A stretch of DNA of 64,000 nt, taken from assembly GCA_049517415.1 (NCBI GenBank), contig JBEKSC010000001.1:128001-192000 (forward strand). Reading direction: 5' to 3'. The notes beneath the pieces are model-generated. The model saw only the letters and a program-made list of their open reading frames with translations, made no database searches and was not told the DNA's origin. Made by a program: the position numbers and the translations under genes. Source of the DNA: Candidatus Bathyarchaeia archaeon (GTDB lineage Archaea > Thermoproteota > Bathyarchaeia > 40CM-2-53-6). Within the stretch, counting starts at the first letter, position 1; each line of letters starts with the position of its first letter. This document shows, piece after piece, positions 1 to 64,000 of the stretch.

Positions 1-7
1 TCACCAA

Positions 8-703
8 GTGAAGGATCCTACCAGATTTGGAGTTGCTCAACTTGACGGCGAAGGCCGGATTCGGCGGTTTGTTGAAAAACCTAAGGCCAAGGAAGCTCGT
101 AGCCGCCTAATTAACGCCGGAATTTACGTGGTTGAACCTGACGTTCTGCAAATGATTCCTGCAAACCGTAAGGTCTCGATGGAGAGGGAAATATTCCCCG
201 TTCTTGTTAACGAAGGAAAGCTAAGCGGATTTCCGTTTTCAGGCGACTGGTTCGACATCGGAAGCCTTTCAGATTATCAAAGGGCGAACTTTTCACTACT
301 TCAAAAACATGCCCAGCCGCTAACTTCGCGTAGCCGTGAAATTAAACTAGCCAGGGGCGCGGTGGTACGAGCGCCTGTCATTCTCGGCGAGGGTTCGCGA
401 CTAGAGAGTTTGGCTTCGGTGGGACCACGCGTCGTTGCAGGGAAGCACGAGTTAATCGAAAGTGGGGCACGAGTATCAAACTCCATCTTATTCGATGACG
501 TTTCAATAGGTGAGGGTTCAGTTGTTTCAGGTGCAATCCTGGCTTCTGGGGTGAAGGTAGGCAGAGGCGTAAGAATCGCTACCGGATCGATTATTTCGCC
601 GCATGTTCAGATCCGCGACGGAGTTAAGATCGGGAGAAATGCCATAATTCACCCGTACAAAGAAATCGAAGCGAGCATAAGACCGGGAACGAACGCAATG
701 TAA
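8..703 (+). CDS. NDP-sugar pyrophosphorylase (mannose-1-P guanylyltransferase/GlmU-like), probably 5'-truncated by window edge
   Basis: FVEKP, INAGIY and WFDIG motifs followed by a hexapeptide left-handed beta-helix; N-terminal GGxGTRL motif absent, so the gene likely starts upstream of the window. Confidence 0.85.
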   Translation: MKDPTRFGVAQLDGEGRIRRFVEKPKAKEARSRLINAGIYVVEPDVLQMIPANRKVSMEREIFPVLVNEGKLSGFPFSGDWFDIGSLSDYQRANFSLLQKHAQPLTSRSREIKLARGAVVRAPVILGEGSRLESLASVGPRVVAGKHELIESGARVSNSILFDDVSIGEGSVVSGAILASGVKVGRGVRIATGSIISPHVQIRDGVKIGRNAIIHPYKEIEASIRPGTNAM

Positions 704-705
704 CC

Positions 706-2094
706 TTGGCGATTAGGTTGGAAGAAAGGAAGCTTTTCGGAACAAATGGTGTGCGCGGCGTTGTAAACAAGGAACTAACACCTGAACTCGCCTTGAAATT
801 GTCCATGGCAACTGGCACTTACTTCAAAGGGGCGGATTTGACCGTTGGGTGTGACGGGCGGGTTTCCAGCCCCGTCTTCTTGGATATCGTCTGCGCCGGG
901 TTGGCCAGCGTTGGTTGCCAGGTCTGGAAATTGGGCATGATAACGACGCCCGGTTTACAGTTTCTGACGAAGGACTGGGGGCTCAAAGGTGGCATAATGG
1001 TTACTGCCAGCCATAACCCGCCTGAGTACAATGGGTTGAAAGTCATGGGAAATATGGGAGTTGAACTCCCACACGAGGACGAGTTGAAAATTGAACGGAC
1101 ATACTTCCATTCAAAGTGGAAGGTCACAGACTGGGATAGAATCAAGCAACCTCTCCCCGTAGCCGAGAAATTCTCAGCCTATATCAGGTCCATCATTGAC
1201 AATGTGGGCGAAATCCCACGACAAGCACACCTAAAGGTACTAATTGACGCAGCGAACGGAGTCAGTGTCCTTTCGATGCCCACTCTAATTGAAAGATTAG
1301 GTGGAACTGTCTCCATTGTAAATGGCAATATCGACGGAACATTTCCAGGAAGAATGTCAGAACCAACACCAGCAAATTTACGAAAAACTTCCGATATCCT
1401 CCCCTCCCTCCATGCTGACTTCGGCGTCGCATTCGACGGTGACGGAGACAGAGCCGTCTTCCTCGATGAACATGGCTCCGTCTGCTGGGGGGACCATACA
1501 TTTGCCCTAATCGTAAAAGATTTCCTGGAAAATCATCCCGGGCAGAAGATCGTAACACCGATCAGCTCCTCCATGATTATAGAGGAAATTGCTGAGAAAT
1601 ACGGCGGCGAAGTTGTATACACACCTGTTGGAAGCGTGTACGTTTCGAACCTCATGCTGAAAATACGGGCTAACCTGGGTGGAGAAGAGAATGGAGGAAT
1701 CTTCTACGCACCCCACGTAGCTGCCCGAGATGGGGGAATCACAACCGCTATGGTCTACCGAATCCTTGCCGAGAAAAAGCGACCCCTATCAAGACTAATC
1801 GGTGAGCTACCCAAGTCCTACATTGTCAAAGACAAAATGCCATGCCCAGATTCAATCAAGGCAAAGGTAACACAAGCAGTCCGTGACCTACCAAGAAAAG
1901 GCAAAGTCCTAGACATAGACGGAATCAAGGTGTGGATTCCACCCCGTTCTTGGATACTTATCCGCCCCAGCGGAACAGAACCCATCTTCCGAATTCTAGC
2001 AGAAGCGCCAACGAAAGGCTTTGCGATGAAAGTGGTGAACGATTACAAAAAGAAACTCGCCCGAATAATCAAGGAGTGCATAAAGAATGTTTGA
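706..2094 (+). CDS. glmM: phosphoglucosamine mutase / phosphohexomutase
   Basis: FGTNGVRG, TASHNP phosphoserine loop, DGDGDR metal loop, GEENGG, RPSGTEP. Confidence 0.85.
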   Translation: MAIRLEERKLFGTNGVRGVVNKELTPELALKLSMATGTYFKGADLTVGCDGRVSSPVFLDIVCAGLASVGCQVWKLGMITTPGLQFLTKDWGLKGGIMVTASHNPPEYNGLKVMGNMGVELPHEDELKIERTYFHSKWKVTDWDRIKQPLPVAEKFSAYIRSIIDNVGEIPRQAHLKVLIDAANGVSVLSMPTLIERLGGTVSIVNGNIDGTFPGRMSEPTPANLRKTSDILPSLHADFGVAFDGDGDRAVFLDEHGSVCWGDHTFALIVKDFLENHPGQKIVTPISSSMIIEEIAEKYGGEVVYTPVGSVYVSNLMLKIRANLGGEENGGIFYAPHVAARDGGITTAMVYRILAEKKRPLSRLIGELPKSYIVKDKMPCPDSIKAKVTQAVRDLPRKGKVLDIDGIKVWIPPRSWILIRPSGTEPIFRILAEAPTKGFAMKVVNDYKKKLARIIKECIKNV

Positions 2095-3094
2095 TTTCTA
2101 TTCAGTGACGAACATCGCGCTCATTTTCATTATCACGTTCCTTGCGACATTCATAGCCACTCCCGCAGTGGCGAAACTGATGAAACGCCGCGGCATAACG
2201 GGCGAAGATGTCCACAAACTTTCGAAAGTCAAAATACCCGAAATGTGCGGCCTAGCTATCTTAGTTGGGCTTACAATTGGAATAACAGCCTATGTAGCCC
2301 TGCGCCCATCTGCCATTCGCGAAGCTGTTGCTTTTCTAGGGACAGTTCTGATCGCGGGAGGGATAGGCGTAGTTGACGATTTGCGGCCCCTAGGCGCCAG
2401 GGTGAAACCGCTTCTCACGGCCGTTGCATGTTTGCCCATTCTAATCCTACGGACATATGTGCCGGACCCAGTTATTCCATTCATTGGCCCTGTGCGGCTT
2501 ACGTTGGTCTATCCAATCCTAATACCAATAGCGATCGCAACCACATCTAATGGCATTAACATGATGGATATTATGAATGGATCAATGCCCGGCACTGTGG
2601 CCATAATCGCGGCTGCAGCAACTGCCGTCCTATTAATCTCAGGTGATTTGCAGACAGCTTCTCTCGCTGCGGGGTTGTTAGCGGCTATGCTCGCATTTTA
2701 CTACTTTAACCGATTCCCTTCACAAGTTTTCGATGGGGACACCGGAAGCCTTGCCGTAGGGGCTGCCCTCGGAGCCCTAGCGATCCTGGGCAGGGTCGAG
2801 ACAGTTATGGTTGTGGCGATGATACCCCACATCATGAATGCGTTCTACGGCCTCGCGTCAGTAGGAGGACTGCATGAAAGGCGCGAAATCCATCAGCGAC
2901 CAATCAGATTATTGGATAATGGATTACTCAAGGCCAGTACCGAAAAAGGTGCACCTGTCACGGTTGCTAGACTCATATTGGCTGAAGGGCCGCTCGGCGA
3001 GAAAGATATCGTCAAGGGAATGATGATTCTTACAGCAGTTTCTTCCTGCCTTGCACTCTTAACTTATTGGATAATGGTTGCTGTTAGGCTTTGA
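2087..3094 (+). CDS. UDP-GlcNAc:dolichyl-phosphate GlcNAc-1-phosphotransferase (MraY/GPT/AglH family)
   Basis: Multi-TM protein; DVHK, PEMCG, GVVDD, NMMDIMNG and FDGDTGS motifs of glycosyltransferase family 4. Confidence 0.85.
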   Translation: MFDFYSVTNIALIFIITFLATFIATPAVAKLMKRRGITGEDVHKLSKVKIPEMCGLAILVGLTIGITAYVALRPSAIREAVAFLGTVLIAGGIGVVDDLRPLGARVKPLLTAVACLPILILRTYVPDPVIPFIGPVRLTLVYPILIPIAIATTSNGINMMDIMNGSMPGTVAIIAAAATAVLLISGDLQTASLAAGLLAAMLAFYYFNRFPSQVFDGDTGSLAVGAALGALAILGRVETVMVVAMIPHIMNAFYGLASVGGLHERREIHQRPIRLLDNGLLKASTEKGAPVTVARLILAEGPLGEKDIVKGMMILTAVSSCLALLTYWIMVAVRL

Positions 3095-3327
3095 AACGCA
3101 TTCTGCCACTAGCTGCGATTGAGGTATTTGTCTGGTTGATTCTTCTTCTGTGTACGCTGCTCGTATCGAAGTTTGCTTTTTCCATAAACCTAGGTAATGC
3201 GACAATACTGCAACGCATCGCTACCCAAGTGGCGCGAAATTCCTTAGCTGGTGTAATTGTTGTCATTTGGTTACTGGTTTGGAAGAAAGTCACTGACTCA
3301 TACTTGTGGCGTGCCCTAGGCCGATAA
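3091..3327 (+). CDS. small two-TM membrane protein
   Basis: TTGA overlap with the upstream stop; two hydrophobic helices. Confidence 0.6.
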   Translation: MKRILPLAAIEVFVWLILLLCTLLVSKFAFSINLGNATILQRIATQVARNSLAGVIVVIWLLVWKKVTDSYLWRALGR

Positions 3328-3331
3328 ACGG

Positions 3332-4399
3332 TTAGGACTTGAAAATTCGCTGAATGATGACGCGGAGTGGATCTTCCATACTTCGCACTAACTTAGCTGA
3401 CTTCTTCTGGTAGAATTCACGGAAGTCATCGCTCTTTGATATCGCAAAGGCCCTTTGAGCGATTCGACCCGGGTCCAGGACCCTTTCAACCAAACCGTAT
3501 TTTATGAGAAACCTCTCTACGAAAGTTGGTTCGCCGGGGTAATACGAGATCACCGGAACTCCGAGCAGGGCGGCCTCTGCGGTCATGGTCCCACCACCTC
3601 CGACGAACACAGATGAGGCACGTACGAGAGGTATAGCGTCGATAACATGTTCAGGAACAATTACGCGGTCTCCGAAACGTTTCTTAAGCCTGTCACGTTG
3701 CACGTCGTACCTCGGCAAGATCACAATCTGCATGCCGTCACCGTTGATTTCCAAGACTTTCCCGATAACATCCGTCACCTTACTCGACAAAGTTGGTGAC
3801 CTTTCAGTGAGATATGCTGCGAACTCTTCAGGGGTTCTAACCACAAGGATAGGCTTGTTCGGATCTAACTTTAGACCGTCGAACGCCTCCTTGTTACTTT
3901 TGTAGCTACTCAACCATACTATCGGATCTAGAGCCTTGTACCTGACAACATCCCTCGGAGCTGCACCGTACCGCGACCAAGCGTATATTGGAATCACCCA
4001 GGGCGTGAACAGTTTTTGTGAGAGAGGTATTGTCAGCCTGCAGACTGCGTCAGCATGAGGCGAATCACTGACGCAAAAGTGAGGAACCTTTAGGCCGAAT
4101 GCGACTCTGGCTGCCTCGGGCGATGAAAATGAAATTGCGACATCTGGTTTTTGGTTTTCTATGACTTCAGTTAGATCTGAAACCCGTCTGGAACTTTCGA
4201 GTAGTTTGTCCTTGAGCTCTCCGCCGCCATGGCGCCCGACTTGAATGGCTTTAGTCCCTTTGAGGTCCAGCAGTTCATTTACTTCTCGGTATTGTCGTGT
4301 AGTCAAGACGGTCTTGAAACCTTTGGCAATAAGACGGTGTTGGAGTTCGCCTAGGAAATTGGCTTGCTTTGGCGTAAGTACGTCTAACCAAACCTTCAT
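3332..4399 (-). CDS. DUF354 family GT-B fold protein (putative glycosyltransferase/epimerase)
   Basis: MKVWLDVLTPKQ N-terminus, GRHGG, GGGGTMTAEAALLGVP. Confidence 0.8.
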   Translation of the reverse strand: MKVWLDVLTPKQANFLGELQHRLIAKGFKTVLTTRQYREVNELLDLKGTKAIQVGRHGGGELKDKLLESSRRVSDLTEVIENQKPDVAISFSSPEAARVAFGLKVPHFCVSDSPHADAVCRLTIPLSQKLFTPWVIPIYAWSRYGAAPRDVVRYKALDPIVWLSSYKSNKEAFDGLKLDPNKPILVVRTPEEFAAYLTERSPTLSSKVTDVIGKVLEINGDGMQIVILPRYDVQRDRLKKRFGDRVIVPEHVIDAIPLVRASSVFVGGGGTMTAEAALLGVPVISYYPGEPTFVERFLIKYGLVERVLDPGRIAQRAFAISKSDDFREFYQKKSAKLVRSMEDPLRVIIQRIFKS

Positions 4400-5229
4400 T
4401 TAACTATCAGCCTCGCCGTTGGCGATTTCTTGGAATTGCTCCATCGGTATAGAAACGATTCGCGAAAAATTCTGATCAAACCAGGGTTCTTTGTGTGATT
4501 TGGAGTATACACAATTGGATTCCAATGTCGCTCCGCTTCTTCAGCTGCCCATATCACGAAGATCAGATCTTTATTATCTACTAGGGTTCCGCGAACGGGA
4601 TGCCATGGGTCAGGCGTTTCTCTGATTTGTGCCCCCATATCTCTCAGATCATCGAGATGCCGTTTAACCTGGCTGTCGGCGAACTGCATCAAGATCTTAA
4701 CACTCACACCTCTCGCCAAAGAGTTCCTGAGTTGAGGTTTCAGCTTGGGAAGCCAAGAGAACAACGCAGTGGATATCAAGACCTCATTAGAGGCTTCTTG
4801 AACATACTCGCTGGTTCTCTTTTCCATCACTCTTAGATCTTCCAAAGACTCAAGCAGTTCCTCGGCCTTCACTTGGAGATGGCTTTCCACATAGATCGGC
4901 TCCACCTGTCTTTGCAGATCTCCCATAGTTTCCTCCATCGTGAGTAGGTTTCTTTCAAAATTCCTACGCGCATGCGTTAGGTATTCGCGCTTGGCTTCCT
5001 CGGGGGAAATGGCACGAAACTTTTTCGGCCTGCTCTCCACTATTCTCGCGAAGCCCTTCTGCATCAGTTGCTCAAGGGTTCCATAAACCCGCGTTATCGG
5101 TACGGAAGTCATTTTGGAGATTTCTTCCGCTGTTAATTCTCGGCTTTTCAAAAGCGCAAGATACGCCTCCGATTCATAGGAGGTTAAGCCGATGCTTCGC
5201 AAAGATTCCGTGATGCGTGAAGCGGGCAT
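4396..5229 (-). CDS. TrmB family transcriptional regulator
   Basis: GLTSYESEAYLALL...VPITRVYGTLEQL..KGF...SRPKKF HTH plus PLD-like effector domain. Confidence 0.9.
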   Translation of the reverse strand: MPASRITESLRSIGLTSYESEAYLALLKSRELTAEEISKMTSVPITRVYGTLEQLMQKGFARIVESRPKKFRAISPEEAKREYLTHARRNFERNLLTMEETMGDLQRQVEPIYVESHLQVKAEELLESLEDLRVMEKRTSEYVQEASNEVLISTALFSWLPKLKPQLRNSLARGVSVKILMQFADSQVKRHLDDLRDMGAQIRETPDPWHPVRGTLVDNKDLIFVIWAAEEAERHWNPIVYTPNHTKNPGLIRIFRESFLYRWSNSKKSPTARLIVK

Positions 5230-5296
5230 GATTAACTCGTGTAGAGTTAAAAACAGTTAAATATTTCTATGGCTGCCCCTACGCAAGGTCCGGTCA

Positions 5297-6700
5297 ATGT
5301 CTTCACCCACACCATCGCCTCAGACACTCATGTCCCTTGAGCCCGGTGAAATTGCTGTCAGAATTCGTGCTGGCGCACTAACCATTGGGGTAGTCGGGCT
5401 AGGTTGGATGGGATTACCGACAGCATGCCTCTACGCCGACGCAGGTGCCCGGGTTATCGGTGCGGATATGAATCCTAAGGTTGTCGAACGAGTGGGTAAA
5501 GGAGACCCACCAATCGATGAGACAGGCCTCCCCGCCATGCTGAAGAAAGCGACGAGGTCTGGCAAACTTACGGCGACTACGAGCACAGAAGAAGCCGCTG
5601 CCGACTCGGATGTTTTATTCATCGTCGTTCCAACAATGATCGATAGACAGAAACGAGCAGATTACTCTGCCGTCGAAGACGTCTGCGTGAGCATTGGGAA
5701 GGGGTTGAGGAACGGTAGCCTAGTGATATTCATGAGCACTTGTGGGCCAGGTGTAACCGAACGTGTAGTAAAGGCGACAATTGAGAAATACTCAGGACTC
5801 ATCGCAGGCCAAGGATTCGGTCTCGCCTACAGTCCGATTCGTGCCATGGGCGGAAGAGCGCTCCAAGACATGCAGAGCTATAGCAAAATTGTTGGAGCCG
5901 TTGATAAGAAAAGCCTTGAAGCAGCTTGCGCCGCAATCTCAGTAATAGTGAAAGGGGAACTGATCCGCGTCCGAGATATTCGGACTGCAGAATTATCAAA
6001 GCTCTTTGAGACGATTTACAGAGACGTTAACATTGCACTCGCCAACGAGTTCGCACTTCTCTGCGAGGAGGTGGGTGTGGACTACTTGGAGACTATGAGG
6101 ACCGCCAACAGTCAACCATTTTCTCATCTCCATTCAACGGGCGTTGGCGTGGGAGGTCACTGCTTACCAGTCTACCCATACCTACTGGCGAGCGAAACTT
6201 ACGCGCTCGACGCTCGACTCAGGTTAGTCCTAGAGGGGCGGAAAATAAACGACCTCATGCCCCGCCACGTCACAAAGCTTGCTTCCGATGGCATGCGGGT
6301 TTCAGGCAAATCACTCAAAAGAGCAAAGGTGGTTGTCCTCGGAATCAGTTACCGACCCAACGTCAAAGAGACACGCTATTCCCCATCTCTCGACCTCATA
6401 GCAATCCTAAGGAAACGTGGGGCACGAGTCACAGCCTTCGATCCTCTCTTCAACGCATCCGACATGGAGTCGCTCGGACTCACGTCTGAACAAACCCTGC
6501 GCAAGGCCGTTGAGAAAGCGGACTGCGTGATATTAACGGTCGCACACGACGATTTCAAGAATATGGATACCGTTGAGCTTGCCGCGCACATGTTGAAGAA
6601 GGGGCTGATCATCGATTGCACAGGGATCCTTGACCCCACAAGTGTGGAAAAGAGCGGGCTCGTCTACAGAGGTGTCGGGAGGGGTCTGTGGACACGTTGA
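5297..6700 (+). CDS. UDP-N-acetylhexosamine 6-dehydrogenase (WecC/WbpA family)
   Basis: GLGWMG, IVVPT, KLFETIYRDVNIALANE, GVGGHCLP catalytic Cys, GISYRPNVKETRYSP. Confidence 0.88.
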   Translation: MSSPTPSPQTLMSLEPGEIAVRIRAGALTIGVVGLGWMGLPTACLYADAGARVIGADMNPKVVERVGKGDPPIDETGLPAMLKKATRSGKLTATTSTEEAAADSDVLFIVVPTMIDRQKRADYSAVEDVCVSIGKGLRNGSLVIFMSTCGPGVTERVVKATIEKYSGLIAGQGFGLAYSPIRAMGGRALQDMQSYSKIVGAVDKKSLEAACAAISVIVKGELIRVRDIRTAELSKLFETIYRDVNIALANEFALLCEEVGVDYLETMRTANSQPFSHLHSTGVGVGGHCLPVYPYLLASETYALDARLRLVLEGRKINDLMPRHVTKLASDGMRVSGKSLKRAKVVVLGISYRPNVKETRYSPSLDLIAILRKRGARVTAFDPLFNASDMESLGLTSEQTLRKAVEKADCVILTVAHDDFKNMDTVELAAHMLKKGLIIDCTGILDPTSVEKSGLVYRGVGRGLWTR

Positions 6701-7656
6701 AGAAGCTTAGGACAGCAGTTATCGGGACAGGTTTCTGGGGAAAAAACCAAGCGCGCGTGCTATCGCAGTTGGATGTTGCGGAACTAGTGTGCGTCTGCGA
6801 CATCAACGAAGTCAGCGCAAAGGTTGTAGGAGCAGAATTCCAAGTACCTTACTCCACGCGTCTCGACGAGGTACTCTCACGCAAAGACCTAGACGCCGTA
6901 ACGATTTGCACCCCGACCACAACCCACAAGCAAGTCGCAACACAGGCTTTGTTGGCGGGTAAGCATGCCCTCGTTGAGAAACCGATGACAAATACGGTTG
7001 CGGAAGCTCGTGAACTACTCTCCCTTGCAAAACGAGAGGGCCGCAGGTTGATGCCCGGTCACATTGAACGGTTCAACCCCGCAGTTGACTACCTGAAAAC
7101 CTTGCTTGATGATGGAAAACTCGGGACGGTTACGCTCCTTCTCGCGAGGCGGGTGGGAAGGTGGCCGGAGAGGATTGGTGATGTCGGTGTTGTGAGGGAC
7201 ACGGCCATCCATGATATCGACTTGGCTAGATATGTATTCAATGATAATGTCAGCTCAGTTCACGCGAGAACAGGCAGCATTAAACACACGAAGGAAGATT
7301 ACGCCGAGATTATGCTCCAATTTCAAAACGGAGGGACAGCCTTCATTGATGCAAACTGGTTAACACCCAGAAAAGCACGCACACTGATCGTAACTGGAAG
7401 CGAAGCCACCGTGCAGCTTGATTACATTACACAGGAAGTCCTCGTCGAAAATTCTAACACATCTTTCAAACCGAATTTGGAAAGAAAAGAGCCTCTACGA
7501 GCTGAACTCGCACATTTTTGCACCTCTGTGCTCAATGATCAACCATTTCGTGCAAACGCCGAGGACGGATTACGTGCCGTCGAAATCTGTGAAGTTGTTC
7601 TTCAATCCGGTACCTTGGGGCGGACGGTCACGCTAACCGTTCCCTCCCCGAGTTAA
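6688..7656 (+). CDS. Gfo/Idh/MocA oxidoreductase (UDP-GlcNAcA 3-dehydrogenase WbpB-like)
   Basis: GTGFWG, EKP, GHIERFNPA, DTAIHDID. Confidence 0.8.
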   Translation: MDTLKKLRTAVIGTGFWGKNQARVLSQLDVAELVCVCDINEVSAKVVGAEFQVPYSTRLDEVLSRKDLDAVTICTPTTTHKQVATQALLAGKHALVEKPMTNTVAEARELLSLAKREGRRLMPGHIERFNPAVDYLKTLLDDGKLGTVTLLLARRVGRWPERIGDVGVVRDTAIHDIDLARYVFNDNVSSVHARTGSIKHTKEDYAEIMLQFQNGGTAFIDANWLTPRKARTLIVTGSEATVQLDYITQEVLVENSNTSFKPNLERKEPLRAELAHFCTSVLNDQPFRANAEDGLRAVEICEVVLQSGTLGRTVTLTVPSPS

Positions 7657-8013
7657 CTGATGTTGAGAGACGAAATCACGAATGAAATTTGTAGCGAATA
7701 AGTCAGCTCGCTTCTCCACTTGTCCCCTTCTCATGATCTGCGAAGCCCTGAGATGGTGGTAGAACTCGTGCAAGATCACGAAGGGGTTTGTTATGTATTC
7801 ACTCTTCGACAAGTAGATCCGCCTCTCTTTCTCCAAGTAGCAAGCCAAAACCCTTCTGTGCCGCTTTACTGTGCCAACCTTCAGAGCTGGCTCGCTAACT
7901 GTGTAGTATTTTGAGAGGAGCTTCAGGGCAAGCTCGGCCCGTCCGTCGATTATGAGACCGACCACTCTCGCGCGAAACAGCTGCTCCGAACCATCAGGGG
8001 CCTGTGGATTCAT
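7633..8013 (-). CDS. small HEXXH (zincin-like) hypothetical protein
   Basis: VILHEFYHH followed by EKRADLFA, a typical zincin third-ligand arrangement. Confidence 0.65.
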   Translation of the reverse strand: MNPQAPDGSEQLFRARVVGLIIDGRAELALKLLSKYYTVSEPALKVGTVKRHRRVLACYLEKERRIYLSKSEYITNPFVILHEFYHHLRASQIMRRGQVEKRADLFATNFIRDFVSQHQLTRGGNG

Positions 8014-8179
8014 TGGGCAACAGGCTGAGGAGACTCGAACGTGGTATATTTTTCTTGGGAGCGATTGGTTGCTCGACTGTTTTGACGGGTAACGTTGAAG
8101 GCGTTGCGGGTGCTCCGCACGATGGACAGAATCTCAGATTAGCTGTGGATTGGCTTCCACAGTTCGTGTAGAAAGCCAA
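7994..8179 (-). pseudogene. degenerate zinc-ribbon protein remnant
   Basis: MAFYTNCG...FCPSCG: first Cys of the usual FCxxCG replaced by Tyr; the frame then runs into non-conserved sequence. Confidence 0.4.
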
Positions 8180-8427
8180 GTCTTACCGAGTATTACATGT
8201 CTATCAATGTGCACCTAAGATTTCGGCCCCTGCGTATCACTCTCTACTAGGAGCTCTTGTTACGGTATGTGTTCGTCTATATTTTGAGAGAAAGGAATCC
8301 TTCAGATGCGTCCTGACTTTGGCAGCGGCCACTAGCGATATTGTAATTTAATTGCCCCGCGTTTCCAGAAGTTCGTAGATCGTCACATAGGAAGCCGTTT
8401 AGAGAAGCATGCAGGTATAGTTGTCAC

Positions 8428-9063
8428 ATGTCTCAGAATTTCGATGGGCGACGACCTCGTCCTAGGATTGAAGGACTCGCTGACCTAGTTTTCGGGCTTT
8501 CGCTCTCGCTAGGCTCTCTATCTCTAGTCATCAGTCTACCCAACAGCGTCTCCGAACTTGACAACCACATACTTGCGTTTGTTTTCACATTCTTCTTCTT
8601 GATCACAGTGTGGATTAGCTACACTGGTTCTATGTCCGTTCTGCCTGCGGAGACGACGCTGGTCCTCGGCCTCAACATCATACTGTTACTGTTAGTTGCG
8701 ATTGTACCGTTCCTGTTGAATGTAGTAGCACTCGGAAATCCCTCGCTCACCGCCGCAGAAAACATTTTGATTCGTAACCATGCTTCGACGCTATTCGCAA
8801 TAGACCTTTCTGGACTATGGCTGATACTTGCACTCTTCTACCATATTCTAGGACAAGAGAAAGCGAAGTTGGTTGCACAAGACCTGCTAAGAGTATACAG
8901 GAATAGAAGAAACATGATGTTCATCTTAGTGGGCATCATGCTCTTGTCCACCGCACCTATCTTCTTAGCCTACACGATTCTGGGCTACCCAGCGAAGTTC
9001 TACATATGGTACGTACCGATCATAATTTTTTGGGCGAGAAGATTAACCAACTTTCGTTGGTAG
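8428..9063 (+). CDS. TMEM175-family potassium channel-like membrane protein
   Basis: RIEGLADLVFGLSLSL matches the RxxxFSDxVFAI TM1 motif; about 6 TM; NxxLL..V...PF in TM3. Confidence 0.7.
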   Translation: MSQNFDGRRPRPRIEGLADLVFGLSLSLGSLSLVISLPNSVSELDNHILAFVFTFFFLITVWISYTGSMSVLPAETTLVLGLNIILLLLVAIVPFLLNVVALGNPSLTAAENILIRNHASTLFAIDLSGLWLILALFYHILGQEKAKLVAQDLLRVYRNRRNMMFILVGIMLLSTAPIFLAYTILGYPAKFYIWYVPIIIFWARRLTNFRW

Positions 9064-9312
9064 ACTAGCAGTGAAACGAAGACTAGAGGGGGCGTGGAAA
9101 CAACTCTGGAACGTCAATTCGTGGGTGTATGCTGGGGCGTAGAAAGGGCGAGCGTAAGCGAGGAGCTGGGTCAGTTGGCGCGGGCAACTGAATTTGAACC
9201 GTCAATAAAAATGAAACTTTGGTGGCTAGACCTACTATGATATTTAATTAGAATGGGAGACCAAAATGGTATATTTCAGTTGAAACGTGAGTAAAATACG
9301 GATGATTCTGCG

Positions 9313-9591
9313 TTGAAGCGGAAATTGATGGATATACTCGCCTGCCCAATAGACAAATCCTATCCGCTTGACCTGCTCGTCTTCGAGGAAAAAGAAGAAA
9401 TCAGTTCAGGAATAATCACATGCCCAAAATGCAACCGATACTACCCGATAATTGACGAGATTCCGCACATGCTTCCCGACGAGCTGAGAGAGCGAGATGA
9501 AGATCTGAAATTCCTTGAGAAATGGCGAAGCAAGATTCCCGAAAAAGTTCTCACCGAAGGAAAACCTTTCAGCCTTAAACCACCCGGATAA
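9313..9591 (+). CDS. Trm112 family methyltransferase activator
   Basis: LMDILACPIDK...CPKCNRYYPIIDEIPHMLP. Confidence 0.9.
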   Translation: MKRKLMDILACPIDKSYPLDLLVFEEKEEISSGIITCPKCNRYYPIIDEIPHMLPDELRERDEDLKFLEKWRSKIPEKVLTEGKPFSLKPPG

Positions 9592-9621
9592 AACCTTTAG
9601 AGAGCAAAATGAATGTGAAAG

Positions 9622-10011
9622 GTGGGAAGTGCGTTGAAGCAACTCGTTCGAACACCTAATGGCCCCCAACCCTTGGGGCCATACTCTCAGGGTGTCATAG
9701 CAGGTAATCTTCTGTTCGTGGCAGGCCAAGGAGCAACCGAGCCTAAAACTGGACAGATGGCTGAGGGAATAGAGGCCCAAACTCGTCAGACATTAGCGAA
9801 CATCAAAGGCATCGTCGAAGCCTCAGGCTTTTCAATGCGCGACGTGGTAAAGATATCAATCTTTCTCAAGAACATGGATGATTTCAAGAGGGTGAACGAA
9901 GTCTACAAGACGTTCTTTGCCGAGGCCCCCCCAGCAAGAACTACCGTCGAGGCTAAACTACCTGTACAAGGCATGCTCATTGAGATTGATGCCATTGCAT
10001 ATAGGGAATGA
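9622..10011 (+). CDS. ridA: RidA/YjgF enamine/imine deaminase
   Basis: GPYSQG, LFVAGQ, PPARTTVE, IEIDAIA. Confidence 0.9.
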   Translation: MGSALKQLVRTPNGPQPLGPYSQGVIAGNLLFVAGQGATEPKTGQMAEGIEAQTRQTLANIKGIVEASGFSMRDVVKISIFLKNMDDFKRVNEVYKTFFAEAPPARTTVEAKLPVQGMLIEIDAIAYRE

Positions 10012-10057
10012 TTTCGTGAAATAGGTTTATCGAGCAGGACACTGCAAAAGCAAAACG

Positions 10058-11053
10058 GTGCCGTCAGTAATGGCGCTCTTTCTGACCAGAAAAGACGTTG
10101 AAGCATGCCTCACCATGGATGACACACTGGATGCTGTTGAAAGAGCATTCAAGGAACATGGGGAAGGAACTACAAACATGCCAGTCAGGTCGGGCATCAG
10201 GCTTGAGAAGGCTAAGGGAACAACTCTCTTCATGCCCGCCTACATGGAGACAATGGGCGCAATTGGGATCAAAGTGGTGTCCGTGTATCCCGACAACCCC
10301 TCAAGATACGCCCTGCCAACAACCCTAGGCGTAGTGCTCCTTACAGATCCGAAGAATGGTGAGTTACTTGCAATAATGGATGGAACTTTTCTGACGGCTA
10401 TGCGAACGGGTGCCGCGGGAGGGGTGGCCGCCAAATACTTAGCTAGAAAAGACGCAAAGAAAGTTGGAATACTAGGCGCGGGGGTCCAAGGAAGGACCCA
10501 GATCATTGCGGCCTCCAAGGTCAGGAGAGTGGAGAAAGTAAAGGCTTACGACGTCGCCCGCGATAGGTGTGAACTCTTCTGCAAACAGCTCTCGAAGGAA
10601 CTTAACATTCAAATCGAACCGGTTGATAGCGCCGAGAAGGCTGTAAGGGGATCTGACATAGTCATTACAACCAGCACTTCAAAAATGCCGATTTTGAACG
10701 GCGACTGGCTAGATGAGGGAACCCATGTGAACGCGATCGGCTCTCATACGCCGGATACCCGAGAACTCGACGCCGCATCCATAAAACGAGCGAAATTGGT
10801 CGTTGATTCTAGGGAAGCCGCATTGAAAGAAGCTGGAGACATAATGATCCCACTTTCACAGGGCCTTATCACCCCTGATCAAATCCATGCTGAACTCGGG
10901 GAAATTGTAACGAACAAGAAAGTGGGCAGAATAAGTGATAATGAAATAACTATTTTCAAATCCTTAGGGCTCGCAATCCAGGACGTCTCAACAGCTAACA
11001 AGGTATACGAGCTTGCGTTGAAACGTGGCGTGGGAACACGAATGGCAATCTAA
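10058..11053 (+). CDS. ornithine cyclodeaminase/mu-crystallin family protein (archaeal alanine dehydrogenase-like)
   Basis: KVVSVYPDN, LTAMRTGAAG, GAGVQG, FKSLGLAIQD. Confidence 0.85.
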   Translation: MPSVMALFLTRKDVEACLTMDDTLDAVERAFKEHGEGTTNMPVRSGIRLEKAKGTTLFMPAYMETMGAIGIKVVSVYPDNPSRYALPTTLGVVLLTDPKNGELLAIMDGTFLTAMRTGAAGGVAAKYLARKDAKKVGILGAGVQGRTQIIAASKVRRVEKVKAYDVARDRCELFCKQLSKELNIQIEPVDSAEKAVRGSDIVITTSTSKMPILNGDWLDEGTHVNAIGSHTPDTRELDAASIKRAKLVVDSREAALKEAGDIMIPLSQGLITPDQIHAELGEIVTNKKVGRISDNEITIFKSLGLAIQDVSTANKVYELALKRGVGTRMAI

Positions 11054-11130
11054 ATGGCTGAACATCCCACGGTTACCGCAATGGCTTATTTCTCTAGGGC
11101 ACCTAGATATGATGCAGGAAAATCGAAACC

Positions 11131-12387
11131 TTGCCCAAGCTAACTTTCATCGACTGTCAAACTGCAGGCATATCGGGAGACATGCTGTTAGCCGCTTTGA
11201 TCGATGCCGGGGCACATATCGGCAGAATCCAAGAAATCCTAGAACTAATCCCGAAACACTATCCCAGATGCAAGTCACTTGATCTTACGACTAAAGAGGT
11301 CAAGAAACATGGGTTTCGATCTTGCTCAGTGGATTTCACAATCTCCGAGAAGGATGAAGAAACCCCAGCCCAAGAACTCATTCAAGCAACTGATGAAATA
11401 GCAGATGCATCAAACCTGAGCGAAAGAGCGAAGTCTTTCGCGCGGACTACGATCCGAACCCTAACGGAAGCTGAGAGTAAACTGCATGGTGTTCAAATTT
11501 CGGAGGTACATCTCCATGAGGCTGGTTCGACAGACACTTTGGCGGACATTTTCGGGGTAGCAACTGCCTGCGACTCCCTAGGAGTTTTTGATGGCGAAAT
11601 ATGTTCAACTGTGGTGGCTGTTGGAGGCGGCCCCATTGCTTTTTCACATGGAACCGTCGCAAGCCCGGCGCCTGCCGTTCTGGAGATAGCTACCCGAGGT
11701 GGAATCCCAATAATCGGCGGCCCTGAAACTGGGGAACTTGCAACTCCCACGGGTGTTTCTATGCTTTCCGCCTTGACAAAGAAATTTCTCGAATTGTATC
11801 CGCCAATGGTCCCCGATAACGTGGGGTATGGTGCTGGCAAGAATGAGCTGGCAAAGACGCCAAATTTACTCAGGGTCGTTATTGGACACGATGTGTCGGG
11901 AGGGTTCGGGTCTGAAACGGTTCTAATTCTTGAGACGAACCTTGACGACGTACCGGGTGAGACAGTGGGTCACGCCTTACAACGGATTCTTGAGTCCGGT
12001 GCAATGGATGCCTGGATTACCCCAGCACTGTTCAAGAAGACACGTCCAGGTCAAGTTCTACATGCGATTTGCGAGCCACGTGATGGCCAAAAGATCGCCG
12101 AGATTATGATTCAAGAAACGGGAACGCTTGGCGTTAGGTTTCAACAATGGAATCGCATCACTTTGCAAAGAGAAATTACAAAACTCAAACTACACCTGGC
12201 GGGCAAAATCTTTGACGTGAGAATGAAAGTCGCTAAGGACGGGTTCGGCAAAGTTGTGAGAGTCAAACCGGAATTCGAAGATATCCGTGCGATAGCTCAG
12301 GTGCTATCCATGCCCGCCCGAGAGGTAATAGATATGGTGATGCGAGAAGCGATGCAATCGGAAGCACGTAGAAAAGGTGGCGTTTAG
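11131..12387 (+). CDS. larC: nickel-pincer cofactor nickel insertase LarC
   Basis: GISGDMLLAAL, VHLHEAG..D, ELATPTG, ETNLDD, KKTRPG, ETGTLGVR, KPEFED. Confidence 0.9.
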   Translation: MPKLTFIDCQTAGISGDMLLAALIDAGAHIGRIQEILELIPKHYPRCKSLDLTTKEVKKHGFRSCSVDFTISEKDEETPAQELIQATDEIADASNLSERAKSFARTTIRTLTEAESKLHGVQISEVHLHEAGSTDTLADIFGVATACDSLGVFDGEICSTVVAVGGGPIAFSHGTVASPAPAVLEIATRGGIPIIGGPETGELATPTGVSMLSALTKKFLELYPPMVPDNVGYGAGKNELAKTPNLLRVVIGHDVSGGFGSETVLILETNLDDVPGETVGHALQRILESGAMDAWITPALFKKTRPGQVLHAICEPRDGQKIAEIMIQETGTLGVRFQQWNRITLQREITKLKLHLAGKIFDVRMKVAKDGFGKVVRVKPEFEDIRAIAQVLSMPAREVIDMVMREAMQSEARRKGGV

Positions 12388-15341
12388 GTTCGGCGCTTGA
12401 AGTATTCAACTAACTCAAGCGCTGGCATGATGCTTCCTACCAGCAAAGCTGTTAGAACAATTGCCGCACTCGCAGCCATCATCAGAACAGGTAATGTGAA
12501 TAACTCTGAAACAGCAAAGCCTGCGAATAGTGTTACGAAAGCTACGGCAATCCATTTCGCAACTCTGCGTTTTGTCTTGGCGCTGACTCTTTTTCTCTCA
12601 AGCCAAAGTACCGCCGAGAGTGGGAGGGCAAGGTATGCGACCCCGATGAGGGAACTGGCGAGTAGTCCAGCGACTAGGGCGGCTGCTTCTGGTTCAAACC
12701 CGAGCAAGGCGTAGGTGGAGGATGCGAGATGTAGGATGCCCATCAAGGGGTATAGAGATTGCTTGATCATAAACCGAGTTGTAGAATGCGTGTACTCATA
12801 CTGTGCGACTGCGGGACTGAAGGAGTAATACCACGCATTGAAAACCTGCATGAAGTTTGAGCCAGCAAACGTTTGCATTATTTGCTGGTCGCGGAAGTCC
12901 CGTAGAAACTGAACTTCAGGCGCAAGCTCGGAGCCAAACGTGGCCGTTGCGATAATGCAGGGTGATACGCGAACGCCGATGACTATTTGATGCGTTTTAG
13001 ATGGGTTGGAGCTTGTTCCAGTAATTGTTAACTGATAGGTTCCGGATGTATCTTTGAACGCAATAATCTCCATGGTCGTTGATCCAGCCTCTCCCGGGAT
13101 GAGTTGCACGTTTGCGGGCGAAAAACTAGCGCCTAAACCAATTTCTAATGGTGAGAAGGAAGCGTCGAGGTTCACGATGCCGTTGAAGGCTCCGATAGAG
13201 GTTACAGTGATCGGGATATCGTCTCGAGATCCTTGCACCAATATGACCTGGCTGACAGGCGAGGATATGTTGAAGTCTCTGAACAATGCAGTAATTACCA
13301 AAACCGGGCTCTCGGCCGGATGTTGGGGCGATCCACCGCTGGACATTCCTGTAATCGTTATTGGGTATGAGCCAGCTGGCGTATCGGCGCCAGTCTGGAT
13401 GTCAAGTTGAGAAGTAAAAGTTGGTAGCCCGCTAGGGTTGGAGAACGAAGCAGTCGCAAGAGGCGGGAGGCCAGCGTAGTTTAGGCTTACAGACTGGGAA
13501 GTTCCACTCGTGAGGGTAACCACCAAGCCGAAAGACGCTGCTCCTCCTTGCGGAATTGTCACAGTGCTGGTACTGGTCACATTGATGCTGTAGCCAAATG
13601 CTGGTGGGGGTGGCGGTGGAGCGATTTGCACTGTTAGAGTGATTGGAATAGTCTGGTTCTGGCCTCCGCTGCTAGCATGAACATTCATCGTGTAATTCCC
13701 CGTTAGCGTCGCATCCGTTGTGGCAATAGTAAGAGTCGACGCAAATGGCGGGTCTTGAGTCTGTGGGTTGAACAAGGCAGTTACGTTTTGAGGAGCATTC
13801 ACAAGCGAAAGTTGTACGGGCAGCGGGCCGCCGCTGGTCAACGCCACTTTCACATCATAGGTTGCTGTTTGTCCCTTGTTGACGATCCGCGAGGTTGGAG
13901 AGACAGAAACTTGGAAGGCATAAGGAGTGCTGAGTCGCCCTATCCTATTTACAGTAGCATTGCTTTCTGTAAACCAGAGATTATTAGCTGAGTCTAAAGC
14001 CATTTGGTCCGGTCTAGGTTCGGCTTGGGTGTTGGTTATGTTATACTCAGTAAAACCATTCACAGGACCCTGAAGTATTCCTACGTTTGAGGTTTCGAGA
14101 GGAGCTACAGTTTGCGAACTCGCCGGTGCATTAGCCGTAACTGTCGATGACAAGATGTTCGAAGTCATTGTTGCGGGAGAGGGACAGGAGGGTACTCCTA
14201 CGGGTGGTGGGATTGTGCAGTAATCCGCAGTTAGGGATATGGGAGTGAAAACATTTGTTGTGTTCAAGCTCGCAATTTTCCCCGCGTTGATTTCTGCGAA
14301 CCATATCGCACTTCGGGAAGAATCAAATGTTACGCCTGTCGGCCCTGAACCAACGGTTGGGATAACGGAGTCCATGTAGCTTGATAATGCTCCACCGGTG
14401 TCATTCCAGAGAATCGAGATCCGGTCGGCGTTAGCATCTGAGAAAATTATTGAGGGAATTGAGGTTACCGTACCGTGCGTTATGTCCGTCGGATGGAATG
14501 AAGTGCCTAGGGTGTTAAGGTTCCAGAGAGTCAGCCGATTACTGTTTGCCTCTAACCGGCCAATCATGTTACCTGTGGTTTCAGTGAACCATACGAATCG
14601 GTTGGTATATCCAACGTTCAAAGGCGTGATCACTTGAACGTAAATGCCCCAGGGTGTTAGGAGTGGCGAGCCTGGAGTTGTGGTTGCTCCTGGTAAGGTC
14701 CATTCTGTTAGGTTGTTATTGCTAGTATGGATTCTACCTATTGCGTCTCTTCCGGACTCTGTGAACCAGATATCATTGTTTTCGTCGACGTATATTCCAA
14801 CAGGGTTAGCCCCAGGCGCGAGGTGCCATTCGGTGAAGGTGTTGTTGGCTACGTTGAAACGAGCGATAGCATTCGCCGCATATTCCGTGAAGAAAACCTG
14901 AGTATAATTAACTCCTGAGATGCTGACCTCTTTGACGAACAGGTTCCGTGGCTGACTTTGCGTTGAAGGCGTGCTCCATTCAGTGAAATTTTTATTGGTG
15001 GGGTCGAAACTAGCGAGTTTACTAGTCGCGTTCTCAGTTATCCAGACTTTCCCGGCGTTGTCTATTCCGATTCCAACTGGACCGCCAGACGTTGAGGGCA
15101 CAGCCCACTCAGTAAGGCTGAATTGGGGTATGGGAGTGATTGCTGCAACGTGAAGGTCAGGCGAAAAGTTTCCCGTGTTGGCAAAAACGTTCGTAGTGTA
15201 ACTAGTTCCGGAGAACAGAACTACGACCATCAATGCGATGGCGGGGATGATTTTTCTCCTTGAATTCCCCGTTGGCCTCTTTAAGGACATCCAGGGCACT
15301 CTCTGGGCATGTTTAGGTGCGAATAAAGGTGTTTTTGCCAT
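12384..15341 (-). CDS. large surface protein: Vgb-like beta-propeller, Ig-like repeats, CFI-box-CTERM and TM anchor
   Basis: Signal-like N-terminus; repeated TEW..P...P.GI..D...WFTE blades; three F.L.V...V.QG...G.Y.ITITG repeats; PCIIATATFGSELAPEVQFLRDFRD. Confidence 0.8.
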   Translation of the reverse strand: MAKTPLFAPKHAQRVPWMSLKRPTGNSRRKIIPAIALMVVVLFSGTSYTTNVFANTGNFSPDLHVAAITPIPQFSLTEWAVPSTSGGPVGIGIDNAGKVWITENATSKLASFDPTNKNFTEWSTPSTQSQPRNLFVKEVSISGVNYTQVFFTEYAANAIARFNVANNTFTEWHLAPGANPVGIYVDENNDIWFTESGRDAIGRIHTSNNNLTEWTLPGATTTPGSPLLTPWGIYVQVITPLNVGYTNRFVWFTETTGNMIGRLEANSNRLTLWNLNTLGTSFHPTDITHGTVTSIPSIIFSDANADRISILWNDTGGALSSYMDSVIPTVGSGPTGVTFDSSRSAIWFAEINAGKIASLNTTNVFTPISLTADYCTIPPPVGVPSCPSPATMTSNILSSTVTANAPASSQTVAPLETSNVGILQGPVNGFTEYNITNTQAEPRPDQMALDSANNLWFTESNATVNRIGRLSTPYAFQVSVSPTSRIVNKGQTATYDVKVALTSGGPLPVQLSLVNAPQNVTALFNPQTQDPPFASTLTIATTDATLTGNYTMNVHASSGGQNQTIPITLTVQIAPPPPPPAFGYSINVTSTSTVTIPQGGAASFGLVVTLTSGTSQSVSLNYAGLPPLATASFSNPSGLPTFTSQLDIQTGADTPAGSYPITITGMSSGGSPQHPAESPVLVITALFRDFNISSPVSQVILVQGSRDDIPITVTSIGAFNGIVNLDASFSPLEIGLGASFSPANVQLIPGEAGSTTMEIIAFKDTSGTYQLTITGTSSNPSKTHQIVIGVRVSPCIIATATFGSELAPEVQFLRDFRDQQIMQTFAGSNFMQVFNAWYYSFSPAVAQYEYTHSTTRFMIKQSLYPLMGILHLASSTYALLGFEPEAAALVAGLLASSLIGVAYLALPLSAVLWLERKRVSAKTKRRVAKWIAVAFVTLFAGFAVSELFTLPVLMMAASAAIVLTALLVGSIMPALELVEYFKRRT

Positions 15342-15457
15342 CTATGGAGATTCCAAGTAGATATGAAGCAAACAATAGCCTCTATGGAATGGAAAGCAAG
15401 CAACCCTAAATCAAGTTTGACGAAAGCCAGGGCGTCATAGAATAGCCAGAAACTCTG

Positions 15458-15799
15458 CTAAGCGGGACGTTTCTTCTCCTTCTTTTCATCCTTGTTTTCC
15501 AAAACTCGGCCGCATTTGGCGCAGAATTTTGCTTCGACCAAGTTCTTGTGCTTACACACAGGGCAAATGACTGACGGCGCAACCACTAACGCAGACTTGG
15601 CTTTCACGAAGACAACATCGCCTATCTTTTCTATGTCGTCGAAGGAAAGAAACGATTCTTCCTCCTCCCCTAACTCAATAACCAACGCTAACCTGCCATC
15701 AGATGACCATGCGAAATCTTTCGTAACACCCAATTTCTTAGCTTCGCTATCGACTACTTCTTTGCCTATGACTTCTTCCCGCCTTCGCCATTGCACCAA
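15458..15799 (-). CDS. PRC-barrel protein with C-terminal double-CxxC zinc ribbon
   Basis: IGKEVVDSEAKKLG...IEKIGDVVFV plus CPVC...CAKC. Confidence 0.75.
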   Translation of the reverse strand: MVQWRRREEVIGKEVVDSEAKKLGVTKDFAWSSDGRLALVIELGEEEESFLSFDDIEKIGDVVFVKAKSALVVAPSVICPVCKHKNLVEAKFCAKCGRVLENKDEKKEKKRPA

Positions 15800-15889
15800 A
15801 GCTAAAGCCTCATCCGCGTTTTGTTAGTGGACTGCTTGAGTATTTAGCATTGTGCAGCTCAATGCGCACATAGTACCATCTCAAGCTGG

Positions 15890-16984
15890 ATGGGCTGGAC
15901 TTTGAAGGAACAAGATGGGATACTTTTACCCTTGAGCGTGGCAGAAAAAGGACTCCGACTATTGCGAGAGCTTGAGCTCCTTGATAACACACGCCAATTT
16001 CTTCGGACAGATAGGGCCATCCACGTGCCCCTTCTCCGTGAGTTGACAGAAAACGAAGATCGACTAATGAAAGTGCAAGTTGGTGACTTTAGAAGGCAAC
16101 GCGGCTTTTTCGGAGAAATCCAGAGGAAACCAAGAAGGCTTGACGAATATCTTCGAGGTAAAATTCCGGATGAATTGATATCAAGATTGCCTCGGTCTTT
16201 CGACTCGATTGGCGATATTGCCGTCATCGAGTTACCCGAAAGTATGGAAAAGTTCTCAGCAGTTATTGGACGAGGAATCATAGTAACAAACCCCCACATT
16301 CGACTCACGTTAAGAATATCTAGCCAAGTTGAGGGCCCATTCAGGACTCGAAAGTTCGAAGTCATGGCAGGGGTTGGCGGGACTGAAACATTCTATCGTG
16401 AGTTTTCATGCCGGTACCATCTCGACGTCTCAATGGTCTACTTTAGCCCAAGGCTTTCCCGTGAGCGAATGCGAATCGCTCAACAGGTTATGCCTGATGA
16501 GCTTGTTGTCGACATGTTTGCTGGCGTGGGCCCATACTCCATACTGATCGCGAAACTCCAACCAAAGTCCACTGTCTATTCTGTGGACATCAATCCAGCC
16601 GCTGTAAAGTATCTTAGGGAGAACGCCTTGGCGAACGGCGTTGCCGACCGGCTAATTCCAATGCACGACGACGTGAAGGAACTAGCCGGAAGAGACTTAC
16701 GCGGACTGGCTAACCGCGTCATTATGAATCTTCCTTCTGAAGCTGTGAATTACCTTCCTGCTGCTTCTCAGATCCTCAAGGACGAGGGCGGTATGGTTCA
16801 CTTCTACGCGTTCGCACAGCGAAAAGAAAGCATCGATTCGGTCCTTAGCTCATTCCGATTGACTATGGAAGGACAGAATAGGCGGATAAAATCGGTGCCT
16901 TTCTGTAAGGTGATAAAAGAAGTTGCACCAAACCGAGTTCAGGTGGCAATCGACGCGCTCTTGGGCGCTAGAGCTCCACGATGA
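15890..16984 (+). CDS. trm5: tRNA (guanine37-N1)-methyltransferase Trm5/Tyw2 family
   Basis: FDSIGDIAV, YFSPRL..ER, DMFAGVGP, DINP, IMNLP. Confidence 0.85.
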   Translation: MGWTLKEQDGILLPLSVAEKGLRLLRELELLDNTRQFLRTDRAIHVPLLRELTENEDRLMKVQVGDFRRQRGFFGEIQRKPRRLDEYLRGKIPDELISRLPRSFDSIGDIAVIELPESMEKFSAVIGRGIIVTNPHIRLTLRISSQVEGPFRTRKFEVMAGVGGTETFYREFSCRYHLDVSMVYFSPRLSRERMRIAQQVMPDELVVDMFAGVGPYSILIAKLQPKSTVYSVDINPAAVKYLRENALANGVADRLIPMHDDVKELAGRDLRGLANRVIMNLPSEAVNYLPAASQILKDEGGMVHFYAFAQRKESIDSVLSSFRLTMEGQNRRIKSVPFCKVIKEVAPNRVQVAIDALLGARAPR

Positions 16985-17402
16985 TTCGTACCAACAATCT
17001 TGTATCCGAATGAGTCAGAGCATCGATAAGTTCCCGGTCAAGGTCGTTTGCAGCTTTATCAGCTCTAAGCATAATGGTGCGACTCGAAACATAAGATGAC
17101 TTTCTACCAACTGACTCGGTTTGATGGGTGAATGAAAGTTTGGGGCTACCGCTTCCTTCGATGGAGTCAGTGATTCCGGCAGCTTCAAGTTCGACTCGTA
17201 TTGTGGATTCATCGTGTTTACACAGCTCCTGGAAATTATATGATAAGTCGAGTGGGCCCTTGTTAGCGTTGACACCGATAATACAATCCCCGCGTCGTGT
17301 TAGCTCCGTGTGTTTGGTGATTTCGAACGTAGTTCGGTGCGTAGCCACTACGTTTGGATGACCTTGCGCAGAAAGTACCTCAACACTTCTCAAAGGGGCC
17401 AA
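16968..17402 (-). CDS. DUF371 family protein
   Basis: GHPNVVATHRTTFEITK...LTRRGDCIIGV...RKS...ADKAA.DL. Confidence 0.85.
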   Translation of the reverse strand: MAPLRSVEVLSAQGHPNVVATHRTTFEITKHTELTRRGDCIIGVNANKGPLDLSYNFQELCKHDESTIRVELEAAGITDSIEGSGSPKLSFTHQTESVGRKSSYVSSRTIMLRADKAANDLDRELIDALTHSDTRLLVRIIVEL

Positions 17403-17434
17403 AGAACGAATGGAATCAATCCTTTGAATCTTTA

Positions 17435-18151
17435 TTGGCTCGATCCGGTGGTTACGACCCGAAAGAATTGACGGACTTCGCCGAGTTAAGGCGCCAAGCT
17501 GTTGACGACCTCATGCATGAGGGGATTCTCCGGAACCGGGAAATAATTAGGGCAATGAGCAAGGTTCCACGCGAGGAATTCCTACCCCATGAGGTTAGGT
17601 CATATGCCTACACAGATTCTCCTATCCCCATTGGATACGGCCAAACGACAAGCGCCCTCCACATGACCGCCCTATTTTGCGAATTTGGCGAAATGAGATT
17701 AGGCCAGCGTGTCTTGGAGGTTGGGGGCGGCTGCGGCTACATGAGCTGCGTTTACGCCGAAGTGGTCGCACCTTCAGAACAACCGAAGGAGACATGGGGT
17801 CATGTGTGGTCGGCGGAGATCGTGCCACAGTTGGCAGAGTTTGGGAAGAGAAATGTTGAACGGCTTGGATACGCTACTCGAGTGACCTTCATAGAAACAG
17901 ATGCCTCGGGAGGTTTGAAAGGCCAAGCACCGTTCGACCTAATCATAGTAACTAGTGCAGCCCCTGAGATCCCGTCCGAACTCACAGATCAAGTTAAACC
18001 CGGGGGCACTCTTCTCATCCCCGTGGGCGGGCCTCAGTTGTACCAAGAACTAATGAGGATAAGGAAAAACAAGAACGGCGGCCTTTCTCGTGAAAGCATG
18101 GGAGGAGTTGCCTTCGTGCCTATGAGGGGAAGGCGAGGCTGGAATAGGTAG
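17435..18151 (+). CDS. pcm: protein-L-isoaspartate O-methyltransferase
   Basis: VPREEF, AYTDSPIPIGYGQTTSA, LEVGGGCGY, APFDLI, VAFVPM; start moved to TTG 17435 to avoid overlap with the divergent DUF371 gene. Confidence 0.88.
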   Translation: MARSGGYDPKELTDFAELRRQAVDDLMHEGILRNREIIRAMSKVPREEFLPHEVRSYAYTDSPIPIGYGQTTSALHMTALFCEFGEMRLGQRVLEVGGGCGYMSCVYAEVVAPSEQPKETWGHVWSAEIVPQLAEFGKRNVERLGYATRVTFIETDASGGLKGQAPFDLIIVTSAAPEIPSELTDQVKPGGTLLIPVGGPQLYQELMRIRKNKNGGLSRESMGGVAFVPMRGRRGWNR

Positions 18152-18184
18152 ATAGATCCGCATTTCGCCGACATGAACACTTGA

Positions 18185-19219
18185 CTAACCGAAGTAAGAA
18201 TCGAGTGTCGTTTTCGGAGAGGGAAGCGTAGCAACTGTGATCATTCTTGACACAGCTTTTCGCACCCGGTCCTCGGAAAAATCACATTCACCGCATAGGA
18301 ATGATACTACCTTCTCTTCATCAGGTCTCGACCATTTTAGCAAGTAGTCAGGGGTTACGTCCGGTTGTAGGAATATCTTTCGTATGCTTTCGGGAGTAGG
18401 GTAGATCTTTACTTCAGGGTTGTTAGCCATCACTTTTTCGAGATTACCGTGCTCGCGGATCAGTTTCACGGCGGTCTTAGGACCGATACCCTTGACACCA
18501 TCTGGATCGAAATCAGTTCCAATCAGTATGCCCACGTCGACAAGTTGCTCTCTTGTTAGAGCGAGTTCCTCGAGTACTTTTGCCAATTCAATTATTTTGG
18601 GTTCGACCTCAACGTAGGCATCCCTGCGTGGCAGTTTTCTGCGTCCCGTGATAGCAAGGTTCTTCACCATTCTTGGCGCCCCAAAGAGTAGTGAGTCGTG
18701 GTCCTGAGATGCAACCGCCCAGACATCTCCACGGGACGCTATGAATGATGCTTGGGCTTCTCCCTCTGAGGGGGCCTGAATCCAAGCAACGCCTAGGGCG
18801 TCGAGAAGTTTCTTGGCGTCGTCGACCATATCATCTTTCAGCCGTGAGGTTGCTTGGGCGTATGTTCTCGCCTTTTCCATCCTTCCTTCTTTCAGTGCCC
18901 GTTCGTAGCGCACCACCGCTTCCTCTTTCACCTGCCGTCGCCGACGGATTTCCTCTTCCTTCAGTTCCGGCGGTTTCCCATCAAACACGAAGACAAGCTT
19001 GATGCCTTTCTCGGCAAGGTTTGCAGTCCTATACAATAAACCACTGAGATGGCTTGTAATTCTCCCATGACGGTCCTTAAGTGGCGTTCCGTCTGGCTGT
19101 CGAATTATAGCCAGGAACTGGAATAGCGCGTTGTATGCGTCCACCGCTAATGTCTTATTCGATAAACTGTCGAGAGAAGTTGCCTGCTCTGGTATGATGT
19201 CCGCTAGGTCAACACCCAA
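18185..19219 (-). CDS. fen: flap endonuclease 1
   Basis: MGV start, DAYNALFQF, VFDG, APSEGEAQA, SQDHD, GTDF..GIGPK, C-terminal PIP-like TTLDSYFG. Confidence 0.97.
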   Translation of the reverse strand: MGVDLADIIPEQATSLDSLSNKTLAVDAYNALFQFLAIIRQPDGTPLKDRHGRITSHLSGLLYRTANLAEKGIKLVFVFDGKPPELKEEEIRRRRQVKEEAVVRYERALKEGRMEKARTYAQATSRLKDDMVDDAKKLLDALGVAWIQAPSEGEAQASFIASRGDVWAVASQDHDSLLFGAPRMVKNLAITGRRKLPRRDAYVEVEPKIIELAKVLEELALTREQLVDVGILIGTDFDPDGVKGIGPKTAVKLIREHGNLEKVMANNPEVKIYPTPESIRKIFLQPDVTPDYLLKWSRPDEEKVVSFLCGECDFSEDRVRKAVSRMITVATLPSPKTTLDSYFG

Positions 19220-19314
19220 GGCTTATCCCTACCTCCCCCAGCATTTAGTTGTACTTGCTCCCTACAAGATTTGTGTGGAGAGTCGCTAGGGGTAATTGAG
19301 GTTAAGAATTGCAT

Positions 19315-19476
19315 CTAGCAGTCGTGGCCGTCCCTGACCTTGACGACAATTTCGCGAAGCTCTCCTCTAATGTAGACTTTGACAATGGCCCATTTACCAT
19401 GAACGAAGTGCTGCTCTAACAGTTCTAACCTACGGACTTCTGATTCAAGTCGCATTGGGCCGTTTGCGCCTTGCAT
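19315..19476 (-). CDS. 53-aa hypothetical protein (below ORF-track cutoff)
   Basis: Manually read ATG..TAG frame MQGANGPMRLESEVRRLELLEQHFVHGKWAIVKVYIRGELREIVVKVRDGHDC filling an intergenic gap in the same orientation as its neighbours. Confidence 0.4.
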   Translation of the reverse strand: MQGANGPMRLESEVRRLELLEQHFVHGKWAIVKVYIRGELREIVVKVRDGHDC

Positions 19477-19571
19477 AAAGACGCCTGCCGAAGCTAGATT
19501 AGCCGTTTAGACTTCCACAAGGCAACCTGGGAATTTGTCTCCGAAGGTAGGTGCACTATTGTGGTTGGCTT

Positions 19572-20030
19572 TCACGTGTCTGCGAAAGCTTCATGAATCG
19601 AGTTTGCAGGCTCTTCCCTCACTGATTCTGGTTCCGTTTCAGTTTCAGTTTCTGCTTCACGGCCAGCTATTGCGTAGGACTCTGACAGAGCCTGGGAAGC
19701 GAATAGGTTGACCAGTGTGTTTGGGCTCGCCTCACCGCTCAGTCGGCCGACCCTGCCTTTCAGGTGCCGCCACTTCAATTGGGTTCGGCCGCTCTTGGAG
19801 TTGTAAATTATTCCCAATACATTTGACACCCTAGTGAACCTGATCTCGCGTATTTGTTGAAGAGTCTCCTTATCTTCGGCCTCAACATACATGGTCCCTT
19901 TTTCCGAGGATCTTTCGGGGTATATGGTCTCGTCTTCGTCCATGTCTAGTGGAATGTAGGATTGGCAGGTGCTCATGATCATGAAACGGCGGAAACGATC
20001 GAGATCGCAAACTGAATCTATTTTGACCAA
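19572..20030 (-). CDS. hypothetical protein with acidic tail
   Basis: 152-aa ORF with globular-looking composition and ETETETE tail; no family recognised. Confidence 0.65.
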   Translation of the reverse strand: MVKIDSVCDLDRFRRFMIMSTCQSYIPLDMDEDETIYPERSSEKGTMYVEAEDKETLQQIREIRFTRVSNVLGIIYNSKSGRTQLKWRHLKGRVGRLSGEASPNTLVNLFASQALSESYAIAGREAETETETEPESVREEPANSIHEAFADT

Positions 20031-20211
20031 CGTTGTGTCCCTAGCGTAAGCTGGAATAGGCTACTGGAAGTGTTACCAAGCTGCTGTTTGAATTTGTCGG
20101 TTCTTCCAATCGTTGACGTCAAACCCGGCCTTGACCCAATACGTTGCGTGAAGTTAGCAATCAATTTATAACCTTCAGAGCTGTGCGTGTGGGAACCCGA
20201 AGTGCGATTAG

Positions 20212-20415
20212 ATGAGCGCTACTGCCACGATGTCCAGCGAAAAAGGTATTCGCATGCCCACGTGTACGTGGTGCGCGCGAACCATCCTCCCAGGCGAAGG
20301 GGCTGTAAAGTTTCCATGTCCCAGTTGCGGCGAAGTGACCATCTGGCGGTGTGAGAAATGCCGAATGTTCGGCCGACCTTACCGTTGCGTTAAATGCGGC
20401 TTCACCGGCCCATGA
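20212..20415 (+). CDS. small zinc-ribbon protein (DUF1610/HVO_2753-like)
   Basis: Four CxxC motifs, FPCPSCG...RCEKCR..Y.C.KCGFTGP; usual position upstream of EF-1beta. Confidence 0.9.
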   Translation: MSATATMSSEKGIRMPTCTWCARTILPGEGAVKFPCPSCGEVTIWRCEKCRMFGRPYRCVKCGFTGP

Positions 20416-20438
20416 GAATTTTTGCTAGTTGAGAGCTC

Positions 20439-20708
20439 ATGGCTAAGGTACTTGCATCAATCAAGATCTTTCCATCGGATGCAAATATTGACCTAGGCGG
20501 CTTGAAGGCCAAGATTCAAGCGTCTCTACCGGCTGGTTCTACCGTTCAGAGATTCGAGGAAGAGCCTATCGCTTTTGGCTTAGTCGCATTGATTGCGCAT
20601 GTTCTACTTCCGGAGGACGTTGAGGGGAAAATGGATGAGGTCGAAGAAGCTATACGTTCGGTGGAATTGGTGAGCGAGATACAGGTCCAACGCGTCGTTC
20701 GCTACTGA
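20439..20708 (+). CDS. ef1b: translation elongation factor 1-beta
   Basis: KIFPSD...EEPIAFGLVAL. Confidence 0.95.
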   Translation: MAKVLASIKIFPSDANIDLGGLKAKIQASLPAGSTVQRFEEEPIAFGLVALIAHVLLPEDVEGKMDEVEEAIRSVELVSEIQVQRVVRY

Positions 20709-20712
20709 AACT

Positions 20713-20761
20713 GTTACTGTAAGTAACGTTTATATCCGCAGATTGTTACCATACGTAACAA
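20713..20761 (+). promoter_or_regulatory. TATA box flanked by two GTTAC-N5-GTAAC palindromes upstream of cdc48
   Basis: GTTACtgtaaGTAAC 20713-20727, TTTATAT 20729-20735, ttGTTACcatacGTAACaa 20743-20761. Confidence 0.7.
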
Positions 20762-20919
20762 AATCTTGGTGGATCCCAACATGAATGAATCTGCACGCCA
20801 GACCATCTTGCCGACTAATGTGATGGTAGAGGATGGATATTACACAAGGGATTTTAGTATCAAGAATCAAGGTCTGACCAGCACGACTCGCACTGGAATC
20901 CTATTGAAGGTGTCAAACT

Positions 20920-23100
20920 ATGAGCAGTAAAGAATCTTCGTTGAGAGTTGCCGATGCCAGACAACGTGATGTTGGTCATGGCAAGGTCCGAATAGACAAC
21001 GATACGATGCAGAAACTTGGCATTACAGCCGGTGACTTCGTCGAGATACATGGTAAGAAGATGACCGTCGCCGTAGCATGGCCAGCCTACGCCGAAGACC
21101 AAGGCCAGGAAATCATTAGAATGGACGGTTTGATTCGAAGAAACGCCGGTGTAGCCCTCAATGAATACGTTAGCGTTAGAAAGGCGGACGTGAAAGACGC
21201 TCAAGCCATAATCTTCGCGCCGACCGATGTCAGACTGAGCGTGGATGAAGAGTTCGTCAGCTTCGTAAAACGCCGATTCATGGATATGCCCTTTATCGAA
21301 GGCGACATGACGCTACTGTCAATATTCGGTAGCGCCGTCCCACTAATTGTTACTAGGACAAGGCCGCATGGCGCCGTAAAGATTACTGAAACAGCTCACG
21401 TGCAAGTACTTAGCGAACCGACACCCGAGAAGAAAGGGATTCCAATCGTCACCTATGAAGACATAGGCGGTCTACACGAGGAGATTCAACGCATCCGTGA
21501 AATGGTAGAACTTCCGCTGAGGCACCCTGAGCTCTTCCAACGGTTAGGCATCGAGCCACCTCGTGGGGTTTTCCTATACGGCCCTCCGGGATGCGGTAAA
21601 ACCTTGCTAGCCAAGGCCGTCGCTAACGAATCCGACGCCAATTTTTATGTAATCTCCGGACCGGAGATTATGTCGAAGTTCTACGGCGAATCAGAAGCGA
21701 GGTTGCGGGAAATCTTCCAGAAAGCCCAAGAAACGTCGCCAAGCATCATTTTCATAGATGAAATGGATGCCATAGCACCCAAGCGCGAAGAAGTCACTGG
21801 AGAAGTTGAACGTCGAGTCGTCGCACAACTGCTCTCACTAATGGACGGTATGGGTTCTCGAGGGAACATCATTGTTATTGGAGCCACAAACCGACCTAAC
21901 GCAATAGATCCAGCTCTCCGCAGGCCGGGAAGATTCGACCGTGAAATAGAAATTGGCGTCCCTGATAAAGCAGGACGCTATGAGGTTCTACAGATTCACA
22001 CACGTAATATGCCGTTAGCAGAAGATGTAGACTTGAAGCGGCTGTCTGATGTCACCCACGGGTACACGGGAGCCGACATGGCTTCCCTCTGTCGGGAAGC
22101 AGCAATGAAAGCGCTGAGGCGATACATACCTGAGTTCAACCTTGAGGAGGAACGGATACCGCCTGAAATCTTGGAGAAAATGACAGTCAAGATGGACGAC
22201 TTCCTCTCGGCGTACAGGGAGATAACACCGACCGCTATGCGTGAGGTGTACGTAGAAGTCCCGCAGGTTCACTGGAATGAAGTCGGCGGCTTGGATCAGG
22301 TTAAGCAGGAACTGATGGAGTCAGTCGAGTGGCCTCTCAAGAAGCCAGAAGTGTTCAAGAAAATGGGCATCAAACCTCCGCGTGGAATCTTACTTTACGG
22401 GCCCCCCGGATGCGGAAAGACACTCTTGGCAAGGGCAGTGGCTACGGAAAGCGAAGCGAACTTCATCTCCATAAAGGGTCCCGAAATATTCTCGAAATGG
22501 GTAGGCGAATCGGAGAAAGCAATTCGCGAGGTCTTTAGGAAAGGCCGGACCGCAGCACCCGCTATAATCTTCTTCGACGAACTCGACGCAATAGTGCCAA
22601 GACGCGGCTTAGGTTACGCTGACTCGGGTGCTAGTGAACGCGTCATCAGCCAACTGCTGACTGAAATCGACGGCATCGAAACCCTCCAAAACGTGCTAGT
22701 GATAGCTGCGACGAACCGGCCGGACATGCTAGACCCAGCTGTCATGAGACCGGGCAGGTTCGACCGATTAATCTACGTGCCCTCGCCAGACTTCGACTCT
22801 CTGAAGGAAATCTTCAAAATTCATACAACTGGAATGCCGTTGTCTAGAGACGTGGTGCTTGACGAGTTGGCCAGGAAAGCCCAAGGATATTCCGGCGCGG
22901 ACATTGAAGGTATCTGCCGGGAGGCCGCCATGAACGCATTGAGGGAGGACATTGAGTGCACGGAGGTTTCAAGGCGCGACTTTGATGTTGCGATGGAGAG
23001 GGTCGGCCCAAGCATAACCGCGGAAGACGACGCGTGGTACCAGAAGTTCTCGAAGCGACTTAGAAGAGAGCGAGCATCAGCCCCCACACCAGTCGCGTAA
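20920..23100 (+). CDS. cdc48: CDC48/VCP family AAA+ ATPase
   Basis: N-domain plus two AAA modules (GPPGCGKT twice, IFIDE/IFFDE, RPGRFDR twice). Confidence 0.97.
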
Positions 23101-23127
23101 AGCAAGGAAACTGACAGTGCAAAATCC

Positions 23128-23367
23128 TTGGAAAAAGTTTGGGGCCCCCGCCCTCTACAACTCCTAGTACTAGACGTCATAACACGAAAAGGCGCATTGA
23201 CGGACGACGAATTGCTTCGAGAGATCCGGAACGGCAAAGAGGACCTCAGCTTTCGCGAGCTGAATCGAATCCTCTTGAAACTGGAAGTTACCGGAATGGT
23301 AAGGGTTTCTCGGCAAACGAAGGGCAAACGGCGAGTAGAATTAGCGGAACCACAGTCACAAGCCTAA
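23128..23367 (+). CDS. small winged-helix protein downstream of cdc48
   Basis: LTDDELL...ELNRILLKLEVTGMVRV wHTH pattern. Confidence 0.7.
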   Translation: MEKVWGPRPLQLLVLDVITRKGALTDDELLREIRNGKEDLSFRELNRILLKLEVTGMVRVSRQTKGKRRVELAEPQSQA

Positions 23368-23440
23368 CTGCTTCCATCAAGTTCATCTCTTTGCCCCTCC
23401 TGAACCGTGCAGTGGCACGGCATCGCTGTGAAAAAGAAAC

Positions 23441-24697
23441 TTGCACGCATACTCAGCTGATATAGCGATCGTTGGATGTGGGGTAAGCGGAGCAAGTGCA
23501 GCCATCGCCGCCGCGAAGCGCGGCCTCTTCGTATCAATCTTCGAAGAACACGAACAGGTTGGAGAACCTTCTCACTGCTCTGGCCACGTGGGCATTCTCG
23601 CCTTCAAACAATTCGCCCCTGACATGCCAACAAAGATCATAGAGAATGAGATCAAAGGCGCAGTCCTCCACCCACCACACGGAAGGTCCCTAACACTCTA
23701 TAGGTCGAAACCGGTCACATGGGTTCTGAACCGGGCTGAATTTGATAAGCATCTAGCTTCTCTAGCAATTGAAAGCGGGGCGTCCCTTCGGCTTGGTTCC
23801 CGTGTCGAGAGTTTCGAACGTTCTGGAGGAGGAGTTAGGCTCAAGACTGGTGGCCGAAATGCACGAGACTTCTCTTGCAAGATGCTAATTGACGCCAGCG
23901 GTTGTGGGGCATCTATTTCGAAATACGTTGGCCTCGCGAAGCCCGGGAGAGGAATGCTTGTGAATTCAGCCCAGTTTACTGTGGAGAACCTGACTGACGT
24001 AGATGAAGACTTTGTTGAGGTTTATTTCGGGCAAGGCTTTGCGCCTGGTTTCTTTGGTTGGATTATACCCCGCCGCAATGGATCGGCCAAGGTTGGGATA
24101 GCAGCCGGCGGGCGTGCTAACGTTCGGGAATGCTTCAACCGCTTCATTCACAGGCACCGTGTCGTATCAGTGAAGCTCAAACACGCGAAACCTACAACTG
24201 CCCCTATGTACCACCCCATCCCCGTAGGCGGCGCGGGAAGCCGCACGTACGCTGACAACATACTAACTGTGGGAGACGCGGCATCGCAGGTTAAGCCAAC
24301 GACGGGGGGTGGCATCGTGTTTGGCCTAGCCTGCGGACGGATTGCTGGTGAAACCTCTGCAGGAGCCGTAGAAGAAGGAGACGTGTCTGCGTCTAACCTT
24401 AGAACCTATGAGAACACGTGGCGGCGATTAATAGGGCTGGACCTAACCGCCATGTCGTGGCTCCGTAGGCTGCTCTACAGATTACCCGATCAGCAGTTAA
24501 ACCGCATCTTTAGAATTTCAGCGGAGTTGAGGGCGGATGACATTCTCAACAGAACGGCGGACATTGACTTCCAAGGCAGAACTTTACTTTCTTTGGCTCG
24601 GGACCCGCGCCTCTTCATAACCCTCGTTTCAGCATCCGTCCTTTCAGTTCCCTCACTAATTGGGAAGGGGTCTACCAAAGGAAGCCATAGCGCCTAA
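23441..24697 (+). CDS. geranylgeranyl reductase family FAD oxidoreductase
   Basis: GCGVSG, PSHCSG, R..FD, FFGWIIP, GDAASQVKPTTGGGI. Confidence 0.88.
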   Translation: MHAYSADIAIVGCGVSGASAAIAAAKRGLFVSIFEEHEQVGEPSHCSGHVGILAFKQFAPDMPTKIIENEIKGAVLHPPHGRSLTLYRSKPVTWVLNRAEFDKHLASLAIESGASLRLGSRVESFERSGGGVRLKTGGRNARDFSCKMLIDASGCGASISKYVGLAKPGRGMLVNSAQFTVENLTDVDEDFVEVYFGQGFAPGFFGWIIPRRNGSAKVGIAAGGRANVRECFNRFIHRHRVVSVKLKHAKPTTAPMYHPIPVGGAGSRTYADNILTVGDAASQVKPTTGGGIVFGLACGRIAGETSAGAVEEGDVSASNLRTYENTWRRLIGLDLTAMSWLRRLLYRLPDQQLNRIFRISAELRADDILNRTADIDFQGRTLLSLARDPRLFITLVSASVLSVPSLIGKGSTKGSHSA

Positions 24698-24806
24698 TCT
24701 CCTCAATGCGCATTCGATGTCAATGTTGTGCTTCGATTCCATAGAAAAGGTTCAACACCTATTCTCAGCGAAAATAACGATGCTTCTTTAGCCCGTAACT
24801 TTCTGG

Positions 24807-25784
24807 TTAGGATTTGGCCAATTCTTTGAGGGCTTCTGTAAAGGCTGGGATTATCTGGTACAGGTCGGCCACGATGCCGTAGTCGCTGAACTCGAAAATC
24901 GGAGCCTTCGGATCATTGTTCACGGCAACTATGATTCTGCTGTTTCTTATTCCTGTCAAGTGCTGTATTTGCCCTGAAATTCCGAAGGCAAAGTATAGTT
25001 TCGGACTAACTTTCTGGCCGGAAAGGCCTATGTATTGCCCCTCGGGGAGCCACCCTAAATCTTCAGCAATTGGCCGGGAACAACCAACGACACCACCGAC
25101 TGTTTGAGCGAACTGCTCGATTAACGCCATGTCCTCTTTCTTGCGTACTCCGCGCCCAAACGATACAATCACGGAAGCATCAACAAGCTTCACATCTCTT
25201 GCGGGTTTCGGCTTAGTCTCGATGAGTTTTGTGCTTGGAGCTTTGATCTTTGGTTCAACCTTGATAACTTCCCCTTTGCGCGAAGCATCAGGAGCTATCG
25301 GGGAGAATAAGCCCTTTGGAATTGTTGCAATTTGTGGTTTCGACCTTGATATTTGCGTCTCCACTAAATTGCCACCCAGAGTAACTCTGTCCATGAGTAC
25401 ATAGTTCTTCTCGGCGTCTGGTTCTAATCTAGTTGCTTCGGTTACGCAACCAGTCTTCAACCGCTCAGCTAGTCGGGGTGCCAACTCTAGTCCGCTTCGA
25501 GTTGCGCCTATGAGTAGAATGTCAGGTTTGCGTTCGGTGACGAGCGCGGCAAGGGCATCGGTATATGTGTCAACATGAAAGGTCTTCAACGCGGGGTCTG
25601 GAATTGAGAGGACCTTGTCAGCGCCATTCTGAATGAACCTTTGGGCGTCTTCGCCGACTGCTGTCGACACAACGGTTACGTCGGTTCCGAGTTGGTCTGC
25701 GAGGCTTCTTCCTTTTCCTAAGAGTTCGAGTGTTAACTGCGATAACTCTGAGAACACCCAAACGCCTTTGTCTTCTTGCGCCAT
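24807..25784 (-). CDS. etfA: electron transfer flavoprotein alpha subunit
   Basis: GRG, SRP, IGLSGQKVSP, GISGQIQHLTG, AVNND..APIF; start at ATG 25784 (MAQEDKG). Confidence 0.93.
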   Translation of the reverse strand: MAQEDKGVWVFSELSQLTLELLGKGRSLADQLGTDVTVVSTAVGEDAQRFIQNGADKVLSIPDPALKTFHVDTYTDALAALVTERKPDILLIGATRSGLELAPRLAERLKTGCVTEATRLEPDAEKNYVLMDRVTLGGNLVETQISRSKPQIATIPKGLFSPIAPDASRKGEVIKVEPKIKAPSTKLIETKPKPARDVKLVDASVIVSFGRGVRKKEDMALIEQFAQTVGGVVGCSRPIAEDLGWLPEGQYIGLSGQKVSPKLYFAFGISGQIQHLTGIRNSRIIVAVNNDPKAPIFEFSDYGIVADLYQIIPAFTEALKELAKS

Positions 25785-25786
25785 GC

Positions 25787-26587
25787 TTAGTTCGCCTTTA
25801 GGACTCCTTCTTGGAGTAGAGCCTTGACAAGTTTCGGCCCAATTTCTTTCGCTTCTCCTTGAAGCATGATGCGCTTTCTTTCTCCCACGGAAACAGTGCT
25901 CCGTAAGACTTCGACAAGTGAGCCGTTGAAGCCTAGCTCGTCCGCGCCAAGGCTGAGGTCTTCGGCAGACCAAATGTTTGTGGGCCTCTTGGAGGCGGCC
26001 ATTATCGCCATCAGCGTGGGAAGCCGCGGTTCATTAATCTCCCTCACAACACTGATCAAGCATGGGAGTGTGCCCTCTACAATTTGACGTTCGTTCTCTA
26101 GATCTCTTTCGACAACAACTTTCCCTGTTTCGAGGGCGATTTTTGCGGCATAGGTAATTTGGGGAAGGTTGCACATCTCCGCAAGTCTTGCTCCGATTTG
26201 GAACGCGAAGAGATCCTCTGAGTATGCTCCACAGAGGATTAAGTCGTAATCAAGTATCTTAGTGACTGCAGCGGCCAAGACGTTGGCGGTTGCATGGGCG
26301 TCGGATCCTTCAAAGAGCGGGTCGGTTAGAAGACAGGCTTCGTCGGCGCCCATCGCCAAGGCTTCCCTTAGTGCCTCTTTCGCTTCGGGCGGACCGAGGC
26401 TTACTACGGTAATTTTTCCGCCGTGTTTCTCTTTAATCCTGACTGCTTCCTCAATGGCGTTCTTGTCGGTTTCACTAATGACCCGAGGAACACCTTGAGT
26501 AATCATGGTCTTGGTGTTCTTGTCAACCTTCAGCTCTGCAGTTTGAAGAACCTGTTTTACGAGTACGATGATGTTTACCATCGCCAA
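25787..26587 (-). CDS. etfB: electron transfer flavoprotein beta subunit
   Basis: IIVLVKQV, DKNAIEEA, ALAMGAD, NEPRLP. Confidence 0.93.
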   Translation of the reverse strand: MAMVNIIVLVKQVLQTAELKVDKNTKTMITQGVPRVISETDKNAIEEAVRIKEKHGGKITVVSLGPPEAKEALREALAMGADEACLLTDPLFEGSDAHATANVLAAAVTKILDYDLILCGAYSEDLFAFQIGARLAEMCNLPQITYAAKIALETGKVVVERDLENERQIVEGTLPCLISVVREINEPRLPTLMAIMAASKRPTNIWSAEDLSLGADELGFNGSLVEVLRSTVSVGERKRIMLQGEAKEIGPKLVKALLQEGVLKAN

Positions 26588-26633
26588 TCACTGGATAACC
26601 TGGCTTCCCTCAATTTCCTATCGGATTAAAAGG

Positions 26634-28667
26634 TTAGGAAGAATCGATTTGGCCTGCAACAAGTTCGGCGATATCCCGAACCGCTACCGACCCCTTTGTC
26701 CCTAGGGCAACCGACGCGTCTTCGAGCATCGAGGTGCAGAAGGGGCAGGCAGTTACTAATGTGCCAACGTTAGTTTGTTGTGCTTCCTCGAAACGTATCA
26801 CGCCTATTTTCTTCTTTTGCTCTACTTTATACCAGAAGTTCGCTCCTCCCGCGCCACAGCAGAAACTGGCCTCGCGGGACCTAGGCATCTCCCTAATCCC
26901 TTCTGGGCTGAGAGAGGTTAGGATTTCTCTAGGTGAATCATAGACGCCATTGTACCTCCCCAAGTAGCATGGGTCATGAAACGTAACGTTCCCCTGCAAC
27001 CCTTTCTTGAGCTTCAACTTTCCAACAGCGATGAGTTGAGCGATGAGCTGTGAGTGGTGCATAACTTGTAAGTCAGCGCCGAATTGTGGATATTCGTTCC
27101 TGAAGGTGTTGAAACAATGTGGGCATTGGGTGAGAATTGTTTTGACGTTGTATTTCTTGAATAAGTCGACTAGCTCTATGGCTGCTTGTTGAAAACGCCC
27201 TTCCTCCCCTAGCCTCCGAGCAACCTCGCAGTTACATTTCTCTTCGTTTCCAAGGACTACAAAGCGAATTCCTGCCGCTTTCAATATCTTGACGATAGCT
27301 CTGGATACGTTCTGATTTCTGGGATCATATGACCCTGAGCAGCCAACCCAATATAGGAGGTCAAATTCCGGTTGCTCCTTCACAGTCTTTACATCAAGGC
27401 CTTCCGCCCATTTCATGCGGTCCGATGGTGGCAAGCCGTAGGGGTTGGAAACGTTAGTCAGGTTCGTGAGTAAGTCCCGTTTGCCACGGTCAAGTTTTCC
27501 TTCGCCGACTAAGTGCCGTCTCATGTCGACTATTGCGTCGATGTGATCGATGAGAACAGGGCACTCGCTAACGCACGCCCTGCAGGTTGTGCATGCCCAG
27601 AGTTCCTCGGGGTTCACGACATCGGAGACTGCTGTGGTTCCGCCATCAGTCGTAGTTTGTGTTAGCATCAGGCCTCTGAGCTTCAGTATGAGGTGCATTG
27701 GTGAGAGGAGTGTTCCAGCGGCGGTTGCGGGACAGGCGTTTGTACACCGGCCACATGACGTGCATGAGTCAAATGTTAGCCTCTGTTGCCACGAGAAGTC
27801 AGTGATAGCCGCGACTCCGACTTTGATGTCGAAGTTGCCTGAAGCCAAGAGCTGTTTCAGGTCAAACGGTGTGCCGAGTTGACCGTTCGGTCGCAAGTGC
27901 ACGAAGAGGGCATTAAGAGGCGAAGTGATTAGGTGAAAGAGTTTCGTGTACGGAATGCTCGCAACGGCAGTGAACGCCAGAAGTGCGTGGAACCACCACA
28001 GCCCACGGTAGAAGGGTACGATTCCTTCGGTGTCGAGCCCATGGCTTATCAGCAATAAGGAAAGTTGGTATCCTACGAATGACCACTGCGCCCAAGTTGG
28101 CTTATCAACCGCAAGCCGTATGGCCTCTAACACATACCCTGTTGTCAGGATGACCAAGAGAACTGAAAAAATGTGGATGTCATCCCGGGACGTAGGGAGA
28201 TTCGGTGGCCTAGAGACCGTTCTTCTGAAGATAGCGATTAGCAGGCCCGTTATGGCAACAAGGCCAAAAGCGTCCAAAAAGAGTTCAAAGAATAGGTAGA
28301 AGTTGCCGACCAAGATTTGGCTATGAAAGATGGTCTGCCAAAAGTCGGAATCAATGAACACTAAAGTCGTACCTATCAAAAGGACGATTATTCCAGAGTA
28401 AATGAGAAGGTGCATAATGCCAGGGTATTTCTTCTTCAAAACCTTTCGCTGCATGAACGCGTTTGCTATTGCCTTGAGGGCTCTTTCTTTTAGGTGGTCA
28501 AACCTTGGTGGAGAACTTCCCCTGAAGTAGATTCGCAAGCGCCTGTAGACTCCGTAGAGAAAAACTGCGGCGAACAATGTGAGAATTGAGTACATGAAAA
28601 CAGGCGTCAAGGCGGGCATGAGGTCATAGTTCATGCGGTGGGGTAAATCCAACAGTGGCTCAAGCAA
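26634..28667 (-). CDS. membrane-bound FeS oxidoreductase (FadF/EMO type: NarI-like TM domain, 2x[4Fe-4S], CCG domains)
   Basis: TM region with MHLLI and WWFH His ligands; CTSCGRC..CP and CTTCRAC..CP; HDPCYLGR; CCGAGG; ACPFC. Confidence 0.88.
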   Translation of the reverse strand: MLEPLLDLPHRMNYDLMPALTPVFMYSILTLFAAVFLYGVYRRLRIYFRGSSPPRFDHLKERALKAIANAFMQRKVLKKKYPGIMHLLIYSGIIVLLIGTTLVFIDSDFWQTIFHSQILVGNFYLFFELFLDAFGLVAITGLLIAIFRRTVSRPPNLPTSRDDIHIFSVLLVILTTGYVLEAIRLAVDKPTWAQWSFVGYQLSLLLISHGLDTEGIVPFYRGLWWFHALLAFTAVASIPYTKLFHLITSPLNALFVHLRPNGQLGTPFDLKQLLASGNFDIKVGVAAITDFSWQQRLTFDSCTSCGRCTNACPATAAGTLLSPMHLILKLRGLMLTQTTTDGGTTAVSDVVNPEELWACTTCRACVSECPVLIDHIDAIVDMRRHLVGEGKLDRGKRDLLTNLTNVSNPYGLPPSDRMKWAEGLDVKTVKEQPEFDLLYWVGCSGSYDPRNQNVSRAIVKILKAAGIRFVVLGNEEKCNCEVARRLGEEGRFQQAAIELVDLFKKYNVKTILTQCPHCFNTFRNEYPQFGADLQVMHHSQLIAQLIAVGKLKLKKGLQGNVTFHDPCYLGRYNGVYDSPREILTSLSPEGIREMPRSREASFCCGAGGANFWYKVEQKKKIGVIRFEEAQQTNVGTLVTACPFCTSMLEDASVALGTKGSVAVRDIAELVAGQIDSS

Positions 28668-28801
28668 CGGGATACCACCAGAATGCGACGGCTCTAATAC
28701 TGTTAAAAGAAGTTTCGCGTTTATTGTATGTGCGGTCGTTGAATGCCTTTTACGTAAGTTCCTAGATAGGGCCGCTACGTGAATGGATAGGGAAATAACG
28801 A

Positions 28802-29842
28802 ATGAAGAGCTTGAAAGTCGTTCAATACGGCCTGGGCCCTATTGGAATCGGGATAATTGAAGTTCTTCTTACTCGACCTTGGGTGCAACTCGTTGGGGCC
28901 ATCGACATCGACAGGAACAAAGTTGGAAAAGATGTTGGAGAGCTATTTCAGCAACCGAGGAAAATTGGTATCACGATCAGCGATAAAGCGGAAGACGTCC
29001 TCAAACGGGCTTCGCCACAAATAGTGACCCATGCCACCTCTTCGTACATGAAGACAATTCATCCAGAGATCATTCAGCTCATAGAACACGGGGCAAGTGT
29101 TGTATCGACTGCAGAGGAGTTATCGTATCCGTTTGTCAAGTACCCTGAAATGGCAAAGGAAATTGATGAGCGTGCGGCAGATCGGAAAACTGTGGTCCTT
29201 GGGACCGGCATTAACCCGGGCTTTCTATTGGACACTCTAGCCGTCGCGCTTAGTGGCGTCTGCCAAAAGTTGAATACTATTCGCGCCGAACGCGTCGTGG
29301 ACGCTTCGAAGCGCCGACTCCCATTACAAAGGAAGATCGGAGCGGGATTGTCCCCCGCCGAGTTTGAGAAGAAGGTTGCCGAAGGGACGATCAAACACGT
29401 GGGTTTGCCGGAGTCTGTGGGCCTTATCGCTTTAGCCATGGGTTGGAAGGTAGGGGAAATCCAGGAGAGGATTAGCCCCGTAATCGCAGAAAAGGGGGCC
29501 AAGAGCGATTACATTACGGTCCCAGCAGGTTCCGTCGCTGGAGTTCGCCAAGTCGCAAAAGGTATTCTCGCAGGTCAAGAATTGGTGGTCCTCGACCTAC
29601 GAATGTACCTAGGGGCTGAGAACCCGCATGACTCCGTACTGCTCGACGGCATCCCCCCAGTCGACATGGTCATACGCGGTGGGGTACAAGGAGACAGAGC
29701 GACACCTGCTATCATAGTCAACGCACTCCCGAAAGTCGCTAACCTGCAACCAGGGTTAAGGACAATGCTCGACTTACCTCCAATTCCACCCTGTCAGAGC
29801 CTCCCTGATCAGGATCGGTCAGTAATGCTGAAGACCTTCTAG
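28802..29842 (+). CDS. 2,4-diaminopentanoate dehydrogenase / amine dehydrogenase-like NAD(P) oxidoreductase
   Basis: YGLGPIG, STAEEL.YP, GTGINPGF..D, KIGAG, GDRAT. Confidence 0.75.
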   Translation: MKSLKVVQYGLGPIGIGIIEVLLTRPWVQLVGAIDIDRNKVGKDVGELFQQPRKIGITISDKAEDVLKRASPQIVTHATSSYMKTIHPEIIQLIEHGASVVSTAEELSYPFVKYPEMAKEIDERAADRKTVVLGTGINPGFLLDTLAVALSGVCQKLNTIRAERVVDASKRRLPLQRKIGAGLSPAEFEKKVAEGTIKHVGLPESVGLIALAMGWKVGEIQERISPVIAEKGAKSDYITVPAGSVAGVRQVAKGILAGQELVVLDLRMYLGAENPHDSVLLDGIPPVDMVIRGGVQGDRATPAIIVNALPKVANLQPGLRTMLDLPPIPPCQSLPDQDRSVMLKTF

Positions 29843-31170
29843 CGGCTCCGCTTTCGGTTATTGCTCTTTACGAATTTCTCCACAGTGGTAGCTAAGTCTC
29901 TAATGTTTTTGTCGGAGTGCGCGTTACTGATCGCTCCATGGAGCATTTCGGGTATGATCATTAAGATCTCGTTATCGAGGAAATGGTTGAAGAGTTTTCT
30001 GGAGAGCTCGTGGTCACTATTAGCAAAACTCTTGGCATCTATTATTGGTGCCTTGTCAGTTAGGTGGATAGCAAAAAGCGAACCTACCCCAGTCGCACGC
30101 GCTGGAAAGGCGTGTTGCTCAAATAGTGTGTTGAGCGCGTCGCGGGTTTGCTTCCCAAGGCGATCAATGTGCTCGTAAACAGGTGAGTGTTGCAAAACGT
30201 TGATTGTTGCGAGGCCTGCGGCCAATGTGATTGCGTTGCCCGCGAAGGTGCCTCCATGGTAAGCATAATCAAGGCCGCTGTATTTCGTGTGATCCATCCT
30301 TTCCATTATATCGCTTCGGCCACAGACCGCACCGATCGGTAGCCCACCTCCGATGACTTTTCCCATTACAGTAACGTCTGGTGTTACGCCGAAGTACCCT
30401 TGAGCGCCAGCTAAGCCAAGTCGGAAACCGGTAATCACCTCATCAAAGATCAGTAAGGTTCCAGTATCATCGCAGTACTCCCTCAATCCTTTTAGAAAAT
30501 CCTTTTCGGCAGGTATCATTCCACCCGCCCCTAGGACAGGCTCCAAGATTACGCAGGCCAATTTCTCCTTGTTAACACGCCTGAGGTAACCATCAAGGTC
30601 GTTGTATGGGACAAGAATAGTATCTTTCTGCGATGCCTGGCTAATACCTCCCGACAAAGGCTGGTCTAGAGGTGGCCGCATCGCTAAGTGTAAAGGATCA
30701 TACGCCCCATGCCAACAACCTTCGAACTTAGCAATCTTCTCTCGTCGGGTGAATGTTCTAGCTAACCTAATCGCGAAGAAGTTTGCTTCGCTACCAGAAC
30801 TCGTGTATCGAACTAGTTCGGCGCTCGGAACGTTTTTGGCTATAGTTTCTGAAAGGGTAACTTCCAACTCGTGCGCGAGTCCAAAATGCCACCCGTTTTC
30901 CGTTTGCGCCTCAATGGCTTGCATGACTACGGGATGTGCGTGCCCAAGAATCATTGCAAAGTGCGTACACCAGTAGTCCGTGAACGCGTTTCCGTCTAGG
31001 TCAATCAGTTTTGCACCGCGGGCCTCTCTGACGAAGAATGGGTAGGGCTCGAAGTATCTATATTTGTATGAAACACCGGCGGGCTCAACCTTCTTGGCAC
31101 GTTCAAACATCGCTCGAGACTTTGGAGTTCGTTTGGCGTATACCGACTCTTTCAGAACGACATCAGACAT
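29839..31170 (-). CDS. class III aminotransferase, glutamate-1-semialdehyde aminomutase-like
   Basis: ILGH, SGSEA, FEGCWHG, FDEVITGFR, GKVIGGGLP, HGGTF; lacks the SWG motif typical of true HemL. Confidence 0.8.
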   Translation of the reverse strand: MSDVVLKESVYAKRTPKSRAMFERAKKVEPAGVSYKYRYFEPYPFFVREARGAKLIDLDGNAFTDYWCTHFAMILGHAHPVVMQAIEAQTENGWHFGLAHELEVTLSETIAKNVPSAELVRYTSSGSEANFFAIRLARTFTRREKIAKFEGCWHGAYDPLHLAMRPPLDQPLSGGISQASQKDTILVPYNDLDGYLRRVNKEKLACVILEPVLGAGGMIPAEKDFLKGLREYCDDTGTLLIFDEVITGFRLGLAGAQGYFGVTPDVTVMGKVIGGGLPIGAVCGRSDIMERMDHTKYSGLDYAYHGGTFAGNAITLAAGLATINVLQHSPVYEHIDRLGKQTRDALNTLFEQHAFPARATGVGSLFAIHLTDKAPIIDAKSFANSDHELSRKLFNHFLDNEILMIIPEMLHGAISNAHSDKNIRDLATTVEKFVKSNNRKRSR

Positions 31171-31344
31171 GGTTCAGGCACATCGATGTGGATAAATCGA
31201 ACTGAATTTCAGGCTTCCGATTGAGTTGTAACTTTGCTTAGAGCTTGTAATAAGCGGACGGCGAGCTCTTCGAAGGTTGGCAGATACAATAAAGAAATGT
31301 CAAAATGAAAAACAGGTGATGCCTAGACGTTGAGGTTAGATACG

Positions 31345-31458
31345 ATGTATGGCTCAACCTATGTAAGATGTGCATATTGCGGCCAGACAATCCCACGCGT
31401 AACTCCATCCTGCCCATATTGCCAACATAAATTTCTCCTTAAAGGACTTGGGCTCTAA
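31345..31458 (+). CDS. 37-aa zinc-finger microprotein
   Basis: Manually read MYGSTYVRCAYCGQTIPRVTPSCPYCQHKFLLKGLGL with two CxxC; GAGGT at 31332 upstream. Confidence 0.55.
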   Translation: MYGSTYVRCAYCGQTIPRVTPSCPYCQHKFLLKGLGL

Positions 31459-31557
31459 CGGTAATCTTTCGCTTGAAGTCCCGATTTGACGCGCAGATAC
31501 ACAACAAAAGGGCGGCTTGGATCCTTTGAGCAATGGCTTCTTGGTGCACCCGAGCTA

Positions 31558-32505
31558 TTACTTCTCTTTCGCCGTCAGGGTCACTTCTTTCAGCTCTTCT
31601 AGGTATGCGAGGGCATCCAGAGCGGCCTTACAGCCTTCCCCAGCCGCTGTCACAGCTTGACGGTACTTGAAATCGTGAACGTCTCCTGCGACGAAAACGC
31701 CGTCAACCGAAGTCCTCGTCCCCTCTCCAGTAATTATATAGCCCTTCTCATCCAGTCGCACCTGACCCTCGAAGATCTTGGTGTTGGGTTCAAACCCAAT
31801 TGCTACGAAGACACCATCACAGGCCACGATTGATTGCTCATCCGTCTTGACGTTCTTGAGCCTTACACCTTCGACGCCCTGCTCCCCAAGAACATCGTCG
31901 ATTACCGAATCCCAAACGAATTTGACCTTCTCGTTAGATAAGGCTCGTTTTTGCATAATCTTGCTGGCACGCATCTCACCGCGTCTATGGACAACAATGA
32001 CTTCAGAAGCATATTTTGTTAGGAAGAGCGCTTCTTCGATCGCTGTGTCTCCACCGCCGACAACGACGACTCGCTTCCCCCGAAAGAAATAGCCATCACA
32101 CGTGGCACAGCTTGAAACGCCGCGACCACGTAACCGCTCTTCAGAGAGTAAGCCCAGCCATTTGGCAGATGACCCGGTCGCTATTATGATGGCTTTTGAT
32201 GTGTGAATCTTGCCGCCGACGGTAACCTTGAACGGTCTACGGGAGAAATCTACCGATTCAACATCATCCTCAAGCAATTGCACGTTGAAGCGTTCAGCCT
32301 GTCTCTTCATCTCTTGCATTAGCTCGGGCCCCTGTACTCCGTCATGGAACCCTGGGAAATTTTCCACGCCGCTGGTGAGCATGAGTTGTCCGCCTAACAG
32401 GCGGCCGGCAACAACAAGAGTCTTCACGAGTGCTCGGCCGGCATAGATTGCTGCTGTCAAACCCGCGGGGCCTGAACCGATAATGATTATGTCGTACTCT
32501 GCCAT
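31558..32505 (-). CDS. trxB: thioredoxin-disulfide reductase
   Basis: GSGPAG, GGQL, CATCDG, GGGDTA, AGDV..YRQA. Confidence 0.95.
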   Translation of the reverse strand: MAEYDIIIIGSGPAGLTAAIYAGRALVKTLVVAGRLLGGQLMLTSGVENFPGFHDGVQGPELMQEMKRQAERFNVQLLEDDVESVDFSRRPFKVTVGGKIHTSKAIIIATGSSAKWLGLLSEERLRGRGVSSCATCDGYFFRGKRVVVVGGGDTAIEEALFLTKYASEVIVVHRRGEMRASKIMQKRALSNEKVKFVWDSVIDDVLGEQGVEGVRLKNVKTDEQSIVACDGVFVAIGFEPNTKIFEGQVRLDEKGYIITGEGTRTSVDGVFVAGDVHDFKYRQAVTAAGEGCKAALDALAYLEELKEVTLTAKEK

Positions 32506-32598
32506 CTTGCTTCCGGGTATAATTTCGATTCATGAATTATAAGCCAGACCCTTGACCTACCAAACGCAATCTTGCTGTTCAGGTTACGTGTTTCGAAT

Positions 32599-33096
32599 TC
32601 ACCGTTCTCTAGCATATTCGCCCAGTTTCACTGTGCGCGCTGATGACCCAATGAATATGACAATAGTATTAGACAGCCTGTTGAAGAGCCTCTGCCTATT
32701 CTCGCGACACGGCGAGTAGACCCAACCAATTAAGCAATCAACTGGCAGGAGCAGGGACTTTCCCACGCTCTGTATCGCGGAAGCTTTCAGGCTCGGCCTT
32801 TTCCCTTGAAGATCTGCTAGTCGAATATTCAGCAAGAGCTGGCCAATTGACCTTCCGAAGTACCCTTCCGAAAAGGCCCAATACAGAAAGAAGGCCAAAA
32901 CGGACAAAGGCGACCAGATGGAAATATCGAATCCTGGAAAACGTGGCAGAAGGGTTGCTGGGACCAGTTGTGTTTCTAGGTCTTCCAACCTGATGTATGC
33001 AAGCATCACATTAACGATAATGTAATCTATGAACCAGGCGATGAAACGCCTTCCCCAGTTTGCGAGTACAATCGGACTGGGTCTAGCCTTGGACAT
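32599..33096 (-). CDS. RDD family membrane protein
   Basis: RRFIAWFID...G.SIG...QRLFNR.SNT.V. Confidence 0.8.
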   Translation of the reverse strand: MSKARPSPIVLANWGRRFIAWFIDYIIVNVMLAYIRLEDLETQLVPATLLPRFPGFDISIWSPLSVLAFFLYWAFSEGYFGRSIGQLLLNIRLADLQGKRPSLKASAIQSVGKSLLLPVDCLIGWVYSPCRENRQRLFNRLSNTIVIFIGSSARTVKLGEYARER

Positions 33097-33152
33097 GCCG
33101 GTACCAGTTACTCGGATCCCTTATGGGCGTGCATAATTGCTGATTTTCTTTC

Positions 33153-34226
33153 TTACTTTCGGCGTGTCGGCGTGCGGCGATCTCCCATAACCATAGCCAT
33201 CACGGCTTTTTGGGCATGCAACCTGTTCTCGGCTTGCTCGAAGTATAGTGAGTAACTCTCATTATCAATTACGTCATCAGTAACTTCTTGTCCCCGGTCC
33301 GCCGGGCCGCAATGCATGTACTTGCCTTTCTTTGTTAGATCCATCATCTCCTGGGTGCATATCCAGTCCTTGAACTGGTCTTGGTAAGTGGTCGCGCCGG
33401 TCTTGTCTAGTGAGTCGCGGTGCGGAGGAAAATAGTTCTTCGGCGACCAGGCCTTCGGGTACACTACATCAGCGCCGTTGAAGGCTTCCTTCATATCGTT
33501 AACTACATGGAACCCGCCGCCGTACCTGTCCGCATTCTTCTTCGCGGCATCAAGGACCACATCTTCTAGTTCGAAGCCTTGCGGGTGCGCGAGGACTACG
33601 TCCATTCCTAGTTGCGTTCCGATTAGAACCTCATTTTGCGGGACGGCTAGTGGCTTTAGTCCGCCAGAGTACGCATAAGAGACAACGAGTTTCTTTCCTT
33701 TCAGTTTAGGAATAGCATTTCTCATAGCCTGGGCATCGGCCAAAGCTTGGAATGGGTGATACATGTCATCCTCCATATTCAACACTGGAATGGTTGCGTA
33801 CTTTGCAAATTCCCGAACAACCTTGTGGCCTCTGCCTATGATCCATTTCGCTGCATCGCCATAGATTCTGATTGCAATCGCGTCCCCGTACCTGCTCAAT
33901 ACACGTGAAACGTCAGAAATTGCTTCAGTTTGATAAGCGACCATGTCTTCGGGAAGCGCGGGTGTGTAAACGTCTTGTGGACTAAGAAAGTGGGCGTGAC
34001 CGCCGAGTTGATACATTCCCGCCTCGAAAGAATTCCTTGTCCTGAGAGAGCGGTTATAGAACATCATGAAGAGGGTTTTTCCAGATAGATAGTGATGCTC
34101 CTTTCGGGAACGAAATAGTTTCCTCAATACGTCGGCTGCGTCTAGAGCTTCCTTAATTTGTTCCTGCGAGAAATCATCTGTATTTAAGAAATGTTTACCC
34201 TTCCATTTGCCTACGAACGACGGCAT
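33153..34226 (-). CDS. YgeW-like (knotted-type) carbamoyltransferase A
   Basis: SLRTRNSFE, HPFQALAD, YAYSGGLKPLAVPQ, GMDVVLAHP, VYPKAW, MHCGPADRG. Confidence 0.85.
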   Translation of the reverse strand: MPSFVGKWKGKHFLNTDDFSQEQIKEALDAADVLRKLFRSRKEHHYLSGKTLFMMFYNRSLRTRNSFEAGMYQLGGHAHFLSPQDVYTPALPEDMVAYQTEAISDVSRVLSRYGDAIAIRIYGDAAKWIIGRGHKVVREFAKYATIPVLNMEDDMYHPFQALADAQAMRNAIPKLKGKKLVVSYAYSGGLKPLAVPQNEVLIGTQLGMDVVLAHPQGFELEDVVLDAAKKNADRYGGGFHVVNDMKEAFNGADVVYPKAWSPKNYFPPHRDSLDKTGATTYQDQFKDWICTQEMMDLTKKGKYMHCGPADRGQEVTDDVIDNESYSLYFEQAENRLHAQKAVMAMVMGDRRTPTRRK

Positions 34227-34452
34227 ATTTGTTACCTCCTCGTGTTGTTTGCTTGCGCGTATTTGAATTAAGCTCTTAGAGAAAGACGTTTCCTTCTAGG
34301 GCAATCACCATGACTCTGTCAATCAATCTCGCTTCATCTCAGAAGAGAAGCACAACCTCTCATTACACCCTTTATGAACTTTCATGATTTTCCTAGTTTC
34401 GGAAAGTTCTATCTAGCTCGAAAGAGTATCTTCGAGACAAATAGAGGAACTT

Positions 34453-35481
34453 TTGATGGCGAAGGTTGATTTGGCCGGTAAGGACTTAATCACCACACAA
34501 GATTGGTCACTTGATGAACTTCGGGCAACACTTAAAGTGGCACGGGAACTGAAGATGAAATATAGGCGCGGCCGCGTCCCACCCCTTCTTCGTAATAAGA
34601 CGTTTTTCATGTTGTTTTATGCGCCTTCGACCAGGACGAGGGCTGCGTTTGAAGCCGGTATGACATACCTAGGCGGCCATGCGCAGTATATCGATGTCTC
34701 AACAACCCGGCTCGGGTCGGGTGAGGCTCCGAAGGATGTGGCTAAGATGTATGAGAAATATGGCCACGGGTTAGGGGTTCGAATTCTAGATTCAGCGATC
34801 GATTATGTTTACGGCGCTGGAATTTCCGTCGTACGAGAGTATGCAAAACATGCGGAGATTCCTGTCATTAACATGGCATGCTGTACCTACCACCCGACTC
34901 AGGGACTTGCGGATCTGATGACCGTTCAGGAATCATTGGGTAAGGTGCAGGGTAAGAAGTATGTCATAATGTGGGGGTACGCGAAGAGCTTCCGTGGCAG
35001 GTGTAGCATACAAGAGGAGGCATTGATCATGCCCCGCTTCGGAATGGATGTTGTTCTGGCCCATCCGCCGGGCTTCGAAATTGACCCAAAGATAGTGGAA
35101 ACAGCAAAGTCAAATGCCACAGAGGCAGGTGGCAGCTTTCAAGTCTCAAACGATTTGAAGTCAGCTATCGAGGGGGCCCATGCGGTCTTCCCTAGAAATT
35201 GGGCGTCATCTGAATTGCTTCAAGTCGGGGCAAGTAAGTTTGGGAAGGAAAGAGAGATGGAATTACATGAGAAGTACCGCAATTGGACATTTAATCAGGA
35301 TTTGCTTGATAGGATGGACAGAAAGGCTGTCGTGACTCATGTACTGCCTGTGCTTCGCGGAGAAGAAGCAACAGATGACGTAATGGATGGCCCCCACTCA
35401 GTTATCTATCCACAAGCTGAGAATGGCATGTACACCAAAATGGCGGTTCTCGCAGTAACCATGGGCCGCAGAAAAAAGTGA
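34453..35481 (+). CDS. YgeW-like carbamoyltransferase B
   Basis: STRTRAAFE, YGAG.SVVRE, HPTQGLAD, PRFGMDVVLAHP, HVLPVLRG, QAEN. Confidence 0.85.
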   Translation: MMAKVDLAGKDLITTQDWSLDELRATLKVARELKMKYRRGRVPPLLRNKTFFMLFYAPSTRTRAAFEAGMTYLGGHAQYIDVSTTRLGSGEAPKDVAKMYEKYGHGLGVRILDSAIDYVYGAGISVVREYAKHAEIPVINMACCTYHPTQGLADLMTVQESLGKVQGKKYVIMWGYAKSFRGRCSIQEEALIMPRFGMDVVLAHPPGFEIDPKIVETAKSNATEAGGSFQVSNDLKSAIEGAHAVFPRNWASSELLQVGASKFGKEREMELHEKYRNWTFNQDLLDRMDRKAVVTHVLPVLRGEEATDDVMDGPHSVIYPQAENGMYTKMAVLAVTMGRRKK

Positions 35482-35496
35482 AGACATCTCCTTGAA

Positions 35497-36747
35497 CTAG
35501 AGTTTCAGTATACGATCCAACTCTTGCATTGAGGCGTCAATGAGAGGTATCTCTGGCATTCCTTTTGTTGCCACATTCGGATCTTTCAAACCGCTTCCCG
35601 TTATCTCCACCACAACACAATCAGCCTTGTCTATATTTTCACGTTCTTTGATCACGCCGGCTAGTGATGTTACCCCGGACGGTTCAGCGAAAATCCCTTC
35701 GTATTTGGCGAGCTTCTTCTGTGCCTCTAGGATTTCGTCGTTCGAAACCGCAACGGCCGCGCCATGAGAGTTGCGGATGGCAACGAGAGCGGCATCGCCA
35801 TCCCAAGGATATGGGTCCATGAGTCCTGTTGCAACGGAGTCGGGCATTTCCCACGGAACTATGTTTTTCGAGTCGGCGCCTTGCTCGTAGGCCCGAATTA
35901 CGGGGGCGCAACCGGTCGATTGGACAGCAGCCATTCTCGGCATTGATTTTATGAAACCTAAGTTCTGAAAATCGAGGTAGCCTTTCCAGTTTCCCGCAAG
36001 TGCACCCCCTGCGCCCACGGGAACGAAGACCCAGTTGGGGACCTCCCAACCGAGCCCTTCCACGATCTCATAGGACATAGTCTTCGGACCCTCTGCTTGG
36101 TACGGGTTCATGGGGCCAAAGCTGGGGCAAGGGTACCAGTTGTTCTTGTCACAAACAGCCTTCAGCATTATCACAGTTGGATCCTCCCCTGATTCTAACC
36201 CTCGAACCTTGACAACATGAGCCCCGTACATCGTTAGCTGGGCCAATTTTCCTATGCTCGCCATCTCTGGGACGAAGGTGATGCATCGGAGCCCTGCCTT
36301 CGCAGAGTAGGCCGATAACGCTGCAGCAGCGTTACCACTTGAGGCTGAAACAACCGTTCGGTAGCCCAGCTCAACAGCTTTCGAGACGCCAACAGTCATC
36401 GGTCTGTCTTTGAACGAGGCGGTCGGATTGCGAGTGTCATCCAGCAGCCAAAGATTATCCAAGCCTAACTTCTCGCCGAATCGGTGTGCCCGCAAAAAAG
36501 GGGTTCCGCCTTCTCCGAGGCTAACTATGTTCTTCGGATCGTTAATCGGCAAAAGTTCCCTGTACTTCCAAACTCCGTTTGGCCTTCTCGACAGTGTCTC
36601 TATCTTGATGGCATCCCGCAAAGCTTCGTAGTCATAGAAGATGTCTAAGCGGCCGTCATCGTGATTTGCGCACCGGATCGCGCCAGAGCTAGGTTCGTAC
36701 TCCCTCCCACAGCGAGCGCACTTCATCAGCTTAAGGAAGGACTTCAT
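35497..36747 (-). CDS. threonine synthase-like PLP enzyme (fold type II)
   Basis: N-terminal CxxC, LGEGGTP, NPTASFKDR, SSGNA, PVGAGG, AEPS, TGSGLK. Confidence 0.85.
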   Translation of the reverse strand: MKSFLKLMKCARCGREYEPSSGAIRCANHDDGRLDIFYDYEALRDAIKIETLSRRPNGVWKYRELLPINDPKNIVSLGEGGTPFLRAHRFGEKLGLDNLWLLDDTRNPTASFKDRPMTVGVSKAVELGYRTVVSASSGNAAAALSAYSAKAGLRCITFVPEMASIGKLAQLTMYGAHVVKVRGLESGEDPTVIMLKAVCDKNNWYPCPSFGPMNPYQAEGPKTMSYEIVEGLGWEVPNWVFVPVGAGGALAGNWKGYLDFQNLGFIKSMPRMAAVQSTGCAPVIRAYEQGADSKNIVPWEMPDSVATGLMDPYPWDGDAALVAIRNSHGAAVAVSNDEILEAQKKLAKYEGIFAEPSGVTSLAGVIKERENIDKADCVVVEITGSGLKDPNVATKGMPEIPLIDASMQELDRILKL

Positions 36748-37796
36748 TCAACAATTTCCCAACGCGATTGATACTTGTCCAGCTGCGTAGTTGTGTACTC
36801 GTCAAGTGGATGTTCTCTTTCTGGGACCTCCACATGTTTCTTTTCGCCGCAGAGTTCCGTTGAGAAGTATCGTTGGCCGGTGTCATTCACCATCGTTACA
36901 ATCGTTTTGTACCCAGGGTGTCGCTTGGCGATCTTTATTGCTGCAACTACATTGCATCCTGAGGATATCCCGCAGAAGATTCCTTCCTCCCTAGCTAGCC
37001 TTCTGCCCATTTCAATGGATTCATCTGAGCCAGTTGTAATTATCCCTGTGAGATAGCTGAGGTCGAGGTTTACCGGGACAAAACCGTCTCCAATTCCTTC
37101 GATCTTATGAGTTCCCCATTGACGATGAGCTAGGATTGGTGCTTCCGACGGTTCCACTGCGAAAAGCGCCACATTCTTTTTCTTCTTTCTCAGGTATTTG
37201 CCAACACCCGTCAAAGTACCCCCAGTTCCTTGTGACGCTAGGAAACAGTCAACTTTTCCTTCGCTCTGCTCCCAAATCTCGGGGCCAGTTGTTTTGTAAT
37301 GGGCGGCAACATTGTCTTTGTTGCTGAACTGGCCGGGCTCCCAATATTTGCCTGGACTTGCTTGCTTTAGTTCCTCAATCTTCTTCAGACATAGGTCCAC
37401 GTCGCTTTCTGCCCCTGGCGTTGTAATGATCTCGGCTCCGTAAGCCCGTATGATCTTCATCCTCTCTTGGCTCATGCCCGCAGGCATAACGATCGTTACC
37501 TTGTGACCTAACGTAGTACCAACAAATGAGCAAGCGATTCCAGCATTGCCCGTAGAAGCTTCCAGTATTTCCATTTCAGGCCGTAATTCCCTGCGCTCAA
37601 TCGCCTTCGTTATCATTTCGAAATATATACGGTCCTTGAGGCTGCCGGTTGGATTCATGTACTCAAGCTTAACCAGAATGTTCGCTTTGACGCCCTCAGA
37701 TGCCGGTATCCTCCGCAATTTGACGAGTGGAGTCCGACCGATCGTTTGGAATACGCCGTCAGCGACTTTACGCGATTTCGTCCACTTTATGCTCAT
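36744..37796 (-). CDS. cysteine synthase family PLP enzyme
   Basis: IGRTPL, NPTGSLKDR, STGNAG, GTGGT, HKIEGIG, GISSG, DTGQRY. Confidence 0.85.
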   Translation of the reverse strand: MSIKWTKSRKVADGVFQTIGRTPLVKLRRIPASEGVKANILVKLEYMNPTGSLKDRIYFEMITKAIERRELRPEMEILEASTGNAGIACSFVGTTLGHKVTIVMPAGMSQERMKIIRAYGAEIITTPGAESDVDLCLKKIEELKQASPGKYWEPGQFSNKDNVAAHYKTTGPEIWEQSEGKVDCFLASQGTGGTLTGVGKYLRKKKKNVALFAVEPSEAPILAHRQWGTHKIEGIGDGFVPVNLDLSYLTGIITTGSDESIEMGRRLAREEGIFCGISSGCNVVAAIKIAKRHPGYKTIVTMVNDTGQRYFSTELCGEKKHVEVPEREHPLDEYTTTQLDKYQSRWEIVE

Positions 37797-37853
37797 TTGC
37801 CTCAGACCACCATTTCGCTAGGCTACTTCAAACTTGAACCTTATGGTAGGTTC

Positions 37854-39245
37854 CTAGGAAACCGCCCACTTGGGTTCGATTTCGAGACCCGCCCTTTCCA
37901 AGAGCTTTTGGCCCCTTTCGTTTGCCTCTTTGAGGATTTCCTCCTCTTCGAGTGTTTTGAGGTTTCTGTTTTCCATTACGACTTCACCATCAATTATCAC
38001 GGTTTCGACATCGGTTCCCTCCGCCGCGTAAATGAGGTGTGAAACTGGGTTGAAAACTGGTGTCAGGTGAGGTTTGTTCATTGCTATCATGATTACATCA
38101 GCTTTCTTATTCACCTCGATCGACCCCAAGTCTGTCTGCTTGCCAATGGCTTTTGCTCCGTTGATCGTGGCCATTTCGAGAACTGTCTCAGCATTCATCA
38201 CTAGTGGGTCGAGCAACCTTGCCTTTTGAAGTAGCGAAGCCGTTTTCATTTCACGGACAAGGTCGTAGCAGTTGTTGCTTGGGCCGCCGTCACATCCGAG
38301 ACCCACATTCACTCCCGCTTGCAACATTTCCGGGACCTTTGTAATTCCAGATGCAAGTTTCATGTTCGATGATGGGCAATGGGCGACACTACCTCCCTTA
38401 TCGGCCAATATTCTCCATTCCTTCTCAGTGAGCCAGACACCGTGGGCGAAAACAACATTCTGGCCCACTAAACCGACTTCATTCATGAATTCCGCTGGCA
38501 ACATTCCAAATTCTTTCTTGGTATACCGAACGTCCTCCTGAACCTCGCTCAGGTGCATCGTCACTCCCGTTCCGAGATCTCGAGCGCCGATTGCGATACG
38601 TTCGTACAGGTCTTTCGTGCAGCCACCAAGGGACCGAGCACCATACCAAACCTTAATCCTCTCGTTCGCTTTGCCGTCCCACCGTTTGAAGTGTGATTCG
38701 ATTTCGCGAAGGCAGGTTTCAGGGTCTTCGATCATCCCGGGGTGCATTATGCTTTTTTCAGTTCCGTAGCCCGGCAGTCCCATAACAGTCTTTGAGAGGA
38801 TGCCACGCATTCCTGATTTCTGCACGCTTTCGGCTATGCCATCGAAGCCATAACGCGTATGCAATAGGCTCTCGAGGAAGGTTGTCGTTCCTGATTTTAT
38901 CATTTCAAGCATGCACAGATTGGCACTTGCCTTTCCATCCCCTGCTTCGAAGTTGCCTTGAAGGGGCCAGACAAATTTCTGGAGCCAATCTATTAGTGAC
39001 GTATCGTCCGCGCATCCACGGATAAGAGCTTGGGCTAGGTGAACGTGCGTATCAATAAGCCCCGGGAGGACAACCATCCCTTTTGCGTCTATTTCGTACT
39101 CAGGCCGCGGATGCACTCTAATTTGGTCTGCCTTCCCCACTTCGGCGATACGGTCGTTTTCGACCCGAACTGCTCCGTCCCTAATAATTCGCCGATTCGC
39201 ATCCATGGTTATGACTGTCCCGCCGGAAATCAGAATAGACGCCAT
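37854..39245 (-). CDS. metal-dependent amidohydrolase (SsnA/MtaD/8-oxoguanine deaminase-like)
   Basis: PGLIDTHVH, HLSE, FAHGV, HCPSSNMKL, GLGCDG; start at ATG 39245. Confidence 0.88.
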   Translation of the reverse strand: MASILISGGTVITMDANRRIIRDGAVRVENDRIAEVGKADQIRVHPRPEYEIDAKGMVVLPGLIDTHVHLAQALIRGCADDTSLIDWLQKFVWPLQGNFEAGDGKASANLCMLEMIKSGTTTFLESLLHTRYGFDGIAESVQKSGMRGILSKTVMGLPGYGTEKSIMHPGMIEDPETCLREIESHFKRWDGKANERIKVWYGARSLGGCTKDLYERIAIGARDLGTGVTMHLSEVQEDVRYTKKEFGMLPAEFMNEVGLVGQNVVFAHGVWLTEKEWRILADKGGSVAHCPSSNMKLASGITKVPEMLQAGVNVGLGCDGGPSNNCYDLVREMKTASLLQKARLLDPLVMNAETVLEMATINGAKAIGKQTDLGSIEVNKKADVIMIAMNKPHLTPVFNPVSHLIYAAEGTDVETVIIDGEVVMENRNLKTLEEEEILKEANERGQKLLERAGLEIEPKWAVS

Positions 39246-39360
39246 GATGACCACTTCGCCGGGTGCTTGGATTGCACACGTCTGCTTTAATTGAATTTCC
39301 TGTGCAACAAACCTGACAAGCATAGAAGGGCGAGGCTGATTCTGTCAAAACGCTCGACCA

Positions 39361-39540
39361 TTGCACTTAACGATTGGCCTCGGGACGGATGAATACTTGA
39401 CCGACATGTTTGACGTCATCCGCGCTACGTTCCTGATTCACGAGAGGTATCTGCAGGATGCATGCGTCATGCCGGCTGAGACAGTTCTAGATATTGCGAA
39501 AATCAAGGGCGCGGAGGCAGCAGGACTTGGAGATTCACGG
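39361..39540 (+). pseudogene. fragment of a second amidohydrolase gene
   Basis: GLGTD..DMFDVIRATFL...D..VMPAETVLDIAKIKGAEAAG matches the C-terminal third of the neighbouring amidohydrolase; no HxH N-terminal part. Confidence 0.6.
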
Positions 39541-39703
39541 TCTGTTCTCAAAGCATTTCAGAGCCATGAGGGTTGGTGCGGCAGGCCATACATCTTAGGC
39601 TCACTTCTACTTATTGAGGTAGGAATAAGTGACTGCGCAACTGATAAGTTACTTTGCGAGAAAGGAGTTGTACAAGGGGAATTGAGGCCTGGCGTCCGCT
39701 CGC

Positions 39704-40507
39704 GTGACTGAAGATTCGAAGCGGTTGTTCTATGCGTTCTTGATCTCTGCGATTCTTCTTGTAGTAGTGATTCTCCCAGTCTATGTTCTTAGGATTCCGT
39801 TCGTTTCAAGTTTACCCAAAAGATTGAAGATTGGCGATTCTTGGACCTACCAAGTCATCTTTCCTGATGGGGAAAGTTACGAATTGACCGAATCAGTCAA
39901 GGATACGGTTCAATTGAACGGAACCGAAACCTATCTCCTTCTCCGAGACGACCCACAGCATGCTTCAACCGAATACCTGTGGATAACTCCAGATTGGCAC
40001 GAAGTCAAAACATTCCAGCCTAACATCGGGAACATCGTTGCAAACTCGACCGTCATTTATTCTCCTCCCATCGAGTTACTTCAAATTCCGTTACGCGTTG
40101 GCGACAAGTGGATCGTCAACAGCACTAAGACTATCATAACCCAGCTAAAGAATTCGAAAATCCAAACAATAACGCAATTGGTCGAGAAAAGAGAATTTGA
40201 GAAAATCGACGAGATTTCAACTCCAGCAGGATCATTTCGCGCCTTCAAGGTCAGTGTAACCATGAATGGCGTACCTATTGAGATTACATGGTTTGATACA
40301 TCATTGGGTCAAATCGTAAGAGGAGAATATTACAATGGTCCAGAGGTGGTCACGCAGTCGCTCGTGTCTTACTCAGAGACGTTTCCAGCGACTTCCACAT
40401 TTACCATGGCCTTTTATCCAACCGTGAACCGTGCTTGGAGACATTTCGGAAGTTATATCTACAACATCGTTCGAACCTTTACTGAGTTGAAAATATCTTA
40501 TGACTGA
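39704..40507 (+). CDS. membrane-anchored extracellular hypothetical protein
   Basis: N-terminal TM; beta-rich GDSWTY / GDKW / TPAGSF pattern; overlaps the BMP start. Confidence 0.65.
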   Translation: MTEDSKRLFYAFLISAILLVVVILPVYVLRIPFVSSLPKRLKIGDSWTYQVIFPDGESYELTESVKDTVQLNGTETYLLLRDDPQHASTEYLWITPDWHEVKTFQPNIGNIVANSTVIYSPPIELLQIPLRVGDKWIVNSTKTIITQLKNSKIQTITQLVEKREFEKIDEISTPAGSFRAFKVSVTMNGVPIEITWFDTSLGQIVRGEYYNGPEVVTQSLVSYSETFPATSTFTMAFYPTVNRAWRHFGSYIYNIVRTFTELKISYD

Positions 40508-41702
40508 AAAAGCACCAAAGAAGAACTCGAAGACGCTCATTGCTGGCGTGGTTATAATCGTCATTATAGTCGCAGCTGGAGCAGCCTACTACTTTACCAC
40601 TACCCCAATGGGAGCAACGCAGACCACTACGGCTATGCAATCAACCACATCAGCCACATCTTCAGCCCCTCTCAAAATTGCGATGATCCTACCTGGCAGA
40701 ATAGATGACCTCTCATGGAATCAGGCGGGTTACACTTCTTTCGAGAATCTGTTGACTAGCTATAACCAAGGCATCAATACCTGTGATTGTTGGGTACAGA
40801 ACCACGAAGACCAGGCCAAAATTGAAGCGGACATAGCGGATTTCGCGAGTAGAGGCTACAATTTGATCATCGGTCACGGGTTCGAATTCCAAGTTCCAGT
40901 TCAGGACGTAGCGTCCCAATATCCAAACGTCAACTTTCTAGTCGTAGGCGGATGGAATAACTCATTGCCTAACGTTGCTATCGCTGACGTTCGCACTGAC
41001 CAGACAGGCTACATCTTAGGCTACCTTGCCGGAAAGATGACGCATACAGACAGGATAGGGTACATCATGGGCGCTAGAGTGGCTGAGTTGGCACGGTTTG
41101 AGCCCAACTTCGCTCAGGGAGCACATGATGCCAACCCGGCTATTACCTTCACATACGGAGCATTACCTGGCGGAGGAAACGGCATACTATCCGGAGGAAC
41201 CATTAGCGTCGTAGCGGTGGGTGACTTCCACGATCTTGAAGGAGCCAAAGCTGATGCTGAGTTAATGGCGGGACAGGGCGTTGACGTCATAGCAACTATG
41301 GGCGACGGCGTCGTACTAGGATCGATCGAAGGTGCCATTGATAAGAATGTGTCTTTGATCGGTAACGGCGTTGACATTGCTGACAACCCACCTGTAGGCG
41401 CAGAGAAACTGGTCCTTGCCAGCGGTTCATGGAAATGGGATATCGTCTTCTCGCAATGGATCAACGACACCAATCAGGGCAAGCGGAACGGCAAGTACTG
41501 GGCGAACATGAATAATGGTGGATTACACATAGAGATCAACCAGAACAATGTACCCTCTGCAGTCCAGCAAGAAATCTTGAACATTGAGGGACAAGTGAAG
41601 TCAGGTCAGATTCAGACAAATCCGCTTGGGCCTCTATTGATGAGCCCCAGCGCATTCATCACTGCTGTAACATTACAGGTAACTCGCTATTCGACAGACT
41701 AG
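40500..41702 (+). CDS. BMP family (purine nucleoside-type) ABC transporter substrate-binding protein
   Basis: TM anchor, Thr-rich linker, DDLSWNQAG, IIGHGFEF, GYLAG.MT, F.QGA. Confidence 0.88.
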   Translation: MTEKAPKKNSKTLIAGVVIIVIIVAAGAAYYFTTTPMGATQTTTAMQSTTSATSSAPLKIAMILPGRIDDLSWNQAGYTSFENLLTSYNQGINTCDCWVQNHEDQAKIEADIADFASRGYNLIIGHGFEFQVPVQDVASQYPNVNFLVVGGWNNSLPNVAIADVRTDQTGYILGYLAGKMTHTDRIGYIMGARVAELARFEPNFAQGAHDANPAITFTYGALPGGGNGILSGGTISVVAVGDFHDLEGAKADAELMAGQGVDVIATMGDGVVLGSIEGAIDKNVSLIGNGVDIADNPPVGAEKLVLASGSWKWDIVFSQWINDTNQGKRNGKYWANMNNGGLHIEINQNNVPSAVQQEILNIEGQVKSGQIQTNPLGPLLMSPSAFITAVTLQVTRYSTD

Positions 41703-41777
41703 CTTCTCTAACGCAACCGCTCCCCTCACTCTTTTTTCTTTCACATTAATTAAATTTGATAGCGGAAGATTTCAAGA

Positions 41778-43325
41778 GTGCAAAGCCAGAACACCGTCGT
41801 TGCAATGCGCGAGATTGTGAAGAGATTTCCGGGGGTATTAGCAAATGATAAAGTGGATTTTGAGGTGCAGGCAGGCGAAATACATGGACTGCTAGGCGAG
41901 AACGGCGCAGGCAAGAGTACTCTCATGAACATTCTCTACGGCTTCTATCATGCTGACGAGGGAACGGTAGATGTCTTCGGCAGAAGAGTTGACTTCCGCT
42001 CGCCAGCTGATGCGATAAGAAATGGGATCGGGATGGTGCATCAGAACCTGAAACTCGTCAGCAATATGACGGTCACAGAAAACGTCATTCTTGGTTTAAA
42101 GTCCCCGAAGAGATTCTTGACAGATCTTCCGACCGCAGAAAAGAAGATTTCAGAACTCGGAGAACGCCACGGCCTTCCCGTGGATCCAAAGGCACAGATC
42201 TGGCATCTATCAATAGGCGAGAAACAAAGAGTCGAGATACTGAAATCTCTCTACCGGGATGCAAAAATACTGATTCTCGATGAACCAACGTCAGTTCTAG
42301 CACCAAGCGAAGTGAAGGGATTCTTCATGGCCTTGCGCAACCTTACGCAAAGTGGAATCGCCGTCGTTCTGATTACCCACAAATTAGACGAAGTCATGGA
42401 CATTACCGACAGAGTCACGGTACTAAGAAAGGGCAAAAATGTTGCAACGCAGCCCACAAACATGGTAGACCAGAAGAAACTGGCTCAAATGATGATCGGA
42501 GAAAGCATCCCTCCGATGACTGCAAAATCCCCAACCACGTTTGAAGAACTGATTCTTCAAGTAAAGCATCTACATGTTTACGATGACCGGGGCCTTGAGG
42601 CCGTAAATGACCTAAGCTTTGAGGTACGAAAGGGCGAGATTCTAGGCATAGCTGGCGTCTCAGGCAATGGACAAAGAGAACTCGTCCAGACAATAGTAGG
42701 ACTAAGGAAACCTATCTCAGGATCGATAAGACTCAACGGCGTAGAAATCGCTGCTAAGCCACCTCGAGGTATCATCGAGCTTGGCGTGGCATATGTCCCA
42801 GAGAATAGGATGGAAGATGGATGCATAGCGGATTTTGGAATAGACGAGAACCTTATTCTCAATGACTTTGATAAGCCTCCGATTTGCAACATGCTTGCGT
42901 CACATATTCCGACTTTCTTGAATGAGCGAGAGGTTCGGATCAGAGCTCAAAGAGCCATCGATGAGTTCGGCATAAAGACCACGGGACCGACCGCCAAAGC
43001 AGGATCATTGTCTGGAGGGAACTTACAGCGTTTACTCTTAGCCCGCGAACTTACTGGGAAGCCCGAGTTAATCGTGATCTCGCAACCAACGCGAGGTTTG
43101 GATGTAGCAGCTACTGAATATGTCAGAGGTCTGATAGTCCAACAAAGAAATAGAGGCGCAGGAATAATCCTCGTAGACGAGGACCTAGCAGAATTAGTTA
43201 CTGTTAGCGACAGGTTAGCCGTCATGTACAAAGGGGAAATTGTCGGTCTACTTGAGCCGAAGCAATTCAGACCTGAAGAAATCGGGCTAATGATGACGGG
43301 CGTAAAGAGGATGAAAGCGGCGTAA
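41778..43325 (+). CDS. nucleoside ABC transporter ATPase (two ABC domains)
   Basis: FPGVLAND, GENGAGKST, LSIGEKQR, GVSGNGQ, LSGGNLQR, QPTRGLD. Confidence 0.93.
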   Translation: MQSQNTVVAMREIVKRFPGVLANDKVDFEVQAGEIHGLLGENGAGKSTLMNILYGFYHADEGTVDVFGRRVDFRSPADAIRNGIGMVHQNLKLVSNMTVTENVILGLKSPKRFLTDLPTAEKKISELGERHGLPVDPKAQIWHLSIGEKQRVEILKSLYRDAKILILDEPTSVLAPSEVKGFFMALRNLTQSGIAVVLITHKLDEVMDITDRVTVLRKGKNVATQPTNMVDQKKLAQMMIGESIPPMTAKSPTTFEELILQVKHLHVYDDRGLEAVNDLSFEVRKGEILGIAGVSGNGQRELVQTIVGLRKPISGSIRLNGVEIAAKPPRGIIELGVAYVPENRMEDGCIADFGIDENLILNDFDKPPICNMLASHIPTFLNEREVRIRAQRAIDEFGIKTTGPTAKAGSLSGGNLQRLLLARELTGKPELIVISQPTRGLDVAATEYVRGLIVQQRNRGAGIILVDEDLAELVTVSDRLAVMYKGEIVGLLEPKQFRPEEIGLMMTGVKRMKAA

Positions 43326-43329
43326 AGCA

Positions 43330-44397
43330 ATGACTAAACTCCGGATTTCACAGAAATTAGAAGTCAGCAGGCGTGCCCTTCTGGCTGTCACCCTCATTTC
43401 GTATATTGCCTCGCCCCTAGTCATCTTGGGCGTTCTTTACGCTGCGGGTAAGAGTCCGCTCGTGGCGCTGGACGCCCTTTATCGAGGCACGATCGGAACA
43501 GTTCCGGGCTTTGCTGAATCGATCGTCCAAGCCACGTCACTAATGCTGTTAGCGGTAGGTCTCGTAATAGCGTTCAGAGCAAAAGTGTGGAATATAGGCG
43601 CGGAAGGTCAGCAGGTGTTCGGAGCGATCTTAGCAACATGGTTCGCGTTGCCCCTGCTAAGGAACCCTTGGCCTAACTACGTTATGATTCCCATCGCACT
43701 TTCGCTCTCCTTCATAGGCGGAGGCCTATTCGCCACCGTACCGGCGCTGATGAAATCAAGACTGGGGATCAATGAGGTGATCACGACCATCATGATGAAT
43801 TACGTGGCTATTGACGCTCTTAACTGGCTTGTTAGGGGCCCCTTTCAAGACAAGTCAATCCCGGGCAGCTACCCAGAATCCCCGATCTTTCCTGAGCAAT
43901 TGTCCCTGCCAATCATACTGCGAGAATCAAGTGTGACAATAGGAATAATCATCGCGGTCGTATCGTGCTTTTGTGTATACTATCTTCTGTTTAGGACGCC
44001 GTTGGGTTACAGCATAAGGGCCGTTGGACTAAACCGATCCGCAGCTAGGACAAGTGGGATCCCAGTAACTCGTGTTCTCGACTCTGCGATGATACTTAGT
44101 GGCGCATTAGCTGGGCTAGGGGGTGGAGTCTACATTCTAGGAATTGCCCACGCACTACTTCCTGAACAGGCGTCGGGCATAGGTTATACGGCTGTAGTCG
44201 TCTCACTCTTGGGCAACGTACATCCATTAGGTGTCATTTTCGCTTCGATTTTCTTTGGAGGACTGATTTCGGGAATGTCATCAGTAGAACGCTCACTTCA
44301 GATCCCCGAGACGCTTTCACTTCTATCACAAGGAATAATAATTGTAATGATTTTGATCATTCAAGTGTTCGCGAGATTTGAACTTAAGAGGGGATGA
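43330..44397 (+). CDS. nucleoside ABC transporter permease 1
   Basis: WNIGAEGQ, NEVITTIMMNY, RAVGLN. Confidence 0.9.
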   Translation: MTKLRISQKLEVSRRALLAVTLISYIASPLVILGVLYAAGKSPLVALDALYRGTIGTVPGFAESIVQATSLMLLAVGLVIAFRAKVWNIGAEGQQVFGAILATWFALPLLRNPWPNYVMIPIALSLSFIGGGLFATVPALMKSRLGINEVITTIMMNYVAIDALNWLVRGPFQDKSIPGSYPESPIFPEQLSLPIILRESSVTIGIIIAVVSCFCVYYLLFRTPLGYSIRAVGLNRSAARTSGIPVTRVLDSAMILSGALAGLGGGVYILGIAHALLPEQASGIGYTAVVVSLLGNVHPLGVIFASIFFGGLISGMSSVERSLQIPETLSLLSQGIIIVMILIIQVFARFELKRG

Positions 44398-44400
44398 ATT

Positions 44401-45342
44401 ATGGTAGCAATACTAAATGCTGCGGCGATCACAGGCTTGATCGCATCAATGATTGAGCTTAGTGTCCCAATGGCTTTCGCTGCGCTGGGAGAGGTTATAA
44501 GCGAACGGGGGGGCGTCATCAACCTTGGAACAGAAGGTGTGATGCTTGTCGGCGCGATTTCCGCCTTCTCCGTAGGTTTCTTCATGCACAATGACTTACT
44601 CGGAATATTGCTAGGCGCATTCGCTGGCGCGTTAATGGGCCTTCTTCTGGCCTTTGTGTCGGTATCTTTGAAGCAAGACCAGATCCTAACGGGGCTTGGA
44701 ATCTACTTTCTCGGCCTAGGTCTTTCTGGTTTTCTCTACGATGTGTTGTTCAGCAACATAGGCTCTACAATAAGAATTGAGGGCCTTCAGAAATTGCCGA
44801 TACCTATCCTATCACTAATCCCTATCTTAGGAGATTCCCTCTTCTCTCAAGACATAATCGAGTACCTGGCTTTCGTGAGCCTAGTGATAGTTATCCTTGT
44901 GATTGGCCGCACGACATTCGGGCTTAACCTTAGGGCCGTCGGCGAAAACCCGTCAGCCGCAGATACATTAGGCGTCAACGTGAGCAAAATTAAGTACATC
45001 GCCGTAATTGCGGGAGCAGCATTGGCGGGGATCGGGGGCGCTTACCTAGCAATTTCCTCCCATGCATTTCAGGCAGAGAACATAACCGCGGGTAGAGGTT
45101 TCATCGCAGTTGCGATGGTCTACTTCGGCAAATGGAAGCCGGCGAGAGCATTTTTCGGAACTTTTCTGTTTGGAGCGGCATACCTGCTTGGCTCATTCTT
45201 TCAAGTTGTGGGCTCCATGGTTCCATATTACTTTCTTCTGATGGTACCATACATTATGACGCTAATCATCCTCGTGATAATAGCCAGAGGCGCTAGACAG
45301 CCCTCAGCTCTCGGCGTCCCGTACACCAGAGAGAGCGGATAA
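44401..45342 (+). CDS. nucleoside ABC transporter permease 2
   Basis: ERGGVINLGTEG, RAVGENP.AA, AGRGFIAVA...FGKW, P.ALG.PY. Confidence 0.9.
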   Translation: MVAILNAAAITGLIASMIELSVPMAFAALGEVISERGGVINLGTEGVMLVGAISAFSVGFFMHNDLLGILLGAFAGALMGLLLAFVSVSLKQDQILTGLGIYFLGLGLSGFLYDVLFSNIGSTIRIEGLQKLPIPILSLIPILGDSLFSQDIIEYLAFVSLVIVILVIGRTTFGLNLRAVGENPSAADTLGVNVSKIKYIAVIAGAALAGIGGAYLAISSHAFQAENITAGRGFIAVAMVYFGKWKPARAFFGTFLFGAAYLLGSFFQVVGSMVPYYFLLMVPYIMTLIILVIIARGARQPSALGVPYTRESG

Positions 45343-45429
45343 TGGAACTCAACGAATGAATATTCTTACTCAGCATATTGAGAACAAGTATCTTTCGAGA
45401 GCATTTCGCGCTCTGGAATTGGACTAATC

Positions 45430-46224
45430 TTATTCACGCACGAGCTCGTCAACATCTTTGTACCACTTCCGTTTCTCTCCGATTTGTGACCTAATCTTCC
45501 AGCCTCTTGTCTTGGGCTCTTTATCGATCCGCTCCCGTAAAGCATTGATCTTCGAAGTCACATCTACCTTATCCTCTTCGGAAAGTTTCTTGAGAGTTTG
45601 TGTTGTTTTTCTCACGTTTTCTAAGTTTGTTGTGAATGTCTTCCAAAGCCCCCAATCGCGAGCAGTAAGCCGCGCCAAATGGTCTTCGTTGATCGTGTCA
45701 TTGTCCGATCCGCCAATCGGATGTTCCCTCAACAGCATGATGGTGTCTATCGCGTCCTTCTCATTCAGTTTGACTATCTGCATTTTCTCTAAGACAAGCT
45801 CTGCGAGCGGAATCGTCGGATAATCCACTTCGAGCCTATCTTTGAAGTCAATGTCGTGGCAGAACTCAAGCTTGTCCAAGAAGACATCGCAATGTCTACC
45901 GGTGCCGCTGGTCTCGTAAAATACCAGCCTAGAACCGAAAAGAGCTCTTACTCGCACGTCATACTGATACCCAAGCCCTGCGAAAAGAGTGCTGATTCGC
46001 GCAGTTTCCTTCTTGTAGGAGGCGAAGTCTATGTCAGTAAACGTGCGCCCGAGCATTTCCTGCATGTAGGAAAATTTGGGGCAATGTATGTGAAACGCAA
46101 GTGCTCCCAGCAACCTCAATAGTACGCCGTCGGCTTTGGCCGCATCCATGATCCGGTGTACTTCTTCAAAAAAGTCAGAATGCGCATTGCCGTACTTTGC
46201 CAAGGGTAATCTGCGAAGAATCAA
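45430..46224 (-). CDS. pol-beta-like nucleotidyltransferase family protein
   Basis: LLGALAF...TDIDF (G-x...DxD), CDVF third Asp, K.QIV..NEKD..D. Confidence 0.7.
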   Translation of the reverse strand: MILRRLPLAKYGNAHSDFFEEVHRIMDAAKADGVLLRLLGALAFHIHCPKFSYMQEMLGRTFTDIDFASYKKETARISTLFAGLGYQYDVRVRALFGSRLVFYETSGTGRHCDVFLDKLEFCHDIDFKDRLEVDYPTIPLAELVLEKMQIVKLNEKDAIDTIMLLREHPIGGSDNDTINEDHLARLTARDWGLWKTFTTNLENVRKTTQTLKKLSEEDKVDVTSKINALRERIDKEPKTRGWKIRSQIGEKRKWYKDVDELVRE

Positions 46225-46393
46225 TAGGCCCCGCCTAAATGAAACTTGACCTCAACACCCTACAAAGTGAAAAAAGTAAAGGATACGCGGCTCAGAATTC
46301 TGGAGCCCAGCTGATTTTCGGGTGATAACCAGCCCTGAACATAAGAAGCAAGAGGTTAAACTCCCACTACCCGAGCCATAGGGTGGTCATTTT

Positions 46394-47962
46394 ATGAGAA
46401 GTCAACCTGCGGCGTTTGTAAGAAAGGCCTCAGGGCTACGTAGAGACGTTTCCTTATTGGATGTAGTAAGCCTGAATCTGGGCAACATGTCAGGCGGCGC
46501 AGCCCTCGGAGTCATAGGCTTCACAACTGTACTGCTCACATCAATGTCTGGCGTGAACCTGGTGTATGGTTCTATAATCGCTTGGGTGCTATCAATCCCG
46601 GAGATCATTGTCTATACGATGATGACGACGAGAGTCAGTCGGACTGGGGGAGACTACGTTTGGGTCTCGCGTATCTACGGCGGAATGTTCGGAGGACCTC
46701 TTTCGTTCATGGGTTACACGCTTGAGACGATGGCATATATGGCGCTGATCGCGCTGGCGGCAGTTTTTGCGATTGGTTCGGTTGGAGTTTCGCTCGGATA
46801 CTCGAACATGCTTCAGTTCGCGTTGCCAGGCAACATTCCTGGAGCTAACCTGGCGGGACAATTTCTAATTGCAGGATTAGTCTTCGCTGTCCTAATAGCC
46901 ATCAACGTTGTCAAACCGAAACTGGGTTTCAAAGTCGTTGCGATTGCGGTAATAATCGCGATATTGGCAACTTTTGTAGGCATTTTCTCGCTCTTGGCTG
47001 CTGGAACGACGGGAGTGCAGAATTATATGAGCTTCCTAAACACGATCGGCTCCAACACAACGTATACTGCAGTTGCTAATTCATACACGGGGTCAACATT
47101 CGATTTTGGAGCAACCATATTTATGCTTCCATTCTACGCCATCTTCATCTATCCTTGGTTGAACGCAGGACCCGCTGTAGCTTCCGAGATTAAGGGCAAA
47201 GGCGCGTTGCGATACAATGTGTTCATATCGTCATTCATAACTCTCATAGTTGTCACGACGGCATTTGCAGCCATGTACTATGCTGGCGGGTTCAACTTCA
47301 TCAATGGGGCATTAGGCAACGGGAACCTAGTATTCAATTATTCATTTAACTTCTGGACACTCGCAATGGGTGTCTCTAGCACCCCCGTAGCCTGGTTCAT
47401 CGGCATAGGTTGGATCATGTGGGAGGTAGCCATCATAGCCTACGCAATCATCGTTCTATCACGATACCTCTTCGCTCAATCCTTCGACCGATTCTTACCC
47501 GAGAAGATATCATACGTTAGCCCGAAGTACGGTTCGCCTACTGTCGCATTCCTAATCAATTTCATAGGCACAATGGTTTTGATCGGGTTAGCTTCGTTCT
47601 TCTACGGTACTCTAACTGCGCTCTACGGAGCTGTGATCGCATCAATGATTTACTTCTTCTTCATAGGAATCGCCGCCGTACTCTATGCTCGCAAGAATGA
47701 GAAAGGACGACCCAAAGCAATTCTTGCAACCGCCGGCCTCCTGATGGCTATCGTATTTGCGTACATCACCTACCAATTCCTTGCCAATCCATGCATTTGG
47801 GGAAGCTGCCCGCCAGGTGTGTGGGGAGAAAATACACTTGGCTATCTATGGGTGGTAGGCAGTTTCGTGGCTGGAGTCATAATCTATGCGTGGTCGAAAT
47901 CGTACCATGCCAAGCGTGGCATTGACATCACGCTCGCATACAAGGAACTGCCCCCACTATAG
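46394..47962 (+). CDS. APC family amino acid/polyamine permease
   Basis: FVRKASGL, RTGGDYVWVSR, ASEIK, SRYLFA.SFDR.LP; about 12 TM. Confidence 0.88.
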   Translation: MRSQPAAFVRKASGLRRDVSLLDVVSLNLGNMSGGAALGVIGFTTVLLTSMSGVNLVYGSIIAWVLSIPEIIVYTMMTTRVSRTGGDYVWVSRIYGGMFGGPLSFMGYTLETMAYMALIALAAVFAIGSVGVSLGYSNMLQFALPGNIPGANLAGQFLIAGLVFAVLIAINVVKPKLGFKVVAIAVIIAILATFVGIFSLLAAGTTGVQNYMSFLNTIGSNTTYTAVANSYTGSTFDFGATIFMLPFYAIFIYPWLNAGPAVASEIKGKGALRYNVFISSFITLIVVTTAFAAMYYAGGFNFINGALGNGNLVFNYSFNFWTLAMGVSSTPVAWFIGIGWIMWEVAIIAYAIIVLSRYLFAQSFDRFLPEKISYVSPKYGSPTVAFLINFIGTMVLIGLASFFYGTLTALYGAVIASMIYFFFIGIAAVLYARKNEKGRPKAILATAGLLMAIVFAYITYQFLANPCIWGSCPPGVWGENTLGYLWVVGSFVAGVIIYAWSKSYHAKRGIDITLAYKELPPL

Positions 47963-48154
47963 TTCAGTCATCACTGAATAAACAACCTCAATCACCGGCG
48001 TAAGACAAGCGCACCAAGCGAGAATAAGCAGAAAGCTTGATAGAAAACCCCCAAAAGCTGAAGCCGACAAGCACTGGATGTTATACGGGACCAAGCCGTC
48101 TGGTTCAACCGTCGTATAGTTCACGCGAGACGTTAAACAATATCCGATTCCGCA

Positions 48155-49123
48155 TTATCCGGATGTGAGCTGAGAACTAAGAACTTTCTTATCTCCGATA
48201 TTGACGATTGCCCCCCTGAGCACACCCTCAGGGTATTCGCTGCCAGGGTTAATCACCAACGTTCTTCCAATCCTGGTAGTTCCTCTGGATTCATGGATAT
48301 GACCGCAAAGGTCTAGAAGCGGCTGATACTTTTCGACCGCGCGACGAATTGCAGTGCTGCCAGCTCCAAACATGACTGCCTGACCCTTGTCAAAGACAGG
48401 CTTCGGCGGATAAACTGAGTCGTCCAGTTTCGGGGCCGTATCTAATCCGCAGTTTACCGGAGGTACGTGAATATTAAACACACAGTTCTCCTTATCCGAT
48501 ACAGAGGAAACGAGCTTCTCAGTCATGGCTTCAAGCTCTTCCTCACTATGATCTCGCGGACACTTCCAGGGAGTAGGGTTGCTCCACCCCAAGTTCACCA
48601 TTTCGTGAAGCTCATCAATTTTGAGGACTTTGTGATCGGCGTTCTTCACATGAGGAGTATCTCGGACGGCATCGACAATTTCCTGATAATCATCATTTCC
48701 ACCCGTCAAATAACACGTCACGCCTAGCTCAGAGAGAAAGGGCTCGGCACGGTCGACCCACTTTGTCAATGTGTCTTTCATGACGGTCATGAAAAGTTTA
48801 TCCACTTTCTCTTCGGACGCGTTGAGCTCATCCATCTCTGTCTTGCTACAGCGATAGGGGTAGTAACCGCTGTTAGTTATCTCCTGCTCCAAGGACTTCA
48901 CCTCGTCTGGGCTGTGTAAAGTTCTCCCGCCAACGTAGTCAGCTTTGAACGTCCCGTCGCCGTAGTCAACGATCGGGACAAGCATCTTACCGGTCATGTC
49001 GCCTCCGAGAACCAAGACGTCAACCTTGTAGAACTTTGCGGCGCTTAACAACTTTTCATAACAACGTCCCGAACCGTGAAGGTCTGTTGCATAGAAAATC
49101 TTCGTGAACTTCTTCTCAGGCAT
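48155..49123 (-). CDS. Icc-like metallophosphoesterase
   Basis: DLHG, GGD, GNDD, HVPP, GHIHE, NPGS. Confidence 0.88.
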   Translation of the reverse strand: MPEKKFTKIFYATDLHGSGRCYEKLLSAAKFYKVDVLVLGGDMTGKMLVPIVDYGDGTFKADYVGGRTLHSPDEVKSLEQEITNSGYYPYRCSKTEMDELNASEEKVDKLFMTVMKDTLTKWVDRAEPFLSELGVTCYLTGGNDDYQEIVDAVRDTPHVKNADHKVLKIDELHEMVNLGWSNPTPWKCPRDHSEEELEAMTEKLVSSVSDKENCVFNIHVPPVNCGLDTAPKLDDSVYPPKPVFDKGQAVMFGAGSTAIRRAVEKYQPLLDLCGHIHESRGTTRIGRTLVINPGSEYPEGVLRGAIVNIGDKKVLSSQLTSG

Positions 49124-49259
49124 ATTTGCGCATCTTCGGTGGTCGCGTAGTAAACGCGGCGGTACTATAATTTATCCCTCCGAATATATCGAAGGCGAAA
49201 TCACGAAGAAGGTTCCTTAAGTATGAAGGCAAGTCGTGCTTTCGTAGGAGACGTGAGCA

Positions 49260-51056
49260 ATGTTTGAAATCGACGGCAGGACACACTTGCATGATGTCAC
49301 TCGCCTGCTTGTGAACACTGCGATGGGACGCACCAAAGCTGACTTGGTGGTACGGAATGGTTTTCTTGTAAGTACAAACTCCGGCGAAATCATTGAGAAT
49401 CAAGGAATAGCGATCAAAAACGATAGGATAGCGCTTGTTGGAAATGTGGAAAACACCATTGGGCCGGATACTCAAGTAATTGACGCGCGCGGAAAATGGG
49501 TTGCTCCGGGGTTCATTGACGGTCACGTTCACGTGGAGAGCGCTATGGTCACAGGAACTGAATTTGCGAGAGCCGTGCTACCTCATGGTACGACTACGGT
49601 TTTCATAGACCCTCACGAAATGGCAAACGTCCTTGGGACGGACGGCGTTCGGTTCTTCATAAACGAAGCGCGAGGACTTCCGCTTAAGATGCTTATCACA
49701 TTTCCCTCATGCGTTCCTGCGGCCCCCGGTTTCGAAACGAATGGCGCTACATTTGGGCCGAAGGAGATTGAGGAGGCGATGAGTTGGAAGGAAGTTGTGG
49801 CCCTTGGCGAGGTGATGAACTATCCTGGTGTGTTGGCGGCCGACCCTGACGTACACGGGGAAATTGCAGCGACACTGAAAACCGGGCGGGTAGTGGAAGG
49901 TCACGCAGTCGATTTGCTAGATAGAGACTTGGGGGCGTATGCCGCTGCTGGGATAACCTCATGCCACGAATCAACTGAAGAAATTCAAGCAATCCAGAAA
50001 CTCAGAAACGGCATGCACGCAATGCTAAGAGAGGGATCGGGTGCGAGAAACGTTGCGAATACAATCACGTGTGTTACGAAAGAAAAACTTGATTCACGTC
50101 ACGTCTGTTTAGTTACAGACGACCGAGAGCCGAGCGATTTGCTGAACGAGGGGCATATTGATCATGCCATTCGCAGAGCCATTCAAGAAGGAGTCGACCC
50201 GATCGAGGCAATTCAGATGGCCACGCTCAATGTCGCAGAACATTTCGAGTGTGCCAGAGAACTTGGAAACATAGCTCCAGCCCGTTTCGCTGACATCGTC
50301 ATTCTCGACAAACTCGAAACGGTGTCCGTAAACACGGTCATTGCTGACGGAAAAGTCGTAAGTGAAAAAGGAAAGTTAACCGCGAACCTGCCGACCCCTA
50401 CTTACCCAGAAGCTGTGATGCAATCCATGCATGTCAAGCTTCCACCCAGCCTGGAGGATCTGATTGTCAGGACTAAGACCAAGAATGGCTCGGTTAGGGT
50501 TAGGGCGATTGGGGTTATGCCGACGAATATTCTCACGCGCAACCTAGAGTCGGAAGTTCCCGTGAAAGATGGGACTGCGACGGCGAATCCAAGAGAGGAT
50601 GTGGCGAAGATAGCTGTCTTTGAGCGGCACAGAGGTTCAGGGAATGTGGCGGTTGGATTCGTCAAGGGGCTTGGGCTAAGAGAGGGAGCTGTTGCATCGA
50701 CGGTGGGGCATGATAGCCACAACTTGGTGGTCGCGGGAATGGATGACGCTAGCATGATTGCGGCCGCAAATCTTCTAACGCAAAGCGGCGGGGGTATGGT
50801 CGCGGTTAAGAATCAAAAACCGCTATCCCATCTTCCTCTGCCCATAGCTGGGCTCATGTCGGACAAGTCTGTTGGAACGGTTTCAAGGCAGATGGAGGAG
50901 CTCAAGGGTGCGTGGTCAAAATTGGGCTCGAAGCTGCCATCTCCTACGATCACGCTCGCGTTCACTACACTCTCGGTTATTCCGGAGCTGAGAATTACTG
51001 ACAAGGGGGTCTTAGATACGGTTCAGTTCAGATTCGTGAACCCTATCATTGAGTGA
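49260..51056 (+). CDS. ade: adenine deaminase
   Basis: PGFIDGHVHVES, DPHE.ANV.G, LGEVMN, HES, REGS, TDD, STVGHDSHN, LPIAGLMS. Confidence 0.93.
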   Translation: MFEIDGRTHLHDVTRLLVNTAMGRTKADLVVRNGFLVSTNSGEIIENQGIAIKNDRIALVGNVENTIGPDTQVIDARGKWVAPGFIDGHVHVESAMVTGTEFARAVLPHGTTTVFIDPHEMANVLGTDGVRFFINEARGLPLKMLITFPSCVPAAPGFETNGATFGPKEIEEAMSWKEVVALGEVMNYPGVLAADPDVHGEIAATLKTGRVVEGHAVDLLDRDLGAYAAAGITSCHESTEEIQAIQKLRNGMHAMLREGSGARNVANTITCVTKEKLDSRHVCLVTDDREPSDLLNEGHIDHAIRRAIQEGVDPIEAIQMATLNVAEHFECARELGNIAPARFADIVILDKLETVSVNTVIADGKVVSEKGKLTANLPTPTYPEAVMQSMHVKLPPSLEDLIVRTKTKNGSVRVRAIGVMPTNILTRNLESEVPVKDGTATANPREDVAKIAVFERHRGSGNVAVGFVKGLGLREGAVASTVGHDSHNLVVAGMDDASMIAAANLLTQSGGGMVAVKNQKPLSHLPLPIAGLMSDKSVGTVSRQMEELKGAWSKLGSKLPSPTITLAFTTLSVIPELRITDKGVLDTVQFRFVNPIIE

Positions 51057-51124
51057 ACTGAACTTGGGTGAAATGTGAGTCTGTCCACGTCCTTCGGTCG
51101 CTTATTTGTGCGCAAGTTCAGCTT

Positions 51125-52162
51125 TCATGCAATCAGTGGGCCTGAGGATGGTGGGTTGGCCTCGAAGGCGTCAATCATGGCGTGAACGTTATCCGCCAAG
51201 GGATAGAGGATTGGGCAGGTGCATCCGGTGGAGTTGTACTCTGCAACTTTCTTGAGGCAATCGTCTGCGGTTCCGCTGGCTGTGATAAGTCGAACGAGTT
51301 CATCATCTACCAACTGCTTGGCCTTTTCCAAGCCACCCGGTTTGGCAGGCCAACCCCCCAAAGCAGATTTTACTTCTTCAATCAAGGATTCCTTCACACC
51401 GCTGGCTTTGGCGATGTGGGGTTGCTGCCCCAGATACTGGGCGACCAGCGGCCGCGCGCTATCAATAGCTTTGTCAGCGTCGTCGTCCAGCGAACACACA
51501 ATGAGCTGAGGTCTGTCAATGGCCTCGAAACTTCGGCCTCTCTTCGCCGCACCGATTTTGAGATGTTCTAAGGCTTGGCGATTGTAGTTCGGGGAAACTA
51601 AGTAATTCAGCAGAAGACCGTCAGCGATCTCGCCGGTTAGTTCAATCATATCCCAACCAGTGGCACCTATGTAAATTGGGATGTTACGGGGCGTAGAAGG
51701 ATCGCCGTAAACAACATCTAGTCGTATGTCCCGTACTTTCACGAACTCTCCCTCGAACGTGACGTTCTCCATCCGGAAGAGGCGCTGGAGAACAGTAACG
51801 TACTCTCGCATTGCTTTCAGCGGTTTCTTTCGTTCGATCCCAACCTTCGACGCTAGCGGGTCCCACCAAGCACCCACCCCGAGCAAGCTACGACCGTCAG
51901 ACAGTTCATCGAGAGTTAGAAAAGACACCGCAGTCAGGGCCACGTTCCGCGTCCAATTGTTTATCACCCCGGTTCCAAGTTTGATTTTGTTGGTGACGGC
52001 CGCGATAGCCGCCAAGGGCGTGAGGGCGTCTCGTGCGAGGCGTGATTCGGCGTGCCAGATGGCTTCGAACCCTTTCTGTTCAGCATATTGCGCGAGCTTC
52101 ATCTCTTCGCGAATTCTGTGCTTATCTTGAAGATATAACGCAATTCTTCGTTTGTTTACCAC
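51125..52162 (-). CDS. LLM-class flavin-dependent oxidoreductase (Mer-like, probably F420-dependent)
   Basis: [40 protein letters not shown]; start set at GTG 52162. Confidence 0.85.
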
Positions 52163-52319
52163 TTTTTTCGCTTCCCGTTCAAATTGGCTGCAACTATAAG
52201 GGCTTGCTGACCTTAACACTTTCCTCACTTATGGAGTAAACCATAAAGTTCACCCCCAATCGTGGAGAAAAACGACTACCACATATACTCGCGCGCATGT
52301 GAAGCGTTAACGATGAAAT

Positions 52320-52457
52320 ATGCCAGTGGAGAGCGATAACATAACCGCCATAAGGGTTAGCTTTCAGGTTGCCGCCATCGTAAATGCGCTAGTCAAAGCC
52401 AAGAAACTTCACTCGGCCGACGAACTCTTACGACAAGTTTTGGGAGTAGGTGCCTGA
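52320..52457 (+). CDS. 45-aa ribbon-helix-helix-like DNA-binding protein
   Basis: Manually read MPVESDNITAIRVSFQVAAIVNALVKAKKLHSADELLRQVLGVGA; TAIRVS strand plus two helices; stop 2 nt before the next ATG. Confidence 0.6.
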   Translation: MPVESDNITAIRVSFQVAAIVNALVKAKKLHSADELLRQVLGVGA

Positions 52458-52459
52458 AA

Positions 52460-52894
52460 ATGGACGACGCAGCACTCAGCCTGAAATATTTCGGTTGCCT
52501 CGCCGTAGACCGTTCGGTGCTCGAAGGTAGCCGACCAGTTGTGGAAACTCAAATCTCCGAATTCGAGAGCCGTGTCACATCAACTAAGACCGGTATCCGT
52601 GAATGGGAGAAAGTCAGGGAGGGCAGGGGAAACCACCTAGCTGAAGTTGAAGGGAAAATTCAGGAAGCGAAATCCCAGGGCTTGACCTCGGAGGATCCGC
52701 AGCTTGCCGTTCTGCTCGAAGAAAGGGATCGTTGCGAGGCGCTTTGCGGCGGCCCCGATAGCGTTATGATGAGTCTACAATCTGACCTTGCGCACGAGTT
52801 AGACGCCCTTGAATATTGGAAATCGAGACTCCGGAAAATCGAATTCTTGGAGAAGCAAGCTGCTCAGAAAACGAAGGGGGGTAAGAAGCCATGA
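52460..52894 (+). CDS. coiled-coil hypothetical protein
   Basis: Heptad-like E/K/L-rich helices; ATGA coupling to the next gene. Confidence 0.7.
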   Translation: MDDAALSLKYFGCLAVDRSVLEGSRPVVETQISEFESRVTSTKTGIREWEKVREGRGNHLAEVEGKIQEAKSQGLTSEDPQLAVLLEERDRCEALCGGPDSVMMSLQSDLAHELDALEYWKSRLRKIEFLEKQAAQKTKGGKKP

Positions 52895-53238
52895 GCCCAG
52901 ACGATTCCGATGAAGACCAAGAGGAATCATCCGACGAAGCCACATTAGGCATACGAATCATCGACGCCTCAACCGATGAGGCTGAGGACGAGCTGAAATC
53001 CTTACGGAAACAGGCAATCGAAAACCTAGTGAAAATGAGATATCCATTAGATCCCAGAATTGAGAGCGCCGTCGAGCACCCTAACCGAACCCACGTTGCT
53101 GGATCCCACGCTAGAAGCACGAAACCTCTGACGGAAGATAACCGCCGCGGATTCTACATCACATTCGACAAAGCCACAATTGAGGCTGAAATGCAGAAGA
53201 TTCGGCCAAGTCACACCCCTGGAAAACGAATCATTTAG
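52891..53238 (+). CDS. hypothetical protein with acidic N-terminus
   Basis: Translationally coupled ORF within the operon. Confidence 0.6.
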   Translation: MSPDDSDEDQEESSDEATLGIRIIDASTDEAEDELKSLRKQAIENLVKMRYPLDPRIESAVEHPNRTHVAGSHARSTKPLTEDNRRGFYITFDKATIEAEMQKIRPSHTPGKRII

Positions 53239-53248
53239 GTGGGCTCTG

Positions 53249-53527
53249 ATGGATGAACCAACAACCTGTACGTGTAACCCGCCACGGTGGGACGGAATCC
53301 ATTACGCCTCCTGTCCCATGAGCAATTACCTGTTTCGACATAGGCAGGAAATTCAGCGAACGGGCCGAGTTGATGGGGAAACCCCTGGGTACCAACCATC
53401 GAAGGATACGCCTAGACTCTACACCCAGCCCTCGAATTTGGGGGTTAGCTGGCCCTTCGTCGCTAAGTCAGCTCAACGCAGAGGCCCGAATTACCGTGAA
53501 CCATTCCGACCAAGGCGTTCCCATTGA
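53249..53527 (+). CDS. hypothetical protein (CxC...H...C motif)
   Basis: ATG 53249; TCTCNPPRWDGIHYASC; TTGA overlap with the next ORF. Confidence 0.5.
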   Translation: MDEPTTCTCNPPRWDGIHYASCPMSNYLFRHRQEIQRTGRVDGETPGYQPSKDTPRLYTQPSNLGVSWPFVAKSAQRRGPNYREPFRPRRSH

Positions 53528-53793
53528 GGGTTTCCAAAGTCAATGACGCGATTTCTACTGCGGGTGCTTCTTCCCCCGCTACAATGCAGCCTGAGACTGA
53601 GGGAACCGAAATTAATTTTCGAAAATCATCCTTAGCCACCTTGGAGAGAAGATTTCAGAGTCAAACACGAACGCTTTACCATTCGACTCGGCAGACTCGA
53701 AAATATGGCGAATGGTGGGTCATATTGCAGAAGCTTCAGGTTACGTATCGCCTGATTGTTGAGGCTACGAGGCCGGAGGGTGACTCGGGCTGA
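53524..53793 (+). CDS. hypothetical protein
   Basis: Coupled at both ends (TTGA, CTGA). Confidence 0.5.
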   Translation: MRVSKVNDAISTAGASSPATMQPETEGTEINFRKSSLATLERRFQSQTRTLYHSTRQTRKYGEWWVILQKLQVTYRLIVEATRPEGDSG

Positions 53794-54104
53794 CGAAAGA
53801 AAAAGCGGGGCCCATTACGAGTGGGCCACCGACAGTAGTCGCAAAGGAGACCAGTGGTGACGTTCCAACTAAGGTTTCTGATGCTGAGTTGATGCGTTTC
53901 CTTGAACTTGAAATTTACCGTCAGGATCGAGAAGATCATGATGGAATAGTTTTCGAGATTCAGCGCCGATTAACGAAGGCTCTAGGTGTTCCGCCTAATC
54001 TCCAAGTCTTGGACCGCTACTTGGATAGTTTGCTGAATGTCCCTGAGAAGCAGGCATACCGGCGGGTGCTCAAGTTTTTTCGAGAGCATCCGGCAATTGA
54101 ATAG
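53790..54104 (+). CDS. hypothetical protein (probable CTG start)
   Basis: Frame open from CTG 53790, which overlaps the upstream TGA and follows GGAGGGTGA; the ORF track starts it at 53889. Confidence 0.5.
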   Translation: MTKEKAGPITSGPPTVVAKETSGDVPTKVSDAELMRFLELEIYRQDREDHDGIVFEIQRRLTKALGVPPNLQVLDRYLDSLLNVPEKQAYRRVLKFFREHPAIE

Positions 54105-54669
54105 TCCCTGCAGGGTTACCGTGCACGGCACCCATTTCGGCCTTAACGGCCAGGTTCGGCTACGTTTTCGGTCTGGGCATTGCGGTCGCTGCGACGACTA
54201 CTCCAAGAGGTACGGTGAGTTGCCTGATTCCATGATTCCTCCCGGGGCTCGGAACCGCGTCAAAGTTGAACGTTCCAAACTGGGTACATGGTTATTCTAC
54301 CCTAACGGAAGCGTGGTGTTCTCGACGGCTTTGCGGGGCCTACTGAGCCATGAGGCTTGGAGTATTTTGGCGGATGACCATGCGGAGATTTTGCGTTTAG
54401 ATTTCACGCTGCCTCGAAGCTTCTGCACTCCAGCGAAGTTGCGGCGGCTTAGGATGGTTAAGGGGTGCCGACTCGAATACTGGTGGGGAACCGTGGTTTT
54501 CGGGGATCGAAGCGATCCTCGCAACATCGAAATTGAGTTCTCCAAAGTGGTTTTAAGGCTCATTCGAGAGGGTGGGCCGCGTCTTTTCAAAAAAGCAATC
54601 AGAAACCGAATCGCCCTGTTCTGGGCTTATTTTCAGGAAATTTACGCTCGGGGCTTAATTGAAATTTGA
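54097..54669 (+). CDS. hypothetical protein, possible element replication/nuclease protein
   Basis: TTG 54097 overlapping the upstream stop; VTVHG, CGRC and DRSDPRNIEIE motifs; function not recognised. Confidence 0.55.
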   Translation: MNSPCRVTVHGTHFGLNGQVRLRFRSGHCGRCDDYSKRYGELPDSMIPPGARNRVKVERSKLGTWLFYPNGSVVFSTALRGLLSHEAWSILADDHAEILRLDFTLPRSFCTPAKLRRLRMVKGCRLEYWWGTVVFGDRSDPRNIEIEFSKVVLRLIREGGPRLFKKAIRNRIALFWAYFQEIYARGLIEI

Positions 54670-54910
54670 AGAAACGGTGAAACGATTTAGGGAGTTGCCG
54701 ATTGGTTTGTGGGCGAAATCGCCGCGGAACATGACGTTCGGGATACCCCTCTGCAAACGGTTTAGTGAGTAAATATGGCTCTGACCGTTCAAACAAAATT
54801 GAGTTCTGAGGGGGTCGGAAACCATGTCGCCAGCTTAAGCTTCCCAGCTAGGTATGTTGGTGTTGGTTTCTGTGGGTGATGTTGGTTCCTATTCTTTCCT
54901 GTATGGTATT

Positions 54911-55465
54911 CTCATTATTTTCTATACGTTGCTTTATGGTTTGGTGGTTGAGGTTTCGGAATTAAATGCCCGTTTCTCGGGGTGCGTTCGCCAGCATAAA
55001 CCCGTGTGAGGCCAGCGATAAGCCTGCGAGTAAACCGTTAGGTGGTCACATTCGTTCTAGCAGTGCTTGGAAAACCTGTTGCGTTGTAATCGGCATTTCT
55101 GGAAGAAACTGATTGATCGCTTCCTTCACGAGCTTAACATATTCTGGGGGCGAACGAAATTCAATCTTGAACCGTTTCCCTACCTTGGGCCCGAACCTTA
55201 ATTGAACGAGAGCCCGCTTGTCTTCTGGTATCCCGGGTTTCACAGACTCCAAGATCTTCGCGGCCCACTCATTCAAAACCTCACTTGTAAGGCCCTCCAC
55301 CATGTCCTGCAGATCACGTTCAAGCTCGTCAAAACCGTCGACATCCATGTGAATCAAACACTTCGCCACATAGAAGCAGCCCCAGCAGGATATATCAAAA
55401 CGAGAGATAAGTGAAGGTAAACACCCTAGCCCTAAACCATAAAGTTCTGTAGAGAGAATAATCAG
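54911..55465. repeat. 34-bp imperfect inverted repeat pair with 11-6-11 dif-like structure flanking one gene
   Basis: rc(54911-54944)=CCAAACCATAA-AGCAAC-GTATAGAAAAT-AATGAG vs 55432-55465=CTAAACCATAA-AGTTCT-GTAGAGAGAAT-AATCAG; 26/34 identical, 4 of 8 mismatches in the central 6 bp. Confidence 0.75.
55046..55369 (-). CDS. hypothetical protein (N-terminus resembles HK97 gp10-like proteins)
   Basis: MDVDGFDELERDLQDM amphipathic start; upstream TATA-like TTTTGATATAT. Confidence 0.6.
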   Translation of the reverse strand: MAKCLIHMDVDGFDELERDLQDMVEGLTSEVLNEWAAKILESVKPGIPEDKRALVQLRFGPKVGKRFKIEFRSPPEYVKLVKEAINQFLPEMPITTQQVFQALLERM

Positions 55466-55654
55466 CTACACGTCAGGGTTACGGACACCGAAATAACATT
55501 GCCTTGAACCATGCCCATATTCCCCACCAGCCGTATGAGAAATCAGAAAGTAAGCATACTTCCGTAGCCCATGGCGATTCTTACGCCATACCATCAACAG
55601 ATCACCGAGTAGCCCACACTTCCCGCAATACGCGCCCCTCCGAACCAAAACCAA
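55466..55654 (-). CDS. small zinc-finger protein of archaeal mobile-element type
   Basis: CGKCG..G...Y.Y...H......CYFG. Confidence 0.6.
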   Translation of the reverse strand: MVLVRRGAYCGKCGLLGDLLMVWRKNRHGLRKYAYFLISHTAGGEYGHGSRQCYFGVRNPDV

Positions 55655-55924
55655 CCTGTTTTCACGCCTTAACCAATGTGTGTACGAACGCTTGTGGTTT
55701 CTGATTCTATGGTTTGGTAAGCCGTAATTTGAGGGATCACATCAGTATTCTCAGGCGACTAAGGTTTGAGTTCAGGTCGATGCTCTGAATGTGGTGGATC
55801 ATTGGATTCAAGGAACCGTAAGGTTTGCACTTCATGTTATTCTGAGCGAATTCAAGGCTCGGGTGGCGACAGCTTAGATTAAGGACAGAAACCTTTGAAG
55901 CGGGATCAGGCCTAGTATTCCGCT

Positions 55925-56047
55925 ATGCCCGAACGTTCATTGAAGCTTGAGAAGCCGGTTCAATGCAGTGAATGCGGAGCAATCGTTACGCTCCGAAAGA
56001 ATCTTGTTGGCCGGAAATGTAGGGATTGCGCAGACAAGAAGGCTTAG
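55925..56047 (+). CDS. 40-aa zinc-ribbon microprotein
   Basis: Manually read MPERSLKLEKPVQCSECGAIVTLRKNLVGRKCRDCADKKA; stop overlaps the convergent Cas2-like stop. Confidence 0.55.
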   Translation: MPERSLKLEKPVQCSECGAIVTLRKNLVGRKCRDCADKKA

Positions 56048-56280
56048 GTTATTCTTTCAGCCCTGTACCAATGGGATACCCCGTAAACTGAGGCTAAGTC
56101 GTGGATTTGTTTAGCGATCCCCATATCATCTAGAATCCAAACTGATTGGGTGCTCCTTTTTCGGATTTCAATGTTTGCGGCTCCCAATAATTTCCATAGG
56201 CGCCTGTAGAATTGCATGTGTCGGCTTGCAGGCTCAGCCGGAATGTCATAGTCCACAACGAACCATTCTATTCCAGTCAA
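56044..56280 (-). CDS. Cas2/VapD-like ferredoxin-fold protein (orphan)
   Basis: FVVDYDIP....R..FYR.L..L......STQSVW corresponds to the Cas2 hhhYDI...R...L.....R.Q.SVF signature; 78 aa. Confidence 0.65.
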   Translation of the reverse strand: MTGIEWFVVDYDIPAEPASRHMQFYRRLWKLLGAANIEIRKRSTQSVWILDDMGIAKQIHDLASVYGVSHWYRAERIT

Positions 56281-56462
56281 CGTTCTAGTTCCTCCAAGAC
56301 GTTACAGGTATAACGCAGGCGGGTAATAGGTGTTACGTGTCAAGTGCATTTACATTAACCGTAACCTAAACCATGAAGCTCACTGGGGCGTCTACGGCTA
56401 GAACCGTAACAAGTATAACGTTCCTTACTCGCCTTGGTTGTCAGAGTATTGCGTTTTATGGT

Positions 56463-56885
56463 TTAGTGGCGTTGTGTGGTTCCGTTTACGGTATGCTGTT
56501 TGGAACTTGGATGTGATTTCGATTTCCGTCTATTGTAAGTAAGTGTTACGGTGCCGCTTGCCCCGATTCCCAATGGCTTTGCTGACAGTTCCCCTGAAAT
56601 TGTTATCTGTGAGAGTTCGAAGTTATCGGGGATTGCTTTTTCATATTTCGCAGCGATTGCTCGTGGGATAAGTTCCCGCAGGATTTCTTTACGGGGTCTC
56701 CTCCGGCCTGCTGTAAGGCTAAAGTTACCGACCTCGCTCAGACTCATGACATTCAGTTTGTGTTCCAGTACCTGTTTCTGAACCTGTTTTGAGACTTTAA
56801 GGGGTTCGACCTTCAAAATGTCATCTTCGGTCAGAGTAAACAATGCTGCATTCTCTTTGCGATGTTTCCTGGGCACAGTTGTCAA
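56463..56885 (-). CDS. hypothetical protein with Pepco/Trypco-like C-terminal beta domain
   Basis: FELSQITISGELSAKPLGIGASGTVTLTYNR pattern. Confidence 0.5.
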   Translation of the reverse strand: MTTVPRKHRKENAALFTLTEDDILKVEPLKVSKQVQKQVLEHKLNVMSLSEVGNFSLTAGRRRPRKEILRELIPRAIAAKYEKAIPDNFELSQITISGELSAKPLGIGASGTVTLTYNRRKSKSHPSSKQHTVNGTTQRH

Positions 56886-57324
56886 CTCGACTAGATTTCA
56901 AGACCGTTAGGGTATTTCATTTATGGTTTACTTGTCTAGCTTAGATGATTGAATCATTCGCATTCAACATTCAAACCTGCATGCGCCCGTGAATGCTGGG
57001 ATTTCTGGGAATCAGCCGCCGAAATCTAGGGACCCATCCGCCTACCCACCAGCCCCCACCAAGCGGTGACACACCACAAAACCCACACACCATCCTGATC
57101 ACGTGATCCTTCACCCGCCTGCACGCGTGATACCCCGCACCCTCCATGATCCAACGTCGCCAAGACGACACCTAAGAAAGAATAAACAACAACACAATAT
57201 GATAGAAATTATCTTATCTTACTTTCTTTTTTTCCCCTACTGCTTTCTTCATGTTTAAGGGTACTCTGCGATGTAAGTTGATTTTATGGTTTGCTCGCTG
57301 TTAACGTGGCAAATACGCCGTATG

Positions 57325-57822
57325 CTACTCTGGGATTCCCAGATACTTCTTAAGAAATTGTCTGATTTCCTCCAACTTGACGCCGAGGACTGGGGGTGCT
57401 CCGATCGAAAGAAAGAGGGCATCGCCTGGTAGCTCATCCTTCTCGCCGCTGGACATGAAGGCGTCCAGTTTCTCCAGTTCGTCTATGATGCCATCTAGCC
57501 CCGTGCGAATTTCCCTCGGAAGGAAGAAAGTCCCCCCAACTGACACAAGTTTCTGATAATGTTCCTCATAGGCCTTCGAGGTGTCGGCTAGGAGCGCGCG
57601 TGCTTCTTGGATGGTTGCATCCACTGAAACTTCGCCAACACTCATTTTCAATGACTCCATGGCACCCACGAACCGGAGGAAATCCGGTGTGAGAACCAGC
57701 TCTCGGAAGTATTGGCGGGATCGCTGTCGTTGCAAGAAATATGCTTGAACTAACACGGTCAGGAGGGCTCCAATCCCAAGGTACCCGAGAATTTGAAGGA
57801 GCGACTGAACATCTACTTCCAC
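57325..57822 (-). CDS. N-terminally membrane-anchored helical hypothetical protein
   Basis: Single N-terminal TM followed by an all-alpha domain. Confidence 0.65.
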   Translation of the reverse strand: MEVDVQSLLQILGYLGIGALLTVLVQAYFLQRQRSRQYFRELVLTPDFLRFVGAMESLKMSVGEVSVDATIQEARALLADTSKAYEEHYQKLVSVGGTFFLPREIRTGLDGIIDELEKLDAFMSSGEKDELPGDALFLSIGAPPVLGVKLEEIRQFLKKYLGIPE

Positions 57823-57964
57823 GAAAGGTCAGCAGTAACCGAATTAGCGTCTAGCCTTAATCAATCATGCTCCCTAACTGACCGCGAGCTTAGGGAAGAA
57901 TAGGGGTCCGACCGCCGCTTGGCAGAATTTCTTCATGGGATGGAGTTCTACGAAAAACTCCCGG

Positions 57965-59416
57965 TCATTTTCGATTAAGGTCCTGCCTGCGACCGCATTT
58001 AAGACAGAATAGGCTTCCACTAGGAAGTCTATGGCCACAGTTGAGACAGAACTGAACTTTATTACGTCGCTTGAGGGTCACAGCACCTACTGAGACGATT
58101 GCAATAATGATGACAGCGCTGGCAGGCAGGATGGTACCAGGATTCAGCGACCACTCGGCATGAATTGTCATAGGAGCATTAACGGTTATCAGAGAGGACC
58201 CGTCAGGTCGTGGGCTTCCGGTGTAGTCACCTCCCCATCCACCAAAAATAGACCGTACACCCAATGCCCCCAGTATGCCTTCAGCTTGGATTGAGGTAGG
58301 CCTCACGCCAATTTTTACGTCGATGCCCGCGTCATACCAACCTGAGCCAAAGGTTGATCCCAGAGTTGAGGTGACTGTCACCAAGTACTGCTTAACGTAG
58401 ACGGCTGAGAGTGACATGTTCTGATCGGCAGCGAATCCGCTCGCTGTATAGGTCCCGTCAGTCCAGCCTTCTAGGTAATATCGTTCGCCACCACTAATTG
58501 GAACGGTCAACTGCGCTTGCGGCGCAACCTCAGAACCTTCTACGTACCATCCGTTGCCCATCGCAGAACCAACTGAGGAAGTTACACTAACGTAGAACCA
58601 TGGCCAGAGGCTCTGCCCTTCAGCCTTAATGGGTAGACCGCTTCCTGCTAACCAATGATTATTCTCACCAGTGACACTTTCAACTCCGTAGGGAAAACCA
58701 CCATTGTAAGTGGCGCTTGTTACACCGTAGCAGCATAATGACGCAGCGGCGGACGCTTGATGCCAAACTCCAGTGCTGTCGCGGTAGGACAGGTTGCGGA
58801 ACTCCACAGGACCGAGTACGTTGTCCGTCCAATACGTCTGCGCCGATTCAGCCACGGCATCTGGCCCGGAGCCTCCTGAGTCGCCTACGCTGAGGTCGAC
58901 CTGTCCGAGTTGTTGATCGTTTGCGAACGCCGACCAAATCGTTCCCGTGCTCGCAAGCGAGAACTTGACCCATGTCCCATTCATTCCAGCGGTCCGACCT
59001 TCGTTTCCCAAGAATCCACCCGTATTTTCTTTAGCTGTCCCTGGAAGGAAGTACTCCCAAAACAAGCTCGGATGTCCGCTGTTATACTGGGGATTCATCA
59101 TGTACCCTGCCTGTATGAATGCATCGTTCGGTAGGTCAACGCCTACCCAGTAGGAGTCGTCAGTGTCAACATGATTGAGTTTCTGATCCAAAATCCTGAC
59201 TTCGACACTCGCCCCAGTTATTGGCTGCCCGAATTTATCTGCGTAACCGCTGTTGCTTTCTCCCCACGCTCCAACTTGAAACCAGTATGTGTTGGACATC
59301 GTCGTTTCCGCCATTCCAGAGTGAGATGGTAGATGAGGCGTTAAGCTAAAGGAACGAACTGTAGGCACTAAGGGTAGAGAGGTAAGAACCAGCAGTAAGA
59401 GTAGTCCCTGTCTCAT
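57965..59416 (-). CDS. secreted membrane-anchored G1/A4 glutamic peptidase-like protein with C-terminal zinc ribbon
   Basis: Signal peptide; YWVGVD....FIQAGY...FWEY and VAE motifs; two V.V.S..G...G.GWY repeats; TM; FCLNCG...FCLKCG. Confidence 0.65.
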   Translation of the reverse strand: MRQGLLLLLVLTSLPLVPTVRSFSLTPHLPSHSGMAETTMSNTYWFQVGAWGESNSGYADKFGQPITGASVEVRILDQKLNHVDTDDSYWVGVDLPNDAFIQAGYMMNPQYNSGHPSLFWEYFLPGTAKENTGGFLGNEGRTAGMNGTWVKFSLASTGTIWSAFANDQQLGQVDLSVGDSGGSGPDAVAESAQTYWTDNVLGPVEFRNLSYRDSTGVWHQASAAASLCCYGVTSATYNGGFPYGVESVTGENNHWLAGSGLPIKAEGQSLWPWFYVSVTSSVGSAMGNGWYVEGSEVAPQAQLTVPISGGERYYLEGWTDGTYTASGFAADQNMSLSAVYVKQYLVTVTSTLGSTFGSGWYDAGIDVKIGVRPTSIQAEGILGALGVRSIFGGWGGDYTGSPRPDGSSLITVNAPMTIHAEWSLNPGTILPASAVIIIAIVSVGAVTLKRRNKVQFCLNCGHRLPSGSLFCLKCGRRQDLNRK

Positions 59417-59427
59417 TCGCCACTACG

Positions 59428-60282
59428 CTACTCTTGAGGAGTGCCACATTTGTTGCAGAACTTCGACCCGGTAGGAAGAGCTTTTCCACAATTTAGGCAA
59501 AATTGTCCATTAGAGGTGCTGCTCTTGGCCCGACTTTTTCTGACTTTAGGTCTAGACCTAACAACGTACAATGCAGCTATAATCACGATGACCACAACGA
59601 CAATTGCCACGATAATCGTGGGGTCTACACCAAAGTTTAACCCTGTGACTGCTTGCGTTATTTGAGTTGAGCTAACCGTTTGCGTTGCCGTCAGCGCCAC
59701 CTGATTCGTAACCATGTTGTAGACCGTAGAAGTTTGTTCTTGATTGAAAGTAGCGACTAGAACAAATGGGGTCGTGACTTTAGGGACGCTTGCGCCTAGT
59801 GTAGTGGATGAAAAGATGAAATAGTACCAGCCGGTTGGTGGGTTTTTCCAATCCAATGAATACGTTGAGATTAAACCATATACCGCAACTTCGGCCGCAT
59901 ACGGTATATTGCCGCATAGTGAATTACTGAACGCATAAAACTGATTCTGGTTCATAATGTAGAAGTCGATTCTGCTGCTTGGCGGTCCAATTGTGCCGGT
60001 AACCTCTATGGTGCCTGGGTCAACGGTTATGTTCCATGGATCATAAGTGCAAACACGTCCTGCGTTACTGGCTAATATGTCAGTCGTGCTAATGAAAGTG
60101 TTTGACGATACAATCGTTTGGGTCGTAGTTCCGACAGTGTTCGTGGAATAGACAGCTGATGTGAAGAGACCAGTCGTTGTCATAACATTTGTTTCGGTCG
60201 TAAATGTCTGACTCGCACTAGATGGAATTGAAGCTATTGCAAACACGATGGATAGAATCAAAAGAAGCGTGCCAAATCGCAA
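59428..60282 (-). CDS. secreted Thr-rich membrane protein with C-terminal zinc ribbon
   Basis: Signal peptide, Thr-rich stalks, IDFYIM...GWYYFIF beta domain, TM, FCLNCG...FCNKCG. Confidence 0.75.
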   Translation of the reverse strand: MRFGTLLLILSIVFAIASIPSSASQTFTTETNVMTTTGLFTSAVYSTNTVGTTTQTIVSSNTFISTTDILASNAGRVCTYDPWNITVDPGTIEVTGTIGPPSSRIDFYIMNQNQFYAFSNSLCGNIPYAAEVAVYGLISTYSLDWKNPPTGWYYFIFSSTTLGASVPKVTTPFVLVATFNQEQTSTVYNMVTNQVALTATQTVSSTQITQAVTGLNFGVDPTIIVAIVVVVIVIIAALYVVRSRPKVRKSRAKSSTSNGQFCLNCGKALPTGSKFCNKCGTPQE

Positions 60283-60602
60283 AAGAATCCGAATACTGGC
60301 TCAACAGATTTCCATTTAACACTTTACATTATAACGTATGCCATCGGACTGGTGATGATGACCTGCTACCTATCGGTGGCTGTAGGTTTCGCAGCGGTTT
60401 TTTATAACGTATGGTCTCTCGCTCAAGACTAATGATTACGTTGCTGATGCTCTTTTCAGTAAATAGTCCCATATTTCAGTTCGGTTGACGATTTCGATCT
60501 ATGTCTTGTGGTTAGTTATTTCACTTTGTGTCGATTTGCACTTGACAGACCGAATGCCGCAGCGTCTGCTTGAAGGTTCTAGCTTTGCACGGAACTAAGG
60601 TA

Positions 60603-61784
60603 CTATTTCTTTTGGCGGTTCTTGGCCTTCTGCTTGGTGGGTTTCCCTGCTTCGAAGTAGGATAATTTTTTTCGCAGTTCAGCGATTTCCTGGTCACGAG
60701 CAGTTAACTGCCTTTCAATTTTCGGCAGTTTGCCCAGTATTCCGTCAACAACTTCGTTCTGTTGGGTGGCGAGGCGTTCTATTTTCGTGAGTTGTTCGTC
60801 CCGCTTTGCGTCTGTGTTTACGCGTTCTTGCTGTAGGCGTTCAATCTCCCTTTCGAGCTTACTTGTTCGACCGTTGCCCTCCCAAGCCTTGCGTAATTGT
60901 TCGTGAACATGGTCCTCATTCTCCCAGAGTTTGTTGTAGCCCTGCTCGGAAAATTGGCTATGACCTATGGTGAACTTGCGAACGTCCCATTCTACGCCTT
61001 GCGTTCCGGCGTATGTGAACCAAGCATCCCGAATTTCGTGGCACCCGACACCCTTCATATCGGTAAGTCCGGCTCGACTTCTCGCGCGTCGCCATTCCGC
61101 CTGTAGATTGTAGTCCTGAACCATATTGCCCCGCGTATTCGTGAAGGGGAGCCTTCCGCCTTTTCGAAGATAGTTTTCGATTAGATTTCGGGGAATTAGC
61201 GAATAGAATTTCCTTTTCGCGTTCTTTCTAGGCGGATGGATGGCCTTGACGTAAGGCTTCTTGGTGGTTAATTGCTCGCTTACGTCCTTAGTAATGTCGG
61301 GGCGAGTATTCCATTTGATGAAGCTAACTTCTCCCATGGGTGCATAGGTGAAGATTGTATAGATTGTTTTGTACGGTTCTGGACAGTGGTTGATGATCTC
61401 CCTTATTTGATCTAACGTGAGTTCCTTGACATCTCCCTCAGATTTCACAGTGATGCGCTCAGAGGGAAGAAAGACTCCGTGATGTTGCAAGAAACTGCGG
61501 AACGATTTGATCTGCATTTTGATTGAGCCAGTTGGAAACTCAAACGCTTGGTCCCGTAGTTCTTGCCATAATCCTCCCAAGTCGCCTTTCATGCTTTTGC
61601 AGTGCGCTAGAAATTCAGTCGGTGTTTCACGACGCTTCTCAAGAAGCCTTTGCAATTGATACGCATAGTAAGTGGCTGTTGCGTTGGAGCCCTTCAGGAG
61701 TTTGCTATACCAGGGTTTGATTAACGGGTCTTGGATAAACGGTTCAATCTTCGCTATTCTAGCGGTCGTATGGTTTGCCTTCAG
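60603..61784 (-). CDS. tyrosine recombinase/integrase with C-terminal coiled coil
   Basis: HEIRDAW (HxxR), FTIGH, GY catalytic Tyr; frame stays open upstream of TTG 61655, encoding DPLIKPWYSKLLKGSNATATYY; proposed CTG start at 61784. Confidence 0.8.
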   Translation of the reverse strand: MKANHTTARIAKIEPFIQDPLIKPWYSKLLKGSNATATYYAYQLQRLLEKRRETPTEFLAHCKSMKGDLGGLWQELRDQAFEFPTGSIKMQIKSFRSFLQHHGVFLPSERITVKSEGDVKELTLDQIREIINHCPEPYKTIYTIFTYAPMGEVSFIKWNTRPDITKDVSEQLTTKKPYVKAIHPPRKNAKRKFYSLIPRNLIENYLRKGGRLPFTNTRGNMVQDYNLQAEWRRARSRAGLTDMKGVGCHEIRDAWFTYAGTQGVEWDVRKFTIGHSQFSEQGYNKLWENEDHVHEQLRKAWEGNGRTSKLEREIERLQQERVNTDAKRDEQLTKIERLATQQNEVVDGILGKLPKIERQLTARDQEIAELRKKLSYFEAGKPTKQKAKNRQKK

Positions 61785-61805
61785 GCCCGAATACTGTGGT
61801 AAAGG

Positions 61806-61813
61806 TATAAAAA
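61806..61813 (-). promoter_or_regulatory. TATA box of the integrase gene
   Basis: TTTTTATA on the minus strand, ending about 22 nt before CTG 61784 (leaderless spacing). Confidence 0.5.
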
Positions 61814-62067
61814 TTCTCGCTATTCTTGAAGGTAAAGAGCTACCCGTTTCATGGTTCGAATACTACCTCATAGTTGAAGATTAGCATTACATATGTGAAA
61901 CTTCTGATTTCTGACTTGAGGAGACCTTCCGCTACCGGTTTCTGATACGTGAAAATGTCTGTTATGTACCGCAACTCATGAACGGTTAAGAATGAGCTAA
62001 TGGAACTCTTTCTGGGGTCCCGATCACTCGGAGTTCATCCGGTCCAGGCCTAGAGGTGTCAGGTTGA

Positions 62068-62544
62068 GTGGGCATTGAGCACGCCATAAGTTTCAGGCTT
62101 AACGGGCAAAATGTAACAGTGAACTGTCCCTCTGCTTACACCTTGCTTGAGGTTCTTCGCGAGCAACTGCACGTGACAGGGCCGAAGGAAGACTGCGCTA
62201 AGGGCGAATGCGGGGCCTGCACAGTACTGATGAACGGCCAACCCGTCTGTTCCTGCCTCGTCCTAGTTTCACAAGCGCAAGGCTCTGAGGTCATTACATC
62301 AGAAGGGCTCGTGAAAGATGGAAAACTGAACCCAGTTCAGCAAGCCTTCCTGGAGGAGGGAGCCGTTCAATGCGGCCATTGTATTCCAGGCATGATCGTT
62401 TCAGCCTCAGCACTCTTAATGCGTAACCAGAAACCTTCCGTGGAAGAAATTCGGACAGCCCTATCAGGCAACCTCTGCAGGTGCACTGGCTACAGTAAGA
62501 TAATCACAGCCGTTCAGAAGGCCGCAAAGAATTGGAGTCATTGA
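62068..62544 (+). CDS. xanthine/CO dehydrogenase family [2Fe-2S] small subunit
   Basis: C..GECGACTV...C, QCGHC.PG, GNLCRCTGY. Confidence 0.93.
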   Translation: MGIEHAISFRLNGQNVTVNCPSAYTLLEVLREQLHVTGPKEDCAKGECGACTVLMNGQPVCSCLVLVSQAQGSEVITSEGLVKDGKLNPVQQAFLEEGAVQCGHCIPGMIVSASALLMRNQKPSVEEIRTALSGNLCRCTGYSKIITAVQKAAKNWSH

Positions 62545-62548
62545 ATCT

Positions 62549-63433
62549 TTGATGCGCTCCGAAATCGATGTAATAACTCCCCGGACCTTGGATGAAGCGC
62601 TAAACATCCTCCATCAAGGTCACGCCGAGCTTAAGATTGTGGCCGGTGGCTCAGATGTAATTGTGCAACTTCGAGACGGCGTCCTGAAAGTCGAGAAACT
62701 TCTGAACATACTGTCTCTGAAGGAACTGAGATTCATACGGGAGCAAGATGGCTTGATTCACGTTGGTTCCCTAGCCACCTATAGCGACATCACGAATTCC
62801 CAGTTAGCGAAAGAGCATGCTTGGGTTCTTGTTGACGCTTCTAGGCAGATTGGTGCGGTCCAACTCCAGAATACGGCAACGTTAGGTGGGAACCTAGGTA
62901 ACGCTTCACCGGCAGGGGACAGCCTCCCCCCATTGTATGCTCTCGAGGCTGTTGTTGTCACGAGGAGTAAAAGCGGTCGACGCGAAACCCCCGTCGAACA
63001 ATTTTTCGTCTCCTATAGAAAGACCGCACTTAGGCCAGACGAATTGATTGAAGAAGTCTACTTCAAGCCAATGAATTCAAAGGATCGCGGCGCCTACATG
63101 AAACTCGGCCTGCGTGAAGCTAATGCGATTTCAATCGTTGACGTGGCGGTTGTACTGCGCGAGAGAAGCAGGGACGGTTCGTTTGCTGAGGCGAGAGTTG
63201 CCCTAGGTGCTGTTGCGCCTGTAATAACGCGAGCTCGCAAGAGCGAGAAAGCGTTAGAGCATACCCCGTTGAAGGAGAAAACGCTGCGGGAAGCTGCCAC
63301 GCTGGCCGCAGATGACGCTGCGCCGATAGATGACATTCGTGGTTCAGCTGAGTACAGGAAGGAGATGGTCGTTTCATCAGTCTACCAGGCCCTTTACGAG
63401 GCCGTGTACGGGAGGAAGAAGAATCACGAGTAA
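62549..63433 (+). CDS. xanthine/CO dehydrogenase family FAD medium subunit
   Basis: AGGSD, ATLGGNLGNASPAGD, DDIRGSAEYR. Confidence 0.93.
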   Translation: MMRSEIDVITPRTLDEALNILHQGHAELKIVAGGSDVIVQLRDGVLKVEKLLNILSLKELRFIREQDGLIHVGSLATYSDITNSQLAKEHAWVLVDASRQIGAVQLQNTATLGGNLGNASPAGDSLPPLYALEAVVVTRSKSGRRETPVEQFFVSYRKTALRPDELIEEVYFKPMNSKDRGAYMKLGLREANAISIVDVAVVLRERSRDGSFAEARVALGAVAPVITRARKSEKALEHTPLKEKTLREAATLAADDAAPIDDIRGSAEYRKEMVVSSVYQALYEAVYGRKKNHE

Positions 63434-63665
63434 TCCTGTCCACATCCGGGTCAGAATCTTTGGCGCTCCTTCGCTCGCGCTGGAGAGCAACGAACTAACA
63501 CTTGAATTAGGCGAAGGCGCGACAATTGAAGATCTGCTCAACTCCATCCCAGTTAAGGACAAAAACTACCTCTACATTGTTCGAGAAGGAGTCAGGCTCA
63601 AACCATCAACCAGACTCAATAACGGCGATGAAATCTTGGTCGTCCCACCGATAGCGGGAGGTTGA
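63426..63665 (+). CDS. MoaD/ThiS/SAMP ubiquitin-like sulfur carrier (probable ACG start)
   Basis: VRIFG...T..DLL...L.NGD....PPIAGG C-terminal GG; GGAGG at 63411 then ACG 63426 overlapping the upstream stop. Confidence 0.8.
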   Translation, partial: TSNPVHIRVRIFGAPSLALESNELTLELGEGATIEDLLNSIPVKDKNYLYIVREGVRLKPSTRLNNGDEILVVPPIAGG

Positions 63666-63670
63666 GTCAG

Positions 63671-64000
63671 ATGACTGAGACCGTTGTACTCGGCAAGGGA
63701 AAAATGAAGTGGGTTGGAAAATCAGTCGTTCGGCGAGACGGTGCGGGCAAAGTTACCGGTGAGACCAAGTTCTTTTCGGACATGTCAGTACCGAAGATGC
63801 TCTATGCTAAGGTTGCGAGAAGCAAATACCCTCATGCTCTGATTAAGAGAATCAGCACGGAGAAGGCTGAAGCGGTACCTGGCGTTGTGGCGGTTCTTAC
63901 CCACAGGGATGTCCTTGGACTCAACGGGTTTGGGATCCTTCTGCCCGACCAACCCGTTCTATGTAACGACAAGGTGAGATACCTAGGAGACGCAATCGCT
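63671..64000 (+). CDS. xanthine dehydrogenase family molybdopterin large subunit (3'-truncated by window)
   Basis: Manually read VGKSVVRRDGAGKVTG...RSKYPHALI...PGVVAVLT..D...KVRYLGDAIA. Confidence 0.9.
   Translation, partial: MTETVVLGKGKMKWVGKSVVRRDGAGKVTGETKFFSDMSVPKMLYAKVARSKYPHALIKRISTEKAEAVPGVVAVLTHRDVLGLNGFGILLPDQPVLCNDKVRYLGDAIA

Follow-up and report, generated by a model that had tools for sequence, protein, structure and literature searches.

We identified, in the genome of a Bathyarchaeia archaeon from peat, a conserved archaeal gene set that, with a somewhat better than even chance in our judgement, serves the reductive breakdown of purines through 2,8-dioxopurine, with two carbamoyltransferases predicted to phosphorolyse both ureido groups. 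The reading that fits the cluster best is likely that of a variant reductive 2,8-dioxopurine pathway, and no description of this variant was found in the open-access literature searched. The window, that is, the whole stretch of 64,000 nucleotides analysed, carries from position 33153 to its end the following features, with all the cluster genes being intact open reading frames (model scores in bits, as score of cut-off).

33153..34226, minus strand: CT1, catabolic carbamoyltransferase nearest to knotted AOTCase/YgeW (by motifs and YgeW residue equivalents)
34276..34326, minus strand: carbamate kinase relic, 17 codons (by blastn and junction alignment against G014)
34453..35481, plus strand: CT2, second carbamoyltransferase, in a clade of its own (by motifs, clade alignment and model)
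35497..36747, minus strand: ThrC-like PLP enzyme without the threonine-synthase motif (by motif comparison)
36744..37796, minus strand: CysK-like PLP enzyme (cysKM 349, cut-off 344)
37854..39323, minus strand: TRZ/ATZ (MtaD-like) amidohydrolase (PRK07228 438 of 522; SsnA 217 of 455)
39704..40507, plus strand: DUF3108-like membrane-anchored protein (present in 4 genomes of the genus comparison)
40500..45342, plus strand: BMP/PnrA-type nucleoside-purine ABC transporter, 4 genes (PF02608)
45430..46224, minus strand: nucleotidyltransferase-like protein (Atlas features 0.99; 39% orthologue in L203)
46394..47962, plus strand: APC-family permease (PF13520; 47% orthologue in L203/L104)
48155..49123, minus strand: metallophosphoesterase (PF14582; 43% orthologue in L104)
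49260..51056, plus strand: adenine deaminase, Ade (TIGR01178 566 bits, cut-off 472)
51125..52228, minus strand: LLM-family oxidoreductase (PF00296)
52125..61852, no strand: inserted element of 9.7 kb (absent in G014, the nearest relative)
60603..61655, minus strand: integrase-like ORF of the insert (no Pfam match)
62068..62544, plus strand: XDH1 2Fe-2S subunit
62549..63433, plus strand: XDH1 FAD subunit
63330..63665, plus strand: MoaD/ThiS-like sulfur carrier (PF02597)
63662..64000, plus strand: start of the XDH1 molybdenum subunit, 772 aa (PucD 637 of 784)

The BMP nucleoside ABC transporter (the genes of which vary in presence among relatives), adenine deaminase, LLM oxidoreductase and XDH-family operon, placed within about 31 kb by a first-pass annotation, were all confirmed as intact reading frames, and HyuA, YgeY, YgfK and carbamate kinase are missing from the window as it had noted, save for the 17-codon kinase relic. 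Of this interval, the segment of 52.1-61.8 kb is an insert that is absent in the nearest relative. Within the LLM gene, of which the true start is probably near 52160, this element occupies the 5' end; it lies outside the pathway. Its ends are marked by an 8-bp core at 52125 and 61824 (found by hand), and at the right end the first 9 LLM codons occur once more as an orphan copy; neither a tRNA at the insertion site nor, in the repeat search, a long att repeat was found. Both junctions are bridged in 4/4 runs without any excision joint, and an assembly error was thus rejected. The ORF at 60603..61655 is presumably an integrase, as judged from its HxxR motif, and G003 carries a homologue at the corresponding site.

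Both carbamoyltransferases had been called YgeW-like, but neither is a member of the YgeW family: YgeW models give 163-170 bits for CT1 and 126-135 for CT2 against cut-offs of 453-500 (163 and 126, respectively, for TIGR03316 with the cut-off of 500), and the two proteins have 357 and 342 aa, compared with about 396 aa for the family. The best models for both are those of AOTCase/OTCase, likewise under cut-off (CT1 275, cut-off 288, for AOTCase), and the DxxxSMG and RxQxER motifs of OTCase and ATCase are absent from both, while present in the C42 OTCase (DVWVSMG) and PyrB of the same genome. In a quick tree, in which YgeW stands on a long branch, CT1 and CT2 form separate clades (SH-aLRT 99 and 98) that branch alike, and CT2 falls together with CT1 and YgeW and separately from PyrB (25% identity). 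Model scores, tree and motifs together ruled out the assignment of either protein as YgeW, OTCase or ATCase. Relatives of CT2 are labelled 'ornithine carbamoyltransferase' in databases.

The carbamoyl-phosphate motifs are kept in both. CT1 (SLRT60, HPFQ157, HCGP305, ENRLH333; 33% identity to E. coli YgeW) retains the equivalents (AYS..KPLAVPQ, YPKAW) of YgeW S200, K203 and K270, given as second-substrate residues of YgeW in Table 1 of PMC4581275, and likely catalyses the first phosphorolysis of 2,3-diureidopropionate. In CT2, STRT59, HPTQ147 and HVLP296 are intact, ENG stands where CT1 has ENR, and at least 90% of the 31 clade members carry Arg at both YgeW Lys positions; its predicted model (pLDDT 96) has the OTCase/AOTCase fold and in the fold search resembles AOTCase (TM 0.87) about as closely as unknotted OTCase (0.85). 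CT2 likely takes off the remaining ureido group, and the two clades together likely replace YgeW plus YgeY.

A carbamate kinase lies between CT1 and CT2 in 18/19 genus regions and is deleted in the host genome, where about 896 bp are lost at 34277/34279. The deletion is bridged without differences in 4/4 runs (with a longer form in 2/4), and an assembly error as the cause of the missing kinase was therefore rejected. With the local gene deleted in the host species, the intact kinase at C1:24597-25622, which passes PRK12352, would have to serve. The CT1-kinase-CT2 order in these regions and the spacing of less than 10 kb between LLM and XDH1 in 15/15 genus genomes examined indicate clearly that the gene linkage exceeds chance.

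The two PLP enzymes pass the thrC and cysKM cut-offs, respectively. The ThrC-like protein carries GPMNPYQ and VGAGG against NSVNPxR and VGNAG in 4/4 bacterial solved structures compared, and we take the NSxNPxR and GNAG motifs of threonine synthase to have a role in phosphate binding; a canonical ThrC paralogue is encoded at C4:13205. The HKIEGIGD motif of the CysK-like protein is common to the PLP-beta enzyme that holds its place in other clusters, and a second CysK of the host is found at C14:61428. The two genes, absent beside CT2 in about half of the genus regions, are likely a joint replacement of YgeX. For the amidohydrolase, earlier described as SsnA/MtaD-like, the TRZ/ATZ-MtaD type was retained and SsnA was rejected on its score (217 against 455); it is present in 15 genomes of the genus comparison, has a 55% orthologue in L203, and likely supplies the pathway by deaminating purines.

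The pathway genes of the host (G000) are spread over three loci. The SsnA-like gene is located on C30 (C30:7051-8373; 411 bits, cut-off 455), with SsnA as the best family by 100 bits and 35% identity to E. coli SsnA, and divergently from it lies a hydantoinase gene (C30:9156-10496) with 28% identity to HyuA and with scores under cut-off for both allantoinase (324 of 358) and D-hydantoinase (310 of 393). Another hydantoinase, at C1:36807, passes the cut-off and sits in a pyrimidine-type island. The search beyond the window for the missing enzymes thus yielded a hydantoinase and the C1 carbamate kinase but no YgeY over cut-off. Counts of the hydantoinase family proved uninformative as a pathway marker, as the family also matches dihydroorotases in the controls (55/59).

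Genome searches gave no match for YgfK in the host or in G014, and the LLM protein is likely an F420-dependent 2,8-dioxopurine reductase replacing it, as judged from its family and neighbours. LLM orthologues adjoin SsnA in G059 and G077, and among 23 bacterial SsnA loci YgfK stands alongside in 17 and an LLM orthologue in 1. The protein scores under every named F420 family cut-off; CofD and CofE are over cut-off in the host, and CofG was not found in 5/5 genomes searched, the host included. A yanthine reductase of the F420 luciferase family has been proposed (PMC12507026). Past the window end, an XDH2 set, of which the molybdenum subunit scores XdhA 555 of 780, and XdhC follow XDH1. A grouping of the XDH large subunit with non-purine enzymes had been named in advance as evidence against the pathway, and this was in part observed: E. 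coli XdhD/XdhA do not cluster with either molybdenum subunit, and among solved structures nicotinate dehydrogenase and 4-hydroxybenzoyl-CoA reductase match best. The region of E. coli XdhD E606 does not align, and the assignment of a urate reductase by this residue was dropped.

The co-occurrence test that the first-pass annotation had proposed turned out in its favour. In 56 CT1-carrying genomes, a sample chosen for CT1, of related and in many cases incomplete genomes, the SsnA family was detected in 52 at E<=1e-75 (7 of these over cut-off), compared with 2/18 CT1-lacking relatives and 0/15 outside the genus. In the same 56 genomes YgeW was found in none and YgeY and YgeX over cut-off in 2 each; 19 further CT1 genomes have M20 matches below cut-off, and the host has neither YgeY nor YgeX. 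Among 37 bacterial CT1 loci, CT2 is present in 36, carbamate kinase in 35, an XDH molybdenum subunit in 20, a PLP-beta enzyme in 18, a hydantoinase in 12, SsnA in 6 and a YgeY-like gene (at least 40%) in 1; where CT1 is seen without CT2, a CT2 orthologue is encoded elsewhere in the genome in 24/25 cases. One Nitrososphaerales contig, G059:C51, carries the whole gene set contiguously (complete cluster, L203+L104), and the order within 25 kb is carbamate kinase, amidohydrolase, hydantoinase, SsnA, LLM, CT2, XDH, ThrC-like, CysK-like, CT1, XDH. Co-conservation of the set thus extends over two classes of archaea and several phyla of bacteria. Within the class, a CT2 query detected 22/201 genomes; two genera account for 19 of these, apart from the host's own count, and this patchy distribution of the pair marks a niche trait. 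Of the original proposal, an archaeal urate pathway with non-orthologous replacements, the general idea gained from the co-conservation, the SsnA co-occurrence and the contiguous cluster, and the mapping of genes to steps had to be corrected.

Beside the gene identities, linkage, co-occurrence and kinase deletion observed above, each substrate in the following route is predicted. Purines would be taken up via the BMP transporter and deaminated by Ade, the amidohydrolase and GuaD (C3); the two XDH-family enzymes would bring them to 2,8-dioxopurine, the ring of which LLM would reduce with F420H2, and the C30 SsnA and hydantoinase would open both rings to give 2,3-diureidopropionate. Of the two ureido groups, the 3-ureido would probably be the one removed by CT1, with its YgeW/AOTCase-like pocket, and CT2 would remove the second, leaving 2,3-diaminopropionate and two carbamoyl phosphates in total. 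The ThrC-like/CysK-like pair would then release pyruvate and ammonia, and carbamate kinase would form up to 2 ATP per purine instead of one. We regard as evenly balanced the full claim of purine fermentation in peat Bathyarchaeia via an all-replacement lower pathway, with an F420-dependent ring reductase, two new carbamoyltransferase specificities (substrate-level ATP doubled to 2/purine) and a PLP enzyme pair substituting for diaminopropionate ammonia-lyase, in which CT2 is an alpha-ureido phosphorylase from the YgeW/AOTCase branch, independent of the bacterial ATCase-derived ones.

The same purine pathway might yield only one ATP, if the carbamoyltransferases act in parallel on stereo- or regioisomers or form one heteromer, and the second ureido group is hydrolysed off (by the amidohydrolase or an M20 enzyme) or is lost as urea through PLP-dependent beta-elimination from albizziin. 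The near-obligate co-occurrence of CT1 and CT2 suits a heteromer, but the two genes are divergently oriented in the window and unlinked in many archaea, which is unusual for subunits. The presence of two PLP enzymes (ThrC/CysK or ThrC2/PLP-beta) beside them fits a doubled route. When the set splits, CT2 stays with the kinase and the ThrC-like gene (L207, L208, L211, L215), which speaks against the one-ATP scheme. A true YgeY accompanies CT1 and CT2 at L140, and weaker M20 genes occur in 5 more of the 37 bacterial loci; nevertheless, the rarity of YgeY over cut-off in the CT1 genomes (2/56) also speaks against the scheme, and on this evidence we consider it unlikely, if still a serious competitor.

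That the cluster handles another substrate, i.e., allantoin via allantoate/oxalurate phosphorolysis (UGTCase-like), pyrimidines or a non-purine ring, appears improbable. Such a role would agree with the C30 hydantoinase being best as DHOase/allantoinase, with the difficulty of assigning the XDHs, and with G013, G016 and G019, where the pair adjoins a different XDH/LLM/M20 set. On the other hand, SsnA tracks the pair, Ade and a purine-type transporter lie within the cluster, and a separate island (C1:18.6-40.6 kb) holds a D-hydantoinase, a class III aminotransferase, an MmsA-like ALDH and two other carbamoyltransferases. We know of no role for PLP fold-II lyases or a reductase in an allantoin route. 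In addition, CT2 lies in our tree outside the ATCase branch, to which UGTCase belongs (PMC4581275). Finally, biosynthetic paralogues (ArgF/ArgF', ThrC, CysK) might stand by chance beside unrelated catabolic genes, as the database name of the CT2 relatives, the near-cut-off AOTCase score of CT1, the thrC and cysKM matches, the scattered orientation and the 9.7-kb insert could suggest. Canonical OTCase (C42), PyrB, ThrC and another CysK are, however, encoded elsewhere in the host, and a second class of archaea has the same genes side by side, as bacteria do in part; this co-conservation largely refutes a chance neighbourhood, which we hold to be very improbable.

If purine breakdown with two phosphorolytic steps is the correct reading, an uncultured archaeal lineage widespread in peat and soil gains a concrete candidate energy substrate, purines, and archaea join the range of a pathway that was worked out in gut bacteria no earlier than 2025. 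With two single-step phosphorylases, the yield of ATP would be doubled and there would be a direct handle on which ureido group goes first, a question left open in PMC12990295. New annotations would also be required for several proteins that now go by the names of ornithine carbamoyltransferase, threonine synthase and cysteine synthase.

The reductive urate/2,8-dioxopurine pathway has been described for E. coli and Clostridium (PMC12507026, 10.1101/2025.04.24.650524, PMC12990295), with XdhD-YgfM or XdhAC, YgfK/UacX, SsnA, HyuA, YgeW, YqeA, YgeY as well as YgeX for the bacterial parts. The archaeal set shares with it XDH-family enzymes, an SsnA-family hydrolase, a cyclic amidohydrolase, a catabolic carbamoyltransferase with carbamate kinase, a PLP fold-II enzyme, purine deaminases and uptake, but differs in its archaeal host, in the lack in G000 of any YgfK, YgeW, YgeY or YgeX family member, for which LLM, two new carbamoyltransferase clades and the ThrC-like/CysK-like pair are the putative substitutes, in its three loci, and in XDHs that do not group with E. 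coli XdhD. An LLM gene in the YgfK place also characterizes the Chloroflexota SsnA clusters as described in PMC12507026, where the reductase is only proposed. Like knotted AOTCase and YgeW/YTCase (PMC4581275), CT1 has extended loops and equivalents of AOTCase E144, K252 and R322, but it is shorter and under all cut-offs, while CT2 lacks the proline-rich loop and the C-terminal Arg and shows Arg at the two Lys positions. The presence of a further carbamoyltransferase among purine-degradation genes has its parallel in the pseudo-ATCases and UGTCase, including the Nocardioides pseudo-ATCase beside ygeW, xdh and hyuA (PMC4016543). Those pseudo-ATCases are ATCase-derived, whereas the place of CT2 in the tree is with CT1 and YgeW and away from PyrB, so that it looks like an independent solution.

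The gene cluster belongs, with a high degree of likelihood, to the broad reductive purine pathway, for which the bacterial set includes YgfK, SsnA, HyuA and YgeW, as well as YgeY and YgeX. A double phosphorolysis with the replacement enzymes proposed here is slightly favored over its opposite, and would, if true, convert urate + 4 electrons + 2 Pi + 2 ADP into pyruvate + 4 NH3 + 2 CO2 + 2 ATP. The genes listed in the first-pass annotation are all intact ORFs in the window, including:

33153-34226 (-), carbamoyltransferase CT1
34453-35481 (+), carbamoyltransferase CT2
49260-51056 (+), adenine deaminase (Ade)
51125-52228 (-), LLM-family oxidoreductase (LLM), candidate stand-in for YgfK
62068 to beyond the window end, first XDH-family set (XDH1)

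Gene directions are mixed and do not form one operon: CT1 and CT2 are divergent, the ThrC-like, CysK-like, amidohydrolase and LLM genes lie on the minus strand, and the ABC transporter and Ade on the plus strand. LLM and XDH1 are separated by 9.7 kb of unrelated ORFs, the molybdenum (Mo) subunit of XDH1 crosses the window end, and a second set (XDH2) and XdhC follow. The window DNA, C1:128001-192000 of this genome, is present in peat and wetland metagenomes, and CT1 relatives at 94-96% identity are Candidatus Bathyarchaeia records. Upstream of CT1 (26634-31170), and syntenic in many relatives, are genes for an HdrD/FadF-like Fe-S membrane protein, a 2,4-diaminopentanoate dehydrogenase-like protein and a class III aminotransferase. 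The nucleotidyltransferase-like, APC permease and metallophosphoesterase genes at 45430-49123 move together as a trio, which is also present in the Nitrososphaerales genome G059 and lies away from the cluster in G006.

Identity between CT1 and CT2 is 38%; with YgeW it is 33% for CT1 and 30% for CT2, and with PyrB 25-26%. In a quick tree of 77 rows they formed clades of similar branching (support 99 and 98), joined with YgeW, on a long branch, and with CT3 (99), apart from PyrB and OTCase. SxRT, the beta-4 Arg, HPxQ and HxxP are intact in both, and the predicted structure of CT2 (pLDDT 96) is a sound carbamoyltransferase fold. AOTCase uses an alpha-N-acyl amino acid and reacts on its side chain. 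Using the second-substrate residues in the consulted part of PMC4581275, we found that CT1 retains the loop of YgeW, with counterparts of S200/K203 and of K270, and also counterparts of AOTCase E144/K252/R322, a likeness which, given the side-chain action of AOTCase, fits the predicted removal of the 3-ureido group by CT1. This reading agrees with the order in bioRxiv 2025.04.24.650524, in which, in the portion seen, a carbamoyltransferase removes the 3-ureido group; the excerpts of PMC12507026 give the opposite order for YgeW. CT2 carries Arg at both YgeW Lys positions and lacks the proline-rich loop and the C-terminal Arg, the latter being likewise missing from the alpha-amino enzymes ATCase and UGTCase in the table of PMC4581275, and this pattern suggests that CT2 may act on the 2-ureido group.

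The ThrC-like protein and, consistently, its orthologues lack the NSxNPxR and GNAG motifs seen in four bacterial solved structures (among the matches listed); a canonical ThrC paralogue of this genome is on contig C4. The CysK-like protein has HxIEGIGD in common with the PLP-beta enzyme replacing it in other clusters. A putative pair of ThrC-like and CysK/PLP-beta enzymes therefore turns up repeatedly in the absence of YgeX, and the simplest guess for their division of work would be the handling of D- and L-diaminopropionate. TRZ/ATZ deaminases are the nearest family to the amidohydrolase, which likely feeds the purine route. Both Mo subunits (Mo1 and Mo2) group with those beside CT1/CT2 in bacteria, and neither with E. 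coli XdhA/XdhD, which counts in part against the first-pass reading and leaves the urate-reducing role without an assignment to either XDH. The Arg of the xanthine-binding position, which we take to be bovine R880, is present in Mo2 and not in Mo1.

CT1 orthologues (at least 79% identity) were found in 19 of the 22 other genus genomes, with the order CT1-carbamate kinase-CT2 in 18/19 regions fetched, the remaining region beginning at the kinase. All 15 genus genomes examined have LLM and XDH1 no more than 10 kb apart (8 directly adjacent, 7 with 1-10 kb between). Other members of the cluster are variably present in the genus regions (genome counts including the source: amidohydrolase 15, LLM 11, Ade 10, ThrC-like 10, CysK-like 6). 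In G013, G016 and G019 the carbamoyltransferase block is split from the amidohydrolase-Ade-LLM-XDH block. There (L034-L035 and L052-L053 in G016 and G019, and in G013) CT1-carbamate kinase-CT2 adjoins a different XDH, LLMs and an M20 peptidase, with CoA-transferase, hydantoinases and a PyrB paralogue nearby. Across the class, CT2 matches came from 22/201 genomes, mostly of two genera. Window segment 40700-52135 is only 68-79% identical to the nearest relative, G014, against 93-94% in both flanks, and for its part at 45.4-52.1 kb the identity to G013/G016/G019 is 82-87%, which suggests that the segment was replaced from another lineage.

Aligned to G014, the window is 93% identical as far as 34277 and 94.5% identical from 34279 onward, and 896 bp are missing in between; the piece kept in G014 is a carbamate kinase gene, of whose start a relic of 17 codons remains in the window at 34276-34326. 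The local loss of this gene is real, because among four metagenome runs not flagged as possible sources of the assembly a contig identical to 34014-34586 recurs in all four, and a relative carrying the 896 extra bases co-occurs in two. The stretch 52.1-61.8 kb has no counterpart in G014, where the LLM-XDH1 gap is 205 bp. This insert lies in the LLM 5' end. An 8-bp core is found both at 52125 and at 61824, and the right end of the insert bears an orphan copy of LLM codons 1 to 9; both junctions are bridged in 4/4 runs, and no excision joint was seen in these runs. The place of this insert (52125-61852), within the LLM 5' end, is an insertion hotspot that lies in a protein gene, not a tRNA: differing inserts of 1-10 kb occupy it in 7/15 genus genomes, and the element here restores the LLM start.

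Outside the genus, the best 80 of 168 loci from a GTDB scan for CT1 were kept, 37 of them bacterial (Bipolaricaulota, Caldisericota, Bacillota, Fraserbacteria and records titled Thermotogae). These 37, among the best 80 of 168, hold CT2 (36), carbamate kinase (35), an XDH Mo subunit (20), a PLP-beta enzyme (18), hydantoinase (12), SsnA (6) and a close YgeY (1). Locus L134 reads LLM-SsnA-ThrC-like-PLP-beta-carbamate kinase-CT1-CT2, L114 has YgfK at the LLM's position, and Thermococci show a CT1-SsnA-XDH arrangement. A CT2 orthologue was present in 24/25 genomes whose CT1 locus had no CT2 or no sure one. Contig G059:C51 carries the full set within 25 kb, including two XDHs (amidohydrolase 55%, LLM 58%, CT2 56%, ThrC-like 50%, CysK-like 64%, CT1 75% identity), along with carbamate kinase, hydantoinase, SsnA, nucleotidyltransferase-like, APC and phosphoesterase genes.

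Several further loci were observed. In L140 four genes stand side by side, for CT1, a true YgeY, an enzyme resembling CT3, and CT2, that is, three carbamoyltransferases and a hydrolase. Candidate genes near SsnA and hydantoinase in L123, L128, L129, L205 and L221, which we take from the look of their sequences to be aldehyde:ferredoxin oxidoreductase-like, are possibly another substitute for a redox step. In L059 and L060 (G021:C31, G018:C2) a CT1 paralogue (55%) adjoins an LLM and a presumably creatininase-like candidate gene, and possibly serves phosphorolysis in creatinine breakdown. L078, L081 and L095, titled Acidiferrales, Methylomirabilota and Acidoferrum, carry CT1 84-87% identical in a Bathyarchaeia-like context, and these bacterial titles are probably wrong.

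Pathway genes were counted in 56 genomes chosen for CT1, and since these are related and often incomplete the counts are descriptive: the SsnA family in 52 at E<=1e-75 (7 over the cut-off), YgeW in 0, YgeY over the cut-off in 2 (any match at 1e-40 in 21) and YgeX in 2. Among 18 control relatives without CT1, SsnA occurred in two, both incomplete genomes of the same genus. The LLM orthologue was found in 27/69 genomes (genus 16/16, other archaea 10, bacterium 1, controls 0/13), and bacterial SsnA loci (n=23) have YgfK alongside in 17 and LLM in 1. For the steps that the first-pass annotation had noted as absent from the window, the rest of the 2.65-Mb genome supplied carbamate kinase and D-hydantoinase, both in a second island (C1:18.6-40.6 kb); tblastn with E. 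coli proteins detected no YgfK, YgeY or YgeX. An SsnA-like gene (C30:7051-8373) neighbors mocA and a divergent hydantoinase/allantoinase-like gene, a pair of SsnA and hydantoinase seen again in L167, L171, L176, L177, L210 and L214; GuaD is on C3. As to F420, CofD and CofE were over the cut-off, and CofG was sought and not found. The second island (C1:18614-40604; L004, L005) also contains two LLMs, an MmsA-like ALDH, a class III aminotransferase, a BMP ABC transporter, the further carbamoyltransferases CT3 and CT4, pyrBI and a cytosine deaminase-like gene, and looks like phosphorolytic reductive pyrimidine breakdown.

The reductive purine pathway is treated in PMC12507026, PMC12990295 and bioRxiv 2025.04.24.650524, each consulted in part; in the text seen of the last, "archaea" and "F420" have no occurrences, and our literature searches, supplements aside, found no published description of this archaeal set. 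In the parts consulted, the bacterial pathway papers do not cover an archaeal set with the carbamoyltransferase pair. As far as the excerpts go, an F420-LLM has already been proposed for Chloroflexota (PMC12507026) and a second carbamoyltransferase beside ygeW is known in Nocardioides (PMC4016543).
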